This document shows, piece by piece, positions 1 through 64,000 of a DNA stretch of 64,000 bases. The notes below the pieces were generated by a model. That model searched no databases, was not told the origin of the DNA, and worked only from the letters and a program-made list of their open reading frames with translations. Numbering within the stretch: position 1 is the first letter of the stretch; each line of letters starts with the position of its first letter. The DNA is from an uncultured Luteolibacter sp. (GTDB lineage Bacteria > Verrucomicrobiota > Verrucomicrobiia > Verrucomicrobiales > Akkermansiaceae), in assembly GCA_964541125.1 (NCBI GenBank), contig CAZIPY010000268.1:21997-85996 (forward strand), in the 5' to 3' direction. A program made the position numbers and the translations under genes.

Positions 1-1
1 T

Positions 2-2572
2 CTGCCGGATGGCGGGGATCCTCACGCTCAGGACTTCGACAAGGATGGCCTCAGTTCCATCGAGGAGCTGACCAGCCCCTTTCAAACTGACCCGCTTGAG
101 GAGGACACCGATGGCGATCAGCTGCTGGATGGCTGGGAGATCCAGCATGGTTACATTCCCAATGACCCAGACAGCGATGGCAACGGCACCTTTGATGGGC
201 TTGAAGACCCGGATGGGGATGGCGCCAACAACCTCGCCGAGCAGGGCAACGAGGGTAACCCACATGATGCCATCGACCAAGGCCTGCCACCACTTGAGGT
301 GCTCGGAGACGGCGGTCAGGGTGAAGAACGCTTAGCCAGCCGGTCCTACCTGCTGCCCGCGGGATCACGGGATTACGTCGTCTTAGCCCATGTCCACAGT
401 GAGGAGTATCCGGAGTACACCTCCGTCCAGAGTATCTTCGACGATGTCTTCCGCTGGAAGATTGAGCCTTCCATCGGGGATGCGATCGAAGGCAGCGTTT
501 CGGTCAACAGCCTGCACGAGCAATGGGTGGACTCTGAGGCTGAAGGCAGCAGCTTCATGGGCTACTCACCCATTGCCAGTAAGGTGTTGGGCGTGGTGCA
601 CGCCTCGCCCACCGAGGATATCACCGTGGACGTTGAGCTCGGGATGACCAACATTTCAGATGGAGAGCTTTGGAGTGTGGCCATGGTCTCCTTGGTGCCG
701 GTGGCCATGACGCCGGATTGGAACCGAGATGGTATCATCGATCACAAGGACCAGGGCAAGGTGAGCGAGGCCAACCCCTGGCGCTGGTGGATGAATGACG
801 ACGACGACAATCCCGATGTCGCTGGGGTCACCGATGGTTCGGGGGACACCCCGACCGGGGGATTTGGTGATAGCCACGACAACCGGGTCGATGGCGTCCG
901 CGATCTGGTGGACTTCTTTCCCCTGCATCTGGATCTCAAGGATCTGCTGAGACGTTTTCCCGCCGACAAGCACAGCTACCGGCTTAAGCAGGAAGATGCT
1001 GCACTGAAGTTCGTAGAAGTACCCTTTGCCAACGCTCGCGCGGGACGTGGGGCGGCGAGCCATCTCATCCATGTGGGCACGGCCAGCTCCTTGTCCCGTT
1101 CATTGGTCAAGCGGACCAAAGAAGACGGACTGCTCAGTAATGGTGGTCGGCTCAGTGATGACTACCTCAAGGCAGTCGCCGGAGGCAGGGGCATGGTGCT
1201 CTGCGAGGGCAGCAACACCAGTGACAAGCCACTACGACTCGAAATCTGGACCAAGAAGGGGGACAATCTACGGTTTTCTATCGAGATGCCTCTCCGCATC
1301 AGTCGAGTGGAAGAGATGTACCGTCATGCCAACCTCCGTGACCAGTTGCCGAAGGAAGGGGGCGAGGAGGTCGATGCCGGGCAGTTGCCCTCCCAGATGG
1401 AAAATCCTGGCGAGGCCTACCCGGACAGCCTGACCAACGGCAAGTACTTCGTCTTTGTGCACGGCTACAATGTCGATGCCTACAATGCGCGTGGCTGGCA
1501 TGCCGAAATCTTCAAACGCATGCATCAGCTCGGCAGCCGTGCGCGCTTCGTAGGAGTCAGCTGGCATGGTGACACTGGCTTGGATTATCACCACGCGGTG
1601 CATCATGCCTTTCAGACAGGAGACATCTTCAAAGATCACCTACCATCGGGTGAGGGGGTCACCATCGCGGCTCACAGTCTCGGCAACATGGTGGTGTCCC
1701 AGGCCATCGAATACGGGAGCTATGCGCCCAAACGCTACTACATGATCAACGCGGCCACGCCCATCGAGGCCTACGATACCACCCAGACCACGGGCAATGA
1801 TGGTCGGAACATGGAGGAGTTCATGACCGAGAGTTCGTGGAAGCCGCTGCGTCCGCATAGGCGCAAGCTCTTTGCCTCGGATTGGTGGCGGCTGTTTCCG
1901 GAGAACGACGGACGCCGCAAGCTCACCTGGCACGGGCGCTTCTCCAAGAAGGTGCCACTCATCGCCACCAACTTCTACTCGACGGGCGAAGACGTGGTCG
2001 CCAACCCGCGTCCGGAGGAGAGCGTGACCGAACACCTGAAGAACGTGATCATTAAGTTCAATGCTTCGGAACATGCTTGGGTTTCCCAGGAAATCAGTAA
2101 GGGCAGTGATTTGATGGATTTGTTGCTCAAAGATACCCACGCTGGCTGGGCTCTCAATGAAGGCGGGCCCTGGCCAGGAATCAAGGAGCAGGAGAATTGG
2201 CAGCAACATATCGATGAGCTGGTGGGCGACGAACTGGTCCGTCAGCACCCTTTCTACGAGCCTTTCCGACCAGCTGGTCTCTACGATCCAGCCGCCGGCA
2301 GCGAGAAAGCCAATGACCCGGATCTGCAATACCGCTTGTTAGCGACGGCCATTCCTGCCAAATCCTTTGCTGTCGCAGCGAATGCAGTGAATGACTTTAA
2401 TGAGCTGGGTAAAAATTATGACATGATGATAATGAAAACGGACGCAGCTTGGCCCAGAGGCAATGACGAAAAAGGCGCCCGCTGGCTGCATAGCGACTTC
2501 CGAAATGTTGCACTCTGCTACGTGCAGCGAATGTATTACAAGATGATCGACCTGGAAGATCTTGATGACTGA
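2..2572 (+). CDS. Large secreted-type protein, 5'-truncated by the window edge: bacterial TSP3 Ca-binding repeats, PAD-like middle segment and C-terminal DUF900-like alpha/beta hydrolase (candidate lipase toxin)
   Basis: The frame is open from position 2 (LPDGGDPHAQDFDKDGLSSIEE...DTDGDQLLDGWE...DSDGNG...DPDGDG, DxDxDG repeats) into the listed ORF 299..2572. Motifs include PDWNRDGIID/NDDDD, FVHGYNV and the nucleophile elbow AHSLG. Confidence 0.8.
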   Translation: MPDGGDPHAQDFDKDGLSSIEELTSPFQTDPLEEDTDGDQLLDGWEIQHGYIPNDPDSDGNGTFDGLEDPDGDGANNLAEQGNEGNPHDAIDQGLPPLEVLGDGGQGEERLASRSYLLPAGSRDYVVLAHVHSEEYPEYTSVQSIFDDVFRWKIEPSIGDAIEGSVSVNSLHEQWVDSEAEGSSFMGYSPIASKVLGVVHASPTEDITVDVELGMTNISDGELWSVAMVSLVPVAMTPDWNRDGIIDHKDQGKVSEANPWRWWMNDDDDNPDVAGVTDGSGDTPTGGFGDSHDNRVDGVRDLVDFFPLHLDLKDLLRRFPADKHSYRLKQEDAALKFVEVPFANARAGRGAASHLIHVGTASSLSRSLVKRTKEDGLLSNGGRLSDDYLKAVAGGRGMVLCEGSNTSDKPLRLEIWTKKGDNLRFSIEMPLRISRVEEMYRHANLRDQLPKEGGEEVDAGQLPSQMENPGEAYPDSLTNGKYFVFVHGYNVDAYNARGWHAEIFKRMHQLGSRARFVGVSWHGDTGLDYHHAVHHAFQTGDIFKDHLPSGEGVTIAAHSLGNMVVSQAIEYGSYAPKRYYMINAATPIEAYDTTQTTGNDGRNMEEFMTESSWKPLRPHRRKLFASDWWRLFPENDGRRKLTWHGRFSKKVPLIATNFYSTGEDVVANPRPEESVTEHLKNVIIKFNASEHAWVSQEISKGSDLMDLLLKDTHAGWALNEGGPWPGIKEQENWQQHIDELVGDELVRQHPFYEPFRPAGLYDPAAGSEKANDPDLQYRLLATAIPAKSFAVAANAVNDFNELGKNYDMMIMKTDAAWPRGNDEKGARWLHSDFRNVALCYVQRMYYKMIDLEDLDD

Positions 2573-3518
2573 GCGTATATATAAAATTCTTGTTTGCTTA
2601 TTTTGCTTTGCTTCCTCCGGCTTAGCGGAGGAAAAGCAGGCAACTGTTCGTCTCAAGGTGGTTGATGAGAGCGGCATAGCAGTGCCGAACGCCCAAATGC
2701 GAATCGTCTTCAGAGGTTATCAGGTTGGCGAAAGCGTGGATGTTGCAAAAAAGACAGATGACCAAGGCGCGTTAGTGGCTCAGGGTTGGCCGGAAGCCGA
2801 GTTCATGTCTAACGTTGATGTCGTATCAGACGACTCTCGATACTATACAAGTCGCCTCACGGACGGCGCGGTCAATAAATGGAACTTCGACTTCAATATG
2901 ATAGTTCGTAAAGTAGGGACCCCCATCCCGATGTACGCCAAAAAGATCGTGCTTAAGTTGCCCGAGCTTCGGAAAGAAATAGGCTTCGACTTTCAGAAAG
3001 GTGACTGGGTGAAGCCTTATGGGAATGGTGAAGTCACGGACTGTACATTTATAGGCACTAAATCGTTTGAAGATAGATATAACTTCAAAACAACAGTCAT
3101 AGTGAGTTTCCCTCATGAGAAAACAGGAATGTTGATTGATGCTGTTGCGGACAAAAAAACTTTCAAGCAAAGCATGTTTAAAGGCTCAAGATTTGCACCT
3201 GATCATGGATTCCAGCATGCATTTGAATTTACTGCGCTTAAGAAAGATGGGCAGCGTGAGGGGTCTAGCATGGCCACCACCTATCTTTTTAGGTGTCGTC
3301 CAAATATTGACCACAACGGCGAGCTAAAAGGCTATCATTATGGTAAGATAGTTAAATGCATGAGCGTTGCAGGAGGCGCGGCCATTGCAGACGCCAAGCC
3401 CGAGGTTAGTTTCACCTACTACTTCAACCCGACGCCCAACGATCGCAATTTGGAGTTCGATCCGGATCAGAATCTCTTCGGCAAACTCGATTGGGAAGAA
3501 GCGGTAAGAGATCCCTAA
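2565..3518 (+). CDS. Secreted protein with an N-terminal carboxypeptidase-regulatory-like beta-sandwich; candidate immunity protein
   Basis: ATG 2565 overlaps the upstream stop by 8 nt. It has a signal peptide, a VVDESGIAVPNA motif and C-terminal YYFNPTPNDRNLEFD, and is visibly AT-richer than its flanks. Confidence 0.7.
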   Translation: MTERIYKILVCLFCFASSGLAEEKQATVRLKVVDESGIAVPNAQMRIVFRGYQVGESVDVAKKTDDQGALVAQGWPEAEFMSNVDVVSDDSRYYTSRLTDGAVNKWNFDFNMIVRKVGTPIPMYAKKIVLKLPELRKEIGFDFQKGDWVKPYGNGEVTDCTFIGTKSFEDRYNFKTTVIVSFPHEKTGMLIDAVADKKTFKQSMFKGSRFAPDHGFQHAFEFTALKKDGQREGSSMATTYLFRCRPNIDHNGELKGYHYGKIVKCMSVAGGAAIADAKPEVSFTYYFNPTPNDRNLEFDPDQNLFGKLDWEEAVRDP

Positions 3519-3536
3519 GTCCGGATCAAAACTTGT

Positions 3537-3561
3537 TAAGCTTTTCGGCTGGGACGTGTCT
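3537..3561 (+). promoter_or_regulatory. Candidate ECF-sigma promoter TAAG-N14-CGTGTCT (copy 1)
   Basis: TAAG 3537-3540 and CGTGTCT 3555-3561, 22 nt before ATG 3584. The same motif with the same spacing recurs at 4842-4866. Confidence 0.5.
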
Positions 3562-3583
3562 GCTAGGTATTGCAAGATTGCCG

Positions 3584-4777
3584 ATGATGTTCCGCCACGC
3601 CCGACTCGCCGTGCTCACTGCTGCCGCCTTTGCGGTGGCTTCTTGCGTGATGTTGAGCCCGCGGACATCGGCTGAGATTCTGCCCTACGCCTCGATCAAT
3701 GCGATGAGCATGACGGGAGACTTGATTGTGGTGGGCAGCTACGAGGGGGACGGCAAGCTGAATGTGGAGCAGGTGCTGTGGCCGGAAGAAACAGAGATCA
3801 AGCCCGGCGCTGTGTTGAATATTCCTGCACTCGCGCAGCACAGTCGCAAAGCGATCGAGTTGCACGACCTCAAGGAACCCGTTCCTGAAATCGAAACCAA
3901 GAAGATGGTGCTGTTTGCCAAGGACGACAAAGGTGGCATGCCCGTGCCCTTCCACCACATTGGAGCGGGAAGCATGGGAGTGATCTGGTTCGACGACAAA
4001 CGATGCTACGGCTACACCCAGATCTTCGATGGGAACTACACCTTGACGGCTTCCGGGGAAGGGGTGGAGGACGTGCCTAAGGACAAACTGGCTCTTTTCA
4101 ACGAGATCGAGACTGGCTTCAAAGAACGCCACTTGTGGGAGGACATCAAGGCCATCAGGGAGCCGGGTCGCCGTGCTCTGGCGATGGCCTCGTTCTATGC
4201 CAGGGCGACGCGCCCGGAAGGGACCTTCCATGGCGCCCACTTGATCGTCGAACTCAAGAAAATCGGCCTCCCGGCGATTCCGGCCATTGCGGATACTGTG
4301 GAACAACTGGAGCCCGATGAAGAGTTGTGGGAGCTTGCTTCGGTGCTTCAGAGCATTGTCTTCCCCCAGCCAGAGAAAGAACGGGCAAGGCATTTGCAAC
4401 CGGTGGTGGCACCCATCATCAAGTGGCTAGAGGCCAACAAGAAGAGTCATCCGTATGGTGCCTTGGAGATCGTGCATTTGGCGGCGGACCCAAAAGCGAT
4501 CAAGGTCACCCGCCCTTATCTGGAACATGAGAGTCGCGACGTGGTGGGCATAGCGGCTTCGGCTTTGGCGGCGATGAAGGATGTGGAGTCCTTCGAGCGG
4601 ATTGCGGAACTCTTGGAGAAGTCGGAAGACGTGGGCCTCAGCACCACTGAGTTGGCTTTCGGCACGGCGCTCTTTGAGCTCGATCCCAAACGGGCCCGCC
4701 CTCTCATCCTTAAGGCTACCGAGCGCGTCGGTAATGGCGCTCTGAGCGGCTCCATTCCAGGGCTTACGACTCCCTAA
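3584..4777 (+). CDS. Hypothetical exported protein with C-terminal HEAT-like helical repeats
   Basis: Long ORF with a signal-like N-terminus from ATG 3584. HEAT-like segment YLEHESRDVVGIAASALAAMKD. Confidence 0.65.
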   Translation: MMFRHARLAVLTAAAFAVASCVMLSPRTSAEILPYASINAMSMTGDLIVVGSYEGDGKLNVEQVLWPEETEIKPGAVLNIPALAQHSRKAIELHDLKEPVPEIETKKMVLFAKDDKGGMPVPFHHIGAGSMGVIWFDDKRCYGYTQIFDGNYTLTASGEGVEDVPKDKLALFNEIETGFKERHLWEDIKAIREPGRRALAMASFYARATRPEGTFHGAHLIVELKKIGLPAIPAIADTVEQLEPDEELWELASVLQSIVFPQPEKERARHLQPVVAPIIKWLEANKKSHPYGALEIVHLAADPKAIKVTRPYLEHESRDVVGIAASALAAMKDVESFERIAELLEKSEDVGLSTTELAFGTALFELDPKRARPLILKATERVGNGALSGSIPGLTTP

Positions 4778-4841
4778 TCCCCGAAAACAGGGGGCTGAGA
4801 CGCCCCTAACGACAAAATTCCTAAAACGGGCCGAAAATTTC

Positions 4842-4866
4842 TAAGGTTCGGGTTCGGGGCGTGTCT
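4842..4866 (+). promoter_or_regulatory. Candidate ECF-sigma promoter TAAG-N14-CGTGTCT (copy 2)
   Basis: TAAG 4842-4845 and CGTGTCT 4860-4866, upstream of the serpin ATG at 4893. Confidence 0.5.
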
Positions 4867-4892
4867 TCTTAGACACAAGAACGAACGCCGCC

Positions 4893-6677
4893 ATGAGATC
4901 CAATCCATTCATCAATGATGCCAGTCTGGCCACCGCCGCCGTGCTGGGAGCCCTTTCCTTCGCCGCCATGCTCAGCCTGGGCCACGGGCTGCCCGAGAAG
5001 CAGGAGCTTCTGGAGGCCGAGAAAGACTCCACGGAATGCAGCTCGGGGAATTGTCCGTCGGGACGCGGCGTGGAGGCCCGTGACATTCGCAAGGACGAAG
5101 CGCTCTATGACCTTCAACCACCGGTACTCGTTGAGGAAGTGAAGGCAGCGGATGTTCAGAAGTTCGATGGCCCGATGCATGTGATCAGCGTGGATAAGGA
5201 CGGCAACATCGTCTGTGGCCACGCCAAGCCCCATCCGATCAAGGACGCTCCCGAGGCCATCGTAGTCGGCAGGGATCAGAAGGGCCTGGCCAAAATCGCG
5301 ATGGAGCAGCAGAAGCGTCTGCAGGCGGAGCGGGAGAGAGCTGACAAGACCGTGAAGCCAGAGAAGAAGCCGGAAGAGGAAGTCTCCGAGCCACTGCTCG
5401 CTTTTCCCATCGACCTCTGCAAACAGGACCCACGCAAAGCTCAGTTGGTCAAGGAAGGCAAAGCGGTGTGGGTGATGCCCAATCGGGGAGAGAAATCTGT
5501 GGACGGTGCGGACTATCAGAAGCCACACCCTCCAATCCATCATGACGAGGCCTTGCTAGTGCAGGAACTGTCTATGCCCATTCCACCACCGGTCAATGCA
5601 GCCTTCGATGCCAACCTCTATCAGCTATTTGCGGCCAAGGAGGAGAATGTCTTCTTTTCGCCCTACAGCATCACTGAGGCCATGGCCATGGTCTACGCCG
5701 GCACCGGAGGCAACACCACGACCGAAATTGGCAAGGCCCTGAGCTTCCAACAGGATGCGAAGGGCACCAGCAATCACCTGCTCATCATGCGCAATCACCT
5801 CGGCCGCAGCCTCAACAAGGGCGACAACAAGCTGAGCATCGCCAACGCACTCTGTGTGACCGGTATCGCGCCCAAGCAGGCCTATCAGGACATGGTGCGT
5901 CAGCAATTCGGCGGCGAGTTGTTTTCCGGCGGCCTACCCGAAATCAATGGCTGGGTTAAGAAAAAGACCGAGGGCAAGATCGAGAAGATCCTTGATCGCC
6001 TCAGCGCGGACTCCGCCTGCGTGCTGCTCAACGCCGTCTACTTCAAGGGCAACTGGCAGATACCCTTTAAGAGCCACAGCACTCATAAGGCACCTTTCCA
6101 TGTCAGTGGCGGAGAGAAAGCCCGCGTCGACATGATGATGAGAAACGCGCACTACCGTTTGGTGCAAGACATGGGCCTCATCGCCGTCGAGTTGCCCTAT
6201 CAAACAGGAGCTTCCATGGTGCTGATCATGCCGGAAAAGGCGGATGGCATGAAGGCTCTGGAAAAACAGCTGAGCTCGGTGATGCTCGATCAAGTTTGCA
6301 ATAAGCTCGCTTCGGCACAGCCTCAGGACATCGATCTCTACCTGCCGAAATTCAAGCTTGAGACCGAATATGACCTGATTCCTGCCATGAGGCGGCTCGG
6401 CATGTCGGACGCCTTCGAGGGTGGCAAAGCCAACTTTGAGGCCATGTATGACCGCAGCGACATTTCAATCGCCCAGATCAAGCACAAGGCCGCGCTCGAG
6501 GTGGACGAGAAGGGTTCAGTCGCTGCCGCAGTTACCGCCGTGGAACTGAAGGCGGAGAGCGCGACCATTCATCAGCCGCTGCGGATTCGCTTCGACCGCC
6601 CCTTCATCACCATCATTCGCGATCGCGACTCCGGCACCAACCTGTTCATGGGCCGCATCAACGATCCGACGAAGTGA
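4893..6677 (+). CDS. Serpin with a long N-terminal extension
   Basis: Serpin motifs NVFFSPYSI, LLNAVYFKGNW, LPKFKL, hinge EKGSVAAAVT and FDRPF...LFMGRINDP. About 225 aa of N-terminal extension follows a hydrophobic segment. Confidence 0.93.
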   Translation: MRSNPFINDASLATAAVLGALSFAAMLSLGHGLPEKQELLEAEKDSTECSSGNCPSGRGVEARDIRKDEALYDLQPPVLVEEVKAADVQKFDGPMHVISVDKDGNIVCGHAKPHPIKDAPEAIVVGRDQKGLAKIAMEQQKRLQAERERADKTVKPEKKPEEEVSEPLLAFPIDLCKQDPRKAQLVKEGKAVWVMPNRGEKSVDGADYQKPHPPIHHDEALLVQELSMPIPPPVNAAFDANLYQLFAAKEENVFFSPYSITEAMAMVYAGTGGNTTTEIGKALSFQQDAKGTSNHLLIMRNHLGRSLNKGDNKLSIANALCVTGIAPKQAYQDMVRQQFGGELFSGGLPEINGWVKKKTEGKIEKILDRLSADSACVLLNAVYFKGNWQIPFKSHSTHKAPFHVSGGEKARVDMMMRNAHYRLVQDMGLIAVELPYQTGASMVLIMPEKADGMKALEKQLSSVMLDQVCNKLASAQPQDIDLYLPKFKLETEYDLIPAMRRLGMSDAFEGGKANFEAMYDRSDISIAQIKHKAALEVDEKGSVAAAVTAVELKAESATIHQPLRIRFDRPFITIIRDRDSGTNLFMGRINDPTK

Positions 6678-6700
6678 TCAGCGCCAAACCAGTTCCCCTC

Positions 6701-7876
6701 ATGAAACTCATCCTTCCCATCCTCTCACTCGCCGTCATCCCCGGGCTGCTCTCCGCCGAAGCCGTAGACAGCAACAAGGGCGTGGACATCAACCCGGGCT
6801 TCACTCCCAAGCTTTATGCGCAGCTAAGTGAAACCGAAAACAACGTCTTCTTCTCGCCCTATAGCATCACCGAGGCCATGGCCATGGTGCACGCGGGTGC
6901 CGGCGGTAACACCGCCGATGAAATCGCCAAGGCTCTGAGCATTCATGCCAAGGCCGATGCCATTGCACCGCGCCTGATGGCCCAGCGAGCCCTGATCAGT
7001 GCCCATGCCAACAAGGGCGATAACAAGCTCAACATTGCTAACGCGCTCTGCATCACCGGCAAGGTTCCTGAGCAGAACTATCAGGATATTGTCCGAAACC
7101 AGTTCAAGGGAGAGATTTTTGCCGGCGGCCTGGAGAAGATCAACGGTTGGGTCGAGAAAAAGACCGAGGGCAACATTAAGAAGATCCTTGATGAGCTCGA
7201 TCCGAATTCGGCCTGCGTTCTTCTCAATGCCGTTTACTTCAAAGGCAATTGGCAGACGCCCTTCAAGCCCAGTGCCACTTATAAGGCGCCGTTCCACCTC
7301 GACAACGGTAAAGACGTGAAGGTCGACATGATGAGTCGCACGGGTTCGTTCCGCGTGCTGCGCGACAATGGACTGCTCGCACTTGAGCTGCCATACAAGA
7401 CCAGCGCTTCGATGGTGTTGATTCAAGCGGACAAGGCTGACGGCATGGCGGCTCTGGAGAAGCAGTTCAACGAGGGTCTGCTGCTCGATCTCGGCCAGCG
7501 CCTTGCCACCGCGCCCATGGAGCGCGCCCGACTCTTCCTGCCGAAGTTCAAAATCCAGACCAAGTACGACCTGATGCAACCGATGGCGGAACTCGGGATT
7601 AAGGACGCCTTCAGCTTCAAGAATTCCGACTTCAAGAAGATGTATGCCAGGAGCGCGGTCAAAATCTCTCAGATCAGGCACAAGGCCACCCTCGAAGTGG
7701 ATGAGCAGGGTTCGGTGGCCACGGCCGCGACCGCTGTGGAGATGACCTTGAAATCCGCCGCCAAGCCCCGTCCCACGCCCCAGATTCGCTTCGATCGCCC
7801 CTTCATGGTGCTGATTCGCGAGGGCACCACCGGCACCAACCTTTTCGTCGGACGGATCAACGATCCCACGAAATAA
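6701..7876 (+). CDS. Secreted serpin
   Basis: Signal peptide from ATG 6701. Motifs NVFFSPYSI, NAVYFKGNW, hinge EQGSVATAAT and FDRPF...LFVGRINDP. Confidence 0.95.
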   Translation: MKLILPILSLAVIPGLLSAEAVDSNKGVDINPGFTPKLYAQLSETENNVFFSPYSITEAMAMVHAGAGGNTADEIAKALSIHAKADAIAPRLMAQRALISAHANKGDNKLNIANALCITGKVPEQNYQDIVRNQFKGEIFAGGLEKINGWVEKKTEGNIKKILDELDPNSACVLLNAVYFKGNWQTPFKPSATYKAPFHLDNGKDVKVDMMSRTGSFRVLRDNGLLALELPYKTSASMVLIQADKADGMAALEKQFNEGLLLDLGQRLATAPMERARLFLPKFKIQTKYDLMQPMAELGIKDAFSFKNSDFKKMYARSAVKISQIRHKATLEVDEQGSVATAATAVEMTLKSAAKPRPTPQIRFDRPFMVLIREGTTGTNLFVGRINDPTK

Positions 7877-7940
7877 GGGGGATTACGGCACTTTACGGAC
7901 CTTTTACCCATCGGTGTGGCCCTCCCGCTAGTCTGAGACC

Positions 7941-8549
7941 ATGAAATGCACTCCTCTGCTCGCTGTTCTTGGTCTTGGCGCTCTGGCTTTGGGCGATGAA
8001 CCCGACTGCGTCGAGATTGTGGAGCCGGTCCAAGTTCAAATCTTTGCTAATGGCGAACCCATCGACATCGACCTACAGCAGATCGACCTTCAGGGCGGAC
8101 TTCGCATTCAGCTGGGTGATGGCATTCAGTTGCCTGACGTCCAGCAGGGAGTGCCACAAACCGAAGCCATCCCCGAAAAGTATGCCGACCTCAAGGTAGT
8201 CACGATGATCATGGAAGACATGAAGCATCACACCGACGGCCTCGGCTATGAGGTGACCTTCCGCATCATCAATCCCACCGAGGAATTGATGCAGTTCCCC
8301 GGTACCTCCGAGAAGGACCCCATGGCCAAGAAGCAGATGTGGCGCAAGGGAGCTTGGGAGGAGGACAAGAATCATGAATACGCGACCAACACTCGCATCC
8401 GCAAATGCCGGATCGAGCCCGGTCAGTCGGCCGTGTTCAAGGCCAGTTTCATGATTGATGAGCTGCCGGCCCGCATCGGTGTCGGCTACTCCAACGGTCA
8501 CCACAACGGCAAGCACATGAAAGTTTGGTCCGAGAAGATCGAACGATAA
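7941..8549 (+). CDS. Small secreted protein, paralog 1 of a four-gene array (Ig-like pattern)
   Basis: Signal peptide. Shared motifs TEAIP, RIINPT, PGQSAVF, PARIG, VWSEKIER. Confidence 0.8.
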   Translation: MKCTPLLAVLGLGALALGDEPDCVEIVEPVQVQIFANGEPIDIDLQQIDLQGGLRIQLGDGIQLPDVQQGVPQTEAIPEKYADLKVVTMIMEDMKHHTDGLGYEVTFRIINPTEELMQFPGTSEKDPMAKKQMWRKGAWEEDKNHEYATNTRIRKCRIEPGQSAVFKASFMIDELPARIGVGYSNGHHNGKHMKVWSEKIER

Positions 8550-8569
8550 TCACCAACTCGAATTCTACG

Positions 8570-9088
8570 ATGAAAGCCGCCACGCTAATCACCTGCCTCA
8601 GCCTTTGTGGCCTATCCTTCGCCTTTGCAGACAAGCCCAAGCCTCTGCCAGAAGCCAACATCAATCCCCGCATCTGGGTTGAGGTCTGTGAAGAACATCC
8701 CGAGCCCAAGACCGAAGCCATCCCCAAGGCCTATGCCGAGGACAAGGCAGTCGCGATCAAGATTGAATCCCTCGTTCGCGCTAATGGCTTCTATCAGATG
8801 AAGCTGCGCATCATTAACCCAACTGAGAAGCCCGTGGTCTTCACCGGCTATTCAGAATCCAGCCCCGTCATCAAGGTTCAGCATTGGAAAGACGACAAGT
8901 GGGTAGACGAAAGGCGCGTGCTGCGCTGCGGCACCGGCTTGCGAGCCTGCACCATCGCACCCGGCCAGTCGGCCGTCTTCGGCGCGAGTCTGGAGGGCGA
9001 CAAGCTCCCCTCACGCATCGGCTTGGTCCATGCGCATGGCGAAAAAGAGCGCGACCTCAGCGTCTGGTCCGAGAAGATTGAGCGTTAA
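8570..9088 (+). CDS. Small secreted protein, paralog 2
   Basis: ATG 8570 with signal peptide. TEAIPK, RIINPT, CGTG, PGQSAVF, PSRIG, VWSEKIER. Confidence 0.8.
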   Translation: MKAATLITCLSLCGLSFAFADKPKPLPEANINPRIWVEVCEEHPEPKTEAIPKAYAEDKAVAIKIESLVRANGFYQMKLRIINPTEKPVVFTGYSESSPVIKVQHWKDDKWVDERRVLRCGTGLRACTIAPGQSAVFGASLEGDKLPSRIGLVHAHGEKERDLSVWSEKIER

Positions 9089-9110
9089 TATTTATCACCA
9101 TACACCTGTC

Positions 9111-9626
9111 ATGAAGATTGCCTCTGTCAGCTGCGCCATCATTGGATCGCTCACGGTGCTGTACGCTGATGATCCTGCGCCCATGCCAGAGTGCGCTCTC
9201 GATGTCGTTGAGCAATTGGATGAGGAGAAGGTCCAGATCAAGACCGAGGCGATTCCCAAGGAATATGCCGAAGAGAAGAAGGCCGCGATCAAGCTCGAAC
9301 ACCTCAAGCGAGATGCTGAGGGCAACTACATCGCCACCTTCCGAATCATCAACCCCGAGAAAAAGAGGCTCAGCTACTACATGTATCCAAGCGGCATGCC
9401 GAAGACCGACAGCCAGATTTTAAAAGACGGCAAGTGGATCGACCCAGACATGCGCTTAATCAGTGCCCCATTTCAGCAATTCACTGTTGGGGTGGGCCAG
9501 TCCCTTGTCTTTGAGGACAGTGTGAATGGGACCGATATGCCAGCGCGCATCGGCATCTCTTGTTGGGATCCGGATGATGGAGCGCATAAGAGATTCACCA
9601 TCTGGTCCGATCCGATCGAACGATGA
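9111..9626 (+). CDS. Small secreted protein, paralog 3
   Basis: ATG 9111 with signal peptide. TEAIPK, RIINP, GQSLVF, PARIG, IWSDPIER. Confidence 0.8.
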   Translation: MKIASVSCAIIGSLTVLYADDPAPMPECALDVVEQLDEEKVQIKTEAIPKEYAEEKKAAIKLEHLKRDAEGNYIATFRIINPEKKRLSYYMYPSGMPKTDSQILKDGKWIDPDMRLISAPFQQFTVGVGQSLVFEDSVNGTDMPARIGISCWDPDDGAHKRFTIWSDPIER

Positions 9627-10120
9627 GGTGGGCTACCGCCATCGCCTGTCTGAGTCTGGGTGCATCCGTGCTGGCCGATCCGCCGCGTGATGAGCGGCAT
9701 GGTCATCCTGTTCCGGAGCCGAAGCCGGAGACCGAGGCGATTCCCAAGGAACATGCCGGGGAGAAAGACATTGCGATCAAACTCGAAAAGGTGAAGCAGC
9801 ACCGGTCGCTGTTGGGGGTGGAGGCGTCCCTCCGCATCATCAATCCGACTGATAAGGACATGATCTACACCGGCCTATGGGCCAGCAGTCCGCATATCCG
9901 ACGCCAGCAGTGGAAGGATGGTCGTTGGGTGGAAGCGGAGCTGACCGAAGACGAGAACACCAAACCGGGATGGTCGCATGCCATCACTCTTCCCGCCGGT
10001 CAGTCCGTGGTCTTCACCATGAATATCGGCGCCGAGCAGATGCCGGCACGCATCGGCTTGGACTGCACTCAGGAAGGGAAGGCCAAGTTCACTGTCTGGT
10101 CGGACCGCATCGAGCGGTGA
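9623..10120 (+). CDS. Small secreted protein, paralog 4
   Basis: ATGA overlap with paralog 3. TEAIPK, RIINPT, GQSVVF, PARIG, VWSDRIER. Confidence 0.8.
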   Translation: MRWATAIACLSLGASVLADPPRDERHGHPVPEPKPETEAIPKEHAGEKDIAIKLEKVKQHRSLLGVEASLRIINPTDKDMIYTGLWASSPHIRRQQWKDGRWVEAELTEDENTKPGWSHAITLPAGQSVVFTMNIGAEQMPARIGLDCTQEGKAKFTVWSDRIER

Positions 10121-10176
10121 TCACAAGACTAACAAGATCGCATCCATGATCTGTTATGATTTGGCTTGCAGCAGAG

Positions 10177-10194
10177 AATTAGCCTAGACTAATT
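10177..10194. promoter_or_regulatory. Candidate DtxR/MntR-family operator
   Basis: AATTAGCCTAGACTAATT is an 18-bp palindrome (16/18 self-complementary) resembling the TTAG-N6-CTAA core of DtxR/MntR boxes, 21 nt before ATG 10216. Confidence 0.6.
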
Positions 10195-10215
10195 TTGAGC
10201 TAACCCCATACCCCC

Positions 10216-10965
10216 ATGCGACAGATGAACCCTACCCGCCTCCTTGCCTTTGCCCTGTTCGTGCCCGCGATGTCCTTCGGGCACGAGCGCGAGAACTCCG
10301 TGATCTCTCCCCACTTCGAAGAATGCCACCATAGCGTTTCCGTCGCCACCGGCTGGGAAAGCCGCTACTTCTCAGAAGGCCGCGACGCCCTCGACGGCGA
10401 CGCCCTGTGGGTTAGCAGCATTGATTACTCCTGGGAGTCCTTCTCTGCTGGGGTGTGGTACGGTAGCTCGCCGGATGTGAGTTACGACGAACTGCAACTT
10501 GGTGTGGCTTGGCATCACAGTTTTTCGGACGACCTTGAGGGCTACGTCAGTTACACCCACTACGAGCTTCCCTCAGACGATGAGGATGACGATGAAATCG
10601 GCTTTGGCTTCGCCTACACCGGCTGCCCGCTGGATATCGAGTTTGCCCTAGATGCTTATCATTCTTTTGAGGCCGAAGGCTTCTTCGTCGAGGCCACAGC
10701 CAGTCGCGAATGGGAACTGACCGAGAAGCTCTCCGCCAATACGGCGCTGATTTTCGGCATAAACCAAGGCTATGTGGCCGATGGTCACGATGGTGCCAAC
10801 CACATTGCAGCCTCGGTTGGCCTGTCCTATGCCCTCACTGAGTCACTCAGCATTAGCGTGCACGGCACCTACAGCCGGGGCATCGACAAAGACAGCGCAG
10901 CGCCCGATGATGACCTGCTCAAGGACTTCGTTCACACCGGAGTCGGCCTCGAATGGTCCTTCTGA
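10216..10965 (+). CDS. Outer-membrane beta-barrel protein (TorF/TIGR02001-like)
   Basis: Signal peptide, His-rich N-terminus, SRYFSEGRD motif, alternating beta-strands and C-terminal GLEWSF. Confidence 0.75.
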   Translation: MRQMNPTRLLAFALFVPAMSFGHERENSVISPHFEECHHSVSVATGWESRYFSEGRDALDGDALWVSSIDYSWESFSAGVWYGSSPDVSYDELQLGVAWHHSFSDDLEGYVSYTHYELPSDDEDDDEIGFGFAYTGCPLDIEFALDAYHSFEAEGFFVEATASREWELTEKLSANTALIFGINQGYVADGHDGANHIAASVGLSYALTESLSISVHGTYSRGIDKDSAAPDDDLLKDFVHTGVGLEWSF

Positions 10966-11019
10966 AGCCCTTCAGAACTGGCTTGTCACAAGGAAACGGA
11001 CTGAGTTACTTTGAGCGCC

Positions 11020-11766
11020 ATGACTTACAAAAGCCTGACCGCCCTCTTCATTGCCGGCACCCTCACCATGGCCCAAGGCCGCGAGATGTCCGTCTTTTCC
11101 GACCTCGCCGATCCCGGCTCCTCGTTCAACCTCACGACCCAATACAACACCCGTTATTGGGCTGAAGGCCGCGATTTCCTGGAAAACGACGACATCTGGT
11201 CGACCAGTGTCAGTTACGGCTGGGAATCCCTCGCTGCTGGCGTCTGGTATGCCAAATCCACCGAGCTTCCCTACGAGGAACTCCAGTTCGGCCTGGCCTG
11301 GCGCCACGATCTCTCCGACGACCTCCAACTCTATGTCGGTGCTGCCTATGTCGATTACATGGACAACACCAATGCGGTCGCAAGTCAGGACTCTGAGTAT
11401 GAGCTCGCCTCTGGCCTGACCTACACCGGCTGCCCTTGGGGCATCGAGTGGGTGCTCGACGTCTACTACACCGATGACACCGGTGGTTGGTTCGCCGAAG
11501 TTTCCGGAACCCGTGAATGGGAGCTCTCCGACAAATGGGGCGTCCACGTCACCGGCCTGATTGGCATGAACCAAGGTTACATTCAGGACGGCAGCGATGG
11601 CCTCAACCACATGGCGATCATCGCTGGTTTCTCCTACGACATCAATGAGTGTTGCGCACTCACCCTGGAAGGTGTTCAAAGCTTCGGCCTCGACCGCAGC
11701 GATCCGGGTGACACCAACACCGACGACTTCCTTCATGGCCGACTTGGCCTGACCTGGAGCTTCTGA
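11020..11766 (+). CDS. Outer-membrane beta-barrel protein, paralog of the upstream gene
   Basis: TRYWAEGRD, AGVWY, YEELQFGLAW and GMNQGY are shared with the upstream gene. It ends in GLTWSF. Confidence 0.75.
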   Translation: MTYKSLTALFIAGTLTMAQGREMSVFSDLADPGSSFNLTTQYNTRYWAEGRDFLENDDIWSTSVSYGWESLAAGVWYAKSTELPYEELQFGLAWRHDLSDDLQLYVGAAYVDYMDNTNAVASQDSEYELASGLTYTGCPWGIEWVLDVYYTDDTGGWFAEVSGTREWELSDKWGVHVTGLIGMNQGYIQDGSDGLNHMAIIAGFSYDINECCALTLEGVQSFGLDRSDPGDTNTDDFLHGRLGLTWSF

Positions 11767-11791
11767 TCCGCTCGATCCAACTTTTCTCAAG

Positions 11792-11825
11792 ACCCCGGAG
11801 GATGACCCTCCGGGGTTTTTTGTTT
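11792..11825 (+). terminator. Rho-independent terminator
   Basis: Stem ACCCCGGAGG / CCTCCGGGGT with a 5-nt loop, followed by a T-run. Confidence 0.85.
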
Positions 11826-11872
11826 CTGTTCTGTCACTTGCGCTTTTTCGATCTGCGTTTTAACCATGCTTC

Positions 11873-12403
11873 ATGGCGACTCATAAACTCGACTCAGGCG
11901 GGATCCTTCCCGAGATCACCCTCAAGCTTGTCGGTGGTGGCGAGGCTACGCTCGGAAAGGCCGATGATCCGGCCAACTGGCGCTTGGTGTTCATCTATCG
12001 CGGCCTGCACTGCCCGATCTGCAAGCAGTACCTCAAGCAGCTCGATGAGCTGAGCGGGCAGTTTGCCGAGACCAAGGCCGAGATCATCGTCGCCTCCGCC
12101 GACCCCGAAGCCAAAGCGGCAGCGATGGTGGAGGAGACTGGGATCGGCTTGACCGTGGCCTATGACCTCAGCATCGAGCAGATGCAGTCACTGGGCCTGT
12201 GGATCTCCGAGCCGCGCTCCGACGATGAGACCGACCGCCCCTTCGGTGAACCAGCCATGTTTGCGATCAACAGCGATGGCCGGATCCAGCTCATCGACCA
12301 GTCCAACACCCCCTTCAACCGGGCCGACCTAGGAGAGTTGCTGGACACCGTGATCTGGGTTCAAGAGAACGACTACCCGATCCGGGGCACTTATGGTCAA
12401 TGA
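11873..12403 (+). CDS. Peroxiredoxin-like redoxin (AhpC/TSA family)
   Basis: YRGLHCPIC CxxC motif, FGEPAMF and C-terminal YPIRGT. Confidence 0.85.
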
Positions 12404-12429
12404 CCTATAATCTCTATGACGAGGTCGCT

Positions 12430-12505
12430 TAATGCAAAATAATTGCAAAAAAGGGTTGCGGGGCCTCTCAGGACCCCCTACGCCTACCGCACATTATTTG
12501 CATTA
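12430..12505. promoter_or_regulatory. Two candidate Zur/Fur-family boxes
   Basis: TGCAA-AATAA-TTGCA at 12433-12447 and CGCAC-ATTAT-TTGCA at 12488-12502, directly upstream of a zinc-type uptake operon. Confidence 0.55.
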
Positions 12506-12510
12506 GCACT

Positions 12511-13710
12511 ATGAAGACCACCCATTCCCTCGCTCTTATCGCCTCGCTTGGCCTCGCTGCCGCCGGCCAAGCTCACGAAGGCCCGACACACGCTCACGAT
12601 TCCGTCATGGATGACATGAATTGGGCCACTGGCCGAGGTGTCGAATTCTTCGGCATCACCCCCAACATCTACCTCCTCGGCAGCACGGGTCTCAGCAGCT
12701 CTCCAGCGTTCGAAGAGCTGTCCGGTGGTCACCACGATCCCAACCACGACTACAGCCTGCAGGCACTCGAGCTTTCCCTCTCCGGCCGCTGGGGCGATTA
12801 CATCCAGGCTCAGTTCAACCACGCCTATTTCACTGAATACGAAGAGTCCAACACCTACCTTGAGCACGAAACCGAAGAGCTCTTCCTCAAGTTGGTGAAT
12901 CTTCCCGGCGGTTTTGAAGTCCGCGGCGGCATGTTCCTGAACCGTTTCGGTTTCCAGAACACCAAGCACAACCACTCTTGGGAGTTTGCGAACCAGACCC
13001 TGAGCAACAGCGCCATCCTCCAGGAGGGTGAGCTGACCACCATCGGAACAGAAGTCACTTGGAACCTGCCTACCGAGTTCCCCATCGCCATCAGCTTTTA
13101 CGGTGGTAACGCACCCGAGCACGAAGAGCACGAACACGATGGCCCCGAGCCGCTGTTCGAAGGTCACGAAGGTGAGCTCGATGAAGACATCATCGGCATC
13201 AACCTCATGGCCACCCACAATGTCTCGGACTTCCATCAGTTCGCTGGCACCCTCTCCCTGGTCCACGGCCAGAACCACTTCGAGACCGACACCACCCTTA
13301 TCGGTGCCGGCCTCCAATACATGTGGCGTGAGAACGGCCTCGAGCCTGGTGGTCGTGCCCTCATCCTGCGCAGTGAGTTGATGTATCGCGCCTTTGAAGC
13401 CATCGAGGAAGACCCGCCAAACCGCCGTGACGACATCAAGCAACTGGGTGGCTACTTCTCCCAGATCTACGAGCACAACAGCAACTGGACTTTTTCCAAC
13501 CGTTTCGGTTACGTGACCGGTAATGACGATGCCGAACTCACCGAGCGCCTCCGCGCTTCTCAGGCCGTGACTTGGTATGCCAATGACAGTCGCAATCTCT
13601 TCACCCGTGTTCAGCTCGACAACGACTGGATCGAAGGCTTCGGTAACCACGAAACCTCCCTCTGGTTCCAGATGGGTCTGCACTGGGGTGCGGGCAACGA
13701 AGTCCGCTAA
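12511..13710 (+). CDS. His-rich outer-membrane metal-uptake barrel (zinc-regulated OM receptor/porin-like)
   Basis: Signal peptide, GHHDP, EVRGGMFLNRFGFQNTKHNHSWEF, HEEHEH and amphipathic C-terminal strands. First gene of the ABC operon. Confidence 0.7.
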   Translation: MKTTHSLALIASLGLAAAGQAHEGPTHAHDSVMDDMNWATGRGVEFFGITPNIYLLGSTGLSSSPAFEELSGGHHDPNHDYSLQALELSLSGRWGDYIQAQFNHAYFTEYEESNTYLEHETEELFLKLVNLPGGFEVRGGMFLNRFGFQNTKHNHSWEFANQTLSNSAILQEGELTTIGTEVTWNLPTEFPIAISFYGGNAPEHEEHEHDGPEPLFEGHEGELDEDIIGINLMATHNVSDFHQFAGTLSLVHGQNHFETDTTLIGAGLQYMWRENGLEPGGRALILRSELMYRAFEAIEEDPPNRRDDIKQLGGYFSQIYEHNSNWTFSNRFGYVTGNDDAELTERLRASQAVTWYANDSRNLFTRVQLDNDWIEGFGNHETSLWFQMGLHWGAGNEVR

Positions 13711-13759
13711 GCTTTATTTCGGTTAGCTGACTGCTACTCTCCACCACTTGTTCCATGTT

Positions 13760-14656
13760 ATGCTAGGCCGCCGCTCGTTCATCTTGGTGTTGCTGCTTGG
13801 CTTGCTTGGATCGCAAGTCTTCGCGCTGAAGGTATGCACCTTGCATCCTCTTCTCACGGACCTTGCGAAGCAAGTGGGCGGGGCTGATGTGGAAGTGATC
13901 TCGCTGATGCCCGCGGGATCCGATCCGCATCATTTCTCACCCAGTGGAGCCCAACTGGCGCGCGCTTCTAACTCGAAGATCGTGTTGGCGATGGGCAAGC
14001 GCTTGGAGAATTACCTGCCTAAGCTGAAGGACAGCCTGAAGAACGGGCAGGTCATTTACGAGGTGGGTCGTACCATTCCCTCCATCACCGTGAAGGAGGG
14101 CCCTCTTTTCGTTTGCTGCCCAGTGCATGCCCGAGGCGCCATCGACCCGCATTGGTGGCACAGCATCAAAAACATGCAGCGTGCTTCGACGGCTGTGGCC
14201 AAGGAGTTCGGCAAACTCGATCCCGCGAACAAGGCGGCCTATGAATCACGCGCTAAGGCTTACAACAATAGCCTAGACGAGCTGCGAGTCTGGGCGAAAA
14301 CGGAGATCGCCAAGATTCCCCGCGCCAACCGCAAGCTCGCCACTGCACACGCCGCCTGGGGCTACTTCTGCAAGGAGTTCGGCTTCAAGTCGGTTCCGGT
14401 GCAGGGCCTCAACAAGGAGCAGAACGCTTCGCCCAAATACATGCAGGAGACCATCGAGGTGATCAAGAAGCACAAGATCAAGGCGGTCTTCCCCGAGGAG
14501 ATGGCCAACCCGCGCGTCCTCAATGCGATCTCCAAGCAGACCGGAGTCAAGGTCGGTGGCAAACTCAATGCCAGCGGGACTGGCCACGGCAAGTCCGCGA
14601 CCTTCAAGGGTATGGTGAGTCACAATGTCTCGACCATTGTGACTTGGCTCCGATAG
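13760..14656 (+). CDS. Zn/Mn ABC transporter substrate-binding protein (TroA/ZnuA family)
   Basis: Metal-ligand motifs DPHHF, DPHWW, HAAWGYF and FPEE. Confidence 0.92.
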   Translation: MLGRRSFILVLLLGLLGSQVFALKVCTLHPLLTDLAKQVGGADVEVISLMPAGSDPHHFSPSGAQLARASNSKIVLAMGKRLENYLPKLKDSLKNGQVIYEVGRTIPSITVKEGPLFVCCPVHARGAIDPHWWHSIKNMQRASTAVAKEFGKLDPANKAAYESRAKAYNNSLDELRVWAKTEIAKIPRANRKLATAHAAWGYFCKEFGFKSVPVQGLNKEQNASPKYMQETIEVIKKHKIKAVFPEEMANPRVLNAISKQTGVKVGGKLNASGTGHGKSATFKGMVSHNVSTIVTWLR

Positions 14657-14687
14657 GCTTCGTTCCTGACCGGCTTCACCTGCCGGA

Positions 14688-15140
14688 ATGATCGTCATGC
14701 AAGGGAACCCGCTCAAAGAACTGATTCTGGTGCTGGTGCTGGTTGCTCTACTTGCGCCGGTGATCTTCAGGCTGACGACCGACCGTACACCTGCGGCTCC
14801 CGATGATGGACCGGTGGTGGGGGTGCAGCCGGCAGAACTGACCCCGACCACGGTCCGGATGCAGTTCGCACATCCGCCACATGAAGTGGTCTTGAAGTAT
14901 TCTGAAGACACCACGCTGCGCATTGATATCTCCGGGCGGGATTCTATCTCGGAGACGGAGCTCCAACTCGACCTCAGTGATCAAGTCGTCGAAATGCCCG
15001 TGTCGGTGACATGGCCGGAGCGGACGCCTCGGACTGCCGTGACCATCACCATCGAGCCCGAGGGTATGGATGCCCGCGAAGTGACCTTCTGGGGTGAAGG
15101 CAGCTTGGATGAATTTATCGAACTGAGTTGGGATGAGTGA
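14688..15140 (+). CDS. Hypothetical membrane-anchored protein inside the ABC operon
   Basis: One N-terminal TM segment. It overlaps the ATPase start. Confidence 0.6.
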   Translation: MIVMQGNPLKELILVLVLVALLAPVIFRLTTDRTPAAPDDGPVVGVQPAELTPTTVRMQFAHPPHEVVLKYSEDTTLRIDISGRDSISETELQLDLSDQVVEMPVSVTWPERTPRTAVTITIEPEGMDAREVTFWGEGSLDEFIELSWDE

Positions 15141-15864
15141 TCACAGCCACAAGCCACACGAGTTGCAGGTGCGCGACCTTCACGTGCACTATGGTAAGAT
15201 CTGTGCCCTCCACGATCTGAGTTTCACTGCGACCTGTCATCGAGGCGTCGCCTTGGTCGGTCCCAATGGCGGCGGCAAGAGCACGCTACTCAAGTCCATC
15301 GCTGGCCTGATTCCACATTCCACAGGAGAGATTTTATGGCAGGGCAATTCGGTGGAGAAACATCGTTGGGAGATCGCCTACCTGCCGCAGCGCGAGGAAG
15401 TGGATTGGAACTTTCCCATCACAGTGGAGGGTTTGGTGCAGATGGGCCGCTACCCTCATGTTGGTTTGATGGGCCGCTTCAGCAAGGTAGATCATGAGGC
15501 GGTGGATGCCGCGCTTGAGTACGTCGCCATGCAGGACCTACGTCATCGCCACATCAGCCAGCTCTCCGGCGGTCAGCAGCAGCGGGCCTTCCTGGCACGT
15601 GCGTTGGCACAGCAGCCTCATGTATTTCTCCTCGATGAGCCCTTCACGGGTCTCGATTACGAAGCCCGCGAGCGCTTGCACGGTCTGCTGAAGGGCCTGA
15701 CTGATCAGGGCAGTCTGCTCATCGCCTCCCATCACGACCTCAATACCCTCGATCAGGGATTCGACGACGTCATGGTGGTCAACCAGCGCCTGCTGGCATA
15801 TGGCACGGTGGAGGAAGTCTCCGGAGACATTGAGAGCCTTTTGGAGGGGGCGGTGATGTCATGA
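15133..15864 (+). CDS. Metal ABC transporter ATPase (ZnuC/MntA-like)
   Basis: Walker A GPNGGGKST, YLPQ, signature LSGGQ and Walker B LLDEP. Confidence 0.95.
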   Translation: MSDHSHKPHELQVRDLHVHYGKICALHDLSFTATCHRGVALVGPNGGGKSTLLKSIAGLIPHSTGEILWQGNSVEKHRWEIAYLPQREEVDWNFPITVEGLVQMGRYPHVGLMGRFSKVDHEAVDAALEYVAMQDLRHRHISQLSGGQQQRAFLARALAQQPHVFLLDEPFTGLDYEARERLHGLLKGLTDQGSLLIASHHDLNTLDQGFDDVMVVNQRLLAYGTVEEVSGDIESLLEGAVMS

Positions 15865-16718
15865 CGTTCCAAGAGATCATCGACAGCCCCTTCTTCTGGA
15901 GGGCCCTGACCATCGCCGTGATCATCGGTTTCGCCAATGGTTGCCTCAGCAGCCACGTGGTTCTGCGCAAGGCGTCGCTAGTGGTGGGTGCCTACACCCA
16001 CGGCACTCTACCCGGCATTGCCATCGCCGTACTTCTGGGCGGAGTGACCATGATCAATGTCTTCGTGGGTGCTGCGGCTTCGGCCCTATTCATTGGTCTG
16101 GGTTCCGTTTGGTTGGTGCGCCATTCGCGTGTGGACCATCACTCGGCTTTGGCCCTGATGTGGACCACGGGCGCTGCCATCGGTCTGTTCATCATCGATC
16201 GCACCGGAGCCACGCAGGAATTGGAGGGGTGGCTCTTTGGTTACATCCTCACCATCTCCGATCAGGATCTGTGGGCCTCTTTCATCGTCAGTTCCATCAC
16301 GATGATCACCATTGTGGTGTTGCAGCGTCCCTTGCTGCTGATGCTTTTCGAGCCGGATGTTGCGGCATCGGTCGGCGTGCCCGTGCGCCAGCTGCACTAC
16401 CTGCTGGTGGCCCTCTTTGTCTTTGCCTTGGTCAGCTCACTTCAGGCCGTTGGCGCGGTCCTCGCGACCAGCACCCTGGTGGTGCCGGCACTCATCATGA
16501 CTCAGTTGGCGGACAGTCCACGCAAGGTGTTCTGGGGCGGCGGTCTGATCGGCGGCAGCGTGTCCGCCCTGGCCATTGTGCTTTCTCACCTCATCAGTGT
16601 GCGGCCGGGAGCTTTGATCGTGGTGCTACTGGCCGTGGTCTTTGGCGTGGTGATGATCTTTAGCCCCAAGCATGGCCTGCTGAGTCGTCTGCGACACGGG
16701 GCACACAGCCATCATTGA
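15861..16718 (+). CDS. Metal ABC transporter permease (ABC-3/ZnuB family)
   Basis: Multiple TMs, HGTLPGIA, WLFG, FEPDVAASVG and QAVGAVL. Confidence 0.93.
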   Translation: MTFQEIIDSPFFWRALTIAVIIGFANGCLSSHVVLRKASLVVGAYTHGTLPGIAIAVLLGGVTMINVFVGAAASALFIGLGSVWLVRHSRVDHHSALALMWTTGAAIGLFIIDRTGATQELEGWLFGYILTISDQDLWASFIVSSITMITIVVLQRPLLLMLFEPDVAASVGVPVRQLHYLLVALFVFALVSSLQAVGAVLATSTLVVPALIMTQLADSPRKVFWGGGLIGGSVSALAIVLSHLISVRPGALIVVLLAVVFGVVMIFSPKHGLLSRLRHGAHSHH

Positions 16719-17833
16719 GGCAGGCGTTGCCACGGCTTGGTGACGAAGACTCCCTGGTTGTTCTTGAACCATTCCTCGGCTTGATCCGCCTTGAGTGTCA
16801 TTGCATTGACGCGCCGCGCCTCCTCGAGGTCGAACGCGGCATCGTAGTGACTCAGGTCCGCAGCCCCGAAGGCGGGGTGGATGCGCAGCCTGGCGGTTCT
16901 ATCGTTGGGGTCGGCAGTCACCTCGTATCTCACGATGCCCTCACGGCCAATGTGAGAGAAGGACTTCATGGCCTGCGCTTGTGTCCCGGCATGCTTGACG
17001 TTGGTCATCATGCCACGCACCCAATCTCCATGGCAGAGTAGACGGGTTTCGAAGAAGTAATCGTTCGGAAGTGGTCGAATGCGATTGCTGGTCTTGTGAT
17101 CGGGATCCTCCCGGTTTGGAGCCAGGTGAATGTTGTGCACTAGGCTGGTTTTACCATCGGTGAACATTTGGAGTCGTGTTACATAGGCAAGGTCATCAAA
17201 AGAGGCTTTGTCGACGAGTCCATGGAAAGAAACGATGCTGCCTGCCGGCGGCCTAGCATCGGGAGTGACTTCCGGGACCTGGCCGGACGACAAGAGCTTA
17301 TGATACCAGGCCTCAGCTGCTTCGGTTTGTTTCAGTAGCTCCTTGAGTTTCTTCAGCTCAGTCTCGTTGACCTCATGGGTAGTGCGGTTTTGCCCTATGG
17401 TCACGATCCATTCATCTTTGGTTCCTCTCTTGAGGGCCGATTCATAGTTGGTGACGACGTGCTTTCTGCGCCGGCCCTCTTCGTCGGTGCGGAAGCCCGC
17501 CCAGGGATTGACGATGCCTCTGCGTAGAGCTTTTTGTTTTGAGGCCGCTTCACTCATCTCAAACAGAGTCTTGATGTCCCTTTCGGTCAGTTGCTTGGCT
17601 TCGGGAAGCCCAAAATGCATGATTTTGGTTCTGCATGAAATCTCACCATTTCTGGTTGAATTGGAGACATCCACGAAGGCCCCAAATGATTTCTTTTCGC
17701 CAGGCTGCTTGCGGTCCCAGCCGTCACCCAGCCCGACAGAGAACCTCAGCTCCTTGAAGGGCAGCATGTTCTCGCCCGGGCATGTCGCTGCCACCATCAG
17801 CGTGGTCAGTATGGGTAGGAAGAGAGCTTTCAT
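16712..17833 (-). CDS. Hypothetical secreted protein
   Basis: 373-aa ORF with a signal-like N-terminus. EAAEAWY and DQAEEWF suggest an internal two-fold repeat. Confidence 0.6.
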   Translation of the reverse strand: MKALFLPILTTLMVAATCPGENMLPFKELRFSVGLGDGWDRKQPGEKKSFGAFVDVSNSTRNGEISCRTKIMHFGLPEAKQLTERDIKTLFEMSEAASKQKALRRGIVNPWAGFRTDEEGRRRKHVVTNYESALKRGTKDEWIVTIGQNRTTHEVNETELKKLKELLKQTEAAEAWYHKLLSSGQVPEVTPDARPPAGSIVSFHGLVDKASFDDLAYVTRLQMFTDGKTSLVHNIHLAPNREDPDHKTSNRIRPLPNDYFFETRLLCHGDWVRGMMTNVKHAGTQAQAMKSFSHIGREGIVRYEVTADPNDRTARLRIHPAFGAADLSHYDAAFDLEEARRVNAMTLKADQAEEWFKNNQGVFVTKPWQRLPQ

Positions 17834-17945
17834 GATTTGGGGATGTAACTCATGAATGCTAACAGGCCCACCGCGCCTGTCATCTTCATCCCGCCGTCAT
17901 CGCCAGTATCTTTTTGATACACCTAAGGCATTCTTGAGAAATGCT

Positions 17946-19685
17946 CTAGTTGCCCAGCCGCTTTACGAATTCATCGAGCAGGGCCTTGAGGCGTGACTCG
18001 CTGCTGATGCGCTTGGGCCGATCGAAGCCCAGCCAGATGGCGGTGGAACCGCTGGGGCCGAGGCGCAGCACCCAAGCATCGCGCTCGGAGGCGGTGGCGC
18101 CGGTGAAGCTGCGGGTGCCGCTGCGCTTGGAAATCACGCTCATGCCGTCGATGGCGGCATCGTGTTTGACGGCAAAGTGGAACTCAGGTTCCACCTTGTA
18201 GAGAGTCTCACCCTTGCTGTTGCGGATTTCTCGGATCAGGTGAAGCTTGGGCCGCTTGCCTTCGTTGGCGAGAGTGGCCAGTCCGGTGGCCATCTGGCGG
18301 GGGCTGGCGGTGACCGCGCCTCGCAGCAGATCCTCATTGTCCGCGAAGCTTCCCTTGAGGCCGCAGGCTTCGGCGACTCGCTGCACTTCGGCGAGGCTGA
18401 CTTGGCGGCCGGTTTGGATGGGCTTGCCGCGAATCACCAGCTTGTCGTTGTGCGAAGCTGCGGCGGCGACGAAGGGCTCGAAGGCCGAGCCGAGATCGCG
18501 TTTTGAGTGAGTGCGGTCGTAGCGGGAGTGGATGAAGTCGCGCCCACCGACGAGAGCGAGCACACCACCGGTCTTGGTTTCCACGGTGACTGCGGCCATT
18601 TGCAGGTACTCGGGATCGCGACCGAGCAAATGCTTGGCGTGGGTGGCATGGGCCCAGCCTTTTTCCTTCTCGATGTCTACCAGAGCCTGCGCGGCTTCCT
18701 TTTCCAGTCGCTGCTGCCAGGGAAGATCGATGGTGGTGATGACACGCAGACTGGTGGTGGCGGCGACCTCCTCATCGAGGCAGGTGCCCAGTTCGCGCTT
18801 GAGTGCCTGAAGGAGATAGGAGCCCTTGGATTCGCGGTGGGAGTCGGGCGCAAGCTCAAGTGGCATGGCGTCGATCTCATCGCGCTGTTCCTGGGTGATC
18901 ATGCCCATCGCCTGCATCCGAACCAGCGTCTGACGGCGCTGTTCCAGTGCACCCTCTGGATTGCGTAGCGGAGAGAAGAGGTGAGGCCCGCGAATGATGC
19001 CGACCAGCGTGGCGCATTCGGCCTCGTTGAGTTCCGACACCGACTTGGCGAAGTAGGTGTCGGCGGCTTCGGCAATGCCATGGCACCCTGCACCAAAATA
19101 AATACGATTCAGATAGTAGGTGAGAATCTCGTTCTTGCTGTAGCGCTTTTCGATGCGCCGGGCGACGGCCATCTCCAGAAACTTGCCATGCAGCTCCCGC
19201 AGCTTGCCGCTCTTTCTCGGATCGCGGATCTCAAAGCAGTTGCGTGCGAGCTGCATGGTTAGGGTCGAACCGCCTTGGGTGAAGTCGCGGTCCTTGATGT
19301 TGCGCAGGGTGGCACGCAACAGGCCGCGGTGGTCGATGCCGTTGTGTTCCGGAAAGCGGGCGTCCTCGCGGGCCTGCAAAGCCTGCACCAAGAAGTCGGG
19401 CATTTCTTTGTGAGTGACGTGAGTGACCGGAGCGGCGCCTTCGATTTCAAGAGCCTCACCACCCCGATCGCAGAAGACGGTGGACTGGCGCAGTTCGGCG
19501 ACCTTCTCCAGCGGGTAGTTGGTGGCCAGGATCATGTAGGTCACCAGAAACAGGATGAGCGCGACCAGTGAGACCGCGCTCGCGCTCAGCAGCACGATCA
19601 AGGGCGTATGCGTCCATTCCGGAAGCTTTTGCTTCCACTTGGGAATGAAGCGGGATGGACGCCAGGAGGACACGTCCGGGAGCAT
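17946..19685 (-). CDS. Class A PBP-like protein: intact GT51 transglycosylase with a degenerate, shortened transpeptidase
   Basis: REDARF, QGGSTLTMQLAR and YLNRIYFG are present. SxxK reads SAFE and KTG reads FTG/TGAT. An alternative TTG start lies at 19709. Confidence 0.85.
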   Translation of the reverse strand: MLPDVSSWRPSRFIPKWKQKLPEWTHTPLIVLLSASAVSLVALILFLVTYMILATNYPLEKVAELRQSTVFCDRGGEALEIEGAAPVTHVTHKEMPDFLVQALQAREDARFPEHNGIDHRGLLRATLRNIKDRDFTQGGSTLTMQLARNCFEIRDPRKSGKLRELHGKFLEMAVARRIEKRYSKNEILTYYLNRIYFGAGCHGIAEAADTYFAKSVSELNEAECATLVGIIRGPHLFSPLRNPEGALEQRRQTLVRMQAMGMITQEQRDEIDAMPLELAPDSHRESKGSYLLQALKRELGTCLDEEVAATTSLRVITTIDLPWQQRLEKEAAQALVDIEKEKGWAHATHAKHLLGRDPEYLQMAAVTVETKTGGVLALVGGRDFIHSRYDRTHSKRDLGSAFEPFVAAAASHNDKLVIRGKPIQTGRQVSLAEVQRVAEACGLKGSFADNEDLLRGAVTASPRQMATGLATLANEGKRPKLHLIREIRNSKGETLYKVEPEFHFAVKHDAAIDGMSVISKRSGTRSFTGATASERDAWVLRLGPSGSTAIWLGFDRPKRISSESRLKALLDEFVKRLGN

Positions 19686-19860
19686 GCAGTAAGGATCCGC
19701 CTGAGCCAAGCTTCGGCGGAGAAGGCTCTGTGAGTGCAGTTCTGACAGATGGCGTGACTATATTTTCTTCATTCCGGCAAATTCCTGCTGAGCAGACATC
19801 TGGGCTTCATGAAAATATGTTGTTGATCAGATTAGGAATAAAACCGTCAGATAGCGAGAG

Positions 19861-20751
19861 ATGAAGATCTTGGTTGTCATTCCAACTTACAAACCAACAG
19901 CTCCAATCTTTGAAAGGGTAATAGATGCCCTAAAACAACAAACTTTGAATCCACAAGAGTGGCGCTTCCTCATTCTTGAGAATGGAATTCAGTCGATTGA
20001 GAGCCCTGAGGCTTTAGTGGATTGGCACCCCAATGGTGAATATATCTTCCAAGAAAAAGCCGGCCTCACGGAGGCAAGGTTGAGGGCAATTCAGGAGTGC
20101 CGGGAGGACATGATCTGTTTTGTGGATGATGATACCGCCTTGGATCCCACATACTTGGAGAAGGGCTTGGATGTTTTGAGACAATTCCCACAAATCGGGG
20201 CATGGGGTGGGCAGCTTATCCCAGTATATGACGGATACGTTCCTTCTGATAGAGCGAAAAACATTTGGGATGACTCATTCGACAAGGATGCATGGGCCAA
20301 TATCCCTGATCGGCGGTGTTCTCCCGTAGGAGGGGGCATGTTTATCCTGCGCCAGGTGGGAGAACAGTATGCAGCTCAAATTGCATCCGACTCACGGCGG
20401 CTGGCCTTGGGAAGAAAAAGAGGGGAATTGACCGCTTCGGAAGACATCGACATGGCCTACTGCGCTACAGATTTGGGTCTCGGAATCGGTAAGTTTCTCC
20501 AATTGCGCTTGGACCATTACATCCCTGAATCAAGGTGCAGCGATGAGTATTTGGATCGGCTCATGGAAGGGTTTGGTTATTGCGGAACCATCTTGGCCCA
20601 TATTCGAGGGCTGCCTTTTCAGAACATGTCCCGAATCGATTTTCTGGTGAAATCTTACAAAGAATTAAGGGCGAAGAACAAACCGAGCAGAGACCAAGTC
20701 TGCAGGTTTAAAGGCATGAAAAAAGCGCTTAGGGAAATACGACAAATGTAA
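19861..20751 (+). CDS. Glycosyltransferase family 2
   Basis: VVIPTY, FVDDD and SEDIDM motifs. AT-richer and oriented opposite to the flanking PBPs. Confidence 0.88.
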   Translation: MKILVVIPTYKPTAPIFERVIDALKQQTLNPQEWRFLILENGIQSIESPEALVDWHPNGEYIFQEKAGLTEARLRAIQECREDMICFVDDDTALDPTYLEKGLDVLRQFPQIGAWGGQLIPVYDGYVPSDRAKNIWDDSFDKDAWANIPDRRCSPVGGGMFILRQVGEQYAAQIASDSRRLALGRKRGELTASEDIDMAYCATDLGLGIGKFLQLRLDHYIPESRCSDEYLDRLMEGFGYCGTILAHIRGLPFQNMSRIDFLVKSYKELRAKNKPSRDQVCRFKGMKKALREIRQM

Positions 20752-20776
20752 TTTGTCATCCCGCCCAACTCTAGCA

Positions 20777-23224
20777 TTACCTCACCGGCTGGGCTCGGGG
20801 CGGGTTGGCGGGCCGGGCTCTCGGAACTGCTCGTGGGGCTTGCGGCTCACGCACCGGTTGCGCCCTGGGGGTCGCTCTCGGCGGTGGCACGGCCCTCGGT
20901 GCTCCGCTTGTCACGGGACTGGCCTTGGGTGCCACGGGTTGGCCAGTATTGGGATCAATGGCGATGGCGCGTGCCGGATGAAGTGGGCAAAGCTCGTGAG
21001 GCCGAGGCGCGGTGTCGCGAGGCAGCCAGACTTCCATGGCGTGACCTTCGGCAGCGCATCCCGAGGTCGCAAACTTGCCGGAGAGGCGGCAGATGTTGAC
21101 CTTGATCTTGTCGCGATTGTGCAGCTTTCCGGCGGTGTAGCCCATCGCATCTGCATCCTTCATGATTGCGGTCCACACCGGCAGGGCGAGTGCCGAGCCG
21201 TAGCCGGAACTGATGGTGCGTTTGGGTTGGTCGAAGCCCACCCATACAGCACAGGTGAGCTGAGACGTGTAGCCGGCAAACCAGGCGTCCTTGAAGTCAT
21301 CGGTGGTGCCGGTCTTACCGGCGCAGGGTTTGGTGAAGCCGAGGCGACGAATGGAAGCGGCGGTGCCGCTTTCAGTGACTTCTTGAAGGATGGAAGACAC
21401 CCCGAGTGAGGAGCTGCGGGTGGCCGCCTGATAGGCTAGTGGCCGTGTGGTGTAGAGAATGTTACCGTCGCGATCCCTGATTTCGGACACTAGGTAGGGC
21501 CGGTAGCGAGCGCCCTCGTTTGGGAAAATGGAGTAGGCGGTGGCGACTTCCCATGGTGAGGCTTCGAAGCTGCCGAGGTAAGAGGCCGGAGTCGGCGGCA
21601 CCGCCTTGTTGAATCCGGCAAGCTTGCCGACAAGTTGCACCATTTTCATCCCGGCGAAATTACCGACACGCACGGACATGGTATTGCGTGATCGAATGAG
21701 GCCGTAAGAGGCGGGGAAGCGGCCGCCAAACTTGCCGTCGGAGTTCTTTGGGTTCCAGGTTTCCGCGCCGCGGATCTCACCGCGCTGCAAGGCCGCATCG
21801 CTGACAGGGGTATCGGGGCGCATGCCTTTGTCGAAGGCGGCGAGGTAAACGAAGGGTTTGAAGATGGAGCCGATCTGGCGCATCGCATCTTGAGTGCGGT
21901 TGAATCGAGATTCCTGAACGTTGCGCCCGCCGACGACGGCGAGCACACCGCCGGTACGGTTTTCGATCACCACCGCTGCGCCTTGCATGTACTTGGGCTC
22001 GCGTCGACCCTCCGGGTCGCTCGACTTCCAGCCGGCGCGGGTCTGATGACGATAACCACTCATCTTTTCGACCTCTGTGAGCCGGGCATCTAGCGCCTTC
22101 TCTGCAGCCTGCTGCACGCGGTGGTCGATGGTGGTGGTGATGATCAGGCCGCCAAGCTGGATGTCCTCTTGCTCGAGAATGATGTCGAGGTCGCGGCGGA
22201 TGGCGTTCATTGCATAGGACTCGCGCGACTGGCGACGCGCCATCGGCCGAACCTTGATCTCTGAACTCTTGGCTTCATCGGCCTGTTCTTGGGTGATTTT
22301 ACCGGCCGAGACCATGCGCGCGAGGGTGGTGTTGCGCTCGCGCTCCGCCTTCTCCATGGAGCTGAAGGGGTTGTAGGCATCTGGACCACGAACGATGCCG
22401 GCGAGCATGGCGGACTCTGACAGGTCCAGCTCTACGGGATGTTTCTCGAAGTAGATGCGCGAGGCCTCACCAATGCCCTTGATTTGCCGACCCCAGTTGA
22501 TCTGGTTGATGTAGGCCTCGAGCAGTTCATCCTTCGAGTAATTCATCTCCAGCCTAACGGCGATGGCGATTTCGAGGAACTTGCGGTCGATCTGGCGCAT
22601 CAACTGGCCGCGTTTCTCGCCGGCTTTGAGTTGGAAGATGTCACTGGCGAGCTGTTGGGTGATGGTTGAAGCGCCTTCGCGTTTTCCTCTCAGGTTCATG
22701 ACGAAGGCACGCGCCATGCCGATTGGGTCGAAACCTGGATGGTAGTAGAAGCGTTCGTCTTCGCGTGCGAGGATAGCCATCCGGAAGGGCTCAGCGACTT
22801 CTTCGAGAGGAACGATGGAGCGTTTCTCGCCGTGCATGCGTCCGAGTTCGCGTCCGTGGCGGTCGAGGATCACCGTGCGCTCGCGCATGGCGTGAATCTG
22901 CGACAGATCGTGGCGGGAAGAGCGCGCGCCGTAGACCACAGCCATGACGAGAAAGCAGAAGGCGCCGATGATGGCGGGATGGCCGCCGAGACGCAGCGGC
23001 CACTTCCACCACCACTTCATCTTGGCAGTCAGGCGGTTGAGCAGGAGGAAGGGCCAGAGCAGCACCCACATGCCTGTCTTGGCAGCCTTCTTACCTCGAC
23101 TGCCGCCGCGGCTCTTGGCCCGTTTCTTACCCGAGCTGCGGCGACGATTGCCCGCGGGTTTGGCCGCCTTCTTGGGGCGGGCTCGCTTCTTGGGTGACTT
23201 GCGGGCGGGCACGACGGGCAGCAT
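20777..23224 (-). CDS. Penicillin-binding protein 1A family (class A PBP)
   Basis: GT51 motifs REDERF and GASTITQQL. Transpeptidase motifs SIFK, SRN and KTGT are intact. Pro/Arg-rich tail. Confidence 0.95.
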   Translation of the reverse strand: MLPVVPARKSPKKRARPKKAAKPAGNRRRSSGKKRAKSRGGSRGKKAAKTGMWVLLWPFLLLNRLTAKMKWWWKWPLRLGGHPAIIGAFCFLVMAVVYGARSSRHDLSQIHAMRERTVILDRHGRELGRMHGEKRSIVPLEEVAEPFRMAILAREDERFYYHPGFDPIGMARAFVMNLRGKREGASTITQQLASDIFQLKAGEKRGQLMRQIDRKFLEIAIAVRLEMNYSKDELLEAYINQINWGRQIKGIGEASRIYFEKHPVELDLSESAMLAGIVRGPDAYNPFSSMEKAERERNTTLARMVSAGKITQEQADEAKSSEIKVRPMARRQSRESYAMNAIRRDLDIILEQEDIQLGGLIITTTIDHRVQQAAEKALDARLTEVEKMSGYRHQTRAGWKSSDPEGRREPKYMQGAAVVIENRTGGVLAVVGGRNVQESRFNRTQDAMRQIGSIFKPFVYLAAFDKGMRPDTPVSDAALQRGEIRGAETWNPKNSDGKFGGRFPASYGLIRSRNTMSVRVGNFAGMKMVQLVGKLAGFNKAVPPTPASYLGSFEASPWEVATAYSIFPNEGARYRPYLVSEIRDRDGNILYTTRPLAYQAATRSSSLGVSSILQEVTESGTAASIRRLGFTKPCAGKTGTTDDFKDAWFAGYTSQLTCAVWVGFDQPKRTISSGYGSALALPVWTAIMKDADAMGYTAGKLHNRDKIKVNICRLSGKFATSGCAAEGHAMEVWLPRDTAPRPHELCPLHPARAIAIDPNTGQPVAPKASPVTSGAPRAVPPPRATPRAQPVREPQAPRAVPRARPANPPRAQPVR

Positions 23225-23275
23225 AGGGCATCAGGCCCACGGAATCCACCCCAGATCCTTAAGATTTCCGTAGCA

Positions 23276-26200
23276 TCAAAAACTGACGTCCAGGCTCACC
23301 GTGAAGACCCGCTCATCGGGCGGAGCGACGAAGTAATTGAGGCTGTTGAGGCCGTCGTCTTCGCCGAGCACGTTGAGAATGCTGACGGACAGGCGGCCGC
23401 GCTGGTTCTGAAGCATGCGTCCGATGCTGAGGTTGAGAATGGGCATGCTGGCATCCTCGAGGACGACTCCCAGATCGTTGTCTTGCATCCAGTATTCAGC
23501 CTCAGCAGCCATGAACCACCCATCAGCCCTTTGGTAACGTCCATACAGGCTGCCGACGATCAGATCGGAGCGGGTGCCGTCCAGCAACGGGTTGGAGAGG
23601 CTGGTGGGCGTGTTGAGGGTCTCCTCCATTTCCACGTGTTGCCAACGGGCGCTGGCTCCAATGCTGACTTCATCCGTGAGCAGGTGGTCGAGGCGAGCCA
23701 TCAGTGAGGTTTCCTCGTAGTCGAGATCCTGACGGTAACTACCCACGGTGACGTCACCAGGGTTGGTGGGGAATGCGCCGGTGTTGGTGTCGGAGTCGAA
23801 AAAGACGGATTCTTCAAACACTCCGAAGGAACGATCCCCTGAGAATCTGCCGTGGAAGGCTTCTACGGTAAGCCAGGTGTCCTTGTCCAGCGCACCACTC
23901 AAATTGATGGTGAAATTGTCGTTGGTGCCTCCGGCCATGGTGCCGGTGGCGGTGGTGGGAATCAGTGAGCGGTAGGTGGTGACCAGCCCCGCCACTTGGG
24001 TGGGCTCGAGTCGAAGCTGATCTTCGATGCTGTAACCGCTCATGCTGCGCGCGGCGGCGGCCCGCAGCGTCCAGTCCTCATCGAGCTGCCAGACGATGCC
24101 GAGCTTGGGCGAAATCATCTGACGCTTCTTGCGGCTGTTGGTGAAGGGAGCCGATTGCAGGCCGTCTGCAAAGTCGATGGCCTCCAAGCTCACGCCCCCG
24201 ATCACACTGAAGCGGTCATTGAACTCATGGGTGTAGTAGGCATAGGTCGACCAGCGGGTGAAGTCCTCCTCCGCACGGCCGCTGCCGGCGGAGTCGATGG
24301 CATCGGGAACCAATATCGGATACAGAAAGGAAGGCATCGTGCTGGGGATGGCGGCCAGCACGGTGTTGTCCTGTTCGACTTCGCCGCCCTGATAGCGTGC
24401 GCCCAAGATGAATTGGCGGTGGTCCTGCTTGAAAATGTGCTGCAGCTCCACACTGCCCAGTTGGAATTCCTGCTCGGCGAGCAGGCTGCTCTCGTAAGTT
24501 CTCAGTGCTGGTGCGCCGAAGCTGTTGATGGAGGTGACGGGTCGCAGCGGGTCGTAGATTTCGCTGCGCAGATTGGTGTGGCCGACCAAGGCCAAGGTGG
24601 TGTGCTCCGGATTCCAGTCGCGACCGTAGCTGAGGAAGACCAGGGGCTCCTGCCAATTTTTGGCACGGAGTTCGGGGTCGCGGCCGAAGACCGGATCAAT
24701 CTCACGGCCGGTGTTGGGGTCGATGCCGGGTGGGCCGGTCAAAGGTGGGGTGAAGATGGTCCGACCGCTGGCATCGATGGTGTAGTCACGGGTGGCGCGC
24801 CCGACAGCATCGGGGTTGGTGATCTGGCGCACGTCGCCCTGCTCGGAGTCCTGATAGAGGATGGTGGCGTAAAGACGGTCCTTGGGGCTGAGGTCGTACT
24901 TGAACTGGGTCAGGATGCCGTTGCGGTTGAAGTCATCGTTGAAGTGGTGGGTGCCCCAGTCCTCCTGCAGGACTTCTGCGGCGAAGGCAAAGGGCCCTTG
25001 GTTATAGCTGGTAAAGTTGGAGAGTGAGTAGCGGTTACGCGAGTCGTAGGTGCCGCGCGTGTTGTTACCCCAACCTTGCTGGTTGAATAGCGAGGTGTAT
25101 TCCTGATTGCTCAAGCTCTGTGCGGCCAATCCGGCACCGGCGGGAGCGAGGATGTTGCGCAAGAAGAGTTCGTTGGAGACCACCGTGCCATAGCGTTGGG
25201 CCAGTCCGGCAGGGTCGAGTAAGGGACCATAGGCTCGGGCCATGAAGTCGTGGGAAGCGAAATTGAGGTAGTCGTCGACACCCGCCTTGCCGGCTTCGGT
25301 AAGGGCTTGGGTGGGCAGGCCTGCATCCTGATAGATTTCGGCAAGGTTGCTGCGGCGCACCGCGAGGTCTTCATCGAGCAGCATGCGCGAACGAAAAAGG
25401 CTGCGATTGTCGTTAAGGCGAATCGATTCTTGGAGGTCGCGAATAGCCTCGATGGGTCGGTTGCTGTCCTGTTTGAGGAGAGCCGAGTAGAGCCATGGTG
25501 TGGGATCAGCGGGGTCGAGTTTCTGTGCCAGACTCAACTCGTAGAGAGCTTTGTTCATGGAAGGCGCTGGCTTGAGGGCGAGTTGATCGCGCTGTACTTC
25601 GGCAAAACCTTTGCCGAGGTAGCTGCGCAGAATGGAGCGGTTGGGCTCGAGCGCGGCGGCTGCGGTCAGCGAGCGCAGAGCTTCGGCTTCCTGCTGCTGT
25701 TTGAATTGAATGAGGCCCAGGCCGAGCCAGGCATCGCCATAGGCGGGGGCTACCTCGATGGCCTTCGTGAAGTGCAACTCGGCAGTGGCGAGATCGTTGT
25801 GGGCGGCGCGCTCGAAGCCCGAAAGTACGGAGGCCTCGGCGTTCATGGGTGAGAGTTCACGGGCTTTCTCTAGGCTGATGCCCATGCCTTGGATGCGGCC
25901 CGTGCTGAACTGCAGGCTGGCGAGACGCGACCAAGCATAGCCGAGCTCAGGGGTAGCTTCGGTGGCTCGTTCCGCAGCGGTCAGTGCTCCGAGAATATCG
26001 CCATTGGCCTGCAGGGTGTAGGAACGGGCTAGCCAGCCGGTGGCATTTTGCGGCTGTTGTGCCGGGATGTCTTTGCCGCCCTTTACGGTGGTGATGAGTT
26101 CGAGCAATGCAGCTGCATCTGCCGACTTGGATCCACGCAGAATCTTTCCGGCATCTTCGACCTGACCACTAGCGAGGATCAAACTCGCGCGGTAGACAGC

Positions 26201-26932
26201 GGCGTCACCAGTATTCGCAGCGGGCATGGCTTCCAGGGCGCCCAACAAATCACCGGCGCGATAGGCCTTGAGTGAAGCCTGCATGCCGGCACCTTTCAGG
26301 TTCATTGCATCCACATCCAAAATGGCGGGGTAATAGAGATACCACTGGATGTGTCGGCTGGCGTCGATCATGGGCAGGCGCTGTGGCGCAGCACCCGGCG
26401 CAGTGCGGCTGCGCTCGCCGTCGTTGAGTTCGAGCTCGCCGGCAGGATTGCTCAGGACCACGTTGCCTTCGAAGAGTGTCAGTTCGGTGGTGCCGTCTTC
26501 GAGCACACGGATCTCAAACTCGGTGCCGCGGATGGCAGCATTCACGGAAGCGGTTTGGATGTCTTTCTCCGCATCGGGTTGACGGCTGAAGAAGTGCATG
26601 GCGCCCTTCTTTAGTTGTGTCTTGGCCGATGCCTGACCGGAACTGGCTTTGGGCCGGGCCAGTCGCATGTTGGAGAATTCGCTCAGGCGGATGACGTTGC
26701 CGGAGGGAAAGCGCAGGGCGGCGCGGCTGTATTCGCCAGTACGCACGTGCATGCCGTAGTCGAGGCGGTCTCCTGTTTTAGCGGCGGCCCATTGGCGGCC
26801 ATTGGAGCTTTTTTCAACACTGTTCTCCACGGCGATCAACTCGATGGGCGCCTGAGCGTGAAGTAGGGGCAGCAGAAACAAAAAGAGAGCGAGCCTCAGC
26901 ATGGATTTGGAAATCATGGGAGTAGCGTTCAT
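23276..26932 (-). CDS. FecR domain + TPR repeats + C-terminal TonB-receptor-like beta-barrel protein
   Basis: Signal peptide, FecR motifs VRTGEYSRA, AAIRGTEF and LFEGNV, TPRs (DAWLGLG, DPADPTPWLYS) and a barrel ending SPKLG...LDVSF. Confidence 0.85.
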   Translation of the reverse strand: MNATPMISKSMLRLALFLFLLPLLHAQAPIELIAVENSVEKSSNGRQWAAAKTGDRLDYGMHVRTGEYSRAALRFPSGNVIRLSEFSNMRLARPKASSGQASAKTQLKKGAMHFFSRQPDAEKDIQTASVNAAIRGTEFEIRVLEDGTTELTLFEGNVVLSNPAGELELNDGERSRTAPGAAPQRLPMIDASRHIQWYLYYPAILDVDAMNLKGAGMQASLKAYRAGDLLGALEAMPAANTGDAAVYRASLILASGQVEDAGKILRGSKSADAAALLELITTVKGGKDIPAQQPQNATGWLARSYTLQANGDILGALTAAERATEATPELGYAWSRLASLQFSTGRIQGMGISLEKARELSPMNAEASVLSGFERAAHNDLATAELHFTKAIEVAPAYGDAWLGLGLIQFKQQQEAEALRSLTAAAALEPNRSILRSYLGKGFAEVQRDQLALKPAPSMNKALYELSLAQKLDPADPTPWLYSALLKQDSNRPIEAIRDLQESIRLNDNRSLFRSRMLLDEDLAVRRSNLAEIYQDAGLPTQALTEAGKAGVDDYLNFASHDFMARAYGPLLDPAGLAQRYGTVVSNELFLRNILAPAGAGLAAQSLSNQEYTSLFNQQGWGNNTRGTYDSRNRYSLSNFTSYNQGPFAFAAEVLQEDWGTHHFNDDFNRNGILTQFKYDLSPKDRLYATILYQDSEQGDVRQITNPDAVGRATRDYTIDASGRTIFTPPLTGPPGIDPNTGREIDPVFGRDPELRAKNWQEPLVFLSYGRDWNPEHTTLALVGHTNLRSEIYDPLRPVTSINSFGAPALRTYESSLLAEQEFQLGSVELQHIFKQDHRQFILGARYQGGEVEQDNTVLAAIPSTMPSFLYPILVPDAIDSAGSGRAEEDFTRWSTYAYYTHEFNDRFSVIGGVSLEAIDFADGLQSAPFTNSRKKRQMISPKLGIVWQLDEDWTLRAAAARSMSGYSIEDQLRLEPTQVAGLVTTYRSLIPTTATGTMAGGTNDNFTINLSGALDKDTWLTVEAFHGRFSGDRSFGVFEESVFFDSDTNTGAFPTNPGDVTVGSYRQDLDYEETSLMARLDHLLTDEVSIGASARWQHVEMEETLNTPTSLSNPLLDGTRSDLIVGSLYGRYQRADGWFMAAEAEYWMQDNDLGVVLEDASMPILNLSIGRMLQNQRGRLSVSILNVLGEDDGLNSLNYFVAPPDERVFTVSLDVSF

Positions 26933-29043
26933 TTGGAGTCGAGGCGGAGTACGCCGTCCCAGTCTTCGCCGGGTGGCTTTGATTTGAGAGCGAGGATCTG
27001 TTTCTGAAGAACGAGGGATGGGTTGTTTGCGGTGTGACGTTCCAGTTTGGCGGACTCGCCAAGTTTGGTTTCAGCTTCAGCCCAGTCGCGCTTTAAGTAG
27101 GACTCGAGGGCTGCTTCATAAAGGGCACGGCATTCGAGATCTTTCTCGTTCGTCTGCTCCTTCGTCCCCATCAGCTCGTAGAGCAGAACTGCCTGTTCCC
27201 GGCCAACCACACTCACGCGATTGAGTTTGCGAAAGATGAGATCATCTTCGCCGTGTTCGATGGCCGCGTCGTATGTGCTTTCGCTGACCATGGTGAAAAC
27301 ACCAAAGTGTTTGGCACCGGATTCGCAGCGCGCTGCGAGGTTTACGGTGTCGCCGGTCATGGAGTAGTTGAAGCGCACGGCACTGCCCATGTTGCCAACC
27401 ACCGCGAGGCCGGTATTGAGGCCGATGCGCGTTTGCATGCCGGTGACGATAGCCGGCCACTTGCCCGAATTCTTCCACTTGGCCTGTAGTTCGAGCTGCA
27501 CCTGCTGCATGCGGGCGGCGGTGCGGCAGGCGCGCCAGGCGTGGCGCTTCATCGGCAGGGGGGCGCCGAAAAAGGCGACGATCGCATCGCCGATGTACTT
27601 GTCCAAGGTGCCGCCCTCCTCCTGTAGGACGTCGGTCATGGCGCCCAGGTATTCGTTCATCAGAGTGGTGAGCTCCATGGGCGAGAGAACTTCCGAGAAC
27701 TTGGAGTAGCCGACCACATCACTGAAGAAGGGAGTGATCTCCTCCTCGTGACCACCGAGTTGGGGTTCCTCTCCGGCTTCGGTGATGCGCTGCACCATCA
27801 CTGGGGAGAGATAACTGGAGAAGACCTTCTTCAGTTGGTTCCGTTTTCGCGCGAGGAAGTAGTAGTTGCAGACGTTGCCGTAGACGAAGGCCGTCGGGGC
27901 CTGCACCACGACCGGCACCAACCAGGCAAAAAAGATGCCGCGATCATCAATATACCAGATGGAGGTCAGGCTGATGCCGACAGCAGTCAGCACCGACGCA
28001 ACCAGCGAACCCGTGGGGCCGAAGGGGTTGATCAACAGGGTGAGCAGCAGTGCGGCGAAGCAGGCGACTATGATGTCCAGTTGGTCTCCGGTCGCTGCCA
28101 GCCAGGATTCGTTGAGGATGTTGTGCGTGAACAGCGCCTGCATTTCGACCCCGGCAATTTCGCTGGCTCGGTCCGGCTCATCCTTGGGAGGATCGCCATA
28201 GGGTGAACGATAAACGTCGCGCCCCACTCCAGGCATGCCCACGGAGTGGAGAGCTCCGATGAAAATGCACTTCCCGTTGAAGTCGATGGAGTCGTCCTGC
28301 AGCGCGGTTGAAAAGCTGATGCCTCGGATGGAGGGTGGCGGGCCGATGTAGCGTATCCAGCGAGCTTGCTTGTAGCCTTTCTTGTCGCTGATGCGACTGG
28401 AGTCGATGGTTGTGGCTGCGGCCCAGTAGGCCGGTGTGAAGCGGTCATCGAAAAACACCTGGTCCATTCGGCGCACGCCGTTGTCTTCATAGTCATGCTT
28501 GATGGATACGATGCCCCATCCAGACGCCGCACGTCGCAGAGGAGAGATGGGCACCGAGAATTGTTCCACTGGCTCAGCGACATCGTCGAAGAAATGAAGT
28601 TGGCGGCTGGCGGAGAGCACTACAGATCCTGAATCTTCAATGGCCTTGGCGAAGCGCTCATCCGCGGCAGGGTCAGAACTGGGCTGATCGAAAATGAGAT
28701 CGAAGAACACCATTTTGGGCTGCTGCTTGCTGATCTTTTCCAGTAATTGCGCGTGCAGGTCGCGACTCCAAGCCAAGTCATATGGCTGCTGCAGCTCATC
28801 GTGGGAAATGTCATCGATGTAGATGATCAGAAAGTTTTCGGCGGGATGATAGATGTCCTCTACCGAAAACAAATCGATGCGGTGGAACCAGTCGTGGCTT
28901 TTGCGCTCAAAGAAACCCGCGGGCTGCCAGATTGAGCACGCGATGCCGATAAAAGCCACTACCAGAAAGCAGCCGAGGTATTGTACGGCCAGTTGCCACG
29001 GCTTGCGCTGTTGGGAGCGAATTTTGGGCAGAAAGCGAAGCAC
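26929..29043 (-). CDS. CHASE2-domain class III adenylate/guanylate cyclase
   Basis: CHASE2 motifs (IYIDD, WSRDLHA, FDLIFD, GVEMQA), three TMs, FSSYLSP, and cyclase motifs FFSDVVG, DKYIGDA, GDTVNLAARCE. ATGA overlap with the FecR gene. Confidence 0.93.
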   Translation of the reverse strand: MLRFLPKIRSQQRKPWQLAVQYLGCFLVVAFIGIACSIWQPAGFFERKSHDWFHRIDLFSVEDIYHPAENFLIIYIDDISHDELQQPYDLAWSRDLHAQLLEKISKQQPKMVFFDLIFDQPSSDPAADERFAKAIEDSGSVVLSASRQLHFFDDVAEPVEQFSVPISPLRRAASGWGIVSIKHDYEDNGVRRMDQVFFDDRFTPAYWAAATTIDSSRISDKKGYKQARWIRYIGPPPSIRGISFSTALQDDSIDFNGKCIFIGALHSVGMPGVGRDVYRSPYGDPPKDEPDRASEIAGVEMQALFTHNILNESWLAATGDQLDIIVACFAALLLTLLINPFGPTGSLVASVLTAVGISLTSIWYIDDRGIFFAWLVPVVVQAPTAFVYGNVCNYYFLARKRNQLKKVFSSYLSPVMVQRITEAGEEPQLGGHEEEITPFFSDVVGYSKFSEVLSPMELTTLMNEYLGAMTDVLQEEGGTLDKYIGDAIVAFFGAPLPMKRHAWRACRTAARMQQVQLELQAKWKNSGKWPAIVTGMQTRIGLNTGLAVVGNMGSAVRFNYSMTGDTVNLAARCESGAKHFGVFTMVSESTYDAAIEHGEDDLIFRKLNRVSVVGREQAVLLYELMGTKEQTNEKDLECRALYEAALESYLKRDWAEAETKLGESAKLERHTANNPSLVLQKQILALKSKPPGEDWDGVLRLDSK

Positions 29044-29079
29044 AGCGAGGTAAGGGAGGGAGGCGGCTGGCAGGCCGGG

Positions 29080-32000
29080 TCAGGGAGCGGGAGTGTAGGT
29101 CTCGACCTGCAACTGGCCAAAGCCCTTGCTGCCCATGGCAACGGTGGCAGACCAGGTTTCTGTGGTGCTGTCCGATGCGGTGAGTGTTGCCGCCCGTTCC
29201 GTCCACGTGGACAGGTCAGAGCTGGTCATGACCTTGATGGTCACGGCCGAGAGGTCATTGGGAATGGTAAAGCTGAAGGTGAACTCATTGCGCGCTGAGT
29301 CATAGCTGGAGGCAATGCCATCCATGGTGTTGGCGGCATTGGGATCGGTGCCGAGAATGAATTCCAGTAGGTTGATGATGTTGTCGCCGTCCGGGTCTTG
29401 GTCCTCTCCGTCTTCGTCGCCGGAGAGTCCATTGGAGGTGACCCAATCGGCGAAGGTGCGGTAAGTTCCGGGATCGTTGATGCTGAGTCCGTGGGCGTTG
29501 GTGTATTCGATGGGAACGCCGTCGCCATCGAGGGGCGCGCCTTCCGTGGTCAGGGCATCGATGGAGACGGATCTCGAGTATTGGGCTCCGGGATAGGCGT
29601 CTGCGGTGAAGGCTCCCGTGTCGTCCTCGATGCTCAGGCCAGCGGCGGGCAGAGAGGATTCAGTCACCGACCAATCCACCGTGTTCATGGTGTACTCTTC
29701 GGTGAGGCCGGTGCCGGTGTTGTAGAAACTGCCGATGAGAAAATAGTCATAGTTGGCGCGCATGTTCATCTCGATGGGGCCTTCGTTGCGCACACTCAGC
29801 AGAACCAGCTCCGAAGATTCCGGGTTGTTGGCCGGGGGAGTGGGTGCCGTGCCGGAGAAGACAAAGCCCGAGCCGGCTTCCGCGGTCCGGATGATGACTT
29901 CTTCCTCAGCCGCCGATTTTGCGGTGGCGGCCTCTCCTTGTGCCGAGCCTTGGCTGCCCCCGCCGAGGATCCCCAAGCCGGGAATGCCCGGGTCGATCAG
30001 GCCGGTGGCATCTTGGAGATATGCGCCAAGAGAGCGCTCGAAAATGCCATTGGGCACCCACAGGGGATTGGCCACCAGACAGTTCACGGCGACTTGAGCC
30101 TTGAGCGATTCTTCGCCGGTGCGGAACTCTTCGTAGAGTGCGATGGACTCCACGGGTTGACGCAGGATGACCGGGATGAGTTCGGTGCGTTCTTCTGGCT
30201 TGAGGGTGCTCTCGTCGCCCTGGGTGGCTCCATCGGGGATGTCGAAGTCGGGCAGGTTGGTTCCTTCAAAACGAATGAACAAGCGTCCTGATGAACGGCG
30301 GGAGGTGTTGATGAGGCGGAAACGCAACTGCCACTCGTCATCGCCCAGACTTGCGGGTTCAGTTTGAGTCAGAAGCTCAACGCCAGTGAGGTTGAGGGTG
30401 GGCCCGTAATTGTCCGCGATGCGTGGCTGGTTTCCATCGAGGGAACGGAAGAAGTGAATCTCACTTTCATCGTTACCAAGGCGATAGTTGGCGCCGGGAC
30501 TTTCCGGTCTTGTCAACTCGAGCAGGATGCGTTCGCGAAACTTCGTGAGTGCCGCGCCTTGGGTGAGTTTGACGTACTTTTCGCTCGAGACGCCATTGGC
30601 CCAGCCCAGATCGAGACTGTCGCCCGGGTTCTGACCATCGAGGACGATGCCGGACGCTGTGCCCGAGAGGGTGGCGCCGTCGGTGTCGAAGCGCGTCAGA
30701 GAGCCATATTCGCCGACGCCATAGACAATGGGCTCCGAGCCGCTGTTGTCTTGCGCCAAAGCATAGAGCGCGGGCGCGCGTGGATCGAACCTTGGCGTCT
30801 TGAAAGGGTTGCCGTTGGTGGCAACCACCGTCACGCCATTGGCGCCCACGGCGAAGACATACTTGTCTTCGCCATTGCGCAGGACCTCAATGACATCGAA
30901 CAAGCTTTGGCTGGTGTTGGAGGGGCGGGAAGTGAAGGGCGTTTCCAGTAGATTGTTGGTGGAGACCATGGTGCCGTGAGCGCCGACCGCCAACAGGGTG
31001 GGCGTGCCGCCGACATCCACGCGGGCGATGCCAAAGAGATCGCTGCCATCCAGATTGACGGCTGGGGTCCAAGGGCCGGATGGGCTGGCTGCATGGAGGA
31101 TGATGCCGCCCGAGCCACAGATGACAAGACGGCCGCCGAAGGAGGTGGCGCCGAAGAAGTCGGAGTTGTTGATGAATTCAGCCTGCCCCCAACTGTCCAC
31201 TTTGCCATCTGGCGAGAAGTAAGCGACGCCGTTTCGGCCGAGCGCGACATAGGGGAACTCAGTGCCGCCTAGGTAATGCATGCGGAGAAACTGCTCACCG
31301 GATTTGCCTTCAAAAATGAGATTCCACGTCACGCCATCGTCCGACTGATAGATGTTGCCGGCAAGCGAGCAGGCGAATAAGTCTGTGCCGTCGTAGATGA
31401 TGCCGCTGAGTTGAAAGTTCAGGCCTTCGGTGCCATTGGTTTCCTTGGGGTCCCAACCACCGCCATCGTTGATGAAGATCAATCCGCTTTGAGGGGCAAT
31501 CGCGACGAATCCTACGTCGGGGTCGAAGGCGACGTCGGTGAAGTCCATGTTCAAGCCGCTGATGGTTTCGTTGCGCCAGCGTTTGAAGGGTCCGAATTTG
31601 TCGATGGCGCGAAGGTTGACCAAGGTGTTGCCAGCGGAGCCAAAGCTACGCCGTACGGGCACGTGGATGTCGCTGTCTGTGCTTGAATAGTTTTGGGCTT
31701 CTAGCGGCAGACTGATGATGCCGGGTGAGGGATTGACCGTGAACTCCTGCCCTCCCCATTCGTTGATCTTGTTTGAGTCGGAATATTTCTCTGCAAAGGT
31801 CCATGCGCGAAAGCTTCCCAGGGCACGCATCCACTTGAATGGGGTGAGGCTTCGATCCAGCAGGCCTTCCTTCATGACGAGATCCATGCCTTGGCCTTCG
31901 AGCTCTTCGCGGAGGACGATGTGGGTCACGTCGCGGATGAGGCCGTTGGGAATGTTGGTTTGCCAGCGCAGTCCTTGCTGGTTGAGCTCCACCACCAACA

Positions 32001-32379
32001 AGTGACGGGTGAGGGGGGCCTCCAAATGGGCGGGCTGGATCTCCTGATAAAAGTGCAGTGTGCTGCCCCAATCCAGGGTGATGCCAGTGGGTTCCAGTGC
32101 GGAAAGATCGATGAGCTGCTGCTCACCAGCTTGAAGGTTTTGAGGGGTTGTGAAGGTGCCGCCGCCGCCGGAGGCTTCGACAAAGGCACCATCGACCCAA
32201 TCCCTGTCGGTGATCTGAATCTTTTCCCCGGCAGGGATGGGGCGTAGCGCCATCAGGTAGATTTCCTTGCCATTGATGCGCGTCAGGGCCACGTCGCCCG
32301 GCAGGAGCGCAGCAGCACAGGGCTTCGGCCACATCGCGACGATGAGGCAGAAAAGGATGGCCAGTTTACGTGGAGTCAT
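29080..32379 (-). CDS. Large secreted protein: BNR/Ycf48-like beta-propeller repeats, Calx-beta-like segment and C-terminal TSP3-type/Verrucomicrobial tail
   Basis: Signal from ATG 32379. Repeated (V/A)GxxG blades, SDDGVTW, and DPDGDNIINLLEFILGTDP...SSDLSTW at the C-terminus. Confidence 0.8.
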   Translation of the reverse strand: MTPRKLAILFCLIVAMWPKPCAAALLPGDVALTRINGKEIYLMALRPIPAGEKIQITDRDWVDGAFVEASGGGGTFTTPQNLQAGEQQLIDLSALEPTGITLDWGSTLHFYQEIQPAHLEAPLTRHLLVVELNQQGLRWQTNIPNGLIRDVTHIVLREELEGQGMDLVMKEGLLDRSLTPFKWMRALGSFRAWTFAEKYSDSNKINEWGGQEFTVNPSPGIISLPLEAQNYSSTDSDIHVPVRRSFGSAGNTLVNLRAIDKFGPFKRWRNETISGLNMDFTDVAFDPDVGFVAIAPQSGLIFINDGGGWDPKETNGTEGLNFQLSGIIYDGTDLFACSLAGNIYQSDDGVTWNLIFEGKSGEQFLRMHYLGGTEFPYVALGRNGVAYFSPDGKVDSWGQAEFINNSDFFGATSFGGRLVICGSGGIILHAASPSGPWTPAVNLDGSDLFGIARVDVGGTPTLLAVGAHGTMVSTNNLLETPFTSRPSNTSQSLFDVIEVLRNGEDKYVFAVGANGVTVVATNGNPFKTPRFDPRAPALYALAQDNSGSEPIVYGVGEYGSLTRFDTDGATLSGTASGIVLDGQNPGDSLDLGWANGVSSEKYVKLTQGAALTKFRERILLELTRPESPGANYRLGNDESEIHFFRSLDGNQPRIADNYGPTLNLTGVELLTQTEPASLGDDEWQLRFRLINTSRRSSGRLFIRFEGTNLPDFDIPDGATQGDESTLKPEERTELIPVILRQPVESIALYEEFRTGEESLKAQVAVNCLVANPLWVPNGIFERSLGAYLQDATGLIDPGIPGLGILGGGSQGSAQGEAATAKSAAEEEVIIRTAEAGSGFVFSGTAPTPPANNPESSELVLLSVRNEGPIEMNMRANYDYFLIGSFYNTGTGLTEEYTMNTVDWSVTESSLPAAGLSIEDDTGAFTADAYPGAQYSRSVSIDALTTEGAPLDGDGVPIEYTNAHGLSINDPGTYRTFADWVTSNGLSGDEDGEDQDPDGDNIINLLEFILGTDPNAANTMDGIASSYDSARNEFTFSFTIPNDLSAVTIKVMTSSDLSTWTERAATLTASDSTTETWSATVAMGSKGFGQLQVETYTPAP

Positions 32380-32502
32380 GCGCAAATCCTGATGAATGCG
32401 GGGATGCAGGCGATTTCCTAACACGAAAATCGCCGGAGGAGGATAGCGATTTCAGGGCTTAAGTGGAAGGGTAAAAGGGGCTCTGAAGGCTCCGCTGAAA
32501 AG

Positions 32503-32607
32503 AGGGCGGGCCTTCTTTTTCGGTGACTTGCGAGCGGGCACGGCGGGCAGCATACGCGATACTCACCGCAGAATCCACCCCCCCCGATCTTTAAGATTTC
32601 CGTAGCA
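32503..32607 (-). pseudogene. Remnant of the PBP1A 5' end and its upstream region (diverged copy of 23174-23275)
   Basis: Encodes MLPAVPARKSPKKKARP versus PBP MLPVVPARKSPKKRARP. The upstream GAATCCACCCC and TTAAGATTTCCGTAGCA are shared. Confidence 0.9.
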
Positions 32608-32665
32608 ATCAGAGCTTCATAAGGAAAGTTTGGCCTGAGTCTGTGGTTGGGGTACATCTGAGCCC

Positions 32666-33412
32666 ATGTCAGGCAGTTTGTTCCAGCCCTGCAGGTGGCC
32701 CCAGTCGATCGTGGAGGTGGATGCCGTAGCCCGTGTGATGAAGATGTCGGAAACTGAAATTCAGGGCATCTGGAAAGCTCACGATTTCATAGCTCGACTG
32801 TTCGCAGGACGCTACAGGGGTTCAGGCAGGCCCTTTGTCAGCCATTTGGCCGGTACTGCCGGCTTGGCTCTCATGCACCACTTCGAATACAAGGCGGTGC
32901 TGGCCGCATACGCGCATGCGGCCTACATGCAGGGGGAATTTGGCACTACCGAATCAGGGGCTTCGCCTATCAATCGCGAGCGGCTGCGCGGCATCATTGG
33001 AGATGAAGCGGAAGCCTTGGTTCATGCCTATCAGGGCTATGATTGGCTGTCCGTGCTTGGAGCATTTCAGAATGGCGAGACGCCTTCCCTCAACGAACAG
33101 GACAGGACCTTGCTAGCCCTGAGAGTGCTCAATGAGCTCGACGATTCATTTGATTGTCATGTCTATGGAAGGAAGCGACACGAGCAATGCATCTCTAGGC
33201 TGGAAGCTGGGCTGGTGGCGATCAGGTCCATGGGAATGCAGGACATGGCGCATTTTTTGAGTGAGGAGATCACCCAAGTGCGAGGCGTGGATGTTGTTGC
33301 CGACTCATCCAGCCGGCGCAAGGGTTCCGAGACCCTGATTCCCTCCGGTTATGCAGTGCGGCCAAATCTTAAGATAAAAAGAGAGCTGGCGAGATTGCTG
33401 CGTAATCACTGA
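32666..33412 (+). CDS. HD-like (DUF6817-type) protein
   Basis: YRGSGRPFVSHLAGTA, AHAAY, IGDEAEALVHAY and NELDD. The start may be later (32738). Confidence 0.65.
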   Translation: MSGSLFQPCRWPQSIVEVDAVARVMKMSETEIQGIWKAHDFIARLFAGRYRGSGRPFVSHLAGTAGLALMHHFEYKAVLAAYAHAAYMQGEFGTTESGASPINRERLRGIIGDEAEALVHAYQGYDWLSVLGAFQNGETPSLNEQDRTLLALRVLNELDDSFDCHVYGRKRHEQCISRLEAGLVAIRSMGMQDMAHFLSEEITQVRGVDVVADSSSRRKGSETLIPSGYAVRPNLKIKRELARLLRNH

Positions 33413-33471
33413 AGCATGGCATGACGATCATGCCCCTCCGCAAGCTGTGCCTGCCGACCAATTGATACCTC

Positions 33472-34686
33472 ATGCGCATCGCCATTTTTTTGGGAGAGTT
33501 TCCCGCCTTGTCCGAAACCTTCATCCTCAGGCGGATTACCGGATTGATGGACAGAGGTCATGATGTGGAGATTTTTTCCCACAGACCGAGGAAGGAAAAA
33601 GAGACGCCGCCCGCATACGATCAGTACCAACTGTACAACAGGTGCCACTATTTGAGCAAAGGGCCGGAGCGAGGAATGCGAAAGTTCTTCTTGGTATGTA
33701 TCGGAAGGATCTGTCTCGGGCTCTTTGGCCTACGCATGCTGCGTTGCTACTCCATCCGCTACTTGTGCCGCTATCTCACATCACGATCCACGGCCGCCAA
33801 GCTCGATGCGACCTATGATGTCGTGTATGCGGCCTTCGGAACCCATGCGCTTGAGGCGATGAAATATCAGAAGGATGGGCTGCTGAGGGGGCCTCTCGTT
33901 GTCTCCTTCCACGGTTATGACCTGAGCAGGTTTTTGCGGGAATCGGAATCCTGCAAATATCCCGAGCTCTTCAAGCACATCCGATTTGCCCTGCCAGTAT
34001 GCCGATATTTCGCACAACGGCTGGAAACACTGGGCATGGACAAGGAGAAGACGGCTGTGCTTTACAGCGGGGTCGAGGTGAGCCGGATCGATTATCGGGG
34101 GGGCAGACCCTTCAACAAGGTGGTGCGCCTCATCTCGGTAGGCCGGCTTGTCGAGAAGAAGGGCATGAGTGACATCATCGAATGCGTGAGCCAGTTGATA
34201 GCGAAAGGCGTACAGGCCCACCTCAGTTTGGTGGGCTCCGGTCCACTGCAACCCGATTTGGAAGCACAGGCTGCGAGCCTTCCCGAAGGCTCCGTCACCT
34301 TTCACGGCTGGCTTTCCCCAACCAAGCTATATGCCTTGATAGCTGATTCAGATGTGTTTGTTGGAGCCTACATTCAGGCAGTCAATGGAGACGAAGACAC
34401 GATTCCCAACGTCATGAAGGAGGCCATGTCCGTCGGTGTTCCCGTGATTGCAACCAATCACTCCGGAACACCCGAGCTGATCGACCATGATGAAAGCGGC
34501 ATCTTGGTGGATCCTGGTAGCCCAGAGCAGATTGCGGAAGCCGTGGTGGATCTCATCAACAACCCGGACAAAACGAATCAGCTGGTAACTCGTGCCCGCA
34601 AAATAGTGGAAGAAAAGTTTGAGTCCGAACGCATCAATGATTGTCTGGAGAGAATTCTAGCAGAAGCTGCGGGCATGCCGTCATGA
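33472..34686 (+). CDS. Glycosyltransferase family 4 (WcaL/AmsK-like)
   Basis: FPALSETFI, SFHGYDL, VGRLVEKKG and MKEAMSVGVPVIAT. Confidence 0.92.
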   Translation: MRIAIFLGEFPALSETFILRRITGLMDRGHDVEIFSHRPRKEKETPPAYDQYQLYNRCHYLSKGPERGMRKFFLVCIGRICLGLFGLRMLRCYSIRYLCRYLTSRSTAAKLDATYDVVYAAFGTHALEAMKYQKDGLLRGPLVVSFHGYDLSRFLRESESCKYPELFKHIRFALPVCRYFAQRLETLGMDKEKTAVLYSGVEVSRIDYRGGRPFNKVVRLISVGRLVEKKGMSDIIECVSQLIAKGVQAHLSLVGSGPLQPDLEAQAASLPEGSVTFHGWLSPTKLYALIADSDVFVGAYIQAVNGDEDTIPNVMKEAMSVGVPVIATNHSGTPELIDHDESGILVDPGSPEQIAEAVVDLINNPDKTNQLVTRARKIVEEKFESERINDCLERILAEAAGMPS

Positions 34687-35579
34687 AGAAAAAAGTCACC
34701 ATCGTTGTCGTTCCGAGAGAACGGTTCAGTTTTGCGATCGAGTCATTGGATAGTCTGATTGAAAACACGGATGGCCCGCTGGAGGTCGTCTATGTCGATG
34801 GCAATTCTCCACATAAAATCGCTGAGGCCTTGTCCGAAAGATGCAAGCAAATGGGTTTTCGCTATGTCCGTGTGCCGCAGTATTTGACCCCCAATGAGGC
34901 CAGAAATGTGGGCATGCAGCATGTGGATTCCGACTACGTCGTGTATGCCGACAATGACGTCCTGTTCAGGCCCGGATGGCTGAAGGCTCTAGTTGAATGT
35001 GCAGATGAAACCGGAGCCTGGGTGGTCGCCCCTCTTTACTTGGAGCGCCATCACAATCGGGAGCTGATCCATATGGCAGACGGTAAGATCCGGATTGAGG
35101 GTGAGGCTCCGGACCGGATCATGAAAGTCGAGATGGTGGATCACAAGGAGCTCTATCAGGAGGGCAGTCATGATTACACGCGGAAGGTTTCGGACGTCCC
35201 GGAATTTCATGTGGTTCTATTCCGCACCGAAGGCATCCGGCAGATGGGAGGCTTTGACGAAAAACTGCAGTGCACCCGCGAGCATCTTGATGTGGCACTC
35301 ACACTTCGGGACCTAGGTGGAGAGGTGGTCTTCGAGCCCAAGTCCGTAGTCAGCTATGTGATTCCCCAAAAAATCACCTTCAGTGATCTGAAGTATCAGC
35401 TATTCCGCTGGCAAGTTCCGAAGGCCTTGTCGGATTCCCACCACTTTTCCCAAAAATGGGGCGCGAAGTTTGAAAAGCACCGGCCCAAAATCATGCGCAA
35501 AAGAAGACGAAGGGCGATCCAAGCCACTCTGCCCAGAGGCGTGAGCAAGTGCCTCAGGCGCATGGGGATCTTCAGGTGA
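34683..35579 (+). CDS. Glycosyltransferase family 2
   Basis: VVVPRERF, YVDGNS, ARNVG, ADND and REHLD. ATGA overlap with the GT4 gene. Confidence 0.88.
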   Translation: MKKKVTIVVVPRERFSFAIESLDSLIENTDGPLEVVYVDGNSPHKIAEALSERCKQMGFRYVRVPQYLTPNEARNVGMQHVDSDYVVYADNDVLFRPGWLKALVECADETGAWVVAPLYLERHHNRELIHMADGKIRIEGEAPDRIMKVEMVDHKELYQEGSHDYTRKVSDVPEFHVVLFRTEGIRQMGGFDEKLQCTREHLDVALTLRDLGGEVVFEPKSVVSYVIPQKITFSDLKYQLFRWQVPKALSDSHHFSQKWGAKFEKHRPKIMRKRRRRAIQATLPRGVSKCLRRMGIFR

Positions 35580-35644
35580 GGGGATGCCAGCTTTAGCATC
35601 AAGATGGGTTGGATCCTTTTCGGGGCCAAAAACCCGTTGAAACC

Positions 35645-35669
35645 GAAACATTCCCGCTGGAGCCTCGTA
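35645..35669 (+). promoter_or_regulatory. Candidate ECF-sigma promoter GAAAC-N16-CGTA
   Basis: GAAAC 35645-35649 and CGTA 35666-35669 fit a SigW-like consensus immediately before the DUF1592 gene. Confidence 0.45.
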
Positions 35670-35688
35670 GGAGGTAATGGTGTTCAGC

Positions 35689-38007
35689 ATGCGTACATCT
35701 AGGAGTCTTGCGCCCATGGGGCTTGTCGTCCTGTGCCTGTGCGCCCCACTTGCTCACTCCGAACCCTCCGCCAAGGGAGCTGCCGCCAGTTTGGAGAAGC
35801 GCTGGGACGACGAGTTCATGCCGATTCTCGAGAACTACTGCTACGACTGCCACGGCGAGGGGGTTGAGAAGGGAGAGCTCGATTTTGACGATTTCAACAG
35901 CCTCGATGCGATGATCGCCGACCGCGAGCGTTGGAAGCGCATTCGTGGTCATATCGACCAACAGTTGATGCCGCCTCTGGACAAGGATCAGCCGACCCGA
36001 GAGGAACGTGCAACCATGGTCAAGTGGATCGACGATGCCATCTTCCCGGTCGACCCCAAGAATCCCGATCCCGGACGGGTGACCCTGCGGCGCCTCAACC
36101 GCATTGAGTATGAGAACACCATGTCCGACTTGCTCGGCATGTCGGTGCGGGTGAAGGAGTTGCTGCCGCCCGACGACTCAGGCTACGGCTTCGACAACAT
36201 TGGTGACGTGCTGACGCTCTCACCCCTCCACCTTGAGCGCTTTCTCGAAGCCGCCCGCGTTAGTCTCGACAAGGCGGTGCAAATTGGTCCCATGCCCTTC
36301 CCGCAGCACAAGATTCGCGGCAAGGACATGAAGAGCCAGAACGGCCAGGCCAGCGGCGACCACCTTCACCTCAACACAACCAGCGAAGCCACAGCGAAGT
36401 ACCACTTCAAGAAGCCTGGCACCTACAAGATCACCGTGCGCGCCGGCGGTAGCAAGGGGGGTGATGAATGGCCCAACATGCTGCTCAAGCTGGGCGGTCA
36501 TCTGCAGGGCAACTGGTCGGTCGATACCGACTACGGCAACCCCAAGGGCTTCAGCAAGAAGGTGCGAATCAGCAAGCCGCAGGAGCTGCCAATTGCAGTC
36601 GCCTTCACCAATGACTTTTGGGACCCGAAGCTACCGAAAAACCGCGACCGCAACCTGATGATTCAGGATGTGACCGTCGAAGGTCCCTTGGATGGCCCGC
36701 GTCAGGCCAAGCCCAAGAGTCACCAGTTCATCTTTGGTCAGCGTGCTGAGGGAATGACTGACGAACAATATGCAACCCGGGTCTTCAGCCGTTTTGCCCG
36801 CCGCGCCTTTCGCCGCCCGCCAGAAAAGGGCGAGGCCGAGCGATACCTCCACTTCGTGCGCATCGCTCAGGAGCAGCATCAGGATGTCGAGGTCGGAATT
36901 CGTCAGGGACTCGAGGCCATGTTGGTGTCACCCGCCTTCCTCTTCCGCGAAGAACCCCAGCCGGACCCCGACAACGCCGAGAGCATCCACTCCATCAACG
37001 AGCACGTGCTGGCCTCGCGTCTGTCCTACTTCCTCTGGTCGACCATGCCCGATGAGCGCCTGATGAAGCTGGCGGACGAAGGCAAGTTGCGCGCAAATCT
37101 CAAGAGCGAGGTCGACCGCATGCTCACCGATTCGAAATCCGCGCGCATGGTCGAACATTTCACCGGCCAGTGGTTGCAGCTGCGCAACCTCACCTCACGC
37201 AATTTGGCCCGCAACGAGTTCCCCAAATTCCGTCGCCAAATCCGCTTTGCCTTTGCCCGCGAAACTCGCCACCTCTTCGGCCATCTGGTCAAACACAACC
37301 GCCCACTCACTGAACTGCTCAGCGCCGACTACACCTACGTAAATGAAGAGCTCGCCAAGCATTACGGCATCAAGGGCGTGAAGGGAAAGGACTTCAAGAA
37401 GGTGTCGCTTGAAGGCACGCCGCGCCGCGGCCTTCTAGGCCACGCTTCGTTCCACATGATCACCTCTCACCCCATGCGCACCTCACCGGTGCTGCGCGGC
37501 AAGTATGTGCTGGAGAACATCCTCAATCAGGAGCCACCACCACCACCGCCAAACATCGAGCAGATCGATCCATCCAGCGCCGAGAACAAGGGCAAGACCC
37601 TGCGTGAACAGATGGAGCTTCACCGCCAAAAGCCGGACTGCGCGTCCTGTCACAATTTGATGGATCCCATCGGCTACGGTTTGGAGAACTTTAATGCCGA
37701 CGGCTCCTACCGAATCGAGGCTGACGGCAAGCCGGTGGATGCCTCCGGTACACTCGCCAATGGTCGCAGTTTTGTAGGCGCCGACCAACTGCGCCAGATC
37801 CTGATCGAGGACCACAGCTCCGATTTCCATCGCGCGGTGGCCACAAAAATGCTAACTTATGCGATCGGACGTGGCGTGGACTGGTACGACAAGCCCGCCA
37901 TCGATCAGATCGTCAAGGAGACCGAAGCTGCCGGTGGAGGAACCCGTGACATCATCCATGCCATCATCCGCTCCGTGCCGTTCCAGAAACGCCGCGGGGA
38001 AGGCTAA
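35689..38007 (+). CDS. DUF1592/DUF1588/DUF1587-type PVC cytochrome-domain protein
   Basis: Heme motifs CYDCH and CASCH, plus RRLNRIEYENT, LASRLSYFLWSTMPD and TSPVLRG. Alternative start at 35677. Confidence 0.92.
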   Translation: MRTSRSLAPMGLVVLCLCAPLAHSEPSAKGAAASLEKRWDDEFMPILENYCYDCHGEGVEKGELDFDDFNSLDAMIADRERWKRIRGHIDQQLMPPLDKDQPTREERATMVKWIDDAIFPVDPKNPDPGRVTLRRLNRIEYENTMSDLLGMSVRVKELLPPDDSGYGFDNIGDVLTLSPLHLERFLEAARVSLDKAVQIGPMPFPQHKIRGKDMKSQNGQASGDHLHLNTTSEATAKYHFKKPGTYKITVRAGGSKGGDEWPNMLLKLGGHLQGNWSVDTDYGNPKGFSKKVRISKPQELPIAVAFTNDFWDPKLPKNRDRNLMIQDVTVEGPLDGPRQAKPKSHQFIFGQRAEGMTDEQYATRVFSRFARRAFRRPPEKGEAERYLHFVRIAQEQHQDVEVGIRQGLEAMLVSPAFLFREEPQPDPDNAESIHSINEHVLASRLSYFLWSTMPDERLMKLADEGKLRANLKSEVDRMLTDSKSARMVEHFTGQWLQLRNLTSRNLARNEFPKFRRQIRFAFARETRHLFGHLVKHNRPLTELLSADYTYVNEELAKHYGIKGVKGKDFKKVSLEGTPRRGLLGHASFHMITSHPMRTSPVLRGKYVLENILNQEPPPPPPNIEQIDPSSAENKGKTLREQMELHRQKPDCASCHNLMDPIGYGLENFNADGSYRIEADGKPVDASGTLANGRSFVGADQLRQILIEDHSSDFHRAVATKMLTYAIGRGVDWYDKPAIDQIVKETEAAGGGTRDIIHAIIRSVPFQKRRGEG

Positions 38008-38061
38008 GCTCTCAGCCGTGGGCTGAATCCTCCGAAAACACTCCCTCAAACCTCATCCATT

Positions 38062-39369
38062 ATGCACAACCGCAGAACCTTCCTGAAAGGCGTTGCCACC
38101 ACGCTCGCCCTGCCGTCACTCAGTTCCATGGGAGCCGTCGGCAAAACCGCAGGCGCCGCCGCGCATCCCACCCGTCTCGGTTTCATCTACGTGCCCAATG
38201 GGGTGAATCTGGAGCATTGGCTCCCCACCGGATCGGGGCGTAACTACCAGCTTTCCAACACCCTCAAGCCCCTGGCCGGACTCAAGGATGAGTTTTCGCT
38301 GATGCGCCATCTCGATCACGACAAGGCCTGGGCCAACGGCGACGGCGCCGGTGATCACGCCCGCGCCAATGCGACCTTCCTGACCGGCGTTCAGGCGCGC
38401 AAGACCTCCGGCGCGGACATCCAGCTCGGAGTGTCGGTCGACCAACTCGCCGCCAAGCAAATTGGCCACCGCACCCGGGTGCCGTCCCTCGAGCTCTCCA
38501 CCGATCCCTCACGCAGTTCGGGCAACTGTGACTCCGGTTATTCCTGCGCCTACCAGTACAACATTTCTTGGCACGATGAGAACACGCCGGCCCCCGCCGA
38601 GCGCGACCCGCGTCTGGTGTTTGAGAAGCTTTTCGGTTCCGGCAACCAGATCGAGGACGCCCGCCGTCGTCACTACCGCAAGTCCATCCTCGACTTCGTC
38701 AAGGAGGACGCCAAGCGCCTGCAGAGCCGTATGGGCGCTACCGATCGCTCGAAGATGGAGGAGTATCTGACGGCCGTACGCGACATCGAGACCCGTATCG
38801 AGCGTGCCGAGAACTTTGACTTCGAAGCTCCCGAGGACAAGCGCCCCACCGGCATCCCCAAAAGCTTCGAGGAGCACATCGCCATCCAGTTCGAACTGAT
38901 GGCTCTGGCCTTCGAGACTGACACCACCCGGATCTCGAGTTTCATGTTGGCGCACGATGGCTCCAACCGCTCCTTCCCGGAGCTCGGCATCAACAGCGGT
39001 CACCACGAACTCTCGCACCACCGCAAGAACGCCGATCATTTGAAGAAGATTGCCCAGATTGATCTCTTCTACACCAAGCAGCTGGCCAAGTTCCTGCAGC
39101 GCCTGAAGGACACCAAGGAAGGCGAAGGCAATTTGTTGGATCACTCGATGATCGTTTATGGTAGTGGCATTGCTGATGGCGATCGTCACAGTCACAACGA
39201 CCTGCCGGTGATCCTCGCCGGTCGTGGAAACGGCCAGCTCAAGCCAGGCCGCCTGATCGAGTCCGCCGAAGGCACTCCGATGACCAACCTTTACCTCTCG
39301 CTCCTCGATAAAATGGGTGTCGAGGCCGAGCGCATCGGTGACTCCACTGGACGTTTGAGTGGCATTTGA
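38062..39369 (+). CDS. DUF1552 family protein (Tat substrate)
   Basis: RRTFLKG Tat motif, FIYVPNG, SVDQL, CDSGYSCAY and HHELSHH. Confidence 0.93.
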   Translation: MHNRRTFLKGVATTLALPSLSSMGAVGKTAGAAAHPTRLGFIYVPNGVNLEHWLPTGSGRNYQLSNTLKPLAGLKDEFSLMRHLDHDKAWANGDGAGDHARANATFLTGVQARKTSGADIQLGVSVDQLAAKQIGHRTRVPSLELSTDPSRSSGNCDSGYSCAYQYNISWHDENTPAPAERDPRLVFEKLFGSGNQIEDARRRHYRKSILDFVKEDAKRLQSRMGATDRSKMEEYLTAVRDIETRIERAENFDFEAPEDKRPTGIPKSFEEHIAIQFELMALAFETDTTRISSFMLAHDGSNRSFPELGINSGHHELSHHRKNADHLKKIAQIDLFYTKQLAKFLQRLKDTKEGEGNLLDHSMIVYGSGIADGDRHSHNDLPVILAGRGNGQLKPGRLIESAEGTPMTNLYLSLLDKMGVEAERIGDSTGRLSGI

Positions 39370-39394
39370 TGCATTGAGAACTGCGATTTCTGCG

Positions 39395-40288
39395 ATGAGA
39401 GTCATCACTTTGTTTCTGCTGTTAGGGCTTGCCGCTTTCACACATGCCGAAGACAAGATTCGTGTGCTGGTCTGGGACGAGCAGCAGCCCGTTCGCAAAA
39501 AGGTCTACGAGAATTTCCCCGGCAACTTCATTGCCGACCATCTTCGCAAGAATCCAAAGCTGGAGGTCACCACGGCCAAACAGGATGATGAAGGCTTCGG
39601 CCTGACCTCCGAAGTGCTCAAGCAGACCGATGTCCTCATCTATTGGGGTCATGTTCGACACAAGCAGATCCCCGAGAAGGTGGGTCAGGAGATCGCGGAT
39701 CTGGTCAAGGCGGGCAAACTGGATTTCATTCCACTTCATTCCGCGCACTGGTCGGTGCCCTTCATGATCTGCATGCAGGAGAAGGCGGCGCAGGATGCCC
39801 TTGAGGCACTGCCCGAAGACAAGCGTGCCGAAGCTAAGGTGGTCTACGAAGGCGAGCTGCAGTGGAAGAAGGCCGGGGCCTTCGATCGCAATGTGTTTCC
39901 ACCACGCTATGAATTCGATGCAGACGGCAAAGTGACGGTTCACGTCAAGCGCCCCAATTGTGTGTTTCCCCGGTGTTGCGGGCCTGGTCAGCCTGGTGAA
40001 GTGCGCATTCTCCACAAGAAACACCCCATCTGCAAAGGGGTGCCGGCCCGCTTCATTCTGGAGATGACGGAAATGTATGACGAGCCCCACGGCGTGCCAG
40101 AACCAGACACGGTGCTCTTCACCGAGAACTGGGCGGGTGGCGAATGGTTCCGTTCCGGCTGCCTGTGGGAACTGGGCAAGGGCAGGGTCTTCTACTTCCG
40201 TCCCGGCGATCAGGCTTATCCGGTCTTTGAAAACCCGAATCTTCTCAAGCTCCTGGACAATGCCACGGTCTGGCTGGGTTCGCAGTGA
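39395..40288 (+). CDS. ThuA-like (trehalose utilisation) domain protein
   Basis: VLVWDE, YWGHVRH, LHSAHWS, EMYDEP and GKGRVFYFRPG. Confidence 0.88.
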   Translation: MRVITLFLLLGLAAFTHAEDKIRVLVWDEQQPVRKKVYENFPGNFIADHLRKNPKLEVTTAKQDDEGFGLTSEVLKQTDVLIYWGHVRHKQIPEKVGQEIADLVKAGKLDFIPLHSAHWSVPFMICMQEKAAQDALEALPEDKRAEAKVVYEGELQWKKAGAFDRNVFPPRYEFDADGKVTVHVKRPNCVFPRCCGPGQPGEVRILHKKHPICKGVPARFILEMTEMYDEPHGVPEPDTVLFTENWAGGEWFRSGCLWELGKGRVFYFRPGDQAYPVFENPNLLKLLDNATVWLGSQ

Positions 40289-40308
40289 GCCTTGCCGCCC
40301 ATTTGATC

Positions 40309-41337
40309 ATGATTCGAATCGCACTCACAATATCCACCTTGGTGATCGGCGCCCAGGCGCAGGAGTTCACCTTCAAGGACCCTAAGCCGCAACGATACCT
40401 GCTCAAGGAGCGGGCGAGCGTGATCGACCCGCGCATCAAGGCTTATCCAAAGATCGGCTTTCTGATTGAGAAGGATGGTAAGCCGCAGGACCTGCAACAC
40501 GCGGCGGTGGACACGAGCGTTGCCCCGCGCGGTAAGCTGGTGATCTGGATGATGGCGCACAACCCGGTGCTCTTCGAGCGGGTCAACAGCTATGGCCTGC
40601 ACATCATCCAGCCGCATTACGCTCGGCATTGGTTCGGCTTGGTCTGTCAGGAGAAACCGGTGGGTGAACAAAGCCGCGGCAACATGCGCTTGGAGGCGGC
40701 GACTGGGGAAGACTTCAGCGACGAGGTCGATCTGGCCAAGCCAGACGGCATGAAGGAGCGCGCCTTCCAATTCGTGAAGTGGTTGGACAAAAACAACCCC
40801 CAAGGCAACTGGGGTTATTTCCTTACCAAGGATGGCAAAGGGTTGCGTTGGGAGCACGTGATCATGGCCGGGGCTTCGCACGGTTCCACGACTTCGGCGC
40901 GCTTCGCCAAGCATCAGAAGGTCAGCCGGGTGGTGATGCTGTGCGGGCCACGCGACCAGTTCCAAACCTGGCAGTCGCTGCCCTCGGCGACTCCCGAGAA
41001 TCGTTTCTTCGGCTTCAGTCACACCTTGGATGGCGGCTGGAAGGCGGATCACTACTGCCGTTCATGGGAACTCATGAGCCTGCATTATTTCGGGCCCATC
41101 GTGGATGTGGACAAGATGGCGCCTCCCTATGGCAGCACGCGTCGATTGATCACCTCCTTTGATGTCGGTGGCAATGCGAACAAGGCACACAGTGCCGTGC
41201 AACCCGGCAAAGCCTCGCTCAAGAAGGATGGCAAATACGCCCACGATGCCGTGTGGCGCTACATGTTCACTCATCCCGTCGACCTGATCGGGAAAAAGAC
41301 ACCACTGGACGAGGGGTGCAACAAGGACCAGCGGTAG
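40309..41337 (+). CDS. BPSS1187-like alpha/beta hydrolase-fold secreted protein
   Basis: WGYFL, GASHG nucleophile elbow, SATP...FGFSH and HSAV...VWRYM. Confidence 0.75.
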   Translation: MIRIALTISTLVIGAQAQEFTFKDPKPQRYLLKERASVIDPRIKAYPKIGFLIEKDGKPQDLQHAAVDTSVAPRGKLVIWMMAHNPVLFERVNSYGLHIIQPHYARHWFGLVCQEKPVGEQSRGNMRLEAATGEDFSDEVDLAKPDGMKERAFQFVKWLDKNNPQGNWGYFLTKDGKGLRWEHVIMAGASHGSTTSARFAKHQKVSRVVMLCGPRDQFQTWQSLPSATPENRFFGFSHTLDGGWKADHYCRSWELMSLHYFGPIVDVDKMAPPYGSTRRLITSFDVGGNANKAHSAVQPGKASLKKDGKYAHDAVWRYMFTHPVDLIGKKTPLDEGCNKDQR

Positions 41338-41363
41338 GTCTTATTCACGAATACCTAGGGCTC

Positions 41364-42656
41364 CTATCGGAACTTGGTGCTCATGATGTAGGCGTACCAG
41401 GCCTCCTCAAATTTCTCCACGCTTTCGTGGCCGAAGATGTCTGCCATGTCCTGCGGGCTAGGCGTTTTGTCGGCCTTGATCATGTCGAGCAGCTTGTTGA
41501 AGCCAGCAGTCATCTCATCGCTGGAGTTCATGTAACTGAAGAGTGCCATGGCGTAGCCTGAGTCATTTGGTGTGAGATCCGCGGTGGTCACGCTGAAGAG
41601 GCGCTCGAGGCTGACACGTTTGTCCTTCTTGCAAAGCGCCTTGAGGGGCTTGACCCAGGACTCGCTGTTGGAGAGGACTTCCGACTTGGTCATGGTCTCA
41701 TTTCCGCCGGCGCCTTCGTAATCGTCGTAGTAGTTTTGGAAGTCGATGTAGTGGACGACACACAGCTCAAAAATCTGATGTTCGGCATAGTAGCCCGCTC
41801 CCATTCGCAGCCAGAAGGGGATCCGGACCTGTTCGGTGCGTGAGGCGACGAGTTGGTAGGCGATGTTGTGAGCGAGTAATTGATGAGGGGATCTGCCAGG
41901 CTGCTTGCGGATCACCAAGAAGCGGTGCTTGTAGTCGCTGAAGTTGTTCACCTGATTGGCCGAGCGGACGAACTTGGCGCGAGCTTCCTCGGAGGGGTAC
42001 TCCTTGCCGTATTGTTCGATCATCGTGCTGTAGGGGCCGCTCTCCGATTCCTGCTCCACCAGATAAATGCGGTGGCGGTAGCGTTTTTCTTCGCCCGGGA
42101 AGTCGTGAGCGTTGGGCTCTTCCAGAGGCGCGCGGAATCCCTGCTGTTCGAACATCGCATCGAGGCCCGGCATGGTCTCAGACATCAAATCATAGATCTT
42201 TTCAGCATATTTGTCCGCGGGGTCGTTCTTGGTGTCGATGGTCAGGATGCGGAAGTGATCGAGCTTCTTTTCCCGGAAATCGAGGTCGGCAAAATCGAAG
42301 ATGGGGTCGTCGGAGAATTTCGTGGGTGCTGCGGGCTTGTCCGGGGTCGACGCATCCGTTGTCTTGGATGAAGGCTTGTCGGCTGGCTCAGGCTTGGCGG
42401 CCGGTTTGTTGGTGTGTTCCTTGATCACCGCCTGGGAGGTGAGCGAGAACTGGGAGATGGGCAGGGTGAAGGTGCGTCCACCTTCCATGGCGATTTCAAC
42501 TTCATCGCCGGCGACCATCAGGATCTTCGCCTGGATGGCACGACCCTTCTTGTCGGTGAGCTCGAGGAAGCCCTCAGCCTGGACGATTGAGGAGGCGGCA
42601 AGGCCGGCGGCGATCGCCATCACGGCGATGGGAGTGGAGAGGCGCCCGTGGAACAT
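41364..42656 (-). CDS. SHD1-like domain + degenerate gluzincin-like secreted protein
   Basis: ELTDKKGRAIQAKI...LPISQFS (SHD1-like) and LAHNIAYQ...PFWLRMGAGYYAE. Confidence 0.65.
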   Translation of the reverse strand: MFHGRLSTPIAVMAIAAGLAASSIVQAEGFLELTDKKGRAIQAKILMVAGDEVEIAMEGGRTFTLPISQFSLTSQAVIKEHTNKPAAKPEPADKPSSKTTDASTPDKPAAPTKFSDDPIFDFADLDFREKKLDHFRILTIDTKNDPADKYAEKIYDLMSETMPGLDAMFEQQGFRAPLEEPNAHDFPGEEKRYRHRIYLVEQESESGPYSTMIEQYGKEYPSEEARAKFVRSANQVNNFSDYKHRFLVIRKQPGRSPHQLLAHNIAYQLVASRTEQVRIPFWLRMGAGYYAEHQIFELCVVHYIDFQNYYDDYEGAGGNETMTKSEVLSNSESWVKPLKALCKKDKRVSLERLFSVTTADLTPNDSGYAMALFSYMNSSDEMTAGFNKLLDMIKADKTPSPQDMADIFGHESVEKFEEAWYAYIMSTKFR

Positions 42657-42709
42657 GGCGTGCTTCTAGCCGAAGATTTCGTTAGAAGCAAGGCGGGCTT
42701 GAGGTGCGC

Positions 42710-43831
42710 TCAGCCGACCTGCCAGCCGGAAGCCTCCACTTCCCGCTCAAAGAGCCCTTCATCCAGCTCAATCCCCATGCCCGGGAGGTCCGGAACGAGA
42801 CAGCGGCCGTTTTCGAAGCGGTAGGAGGACGCATCCAGAGCTGGGAAGCTGACCTCGTCCCATTCGATGTAGAGGAAACGGTCGATGGCCGGCGCGATCT
42901 GCGCACTGGCGCAGTTGCTGTAGCCGCCAGGATAGTTGTGGGGCGAGCGCATCACCTCGGATCCTACGAGTTGGTCCTCAAGCTCGAGCAGCTTGGTAAA
43001 TCCATGCCAGCGGATATCCAGCTGGATGACATCGATGATGCCGTCGAGGGCGTGCTGAATCAGGTCTGGTGACCGCTTGCCCTCTCCATCTGCGATCATG
43101 ACTTTCATTCCCTGCTCCCGGATCCAGTCGTGAAGCAGTTTGGTGTAGAACTGATCCTCATGGAAGGGTTCCTCAAAGAAGCGCAGGTCGCAGTCCGCAG
43201 TTTCCTTCAGCACGGTTTTGGCGATGTTGAGATTGTAGCCGTTGTTGGCGTCGATCATCAGACCAGCTTCAGGCCCCAGAGCCTCCCGGACCGCTCGGAT
43301 GACTCCGATGTCGCGTTGGATCCCGTCTTCTAGATCCATGTGCCAAGCTCCCCGGCCGACCTTGATCTTGAAGGCGCGATGCCCTCTTTCCCAATCCGTG
43401 AGCGCGTTGTCACAAATCTTCTTCACGCCGCCGCCATCGGTGCCGAGATCGTCAAAGTAGAGGGAGCTGGCATAGGCGGGGACCCCCTCGCCGGGTGATG
43501 CTCCTTCGCGGGCGTACAACTTCCAGGCAGGAACGCCCTGCTGCTTGCCCAGCCAGTCGATGAGTGGAAATTCAAATTCGAGAAAATCGGGCGCCACCCG
43601 ATTGTTGGAATCGAACAGTTCCTTGACGGGCGTTTGGATCAACCGTTGGGCATCCGCTTGGTCTGCAGAGGAGGGGCCATGACCGGTGATTCCACCGATG
43701 GAGATGGAGACGTGGTCCATGTAGACCTGATCTCCGTGCACCCCCCGACGGGCGTTGCCGCCCAAGCTGCGGGGGCGTTTTCCCCACAAGCGTGCCGAGC
43801 AGATTCGTTCAGCGGTTTCTTGGCTTCCCAT
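42710..43831 (-). CDS. Mandelate racemase/enolase superfamily enzyme
   Basis: KIKVG, MIDANN, FEEP, ADGE and PHN motifs. Confidence 0.88.
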   Translation of the reverse strand: MGSQETAERICSARLWGKRPRSLGGNARRGVHGDQVYMDHVSISIGGITGHGPSSADQADAQRLIQTPVKELFDSNNRVAPDFLEFEFPLIDWLGKQQGVPAWKLYAREGASPGEGVPAYASSLYFDDLGTDGGGVKKICDNALTDWERGHRAFKIKVGRGAWHMDLEDGIQRDIGVIRAVREALGPEAGLMIDANNGYNLNIAKTVLKETADCDLRFFEEPFHEDQFYTKLLHDWIREQGMKVMIADGEGKRSPDLIQHALDGIIDVIQLDIRWHGFTKLLELEDQLVGSEVMRSPHNYPGGYSNCASAQIAPAIDRFLYIEWDEVSFPALDASSYRFENGRCLVPDLPGMGIELDEGLFEREVEASGWQVG

Positions 43832-43838
43832 GATCTTG

Positions 43839-43916
43839 TTAGCTCAACAAGCCGATGAGCTCACCCGCATTGTGCTTTTGCTCGAGTGGATGTCGCAAGC
43901 GGGTTTTGCGCTGGAT
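43839..43916 (-). pseudogene. Remnant of the 3' end of the winged-helix regulator (diverged copy of 44998-45075)
   Basis: [25 protein letters not shown] versus intact [25 protein letters not shown] (21/25 aa identical). Confidence 0.92.
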
Positions 43917-43984
43917 GTTCACCCATCCGGTGGATGAGTTGGACAGGCCGTTCCGATGGACGACTTCTGCAGCAAGGAGCAAAC

Positions 43985-44863
43985 TCAGTAGCGCCGGCGC
44001 CTCAGCCCTATCATCAGGCCTCCGAGCCCCAATAGGGCGAGTGAGCCGGGCTCCGGAATCACCGAGACAGTAAATGAACCGTCTCCATTGTTGGTGAAAT
44101 GCAATTCGGCATCGAGGTCGCTGGCCAGACTGCCGCCCAGGCGGAAGCTGTCACCAAACTGGTTTCTCACGGTTGTTTCGTCGGCCAGTTGGCCGCCGAG
44201 GTCAGCGGTGAAGGTGCTGCCATAGGCATTGAAGCTGAAATAACTGTTGGCCTGATTGGTGAGGCCGCCGTCGATCCTTCCTGAAAAATCAACCGTGCCG
44301 CCGTTGATCGTCAGTTGTACTGGAATGCTGCTTTCTCCCCATGTGCCGATGTTTCGGTCGTTGAGTAGGGTGCCATCGGCATTCACGAGGATTTTGAGGG
44401 CGGAGTTGGTGCCGCGACGGTCACGTGACCAATCGGCGAATTGGCCATTCACCACAGCGGCGGTCGCGAGGTTGCCGTCACCGATTTCCAGAGAATAAAG
44501 ACCTGCCCCGGTTCCCAAGAACCACCACTCGCGTCCGGCTCTTGCACCATTCAGGTTGATGGCGCCGTTTCTGACATGGAGTTGAGGAATGAGTCGAGAG
44601 GTTCCACTCCACTGGTCGCTTAGCGTGATCGTGCCGGTGGGCATATTGCTCACTGTCTCGGAGTCAAAGATAATAAGGTCAGCGCCACTGGTGGTTCCCA
44701 ATGTAGTCACAGCACCGCCAGGAACTCCGTTGCCATCCCAATTGTTGACATTATACCAGTTGCCACCGTTGTTGCCACCGGTCCAAGTGAAGGTTGCGGC
44801 ATGTGCGGATGAGCAGCCAAAAGCTAGCAAGGCGAGTAGTGTGATCAGCTTGGATTGTTTCAT
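43985..44863 (-). CDS. PEP-CTERM sorting-domain protein
   Basis: Signal peptide, ATFTWTG...WYNVNNW, and C-terminal IPEPGSLALLGLGGLMIGLRRRY. Confidence 0.92.
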   Translation of the reverse strand: MKQSKLITLLALLAFGCSSAHAATFTWTGGNNGGNWYNVNNWDGNGVPGGAVTTLGTTSGADLIIFDSETVSNMPTGTITLSDQWSGTSRLIPQLHVRNGAINLNGARAGREWWFLGTGAGLYSLEIGDGNLATAAVVNGQFADWSRDRRGTNSALKILVNADGTLLNDRNIGTWGESSIPVQLTINGGTVDFSGRIDGGLTNQANSYFSFNAYGSTFTADLGGQLADETTVRNQFGDSFRLGGSLASDLDAELHFTNNGDGSFTVSVIPEPGSLALLGLGGLMIGLRRRRY

Positions 44864-44997
44864 GAGTCGCAATCTCGGGTGAATGGCCATTATTGAATGA
44901 GCCAACTCCAAGCGTAATTCATTTAAGGCTGCTAGTAAAGATCATTTGGCATGACCGTCATCATCTAGCATGAACATATTAAAACTCATGGGAGTGA

Positions 44998-45291
44998 TCA
45001 GCTAAGCAGATCGATGAGCTCACCGACGGTGTGCTTGGATTCCAGTGGATGTCGGAGGCGGGTCTTGCGCTGGATGGTGTAACGGTTGCGGCGCCCGACT
45101 TTCTTCACTTTCAGGACACCGGCATCTGTCAACTCGGCGAGGATGCGTTGAATGGCACGTTGGGTGATCCCAATCAGCTCAGCCAGATCCCGGATCCTCA
45201 GTTCGGGGTCGCGGGAGAGCGCGACCAGGACATGCATGTGATTGCTGAGAAAGGTCCAGCCCTGGACTTTTTTTTCTGAAGAAAGTTTCAT
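44998..45291 (-). CDS. Small MarR/AsnC-like winged-helix transcriptional regulator
   Basis: [33 protein letters not shown] and LRHPLE. Divergent from sbtA. Confidence 0.88.
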
Positions 45292-45302
45292 AATTATTAT
45301 TG

Positions 45303-45320
45303 CATGTATCAGAATACGTG
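45303..45320. promoter_or_regulatory. Candidate operator between the regulator and sbtA
   Basis: Inverted repeat CATGTAT-CAGA-ATACGTG (6/7 match) within AT-rich flanks. Confidence 0.45.
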
Positions 45321-45452
45321 AAAATAATGTCGCGCATTGAGCGGGGGCGCAACCATAAAGTTCGCCGATCTTCGACTCATTGCCACTGCCCACCCAGGGT
45401 TTCAATCCCACCGCCCACCCAAGGCCTCAATACCCGCCGCCCACCCATATCC

Positions 45453-46427
45453 ATGGACTTGCTGATTCAGAACCTCGTCTCACCTGTTGTTCTTGCCTTC
45501 CTTCTCGGGATGATCGCCCGCTGGGTCAAAAGTGACCTCGAAATTCCGGCGCAGATCTATCAGGCACTCTCGATCTATCTGCTCTTTGCCATCGGGCTCA
45601 AAGGTGGGGTTGCGCTGTCACAGACGCCCTTCAACGAGTTGGTTGCGCCTATGGGCATGACCTTGCTGCTCGGAGTGCTGACTCCCTTCTCGGCATATTT
45701 CCTCCTTCGATCCTTCGGCAAGCTAGGTCGAGTGGATGCAGGAGCAACGGCTGCCCACTACGGCTCCGTGTCGGCAGTGACTTTCCTCGCTGCCATCGAG
45801 GTGGTGAAGATGGCCAAGCTTCAACCTGACGGCTTTCTGCCGGCACTGGTGGCCGTCCTCGAAGTGCCGGGCATCATCGTCGGTCTGTTGCTTGCACGTC
45901 CGCGCGGAGGTGCGGGTGATGTAGCCGGTGGCGCCAGCCTCAAGGAGGCCGTCCACGAGGTGATTGCCGGCAAGAGCATCTTTCTGCTGATTGGCGGCAT
46001 GGCCATCGGCGCCTTCAGCGGCGCGGACAAGGTGGACAGTGTCGCGCCATTCTTTGTCGCGCCGTTCAAGGGGGTCCTCTGCCTATTCTTGCTGGAGCTC
46101 GGCATGGTCGCGGCCAAGCGGCTCGGTGACCTGAAGTCCGCAGGATGGCGACTGGTGATCTGCGGTTGCATCCTGCCACTAGTCCACGGCTTGATCGGCA
46201 CTCTCGGAGGCCATTTCGCGGGCATGAGCGTGGGTGGCGCCGCTGTCCTTGGCGCCATGGTCGGCAGTGCCTCCTACATCGCAGCCCCGGCGGCCGTTCG
46301 CATCGCCCTTCCCAAAGCCAGCCCTGGCATTTATCTGACGCTGGCACTTGGGGTGACTTTCCCCTTCAATCTAGCCATCGGTATTCCACTTTTCCTCTCC
46401 TTCGCTAAATTCCTTTCCAATCTTTGA
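45453..46427 (+). CDS. sbtA: Sodium-dependent bicarbonate transporter family permease
   Basis: KSDLEIP, YLLFAIGLKGG, AAHYGSVSAVTF, SASYIAAPA and LGVTFPFN. Confidence 0.93.
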   Translation: MDLLIQNLVSPVVLAFLLGMIARWVKSDLEIPAQIYQALSIYLLFAIGLKGGVALSQTPFNELVAPMGMTLLLGVLTPFSAYFLLRSFGKLGRVDAGATAAHYGSVSAVTFLAAIEVVKMAKLQPDGFLPALVAVLEVPGIIVGLLLARPRGGAGDVAGGASLKEAVHEVIAGKSIFLLIGGMAIGAFSGADKVDSVAPFFVAPFKGVLCLFLLELGMVAAKRLGDLKSAGWRLVICGCILPLVHGLIGTLGGHFAGMSVGGAAVLGAMVGSASYIAAPAAVRIALPKASPGIYLTLALGVTFPFNLAIGIPLFLSFAKFLSNL

Positions 46428-46430
46428 GCC

Positions 46431-46751
46431 ATGAAAACTCCGCTCACACTTGTCACCATCATCACTGAGTCTCTCTTCAAGGAGAAGATCCGCGACGTCC
46501 TGCGTGACAAGGGCGCGACGGGTCACACCATGACCAACGCCAAAGGAGAAGGCTCGCGCGGCACTGGCGCCCCCGACTGGGAAGGTCCCAATATCAAGAT
46601 TGAGACCATCGTTACGGCTGAAGTGGCCGATGCCATCCTCGAGGCGATTTCTGACAGCTACTTTGAGAACCATGCAGTGATTGCCTGGACGACCGAGGTC
46701 AACGTGCTGCGCGCCGAAAAGTTCATCGGTGGGACTTCCACTGGGCATTGA
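46431..46751 (+). CDS. sbtB: PII-like regulator SbtB
   Basis: LVTIITE, GATGHT, GEGSRG, NIKIETIV and VLRAEKF. It starts 3 nt after sbtA. Confidence 0.88.
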   Translation: MKTPLTLVTIITESLFKEKIRDVLRDKGATGHTMTNAKGEGSRGTGAPDWEGPNIKIETIVTAEVADAILEAISDSYFENHAVIAWTTEVNVLRAEKFIGGTSTGH

Positions 46752-46755
46752 AGTG

Positions 46756-47307
46756 ATGAGCGTCCTGCAATTAGAGCAGCAGATCGGACAAGGGACTCGC
46801 AGGACCTGCTTCCTGCACCCTGAGGATCCGAATTGTTGTGTGAAGGTTGCCAACGCGGATCTGGACGACTTCAAAATCGGGCAGGCCATGAATGCCAATC
46901 GCATCGAGCTTGAATTCTGGCACAAGCAGGTGCGCGATGACGAGGTCCTGCGTGACCATTTTCCTGCCGTCCACGGCAATGTTGCCACCGATCGCGGCGA
47001 AGGCCTGGTCTTGGAGCTCGTTCGTGACGGTGATGGCACGATTAGTCCTAAACTTTCTCAATTTCGAAAGGGCGCCAATGAAACGCAGATAGAGATCTTG
47101 CGTGGTCAGCTGAGTCTGATCCGCCATGAGATCATCAGACGGCACATCCAGATCATTGACTGGGGGGCACAAAATATGCTCGTGCAATGTGAAGGAGAGT
47201 CGCTCGTTCTGAAAGTGGTGGACTTTGAGACCCGGCCAAACATGGCCCGATGGTTCAAGCGGATGAAGTCGGCCCGCAAGGCACGCAGATTCTTGCCCAA
47301 GATCTGA
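46756..47307 (+). CDS. YrbL-family kinase-like protein
   Basis: IGQGTRRTCFLHP, CVKV, TDRGEGLV, and D...N / VVDF kinase-like motifs. Confidence 0.8.
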   Translation: MSVLQLEQQIGQGTRRTCFLHPEDPNCCVKVANADLDDFKIGQAMNANRIELEFWHKQVRDDEVLRDHFPAVHGNVATDRGEGLVLELVRDGDGTISPKLSQFRKGANETQIEILRGQLSLIRHEIIRRHIQIIDWGAQNMLVQCEGESLVLKVVDFETRPNMARWFKRMKSARKARRFLPKI

Positions 47308-47361
47308 CATAATCCCCCCAAGCAGTTGCCTGGAACCAGACTCTCTGCTTTGTCGGGAGGC

Positions 47362-47429
47362 TATTTAGAGCACCATTCTGTGATCGACTGCCCACCGAGG
47401 CCAATGTGATTCGTGCCGAGAAAATCATC
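47362..47429 (+). pseudogene. Remnant of the sbtB 3' end (diverged copy of 46659-46727)
   Basis: YLEHHSVIDC-(1-nt deletion)-TEANVIRAEKII versus YFENHAVIAWTTEVNVLRAEKFI. Confidence 0.8.
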
Positions 47430-47596
47430 TCATGCTGGTGTCTGGGGGCACTTTCCCCTTCAATCTGTACATTGGCATCCCGCTCTTCCTCTCCTTCGCC
47501 AAGTTTCTGGCCAACGCCTAAGTCATAAAAACTCCACTCACGATCGTCACCATCATTACTAAGTTTCTCTTCGAGGAGTGAATCTGCGATGGCTTG
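47427..47596 (+). pseudogene. Remnant of the sbtA 3' end plus sbtB 5' end (diverged copy of 46333-46502)
   Basis: GGTFPFNLYIGIPLFLSFAKFLANA*, a 3-nt spacer, then ATA-KTPLTIVTIITKFLFEE*. The start codon is mutated and there is a premature stop. Confidence 0.9.
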
Positions 47597-47699
47597 CACG
47601 CAGATAAGTTCGTTTCCAGAGAGACGAATTGAACATAAAGAGTGCGTAGCAGCAGTTGAAAGGTGTGTGACTGTAAGTCAGCGATTGTAATTCAGTAAG

Positions 47700-48656
47700 A
47701 TGAGTCGACACGTCACCACCCGATCGCAACTGGATGCCTGTGACATCGATCGTTCCTGGATTGCCTTCGATCTGCTGGAGGGCATCGATGGTAGAGAGGC
47801 GCGGGACGAGAGAATCCTGAGTCGCATCGCCTTCACCATGCCGGTTGGTGATTATAGCCGGCGCATCACCTTTGAGCATCGCTACGAGCAGGTGGATGAA
47901 CGCATCGTCGACCTGCTCAGTCAACATCCTCATGCAAAACGGGAGTTGAGCTGTCACGATGTTGGCGTCTCTAACGGCCTGACTTCACTCAGACTCTACC
48001 AAGCTCTTTCCTCCCATGCTTCGGTCATGTTTCAAGCCACCGACAAGTGCGTTTGTCTCAATGTAGTAACCATCTCGTCATGTCTCAGAGTAATCTTCGA
48101 TCAGCAGGGTCAGTGGGTGCAGATGATCATTGGGGGGGTTGTCTTTCTATTGCGACAGCCCCAAGGTGAGATACGGCGATTGAATCGTGCTGTTTCCGTC
48201 ATGCTGGGCTGGTGGCTGCCATCAGCCATGAAGCTGCTGGCGGGTTGGGGTTGGGCGCGATTCAGAACGATTCCTCTTTTCCACCCCAAGGTGGTCCAAC
48301 AGGCGGAAGGTGACTCCGGTTTCGAGATCGGCGAGGGGGATTTGTTCAAGATGGGCAAGGAACGTCATGAGTTGGTGCGCGCCATGTCCGTCATCTTCAA
48401 CTGGCCTGTCGATTTGAAGCGCGAAGCAGTGCATGCTCTGGCTGAGGCAACCATAGACAACGGCTTACTGGTTCTTGGCCAGGGTGGCGGTCCCTATCCG
48501 CTGAGATGCAGCATTTACCGTCGCGAAGGAAACCGCATGCGCCATTTGGAGGATGTAGGGAATCCCGCGAGAGAACATGAGGAGGTTCTCAATGCCGTGC
48601 TGGGAGTGGAAATTCAGGACGATGTCGTTACTCCTTCTCGCCAGTCAGTGGATTGA
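47700..48656 (+). CDS. Putative class I SAM-dependent methyltransferase-fold protein
   Basis: RITFEHRY, HDVGVSNGLTS glycine loop, GDLF...ELVRAMSV and DNGLLVLG. Confidence 0.6.
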   Translation: MSRHVTTRSQLDACDIDRSWIAFDLLEGIDGREARDERILSRIAFTMPVGDYSRRITFEHRYEQVDERIVDLLSQHPHAKRELSCHDVGVSNGLTSLRLYQALSSHASVMFQATDKCVCLNVVTISSCLRVIFDQQGQWVQMIIGGVVFLLRQPQGEIRRLNRAVSVMLGWWLPSAMKLLAGWGWARFRTIPLFHPKVVQQAEGDSGFEIGEGDLFKMGKERHELVRAMSVIFNWPVDLKREAVHALAEATIDNGLLVLGQGGGPYPLRCSIYRREGNRMRHLEDVGNPAREHEEVLNAVLGVEIQDDVVTPSRQSVD

Positions 48657-51225
48657 AGTACTTTCGTCTTCCAAAGATCAGGAAGGCGCGGAACTTGTAG
48701 AATCTTCGATAGATCGAAAAACCGAGTTTGGTGCTATGCATTTGTAAAAGCATCCTAGAGCTGAACTGGCTCAGGCTGCCCTCGTGAACGGTGTCGCCAC
48801 GTAGAAAAACGTGGAGTTTGCTGGTGATCGAGGAGATGGTGTCCTTGCGAAAGAAGCCGCCATGAGTGCCCGCAGTCCAAACCAGGGATACGGCCTTCTT
48901 GAATGGCCTCTCCCAACCCGGACTGCCCCAATTCACATGTTTGTATGCGCGGTGCGTGCTCCCGCTCCCGAACATGCAGAGGATCGGAATGTCAAAATCG
49001 TACAGCTGCTTTGAAGCGAATTCGAGCAGGCTCAGGGACCGGACATGGTAATTTCGCTTAAGAAGAATCGAAGTGACTTTAGTTGCCAGCCTGGCGCCGC
49101 GACAATTGCCTCCGATATGGATTCCGCCTTGAGGAAACACCTCCATCAACTCATCCGCGTAGAGGCTTGCGATTTTTGAGAGCATTTCCTCATTCCCATC
49201 CACGACCTTACCACCTGAGTAGCCGCCGTAGAGAGGAATCCTGTCATCAAAGTGCTTGGACATCTGAAGCATTTCGGTGGCGGGGCTGTTGTAGAACCAA
49301 AGTAGAGGTGCTTGATCGCCGTCGAGATGGGTGCCCTTGATGATGGGTGATCTGGGAATGGCGGGGATCAGCCCCATGCCCATTACCATTTGGATGGCTC
49401 GATACTCGGGAATCGAAGTCTTTGGGCCTCCATCGCCGCCTTGGCTGTCTGCCGAACGCGCATTTCTAACCTCTTTAGCCAGCGACTCGATGTTGGTGAG
49501 CTTGTGTAGGATGTTTTCGGGCAGCAAGATGCCACACTCTTTTTCGACCTCCAGAATCATGCGGACCGCCGAAAGTGAGTCGCCGCCAAGTTTCAGGAAA
49601 TGGTCGCTCAGATTAATGTCATTGGATCTGATGACACGTTTCCAGATGGCGGCGATGCCCTGCTCCAGTTCGTCACCGTCTTCAATTTTCAGGGCGTTAG
49701 GTTTGGATTTTTGATAAATGCTGCCGAGTTGCTTGCGGTCGAGTTTGCCGATGGCGGTGCGGGGAAAGCCATCCAGCGTGATGACTTCTCGCGGCACCTT
49801 GTGGGCGGCGATGGATGCTGAGACATGTTCCAGTAGGCTTGAGGTTTCAACTTCCGCGTTCAGAACTACTGCGGCGACTACATCTTCTCCCAGTGTCGGA
49901 TGGGTGATGGGGAAGCAAGCGGCCTCCTTGACCGAGGGGTGCGACGCCAGCGCTTCATCGACTTCTCGCATGTTGACCTTCTCTCCACCGCGGTTGATCA
50001 CCTCCTTGCTTCGCCCCAGCAAGTAAATGGTGCCGTCCTTCTCAATGCGTCCGATGTCTCCTGTGCGATACCATCCATCGACAAAAGACGCTTCGTGCTC
50101 CTCCGGGCTGACGCCTTCATAACCTGGAAATACATTGTCGCCTCGGATGATCAGTTCTCCCTCCTCGACCTCGTCGTTCGGCAGGCCGTTGGGGTCCAGC
50201 AGGCTGACTTCGCCTCCGCAAACCTTGCCGACTGAGCCGGGCTTGGTGACGGCGGGGGGGAGTATAGTGGAGGCGATCAGGGGGGAGGCTTCGGTCATGC
50301 CGTAGGTCTGAACCACGGGAATGCTCAGGGAGGCCTCAGCTTCGGCCTTCAGGCTCACTGGCAATTCAGCTGCAACCGAGCGGATGAATCGCAGAGAGTG
50401 ACGGGCGATCGCATTGGTCCTTTGTGTCTGCACCAACTGATGCAGTGTGGTTGGAACCACCTGAGCCCATGTCGGCTGGTGCTTATCCAATATTTCGAAA
50501 AAGCGATCCGCATCGAAACCCGTGGTCGTGATGATTTTCCCTCCGGAATGGATGGGTGCCAGCAGCAGGTCGACCAAGCCGCCGACATGGAATAGTTCCC
50601 ACATGCTCAGACAGATGTCATCCGGCGAAAGATCGAGGGATCGTGCGACATTCGCTGCCGACACGCAGACATTGCGGTGAGTCAGCGGAACGCGCTTGGG
50701 CCGGCCTGTGGAGCCTGAGGTCAGTAGCACCATGGCCGTGGCCTGCGGGTCCGGCGCTTGGAGCGTGTCGTCGGTTGCATGTTCGGCTTTGATTTCATTA
50801 AAGTCGATCAGAGGGATCCCCGCAGCCTCCGCGACTTGGGCTGCCGGATGATCAGTCTGGTCGGTGAGGAAGTGAGTGATTTCGCATTGTCCGAAGTAGG
50901 AGTCAAATTCTGCCGCGGTGAGCTTTGGATCGAAAGGCAGTGCTGCGCCGATGGAGGAGACGGCGAGCAGGGCTGAAGACATTTGGGCGCCGTTCTGCAT
51001 CACCATTCCGATTCGATAGAGTCGGCTGGAGGGGAACTGGCTCTTGATGCCCAGCGCCGTGTGTTCCACGCGATCCAAGAGGTCTCGATACGTCACGGTG
51101 GGGCCAAGTTCATCGATAAAGGCGATTTCCTTAGGGCGCTTGATGGCCTGATGACGCAACAAGGAGAGGATGTCGGGATGAACAAGTGCCTCGCCTTGTT
51201 CCTCAGTCTGGGTGTCCGAGCTCAT
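48628..51225 (-). CDS. NRPS-like A-T-TE enzyme (acyl-CoA-ligase-type A domain)
   Basis: LTSGSTGRPK, YGMTE, RTGD, carrier LGGDSL and a thioesterase elbow with Cys (GGNCRG). Confidence 0.88.
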   Translation of the reverse strand: MSSDTQTEEQGEALVHPDILSLLRHQAIKRPKEIAFIDELGPTVTYRDLLDRVEHTALGIKSQFPSSRLYRIGMVMQNGAQMSSALLAVSSIGAALPFDPKLTAAEFDSYFGQCEITHFLTDQTDHPAAQVAEAAGIPLIDFNEIKAEHATDDTLQAPDPQATAMVLLTSGSTGRPKRVPLTHRNVCVSAANVARSLDLSPDDICLSMWELFHVGGLVDLLLAPIHSGGKIITTTGFDADRFFEILDKHQPTWAQVVPTTLHQLVQTQRTNAIARHSLRFIRSVAAELPVSLKAEAEASLSIPVVQTYGMTEASPLIASTILPPAVTKPGSVGKVCGGEVSLLDPNGLPNDEVEEGELIIRGDNVFPGYEGVSPEEHEASFVDGWYRTGDIGRIEKDGTIYLLGRSKEVINRGGEKVNMREVDEALASHPSVKEAACFPITHPTLGEDVVAAVVLNAEVETSSLLEHVSASIAAHKVPREVITLDGFPRTAIGKLDRKQLGSIYQKSKPNALKIEDGDELEQGIAAIWKRVIRSNDINLSDHFLKLGGDSLSAVRMILEVEKECGILLPENILHKLTNIESLAKEVRNARSADSQGGDGGPKTSIPEYRAIQMVMGMGLIPAIPRSPIIKGTHLDGDQAPLLWFYNSPATEMLQMSKHFDDRIPLYGGYSGGKVVDGNEEMLSKIASLYADELMEVFPQGGIHIGGNCRGARLATKVTSILLKRNYHVRSLSLLEFASKQLYDFDIPILCMFGSGSTHRAYKHVNWGSPGWERPFKKAVSLVWTAGTHGGFFRKDTISSITSKLHVFLRGDTVHEGSLSQFSSRMLLQMHSTKLGFSIYRRFYKFRAFLIFGRRKYFNPLTGEKE

Positions 51226-52331
51226 TGGATCCTATGCAAAAATTCTTTCACCCTATCTTCGTTTTCCAGGAGATGATCCTTAACGCGTTGCAAGTCACAG
51301 TCATTCAATGAAATGCCTGCTGCCATTTTGGCCAGGAACTCAGCGTCGTAATAGCGGATCGCATTGGCCAACACAAAGAGCTCCATTGCCATGTCGGTTG
51401 TTCCCAGAGGTGACGTGATGTCGCAGATGTTGTCAGTCCCAATCCGGACCGAGACTCCTGCGGCGACAAGCTCGAGCACGCGGGCAATGCAGTTGTCGGT
51501 CGGTGACATGACAGATCGGTATTGCCGCATGCTGATGGCGGCTGAGGGGCATGTGACTATGCCCACGTTTCGATACGCAAGTTTGTCACGCAATGTCATG
51601 AATCGGTCTTCATCGTAAACTGTGGGTGAGATGACGTGCACCAGCCACACTCGAGGTTCTTCCAGGTTCGAGTGATTCAATTCCAGCTCCTCCATCACAT
51701 CCACGACCGTCTCTGAACCGTGATCGGAGGCATGGTTGGCCTGATCGACATGGATGTGGATGGGCTTTGATGTCTCCTCGCTCAGCATCAGCCCTTTGCG
51801 ACATGACTCCCGATAGCCAATGTGATCCGGGTAGAGTGCGGTGTCATCTCGCTCGGGTAACAGCCCGATGAAGTCGGCGAAAATGGCACCCTGCCGAACA
51901 TTTTCCCAGTTGGAGCATTGGCCGGAGCGAAAGCCGAACGGGCAGTAAGACCCAATCTGCAGCTCGAGTTGTCCGGCGAACTCCTCTTTGATCGAAGCCA
52001 TCGTTTCCAGAGCTGAGAGCCGAAGATGATCTCCGTCCACATCAACAACGGTGTCCACCCGGGTTGTGCCCGATGAAATCATTTGCTCGATGAAGAATCG
52101 GGCACGGGTTTTAAGCGCTTCAGTCTCGTAGGCGCCACTCCGGTGGATGGCAGGAATCAGGCCATGCTTCTGAGTCAGGCTCAGAGCTGATTTGGCACTT
52201 CCTTCATCACTAGGCTTGCTCAGGCAATTCAGGGTGCCGGCCCGATCCAAATGAATGTGGGCGTTGTAATAACCCCCAAGATAGGCGGCCTGCTCTTCAA
52301 TATCTGCAAGGAATGTTTGGAGTTCGGGCAT
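51222..52331 (-). CDS. Metal-dependent amidohydrolase (cytosine-deaminase-like)
   Basis: NAHIHLDR, HIHVDQ, LVHVIS and IGTDN. ATGA overlap with the A-T-TE gene. Confidence 0.85.
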   Translation of the reverse strand: MPELQTFLADIEEQAAYLGGYYNAHIHLDRAGTLNCLSKPSDEGSAKSALSLTQKHGLIPAIHRSGAYETEALKTRARFFIEQMISSGTTRVDTVVDVDGDHLRLSALETMASIKEEFAGQLELQIGSYCPFGFRSGQCSNWENVRQGAIFADFIGLLPERDDTALYPDHIGYRESCRKGLMLSEETSKPIHIHVDQANHASDHGSETVVDVMEELELNHSNLEEPRVWLVHVISPTVYDEDRFMTLRDKLAYRNVGIVTCPSAAISMRQYRSVMSPTDNCIARVLELVAAGVSVRIGTDNICDITSPLGTTDMAMELFVLANAIRYYDAEFLAKMAAGISLNDCDLQRVKDHLLENEDRVKEFLHRIQ

Positions 52332-52437
52332 ACGGCATCGCGTTTAGCAGCTCAGAGTGAAGCGACATTCGAGAGATGCAAGTCTTGCGATCGATTCCGC
52401 TCCACACACCTCACAAATAGATTAGGATTCAGCTCTG

Positions 52438-55092
52438 ATGGCTCTTCCAACCGACATGCTGAAATTCCGTTATCCGTGGCGGCCGTATCAGCAGCGGGTG
52501 CTCGATGCCGTGAAGGTGCATCTGCGCGATGAGAAACTCCACATCGTTGCGGCGCCCGGATCCGGCAAGACCATTCTTGGGCTCGAGACCTTTCGCTTGC
52601 TCGGCAAGCCCGCCGTGATTCTCACGCCGACGCGAACGATTCGTAATCAGTGGCTGGCACGCCTTCGAATGTTCGTTCCAGAGGGCTCGAATGAGACTTT
52701 TGACTGGGCGAGTAATGATCTTCACAACCCGGGCTTTCTGACCTCGATTACCTATCAGGCGCTACACACCCAATACCGCGAGCAGCTTGAAGAGGATTCG
52801 GATGATCCTGTGGGTGATTCGCCTTCCGCCGGTGATCTGGATCAGATGATCGCAACCTTCAAGGAAATCGGTGTCGGCACACTAATCCTCGATGAGGCGC
52901 ATCACCTGAGGCAGGCCTGGTGGAAAGCCCTGACCAAGTTTGTGAAGGCGATCGACGGTTTGACGCTCGTCTGTCTGACCGCAACACCACCTTATGATTC
53001 GGTGGGTTCAGAATGGAGACGTTACGAGGAACTCTGTGGTCCGATCGATGAGGAGATTTCCGTGCCGGAACTGGTCAAGACCGGCACCCTCTGCCCGCAT
53101 CAGGATTATGTCTATGCTGTCGAGGCCGATGACAAAGCGGCGGGGGAAGTGCGCAGCTATGACCTCACCCTGAAGTCAGCCTTCGCTGAATTGGCTGCGG
53201 ATGAGGTTTTACAGGATGCGATTCGCAGCCATCCATGGGTCAACAGCACCGCGCCCGATCCGGCTGAGGTTCTTGAGGAGCCTGAGTTGGCAGTGGCGAT
53301 GATTGTGTATCTTAAGATGTCTTCTGGCGCTCCGCCGCCTGCGTTGATGGCCATCATGGACATGGAGATGATGGACGTGCCATATCCGGCCAAGCGCTGG
53401 TGGCAGGTGCTCATTCGTCATTACCTCTTCGGCGCGACCTGGGCTGAATCGAAGGAGCGTGAGGACCATCGCGACGCCCTTGCCAAACGCCTACGCAAGG
53501 AGGGCTTGCTCTATCGCCGTGAACTGAGACTGGAGGAGTCGCGGCCGGTGAGGGAATCGCTTTCTACCTCGCCCAACAAGATCGAGGCCTGCCTGCGCAT
53601 CCATGAGCTCGAGCGTCAGCTGCGGGGTGACAGTCTGCGACAGGTGATTCTGACCGACTTCATTCGCGACGACGACGTCGATGACCCGCAAGCCAATGGG
53701 GTGTTGAAACTCGGAGCCTGGACCATCTTTCGGGCATTGGCAGGCGGACCGCGCAGCGGGCCGGACATGGGCCTGGTCACCGGCCGCTTGGTGGTCGTGC
53801 ACAGGGATGCAGTCGCTGCATTGCAACAGGTTCTCGGCACCGATGCTTCCAAACTGCGTACCGAGCCTGTGCCCAGTCTGCCCAATTTCGTTCGACTCAG
53901 CGGCCCACCTTTGGTGGATGCGATGACTGAGCTGCTTAACTCGGGTGTGCTGCATGTGATGGTGGGCACTCGTGCTCTGCTAGGAGAAGGTTGGGATTGT
54001 CCCGCGATCAACTCGCTGGTTTTAGCCAGCTATGTTGGTTCGTTCATGCTCACCAATCAGATGCGGGGACGTGCCATTCGCATCGACCCAAAAACGCCGG
54101 ACAAGGCTTCTTCGATCTGGCACATCGTTGCCATCGTTGACGGCACCGAATCGGGGTTGAGCGACCATCAGGATCTGGAGCGCCGCTTCAAGACCTTCGT
54201 GGGCCTGGCTGCTGAAGAAGCATCCATCATCAGCGGCCTGGATCGCTTGGGCATGCCGACCCCTTCTGCGGCGAAGTGGAGCGAGGGGATTCGTGCGGAC
54301 ATGGAGTCGCGGGTGTCAGGTTTTGGCGAGCTGCGCCGCCGTTGGGATGATGCGATCGAAGCGGGTGGAGATGGCCGGGTCATGCCCAGCGTGCTCACCG
54401 AGAAGCCGCCTTCGATCCGTCCCTTTCACTTCAGAAACACGCTCAAACGTCTGCTCGCTACGGCGTTTACCATGTTCATGGGTGGCTTCGTCTCCATCAT
54501 GCAGGGTGAGCACGATCTCGAAAACTGGAGATTCATTCTGCTGTTGTTGCTGATCGCGTCGGTGGTGGGTTTCCTCGTGGCGCTGCCCATGCTCATTCGC
54601 GCGGCCTGGCTTCTGATCCGCTTTTTGCCAGTGGACGGCAGTCTGCGTCAGATCTCTTTGGCCCTGCTCGATGCACTCTGCCAAACCGATGTGATCCAGT
54701 CGCCGCGTCAACGGCTTGAGATCAAGATTCGCGAGCTTGGTGAGGGCGGGTTCTCCATCGGACTTAAGGGTGCGACCTTTTATGAGCAGTCAGTCTTTGC
54801 GGATTCGCTCGAACAGGCCCTCGGGGCGATTGGTAACCCCCGCTACATGGTGACCCGTACCGGTACTGGCCTCCGCAAGCACAACATCGATTACCACGCC
54901 GTTCCCGATTTGCTCGGAATCCGCAAAGATCGAGCAGAGGTTTTCTTCGCTGAGTGGCAGCGCAGGATCGGCAAATCCACATTGATCTACTGCCGCAACC
55001 CGGAGGGTCGCGCCGCGCTCCTGAAAGCGCGCTCAAGATCATTCTCGAGCAACTTCGCCGATGACGTAGAACGGCTCGACTGCTGGCAGTAG
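52438..55092 (+). CDS. SF2 (ResIII-like) DEAH helicase with C-terminal transmembrane segments
   Basis: RPYQ, PGSGKT, DEAHH, TATP, GEGWD and QMRGRAIR, plus two hydrophobic helices near aa 675-730. Confidence 0.9.
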   Translation: MALPTDMLKFRYPWRPYQQRVLDAVKVHLRDEKLHIVAAPGSGKTILGLETFRLLGKPAVILTPTRTIRNQWLARLRMFVPEGSNETFDWASNDLHNPGFLTSITYQALHTQYREQLEEDSDDPVGDSPSAGDLDQMIATFKEIGVGTLILDEAHHLRQAWWKALTKFVKAIDGLTLVCLTATPPYDSVGSEWRRYEELCGPIDEEISVPELVKTGTLCPHQDYVYAVEADDKAAGEVRSYDLTLKSAFAELAADEVLQDAIRSHPWVNSTAPDPAEVLEEPELAVAMIVYLKMSSGAPPPALMAIMDMEMMDVPYPAKRWWQVLIRHYLFGATWAESKEREDHRDALAKRLRKEGLLYRRELRLEESRPVRESLSTSPNKIEACLRIHELERQLRGDSLRQVILTDFIRDDDVDDPQANGVLKLGAWTIFRALAGGPRSGPDMGLVTGRLVVVHRDAVAALQQVLGTDASKLRTEPVPSLPNFVRLSGPPLVDAMTELLNSGVLHVMVGTRALLGEGWDCPAINSLVLASYVGSFMLTNQMRGRAIRIDPKTPDKASSIWHIVAIVDGTESGLSDHQDLERRFKTFVGLAAEEASIISGLDRLGMPTPSAAKWSEGIRADMESRVSGFGELRRRWDDAIEAGGDGRVMPSVLTEKPPSIRPFHFRNTLKRLLATAFTMFMGGFVSIMQGEHDLENWRFILLLLLIASVVGFLVALPMLIRAAWLLIRFLPVDGSLRQISLALLDALCQTDVIQSPRQRLEIKIRELGEGGFSIGLKGATFYEQSVFADSLEQALGAIGNPRYMVTRTGTGLRKHNIDYHAVPDLLGIRKDRAEVFFAEWQRRIGKSTLIYCRNPEGRAALLKARSRSFSSNFADDVERLDCWQ

Positions 55093-55105
55093 TCTGCCGG
55101 GTGCA

Positions 55106-56533
55106 TCAATCTCCGAAGCAGTCGCCCGGAGTCAGCTTCATGGTCGGAATGTCTGAGAGTTTCTTGTGAGCGGTTTTCGCGGCTTTGCCGTGAGACGTGC
55201 CCTCATGAGTTTTTGAGAACTGCTCCAGCGCGCTCAAGGCCGCATCGTTGGCGCGGCCGGACTTATTGATGATGCCCATGATCTTGTAGAACTCACGTCC
55301 ATGTTTGAGTTTCTCAGCGTTCTCAGGCTGCTTGAAGAAGGTGCCGTATTCGGCGAGCATCTCATCATAGGAGGGAATGCCGCGGTAGGTCTTCGCGTAG
55401 AGCTGGAAGTTGGTGTAGATGCCGCAGAGGTCGCCAGCCTCATTCTGTTTCTTGATCGTGGCGATGTGCGATTTGACGTTGGCGTCAATTTTGGCGGCCA
55501 GGGTCTTGGCGAAGTGGTCGTTTTTGTCGCTGCTGCGGTCCAGCTCGGCGTAGGCCTTGCCCCACTCCTGACGACCGATCAGGTCGGCTGCACGGGCGAG
55601 CGCCGGCGGAAGGTCGAGGAAGATTGGTGCATTCTTGATTTGGGCAGACTCGTTGGTTTCGATTTTGCCTCCGTTCTTCTCTGCCCACTCCAAATAGAGG
55701 GCGGCAGACTTGGGTCCGGGTACCCACCAGTTGGCGCCGCTCGGTTTGACGGTGACCTTGATGTTGTCGTGGTAGGAACGCTTGCCGTCCATGGAGATTT
55801 TGGCGGAGACGTAGCCGCCCACCTTGGAGGGTTTGACGTCGATGAGTGCGTATTTTTTGCCGGTGGGGATGTTGGCGGGAACTCGCAGGTTCATGGCCTC
55901 ACCCAGCCAGATGGCGGTGAGGTCGGTGGAACCCCGGCCACCGTGGCCGCCCTTTTCCACATGATCGATGATGGAGGTGCAGGGTTGCCCGGCACGATAA
56001 GCGGCCGTGCACCATTCGAAGTGGGATTTGCGGCGGTCGATGTTCTGATACATGTCCGCATAGGTGGCGTTGAAGAACATGGGCACGCCGGAGACGCGCT
56101 TGGGGAAGTCCATGCTCCAGAGGGCGGAGTGATCGAGGATGACGGCAATAGCGCGGTCTTGATTGGCGTGTGCCCAGTCGGCGGCGGCGCGCCCACCCTT
56201 ACTGATGCCTTGGACGATGGCGCCGGCGAATTCGATTTCGGGGCGTTCGGCAGCCTCGGCGCAGGCCTTGAGTAGTCCTTTGCTGAAGCCGCGACCTTCA
56301 TCGAGCCCTGCGATGAGCGCGACGTTGTTTTCGTAAGCGAAGGTCTTGAGCGGTCCTCCGACGTTTTGCATGACGCCGCGGATCGGCGGTTGGTTGTCGC
56401 CCTCGTAAATGGGGATGTGGATGGTGTTGGCCTTGCCTTGATGGGTCACTTGCACCGCTTGAAATTTCTCGGCGGCAAGCTTGCCGGTCAGGGCCAGGCT
56501 AAAAGTCAGGGCGAGGAGGCTGATCGTTTTCAT
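55106..56533 (-). CDS. Secreted alpha/beta-hydrolase-like protein with a helical C-terminus
   Basis: Signal peptide, GISKGG elbow and GGHGG. Confidence 0.65.
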   Translation of the reverse strand: MKTISLLALTFSLALTGKLAAEKFQAVQVTHQGKANTIHIPIYEGDNQPPIRGVMQNVGGPLKTFAYENNVALIAGLDEGRGFSKGLLKACAEAAERPEIEFAGAIVQGISKGGRAAADWAHANQDRAIAVILDHSALWSMDFPKRVSGVPMFFNATYADMYQNIDRRKSHFEWCTAAYRAGQPCTSIIDHVEKGGHGGRGSTDLTAIWLGEAMNLRVPANIPTGKKYALIDVKPSKVGGYVSAKISMDGKRSYHDNIKVTVKPSGANWWVPGPKSAALYLEWAEKNGGKIETNESAQIKNAPIFLDLPPALARAADLIGRQEWGKAYAELDRSSDKNDHFAKTLAAKIDANVKSHIATIKKQNEAGDLCGIYTNFQLYAKTYRGIPSYDEMLAEYGTFFKQPENAEKLKHGREFYKIMGIINKSGRANDAALSALEQFSKTHEGTSHGKAAKTAHKKLSDIPTMKLTPGDCFGD

Positions 56534-56750
56534 GAGTCGGGATTTCGGGCTGGGCGTTTTAAATGCATCTTATTTGAACAACCGGCAAATATTTGTTCAT
56601 CAGGGTGCTAGTACCATTTCTGACCTAGGCGACTAGGGTCTCATGGATCACGTATTGACCCACGGGATGCGTCTGAGCAGACTGCATCGCGTGAGCAATG
56701 ATCCTGATTGCATGGGTCTCTGGCGCTTTATCGAGATTCATTAGACAGTC

Positions 56751-57563
56751 GTGAGCCAATTCGATGACATCGGCAGCCCTGTCGTGGTGGCCAGCCACCC
56801 GCGCTCAGGCACACACCTCACCATCGATCTGCTGCGGCGACAGTTCGATGACTGTGCCAGCCGCAAGCTGCCCTTCCAACGGCTCGACCGTTTGTATTTA
56901 CCTCTGGGCGCACTGAACGCGGAAGGTGTAGGGGCGATCAGCGAGCAGACTGCCACCCAGACTCTGCGTAAGTCACGTAGACCGATCATCAAAACTCATG
57001 AGGCTTCAGGCTTGCATCGGCTGAAATCCAAGTACCCCCATTGGCGAGAATGGATAAACCAGAATGCCACCGTGCTGTACATCGTCAGGGACTGCCGTGC
57101 GGTGATGTGCTCCATGCATCTCTATGAGCAGAGTTTTAATCCGAAGTCACGAGGCACATTGGGTGAATTCATCAGAGGCACCCGTCATGGAGGAAGTCGG
57201 ATCAAGCGCTGGGCCGGCCATATTGAAGGCTGGCTTTCCCGCCCCAACGTGCACCCCATTCGCTTCGAGGACCTGATTCAAGATACACCGACCGTGCTTG
57301 CGGAAATGTCCAAGATTCTGAGGGTGGAGGCTTCGATGAGAATGCCTCTGTTGCCGAAATCCATCCGTGGTCTCTGGCACGGGCGTTGGCAGAGGCTAAC
57401 GGCAGTAAATCCCGAAAGCAGTGCCATTGTGGGATACTACAAGGGGCAGCGAACAAAGGACTGGCGAACGGCCTATAACCGGGAAGACCTGGACTTCATT
57501 CGTTCAGAGGCGGAACCAATCCTTGAGCGACTGGGCTATCTGGATGGGTACAGAGCTTCATGA
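56751..57563 (+). CDS. Sulfotransferase domain protein
   Basis: 5'-PSB SHPRSGTH, IKTH, 3'-PB YIVRDCRAVMCS and RFEDL. Confidence 0.88.
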   Translation: MSQFDDIGSPVVVASHPRSGTHLTIDLLRRQFDDCASRKLPFQRLDRLYLPLGALNAEGVGAISEQTATQTLRKSRRPIIKTHEASGLHRLKSKYPHWREWINQNATVLYIVRDCRAVMCSMHLYEQSFNPKSRGTLGEFIRGTRHGGSRIKRWAGHIEGWLSRPNVHPIRFEDLIQDTPTVLAEMSKILRVEASMRMPLLPKSIRGLWHGRWQRLTAVNPESSAIVGYYKGQRTKDWRTAYNREDLDFIRSEAEPILERLGYLDGYRAS

Positions 57564-57642
57564 TGGCGTCAGACATTGATTGCTCAATGGATGAAAAAAA
57601 GCACTATGAGTGGCAGCACGAGCTGCATTCCCCCCATCGCGC

Positions 57643-59550
57643 ATGATTCTTGAGATTGCCATCGCCACCGTCTCAGCTGTGGCCGCTTCACTTCTGCTGA
57701 ATCGGTTGATGCTTGTGTTGGCTCCCCGCTTGGGCCTGATGGACGATCCGGGTACCCGGCGGATTCATTCCACTCCGGTCCCGAGAGCTGGGGGGATCGC
57801 TGTGTGGGCCAGCTTCATGCTGATCCTTGTCGTGGGCCTTTCCAGTGGTCTGCTTCCGCAGAACAACAGCATATCTTGGGGTTGGCTGTCCGCCTTTGCA
57901 GCGGGTTCGGGGTTGCTGCTGGTCGTGGGGGTGATCGATGACCGAAATGGGGTGCCTGCCTTGATCAAACTCGCGGCTCACCTGATCGCTGCCTTGGTGT
58001 TTTTCCTGATTCACCCGGTACAGAGTGGCATCTTTCCCCAAGATTGGCCGCTCTGGTTTGATGGGATTCTGTTTGTGGTCTGGGCGGTTGTTCTCATCAA
58101 TGCCTTCAACCTGATCGATGGTCTGGATGGCTTGTGTGGTGGCTTGGGCGCACTTGCAACCGTTGCCTTGGGTCTCTTGTGTTTGGTCAATGATCGGGCA
58201 GATGCCGCCCTGCTATTGTTCGTCATGGCCGGAGCGCTCGCAGGCTTTCTCAAATACAATCTCAACCCGGCGAGGATTTTTCTCGGTGATGCAGGCTCCA
58301 TGCTGATCGGATTCTTCCTCGCCACCGGAGCCTCCGAGGCCGTTGGAAAGAAGGCGGTGCTCGGCATCATCTTGTTGCCCATTGCAGTCGCTGGTGTCCC
58401 ATTGCTGGATGTATTGCTCGCCGTTTGGAGGCGCAGCGCCAAGCGTGTATTTGCGAGCCTGAGTGGTGAGCAGAGCGCTGATGGAATCATGTCCGCGGAC
58501 AGCGATCATCTGCATCACCGGATCCTGCGCTCTGTCGGCTCGCAGCGCAAAGCAGCTTTGATCCTTCAGGTGATCGCGGCATTGGTCGCAACGCTCGCCT
58601 TTCTGCCTCTGTTTCTCGGTGACCGTTTGATGGCGTTTTCATTGGTGGCCTTCATCGTCATCGGCCTCGTCGGCTTTCGTTACATGATGAAGGTGGAGCT
58701 TGAACATACTGGGAGCGTCATCCACCTGGCGATCAAACTTCCCGGCCCCAGAAGACGCATTGCTGCCGCATTCTTCGCCTATGACCTACTGGCCTTGATG
58801 GCTGCTTCGGTAGCTGCAATTCTGGTTGAAACCAATTTTTTGGTACGTGGGGATGACTGGACCAACCTGATCAAATTCCTGATCATCTTCAGCGTTCTTG
58901 GGAGTGTCGTCCTGTTTGCCATCAAGGTGCATCAGCGATTATGGGTCAGGGCAACCCTGAGAGATGTCCTTTCGCTGCAGCTTGGGTTGCTCTGTGCCGC
59001 CCTTCTTTCGTTCGCCTTTTTTAGCATGATCTATGCCCGATTGGAGTGGAGCGCATTCCGCATGGCCATGATCAGCTTCGTGGCCGCCGGCATCTGCATC
59101 TCCATGCCAAGGGTGATGCTGGCTCTGGTGCGCGAACTGGCCCTCGAGGCCAGACATCAGCTTGAGAAACATGAAGCGGCGGACACCGGTTATGGCCCAT
59201 CTGTTGTGCTCGGTTCCGGAGATATGGGGGAATTGTTTCTCGAACACCTCAAATCCGGCCATGCCCATGAATATCCCAATCTCAAAATCATCGGCCTGCT
59301 TGATGAATCCGAACGACTTCACGGACGGATGATGCGCTCATTCCGCATCCTTGGAGGACTCTCTTTGATCCCTGAGCTGGTTGCAGATAGGGGTCTCAAG
59401 GGAGTCGTTGTGGCCATCACGAATCCGCGCGATCAATTGCTTGAGGAGCTCGAAGCGCTTGCCGCGGAGCATGACTTGAAGATCTATCGCTGGCGGGCTT
59501 CGCTCATGGACTTGAACGCCTCAGGTGCGGACAAGAGTGATGCTCACTGA
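57643..59550 (+). CDS. WecA/MraY-family polyprenyl-phosphate sugar-1-P transferase fused to a CapD/PglF-like membrane + Rossmann segment
   Basis: PRAGGI, GVIDD, NLIDGLDG, IFLGDAG and DHLHHR. The C-terminal part has VLGSGDMG and IGLLDE. Confidence 0.88.
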   Translation: MILEIAIATVSAVAASLLLNRLMLVLAPRLGLMDDPGTRRIHSTPVPRAGGIAVWASFMLILVVGLSSGLLPQNNSISWGWLSAFAAGSGLLLVVGVIDDRNGVPALIKLAAHLIAALVFFLIHPVQSGIFPQDWPLWFDGILFVVWAVVLINAFNLIDGLDGLCGGLGALATVALGLLCLVNDRADAALLLFVMAGALAGFLKYNLNPARIFLGDAGSMLIGFFLATGASEAVGKKAVLGIILLPIAVAGVPLLDVLLAVWRRSAKRVFASLSGEQSADGIMSADSDHLHHRILRSVGSQRKAALILQVIAALVATLAFLPLFLGDRLMAFSLVAFIVIGLVGFRYMMKVELEHTGSVIHLAIKLPGPRRRIAAAFFAYDLLALMAASVAAILVETNFLVRGDDWTNLIKFLIIFSVLGSVVLFAIKVHQRLWVRATLRDVLSLQLGLLCAALLSFAFFSMIYARLEWSAFRMAMISFVAAGICISMPRVMLALVRELALEARHQLEKHEAADTGYGPSVVLGSGDMGELFLEHLKSGHAHEYPNLKIIGLLDESERLHGRMMRSFRILGGLSLIPELVADRGLKGVVVAITNPRDQLLEELEALAAEHDLKIYRWRASLMDLNASGADKSDAH

Positions 59551-59558
59551 CCCGTGTT

Positions 59559-60995
59559 ATGCGATTCATTCGTACATCAAGCATCTGTTTGCTGGTCGCC
59601 TGCCTGGTGGTCGGACCGTTGTTGATGGGTTCCTACTACGGGTCCTGGCGCTGGCCGCTCATTTGGATCGCATCGCTGGCGGGACTGATGCTGACGCTGA
59701 TGCCACTTGAGAAAAAGGTCGGTAAGGGCGGTCGCCCTGCCCGAATTGTTCTAGTCACGCTGTTGGCTCTGCTGGCAGCCCAAGGTTTCTGGATGTGGTG
59801 GAATGCCCGAGCCAATTTCACCCAAGAAGCCAGTCTGCTCACGGGCTTCATCCCTTGGGGCTTGCTGCCACTGGAGAATGTTCCATTTCCAGACAGGCCA
59901 GGTGCTGTGGCAAAAAATGAAGCCTGGGATCGTTTAACTTACATCTGGCCGGCTCTCCTGTTGATTTGGGGGGTGGCGCGCAGCGCCTCCCGCATACCGT
60001 CCATGCATCAGTGGGTCTTTAGGGCCATCTTCATCACCGGGGCCGCGCTGTCGTTGGCAGGTCTCATCATCCGAAATTCCGCCGCCCTCACGACTTTCTG
60101 GAGCGACCAATTGGGAAATGTCTACTTCACCTATTTCTTCGCCACTTATCGGAGCCCGGGAATTGCCTCGGCCTATCTCAATGTAGCCCTTGTCATGGGA
60201 TTGTCGCTCCTTCTGCGCCGCCTTTATGCGATTGCTCGCGGAGGCAAGGGCATGCCTTCCGCCATCGGATTACTGGCCGGCTGCGTTCTGATTTTGGCAG
60301 GGGCCATGGCAGCTGGCTCCAAGGCGGGCATTATCCTCACTCTGCTTACCTTGTTGATGTGGGCCGGCCTGAATTTGCCGGAGATTCGGCGCGTGGCCCG
60401 GCATTCGAAGAAATTTTTGCCAGACCGCTTGCAGGAGAGAGTGCTCATGCTGACGACTTTGGTCTCTATCATCTTGCTGGTGGGACTAAGTGCTGTTGGC
60501 ACAACGATCCAACGCTGGCAGCAGGCGTCCGAAAGCGATTTCAGGTCCTTGGAGATCAGGGCTAACATCAATGAGACACAGATTGAAATGATCCGAGACC
60601 CGGAATGGGGTGCCTTGGGTTTTGGGCCTGGATCCTTTCACCCGCTTTTCCCTTATTATGTTGATGGAGCTCAATTGAGTGGCATGGCGGTATATGCCCA
60701 CAATGATCACCTTCAGACGCTTGTGGAATGGGGTTGGTGGGGATCGATTCTATTTGCTGCAGTATTTGCAATTCCATGGATATTTCTGCTTCCGGTGTTG
60801 CGTCCGTGGGGCCAAAATCAGACTAGTGGTCGATGGCGAATCCGGCAGCGGGGTGTCGCGATTGCCATCTTTGTGTGCCTGATTCACGCCACGATCGACT
60901 TTCCATTTCAGATTGAATCCATTGCGATCACTCTGGCTGTGCTGGTGGGCCTAGCTTGGTCCGGCTTGTTCAAGGGCCATCCCAGAACTTCCTAA
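59559..60995 (+). CDS. O-antigen ligase/polymerase (Wzy_C) family protein
   Basis: Many TMs, GSKAG, GFGPGSF, AHNDHLQTLVEWG and HATIDFP. Confidence 0.88.
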   Translation: MRFIRTSSICLLVACLVVGPLLMGSYYGSWRWPLIWIASLAGLMLTLMPLEKKVGKGGRPARIVLVTLLALLAAQGFWMWWNARANFTQEASLLTGFIPWGLLPLENVPFPDRPGAVAKNEAWDRLTYIWPALLLIWGVARSASRIPSMHQWVFRAIFITGAALSLAGLIIRNSAALTTFWSDQLGNVYFTYFFATYRSPGIASAYLNVALVMGLSLLLRRLYAIARGGKGMPSAIGLLAGCVLILAGAMAAGSKAGIILTLLTLLMWAGLNLPEIRRVARHSKKFLPDRLQERVLMLTTLVSIILLVGLSAVGTTIQRWQQASESDFRSLEIRANINETQIEMIRDPEWGALGFGPGSFHPLFPYYVDGAQLSGMAVYAHNDHLQTLVEWGWWGSILFAAVFAIPWIFLLPVLRPWGQNQTSGRWRIRQRGVAIAIFVCLIHATIDFPFQIESIAITLAVLVGLAWSGLFKGHPRTS

Positions 60996-61110
60996 ATCAG
61001 GCATAAACATTGCTCCAAGAGCCTGTATTGACCTTGACCAGCGACTGGATCAAGACCCACTATCCGGCTCAAATACGCCTAACCGAGGCATCCTTACTCT
61101 CCAAATCACC

Positions 61111-62352
61111 ATGCAGCACGCATCTCTCAACCACTCTGCCCGCCCATCACTTGCTGCGGTCATCCTGTCTATGACCGGAGTCTGTTGCGCCATTCCCACT
61201 TGGGTTTGTGCCGCCGGGATCAATAACTTCGACCTCGGTTCTGCCTTCACCGAAGCAGCGATGTCCCCTGCCGATTATGAGGGTCGCAGCTGGTTGGACG
61301 TCACCGCTAACGCTGGGATCACTTATGATGACAATATCTTTCTCGACAGCAGCGGCGAAGAAGAGGATCTGATCAGCAGATTGTCCCTGAAGTTTTCTCT
61401 GAACAACAGTGAAGACGTCAGCAACCAATGGGCTGTGTTGTACACTCCAAAGGCCCGGTTTTATGCCGATAACTCGGATCTGGATGGCTACGACCATGCG
61501 CTTAAAGCGAGTTTCACCAAGGTTTTGCCCAAGACGGAACTTTCGGTCGACGCATCGTATGACAATTACTCAGGAGCCAACGAATACGTCGGCGGCTTCA
61601 CCGATGCCTCGAATTGGGATCTCAGCGCCTCGGCCCGCCACTTGCTTACGGGCAAAATTATTCTGGACGCTAAGGTGAGCTATTCCAAGGACACCTATGA
61701 TTCCACCACCTTCTTGAGCCGCGAGAGCTACAAGGCCAGTCTTGCAGCACTTTACGAGCTGAGCGGAAAAATCAATGTGGGTCCATATGTCTCCTATGGC
61801 GAGCGCATCCCGGAGGCAGGGATCGACCACCGTGAGCTTGGCGCTGGCATTGCAATTGACTACAGGCCCACTGGAAAGATCGATCTGAGTGGTAAAATCG
61901 GCTATACGGAGACCTCATACAGTGGTGCCAGTGCTGGGCCCGACGACACCAACTTGCAATATGAGATCGGCATGAATTACCAGATGACTGGCAAGACCTC
62001 GCTGACTGCCAGCTTATATCGCAATAGTGACATTTCTTATCGGGCGGCTTCCCTTGGTCGAAGTGGCTTTGATGCCACAGGAATCAGCATTGGTGCCTCT
62101 CACCAACTCACCGGAAAAATTACCCTGAAAAGTGATCTGATCTATGAGCAGACTGACTATTATTCAGTTGCTGCTGGGGGGTCACCTACTCTTCCAGATG
62201 CTGATTACATCTCCGTCAGACTGTCCGGAGACTACAGACTGAAAGACGACCTGACCTTGGGTAGCTCCATCCTCTATCGTGACAACAGCAGGGATGGTGC
62301 GTCGTCTTACAACAACCTCCAACTGGGCCTCGATCTTAACTACACATTCTAA
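61111..62352 (+). CDS. EPS-associated outer-membrane beta-barrel (BBP2/EpsL-like)
   Basis: YDDNIF, repeated YxxTGK strands and C-terminal LNYTF. Confidence 0.82.
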   Translation: MQHASLNHSARPSLAAVILSMTGVCCAIPTWVCAAGINNFDLGSAFTEAAMSPADYEGRSWLDVTANAGITYDDNIFLDSSGEEEDLISRLSLKFSLNNSEDVSNQWAVLYTPKARFYADNSDLDGYDHALKASFTKVLPKTELSVDASYDNYSGANEYVGGFTDASNWDLSASARHLLTGKIILDAKVSYSKDTYDSTTFLSRESYKASLAALYELSGKINVGPYVSYGERIPEAGIDHRELGAGIAIDYRPTGKIDLSGKIGYTETSYSGASAGPDDTNLQYEIGMNYQMTGKTSLTASLYRNSDISYRAASLGRSGFDATGISIGASHQLTGKITLKSDLIYEQTDYYSVAAGGSPTLPDADYISVRLSGDYRLKDDLTLGSSILYRDNSRDGASSYNNLQLGLDLNYTF

Positions 62353-62420
62353 TCGCAACCCAAGCCATTGATGGGGATCATCATCTCAACGGCCACCAAA
62401 CACCAACTGATCAAAAGACC

Positions 62421-62960
62421 ATGAAAATGTTCCAATTTAGCCGCTATCACCGCCTCGCATCGGTGGTGTTCATGACATGCATCATCACTTCGCTGTCGGT
62501 CCTCAGTGCCTCTGCTACTGGGCTTCAAGTCACCACGACGGATGGAGCGACCAAAACGTATTCATCCGGCGCCAAAGGTGTTGAAATTCCCGTCGGTTCC
62601 GTTGTTGCCGTCACCTCAAACGTCGCAGGCAAGATCGTGACCAGCAAGTTTCTGGTGACCGCTCCCGATGGCATCAGCATTGCTGTGCTGACTCCCGATG
62701 AGATCAGCAAATCCGTCGACGCTTCCAAAGTGAGGCTGATCGAACAAAGCACCTCGTCCACGGATGAGAATGGTGTCACCACCATCGTGACCAAGGTCTT
62801 TCACGAGACCGGACAAGTGACCACCACCATCGTGGTCGACGAGAACGGCAATAAAACCACTTCTTCGGCCAAGACCTCAGCCACTGAACTCCTCAATGGG
62901 TTTGCTGATATCAACGAGAACAACATTGCCGACGCCGACGCCATCACGGATAACAACTAG
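62421..62960 (+). CDS. Hypothetical secreted Thr/Ser-rich protein
   Basis: Signal peptide, repeated DENG turns and C-terminal INENNI. Confidence 0.6.
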   Translation: MKMFQFSRYHRLASVVFMTCIITSLSVLSASATGLQVTTTDGATKTYSSGAKGVEIPVGSVVAVTSNVAGKIVTSKFLVTAPDGISIAVLTPDEISKSVDASKVRLIEQSTSSTDENGVTTIVTKVFHETGQVTTTIVVDENGNKTTSSAKTSATELLNGFADINENNIADADAITDNN

Positions 62961-63119
62961 GAGTCAGGCCAGGCCTCTTCGTTGCTCCGCTCTTCCATAG
63001 GCCGGGCCCATAGGCCCACATTTTGGCAGCGGCAAGTTCGGAATTCGTTGGTCTGAATGTGTCAGCAACTGACGGCTTTAGGCCTATTCCGGACTTTTGC
63101 CCTCTTTGCAATAGCCATC

Positions 63120-63926
63120 ATGAATAAGCTTCTTCTAACATGCTGTTTGAGTCTGTTCGCGCTCTGCATGAGTTCTTTGGCCGAGAAGGAGGAGGCCGAT
63201 GTTTATCTACTCAAGAAAGATGATACCGTCAGGATGTCTGTCTATCAGGAGAATGAGCTCACGACAGAGGCGCAGTTGGGCAAGGCTGGCTCGGTATCAT
63301 TTCCCCTGATCGGCAACGTCAACCTGCTGGGTCTTTCTGTAAAGGAGGCGGAAGAGACCATCAGGAAGCTTTATGAGAAGGACTATTTAGTAAGCGCTCA
63401 GGTCAATCTGGCGGTGGTTGCCTATGCCGATAAGTGGGTGATTATTGGCGGTGAGATCAATAGTCCGGGGACCATCGCCATCCCTGAAGAGGGTGCTCTG
63501 GATCTTCGCGGCGCGATTGCTCAGGCCGGTGGCCTCACCAACGAGGCTAGCAGCAGCGGCATTCTCATCAGATCAAAGGATGGCGCCACCAAATCTCTAA
63601 GTCTGGATGCCTCAGGAGGTCATGTACTGAAACACGGAGATAGCATAACGGTGCCTGTCGGCAGGCTGGAGAGATCGACCATCACCGTGACCGGGCAAGT
63701 CCAGAAACCAGGTGTGCTTGAATACCCGAAGGCGGGAAGACTAGCCATCATCACGGCAATCGCGCAGGCTGGTGATTTTTCAAGAATTGCCAACACCAAG
63801 GAGGTGGTTGTGCGTCGTGCAGGCAAGGTGATTGAGGTCAATCTCAAGAATATCAATAGCGGTAAGAGCCCCATGTTTTTTATGCAGCCGGGTGATTTGC
63901 TTATTGTGAAGGAGAGCATCTGGTGA
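63120..63926 (+). CDS. Polysaccharide export protein (Poly_export + SLBB domains, Wza-like)
   Basis: GSVSFPLIG, GEINSPG, AIAQAGG, GQVQKPG and PGDLLIV. Confidence 0.9.
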   Translation: MNKLLLTCCLSLFALCMSSLAEKEEADVYLLKKDDTVRMSVYQENELTTEAQLGKAGSVSFPLIGNVNLLGLSVKEAEETIRKLYEKDYLVSAQVNLAVVAYADKWVIIGGEINSPGTIAIPEEGALDLRGAIAQAGGLTNEASSSGILIRSKDGATKSLSLDASGGHVLKHGDSITVPVGRLERSTITVTGQVQKPGVLEYPKAGRLAIITAIAQAGDFSRIANTKEVVVRRAGKVIEVNLKNINSGKSPMFFMQPGDLLIVKESIW

Positions 63927-64000
63927 GATGAGACTCATGAAGTGACTGGATACATCCATGAGTCAGAGGCGCTTGAATCGCAAAAGGCGAATGTGGAGCC

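Follow-up and report, generated by a model that had tools for sequence, protein, structure and literature searches.

The window analysed here is a stretch of 64,000 nt (positions 21,997 to 85,996) of contig C268 (CAZIPY010000268.1) in the genome of an uncultured Luteolibacter sp. (GCA_964541125.1, hereafter G000), a MAG from a biofilm that is 79% complete and 5% contaminated. Its minus strand carries an intact core gene coding for a PBP1A-family penicillin-binding protein (20777..23212), recognized by its Pfam Transgly and Transpeptidase domains; the protein scores 501 bits against TIGR02074, slightly below the cut-off, and has matches in 121 of 121 genus genomes. The reading frame is open from an ATG at 23224 and, since this codon is not conserved in frame in the relatives G128 or G162, alignment with both designates the GTG at 23212 as the likely start. 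The first PBP1A codons and a conserved upstream motif (23174..23275, minus strand) form a segment that begins at the stop codon of the neighbouring cargo gene, and similarity to G128 and to G162 stops at 23275 too.

This cargo comprises three minus-strand genes, for which ORF domain search identified a FecR-TPR-TonB-barrel protein (23276-26932), a CHASE2-adenylate/guanylate cyclase (26929-29043) and a 1114-aa protein of no known family (29080-32424). The cargo (23276..32424) has no DNA match in G128, G162 or the further relative G116. Of 209 genus genomes, 26 (G000 among them) encode the FecR-TPR protein, the others at 33-45% identity, and an Atlas search with the 1114-aa protein gave no usable match. 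Located 79 bp upstream of this operon and facing it, remnant 1 (32503..32612, minus strand) was delimited by BLASTN and alignments as the end of another PBP1A allele; given the GTG start of the intact gene, it consists of about 60 bp of the upstream motif and 12 codons. Since no promoter-like site emerged from a sigma-70 scan of 32380-32720, only conservation and position suggest that the motif may have been kept as the promoter of the cargo operon.

Domain searches defined the genes that follow. A distal accessory block on the plus strand (32666..35579, 54% GC) codes for a DUF6817 protein and GT4 and GT2 glycosyltransferases, and is not found at the corresponding position in G162, G116 or the JGI contig L195. 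The plus-strand genes for a PSD-domain cytochrome and a DUF1552 (HXXSHH) protein (35677..39369) belong, by synteny, to the backbone, as they directly face PBP1A in G162, G116 and L195. A second accessory block (39359..43831), with ThuA-like, BPSS1187-like, 430-aa unknown and enolase-superfamily genes, is missing from the G162 interval.

The regulator-sbtA-sbtB module comes next. Remnant 2 (43839..43917, minus strand), identified by BLASTN and codon analysis, corresponds to the last 26 codons, stop included, of another allele of the HTH regulator. It is separated from the intact winged-helix (MarR/ArsR-like) regulator gene (44998..45291, minus strand, with the intact repeat at 44998-45075) by a gene coding for a PEP-CTERM surface protein (43985..44911, minus strand; ORF domain search). 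On the plus strand follow intact sbtA (45453..46427, PF05982), of the Na+-dependent bicarbonate transporter family, and intact sbtB (46431..46751, PF00543), coding for a PII-like protein; the regulator is 79% and sbtA 83% identical to G162. The third cargo gene (46756..47307, plus strand, 55% GC) encodes a YrbL-family protein matching PF10707, with NF007671 below cut-off and the ATG read from the sequence. Beyond it, BLASTN located two plus-strand pieces of another sbt allele: remnant 3a (47360..47429), a near-terminal piece of sbtB with a 1-nt deletion, and remnant 3b (47427..47597), containing the last 31 codons of sbtA, the spacer and the first ~24 codons of sbtB, with the start codon lost and a premature stop. 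The pieces are thus fused out of order, the sbtB 3′ piece preceding the sbtA 3′/sbtB 5′ piece, via a shared ATC. A last accessory block (47598..64000; acyl-CoA ligase, amidohydrolase, helicase, polysaccharide export and glycosyltransferase genes) runs on beyond the window to the equivalent of 77579 and ends before rpsO-pnp.

Diverged direct repeats of gene ends

Self-BLASTN of the window recovered all four repeat pairs claimed in the earlier note, every one in direct orientation and with 75-82% identity: sbtA/sbtB (46333-46503 versus 47427-47597; 171 bp, 74.9%, E 1e-25), PBP1A (23175-23275 versus 32504-32607; 104 bp, 78.8%, E 1.5e-17), the regulator (45012-45076 versus 43853-43917; 65 bp, 81.5%, E 1.7e-10; reaching the stop codon in a global alignment) and sbtB (46657-46727 versus 47360-47429; 71 bp, 74.6%, E 1.6e-4). 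Inverted pairs were absent among the 11 non-self matches. The three loci had been described as independent; three remnants are indeed present, but a single 1.7-kb regulator-sbtA-sbtB module has locus 2 on one side and locus 3 on the other, and the number of independent loci may therefore be two or three. The window also holds genuine tandem paralogues, serpins with repeats at 7941-10120.

Over 114 codons, the remnants differ from the intact copies at 19, 18 and 44 first, second and third codon positions (third-position excess, p=8e-5), with a pooled pS of 0.54, pN of 0.14 and dN/dS of 0.16. When exact duplication followed by neutral decay was simulated at matched total divergence, a synonymous fraction as high as that observed arose in 1 of 714 simulations; taken alone, locus 1 (69/1279) and locus 2 (27/683) were borderline against this null. 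The copies thus diverged as coding alleles, which upholds the proposal of two once-functional alleles instead of fresh target-site duplications and rules out a neutrally decayed duplication left by an IS or transposon. A diversity-generating retroelement with its TR/VR pair was also ruled out, as the differences affect all four bases and no RT family occurs among the window ORFs.

A chimeric assembly of co-occurring strains is highly improbable, even with related organisms present in the sample. Per-run Logan contigs from four runs (X1-X4) of one sample, probably the source of the MAG, cross the junctions with 0 differences: X1 contigs bridge remnant 1 (30659-35861), span the join between PBP1A and cargo (22652-23343) and cover remnant 3 at its left and inner junctions (46827-47583), contigs of all four runs bridge remnant 2, and X1 and X3 contigs span the sbtB/yrbL join. 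The junctions are therefore borne out by same-sample contigs, with the exception of the right-hand edge of remnant 3 (47597), which no Logan piece among those matched spans. Moreover, the frameshift, lost start and stop carried by remnants are unlike a living strain's gene.

The earlier note had reported no integrase, transposase, tRNA or terminal inverted repeat, and our scans agree. No tRNA or tmRNA and no Rfam match occur in the window, and Pfam scans of called ORFs, the sole means by which transposases were sought, found no integrase or transposase family among the 51 window ORFs or the 34 flanking ORFs of C268. A six-frame search located nine tyrosine and two serine recombinases in the genome, 0 of them on C268. 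ORF domain scans revealed no mobility genes in the cargo, and each remnant matches only its own partner at E<0.05, with no common att-like core. An integrase-mobilised genomic island was ruled out, there being no recombinase at the edge and no tRNA, and the repeats being gene ends of 75-82% identity and not short identical att sites. Integrative elements that target protein-coding genes and bring along a substitute for the gene end, their recombinase having disappeared or working in trans, are very unlikely as well. Replacement fragments are known for such elements, and the recombinases elsewhere in the genome could be counted in their favour; however, the targets here are unrelated, lie at 5′ ends in some cases and 3′ ends in others, and have no core sequence in common, the out-of-order junctions do not resemble att sites, and neither the contig nor the cargo carries the expected genes.

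Lineage of the remnants and comparison with relatives

Comparison genomes were G128 (the sister genome), G162 and G116, complemented by contig L195. According to an informative-site split among G000, G128 and G162, 19 of 24 genes place G000 with G128. A motif scan of JGI metagenomes gave 11 loci; of the five compared, one was a relative (L195) and four lacked similarity to G000 proteins, so that no conspecific genome was found among them.

The interval from PBP1A to rpsO spans ~54 kb in G000, ~6 kb in G162 and ~4 kb in G116, and holds different genes in G128. In G162 the order is PBP1A, PSD-HXXSHH, regulator-sbtA-sbtB and rpsO, in single copies and with no cargo, only ~290 bp separating sbtB from rpsO. 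Relative to G162, G000 has extra DNA of 12.4, 5.6 and 30.9 kb, with a scar at all three places. In the alignment of cargo-less relatives that the earlier note had proposed, a single copy lies in place in G162, G116 and L195, and the compared stretches of G128, G162, G116 and L195 contain no second copy of the repeat genes at these loci. The interval is a variable, MGE-free HGT hotspot between core genes, compared here across species.

At locus 1, the intact PBP1A groups with G128 at 21 of 24 informative amino-acid sites, whereas remnant 1 groups with G162 against the intact copy and G128 at 6 of 6 informative sites within ~110 bp, and is 82% identical to L195 versus 76% to the intact copy. As the genome itself groups with G128, the remnant is not a within-lineage duplicate, and the incoming DNA at this locus is, judging by these sites, from another lineage. 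The assignment of remnant 1 to a lineage is blurred by a low-depth contig from another organism of the same biofilm, which joins a PBP1A body to a remnant-like 5′ end (23083>32503, 23150>32508) and resembles G128 immediately downstream. The idea that the old end was left behind is not borne out as stated at PBP1A, where it is the intact gene that agrees with the species tree, the remnant siding with the G162 lineage. Remnant 1 appears to be explained no less well by a broken end from the donor than by the resident's old end, and we slightly favour the donor.

At loci 2 and 3, an origin in another lineage is suggested just by the allele-like divergence. With G162 as the reference, the remnant and the intact copy of the regulator are sisters (informative sites 6:2:1 and 4:3:0). 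A second sbt module on contig C253 was rejected as the source of the sbt remnant, being 55-65% identical to it versus 75% for the local copy. Transfer of the whole PSD-HXXSHH-sbt-rpsO block from the G162 lineage was not supported: the PSD tree joins G162 with G116 (98/97), but with a G000 branch length of 0 and distant outgroups, the HXXSHH tree gives no resolved placement, and rpsO-pnp is G128-like overall (35:12:9), with one 200-bp stretch closer to G162 (2:2:1).

Another site of the genome, on contig C174, shows a related arrangement. Between recQ and recF, adjacent in G162 and G116, lie 36 bp of a recF 5′ end fused to 66 bp of a ridA 3′ end, followed by two sulfotransferase genes. The ends of two different genes are thus fused at this junction, with a 5-bp GGTGC common to both partners, and seven of nine differences fall at third positions.

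Origin of the remnants

We consider it probable (about 0.65) that the remnants stem from one-sided homologous recombination with DNA of a related lineage, completed by an illegitimate join as in homology-facilitated illegitimate recombination (HFIR), with cargo stacked in the hotspot; this is likely a known process and not a new element. Chromosomal DNA of a related Luteolibacter would enter the interval by homology on one side and by an illegitimate join on the other. Because related genomes conserve these genes and their order, the non-homologous join could land within a gene end present in both partners. This would leave one copy whole and strand the other, bringing the two partners' cargo next to each other; whether the stranded end came from the resident (its old end) or from the donor (its broken end), the layout would be identical. 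The DNA may have entered by transformation, in vesicles or by transduction. At the recF/ridA junction, resident-type and donor-type ends appear to meet. The sbt site would need at least two events, since its remnant is itself a tail-to-head junction.

Of the HFIR-type origin proposed earlier, the allele pairs, the absence of an integrase and the microhomology stand, the last at both junctions with known partners (ATC at the sbt inner junction, GGTGC at recF/ridA). The homologous anchor crossover would be putative: no lineage switch was found along PBP1A, which is G128-like throughout, PSD-HXXSHH has no clear switch, and no close donor occurs among the genomes sampled. A divergence of 18-25% between alleles is far beyond efficient RecA pairing, so that the true anchor and donor would be closer, unsampled relatives. 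HFIR is expected to delete recipient DNA of about the size gained; each site does lack the greater part of one allele, although a later deletion would look alike.

We regard as unlikely a local tandem duplication within this lineage whose copies survived for long as working paralogues before near-total deletion of one, the cargo arriving separately. The tail-to-head microhomology junctions at sbt and recF/ridA are a signature of tandem duplication too, low dN/dS is equally expected, the regulator remnant is sister to its intact copy, and the serpins illustrate that tandem paralogues occur in the window. However, remnant 1 groups with another lineage instead of with the intact copy, the compared stretches of the relatives hold single copies, and the position of the remnants at all three insertion points relative to G162 would be left unexplained. 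A Campbell-type single crossover, by which circularised foreign DNA with cargo and a piece of gene end would generate two hybrid direct repeats, appears quite unlikely. It would give the same gene-cargo-remnant layout without an integrase, and a passage of PMC3240628 reports that linear DNA in E. coli can circularise and integrate by a single crossover. Yet it requires a RecA crossover within 70-170 bp at only 75-80% identity, predicts hybrid copies where the six informative sites of locus 1 all split alike, and leaves the fused ends of two different genes unexplained.

One-sided recombination with an illegitimate join can be set beside published systems, as described in passages of the cited papers. 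HFIR, reported in S. pneumoniae, A. baylyi, P. stutzeri and E. coli conjugation (PMC3240628), likewise places integrase-free DNA beside a conserved gene, with junctions mostly showing 3-10 bp of microhomology, like ATC and GGTGC here; its frequency during conjugation in E. coli was very low, at 3e-10 per recipient. By contrast, the remnants would be old natural products between lineages ~20% diverged, the anchor and RecA dependence are putative, inserts reach 9 kb versus ~1 kb typically, and the join lies in a gene end that both partners have, leaving an allele pair. Merodiploids and tandem duplications from S. pneumoniae transformation (PMC3784515) likewise have tail-to-head junctions and short duplications that were added with no repeats at their flanks, but arise mostly between IS repeats and involve identical alleles, whereas here the alleles are diverged and no IS is present. 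Dimorphic "microdiversity" loci (PMC2884548) were also attributed to homology-assisted illegitimate recombination by genome comparison; they are replacements of <500 bp within one species, and those passages do not describe stranded diverged gene ends. A literature search of titles and abstract openings, covering few subscription papers, returned no survey of diverged gene-end remnants. To our knowledge, HFIR has never been measured in uncultured lineages. The scars offer a clear natural footprint of a route described in the laboratory, the mechanism being already known, and the cargo-less relative together with the two-allele recF/ridA junction makes their geometry unusually readable. That the stranded end may be the donor's matters when scars are used to date or orient transfers.

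Hotspot context and frequency of the remnants

In passages of a 2017 study of core-gene HGT hotspots (PMC5635113), 27% of gene-gain hotspots lack any integrase or transposase. The interval from PBP1A to rpsO-pnp resembles these, being variable, free of integrase and tRNA, and of different content in G000, G128, G162 and G116. That study compared genomes within species, whereas ours were compared across species, and its double crossover replaces an interval cleanly, while at least some events here are additive and scarred. How genes first enter MGE-free hotspots is an open question on which the scars bear.

We tentatively entertain, as a doubtful extension, that integrase-free gene gain occurs regularly through additive recombination between species at syntenic hotspots, with the cargo of both retained, an end of either partner stranded at the junction, and ends that supply a promoter to adjacent cargo, such as remnant 1, selectively kept. 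If this additive route were true, allele-pair scars would provide a genome-only readout of the partners and frequency of DNA exchange in uncultured lineages. Genes for ComEC and DprA, which the earlier note had suggested seeking, are present in G000; they do not show competence, since ComEC occurs in 10 and DprA in 11 of 14 control genomes.

Across the genome, the copies of gene ends that lie in non-coding DNA are close to the gene concerned and in direct orientation: near-direct sites numbered 10, versus 3 near-inverted and 25 far ones, the near class representing 0.38% of the search space, with 56 far matches and 1 near-inverted match at contig edges set aside. Only ~9 candidate scars occur in the 4.0 Mb scanned, three of them in the PBP1A-rpsO hotspot, and the claim of a major route of gene gain is therefore unsupported. 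For the candidate on contig C6, a search found no match to the neighbourhood in G162 or G116, and one flank gene only in G128. G000 exceeds its closest relatives by 1.2-1.6 Mb, of which the DNA marked by scars makes up no more than a few tens of kb.

Divergence and assembly of the gene-end remnants

The genome studied is a 4.0-Mb metagenome-assembled genome (423 contigs, N50 16 kb, 79% complete, 4.95% contaminated), in which a custom dicodon script called 3516 genes, named via Pfam and NCBIfam. All four repeat pairs described in the earlier note were recovered in the window, at the coordinates given there. They are direct, 65-171 bp long and 75-82% identical (E 1e-25 to 2e-4), and correspond to remnants of the PBP1A 5′ end (remnant 1, 32503..32612), the regulator 3′ end (remnant 2, 43839..43917) and the sbtB/sbtA ends (remnant 3, 47360..47597). 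Over 114 alignable codons, differences between remnant and intact copies are not random, with 19, 18 and 44 at codon positions 1, 2 and 3 (pS 0.54, pN 0.14, dN/dS 0.16). Exact duplication was simulated as a null model, with selection on the intact copy, neutral change in the remnant and runs conditioned on matching total divergence; 1 of 714 pooled runs attained the observed synonymous fraction, and per locus 69/1279 (locus 1), 27/683 (locus 2) and 2/702 (locus 3). An earlier run on slightly different segments gave a dN/dS of 0.17 and 0/400 in each of eight settings. The sbt pieces also display a 1-nt deletion, an ATG changed to ATA and a premature stop. Allele-like divergence followed by such decay indicates that the remnants began as working alleles and later became dead DNA.

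Only four runs, all from one biofilm sample, were listed with the window's DNA. Per-run Logan contigs cross, with zero differences, the PBP1A/cargo join, remnants 1 and 2, the regulator stop, the join between sbtB and the YrbL-family gene, and, at remnant 3, the left and inner junctions; for the right end of this remnant, no spanning contig was found among the pieces listed. Chimeric assembly, raised earlier as a possible artifact, is thus excluded at the spanned junctions, the runs representing one sample, probably the source, and hence not an independent population. As the earlier note had observed for integrases and tRNAs, no tRNA, Rfam family, integrase or resolvase was found on the window or its contig C268, as far as tested.

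Elsewhere in the window, two tandem serpin genes lie at 4893-7876 (68% DNA identity); after them come four related short ORFs (7941-10120) whose direct repeats have diverged.

The PBP1A-rpsO interval and the origin of the copies

Among 209 genus genomes, the closest at PBP1A are the sister genome G128, G162 and G116 (75-77% DNA identity). In G162, PBP1A is followed by PSD and HXXSHH, by the regulator-sbtA-sbtB module, and by rpsO and pnp, with gaps of about 280, 150 and 290 bp; the counterparts of these gaps in the studied genome measure 12.4, 5.6 and 30.9 kb, and all three contain a scar. G116 has the same order minus the sbt module, the JGI contig L195 joins PBP1A to PSD as in G162, and in G128 other genes adjoin PBP1A and rpsO alike. 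This differing content marks the interval as a variable hotspot flanked by two core genes, of the MGE-free kind described in PMC5635113.

The cargo at PBP1A (23276..32424) had zero DNA matches in these three relatives. The distribution of its FecR-TPR protein across the genus is patchy (26/209 genomes), as is that of SbtA (41/209 at E<=1e-100). The 1114-aa protein (29080-32424), encoded by the first gene of the CHASE2-cyclase/FecR-TPR-TonB-barrel operon, had no Pfam family and no usable Atlas match. An exopolysaccharide export and glycosyltransferase cluster (56751-64000 and beyond) takes up a large part of the distal accessory block that precedes rpsO. Near PBP1A, a second, shorter class A PBP (17946-19709; 587 aa, partial transpeptidase domain) is kept in G116 and G162; a GT2 ORF (19861-20751) separates the two, and G116 has a different gene there. 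A second regulator-sbtA-sbtB module on contig C253 (68% DNA identity to that of the window) may represent either a genuine paralogue or contamination of the bin.

The studied genome groups with G128 in 19 of the 24 genes available for all four genomes (amino-acid informative sites 197:59:43). PBP1A follows this grouping at 21/24 sites, and no lineage switch was found along its length. Remnant 1 instead sides with G162 at 6/6 informative sites, and its identity falls from 82% with L195 through 80% with G162 and 76% with the intact copy to 67% with G128. From these sequence affinities, the simplest reading, at about 60:40, takes the intact gene as native and remnant 1 as the broken end of a DNA fragment that came in, which mirrors the earlier proposal that an old resident end was left behind. 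Against this reading stand the shortness of the signal and a contig of low depth, from a different organism in the same sample, whose PBP1A body carries a remnant-like 5′ end but looks G128-like just downstream. For the regulator, remnant and intact copy pair as sisters against G162, and for sbt the remnant, intact and G162 copies give no resolved branching.

A putative mechanism and the double scar on C174

Allele pairs, their position at insertion points, microhomology at both of the two testable joins and the absence of recombinases were observed. The mechanism would involve a one-sided homologous anchor and an illegitimate join, with the cargo of both partners stacked additively. PMC3784515 reports additive products of tail-to-head form from transformation, and genome alignments led the authors of PMC2884548 to infer a mechanism of the homology-facilitated illegitimate recombination (HFIR) type. 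In their working the scars resemble HFIR as presented in PMC3240628; strictly they are candidate members, as no crossover could be mapped. That they are a real natural footprint of this already known route is well supported; the additions are a cargo-less relative (G162), evidence that a donor can supply the stranded end, and a two-allele junction. The competence genes suggested as a check, ComEC and DprA, are present, yet they are common in control genomes.

Remnant 1 may have been retained as a predicted promoter of the cargo operon, because what relatives conserve of it is the upstream motif, and it faces the operon at a distance of 79 bp; no sigma-70 site was found at remnant 1. Ten JGI contigs (L196-L205) carry a 37-bp match to the motif pattern, probably an unrelated repeat; the four examined have low GC (33-44%) and showed no similarity to proteins of the studied genome.

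The two-allele junction, a clearer example, lies outside the window on contig C174 (6396-13307), in the order ridA, recQ, a 97-bp piece, two sulfotransferase genes and intact recF. In this piece, the initial 36 bp of recF run into the terminal 66 bp of ridA, and both genes have GGTGC at the join (5-bp microhomology). Since recF directly follows recQ in G162 and G116, the recF piece occupies the native position. This scar is younger (89-94% identical), with 7/9 differences at third positions. A donor fragment ending within ridA may have been illegitimately joined to resident recF and anchored downstream; we infer that this single junction unites an old resident end with a donor end. The sbt remnant is likewise tail-to-head, with ATC common to both sides, and needs at least two events.

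Frequency in the genome

Non-coding DNA totalling 576 kb was searched with 6146 gene ends, 'near' representing 0.38% of the search space. Near-direct matches numbered 12, at 10 sites; a further 3 sites were near-inverted and 25 were far internal ones. Removal of two PEP-CTERM motif copies and one Mur-ligase fragment left 7 near-direct sites, and a pairwise scan added two candidates, on C6 and a second one on C74. The total is about 9 candidate scars in 4.0 Mb, 3 of them in the window; only C174 is confirmed against relatives. Of pairs spaced 0.7-9.4 kb, 7-61% are lost from view through contig fragmentation, and allowing for this the true number is perhaps 10-20. Being a hotspot, the window does not represent the genome average. 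This count does not show the major route of gene gain proposed earlier; it leaves room for a larger role, because scars form only when the join lands in a shared gene end.

The candidate remnants at C6:4113-4916 and C74:80496-86710 carry stops or substitutions and flank one and several genes, respectively. On C382, a decayed copy of a gene 3′ end and terminator lies 8 kb downstream and matches a paralogue on C247 equally well; the contig also holds several Mur-ligase gene fragments in both orientations. Cassette-like non-coding direct repeats of 110-140 bp (80-92% identical, spacing 1.0-1.4 kb) occur at C284:58672-63567, and REP-like dispersed palindromic non-coding repeats of ~70 bp on C411 (10387-20428), C34 (7592-9540) and C278 (8898-8969), with copies on other contigs.
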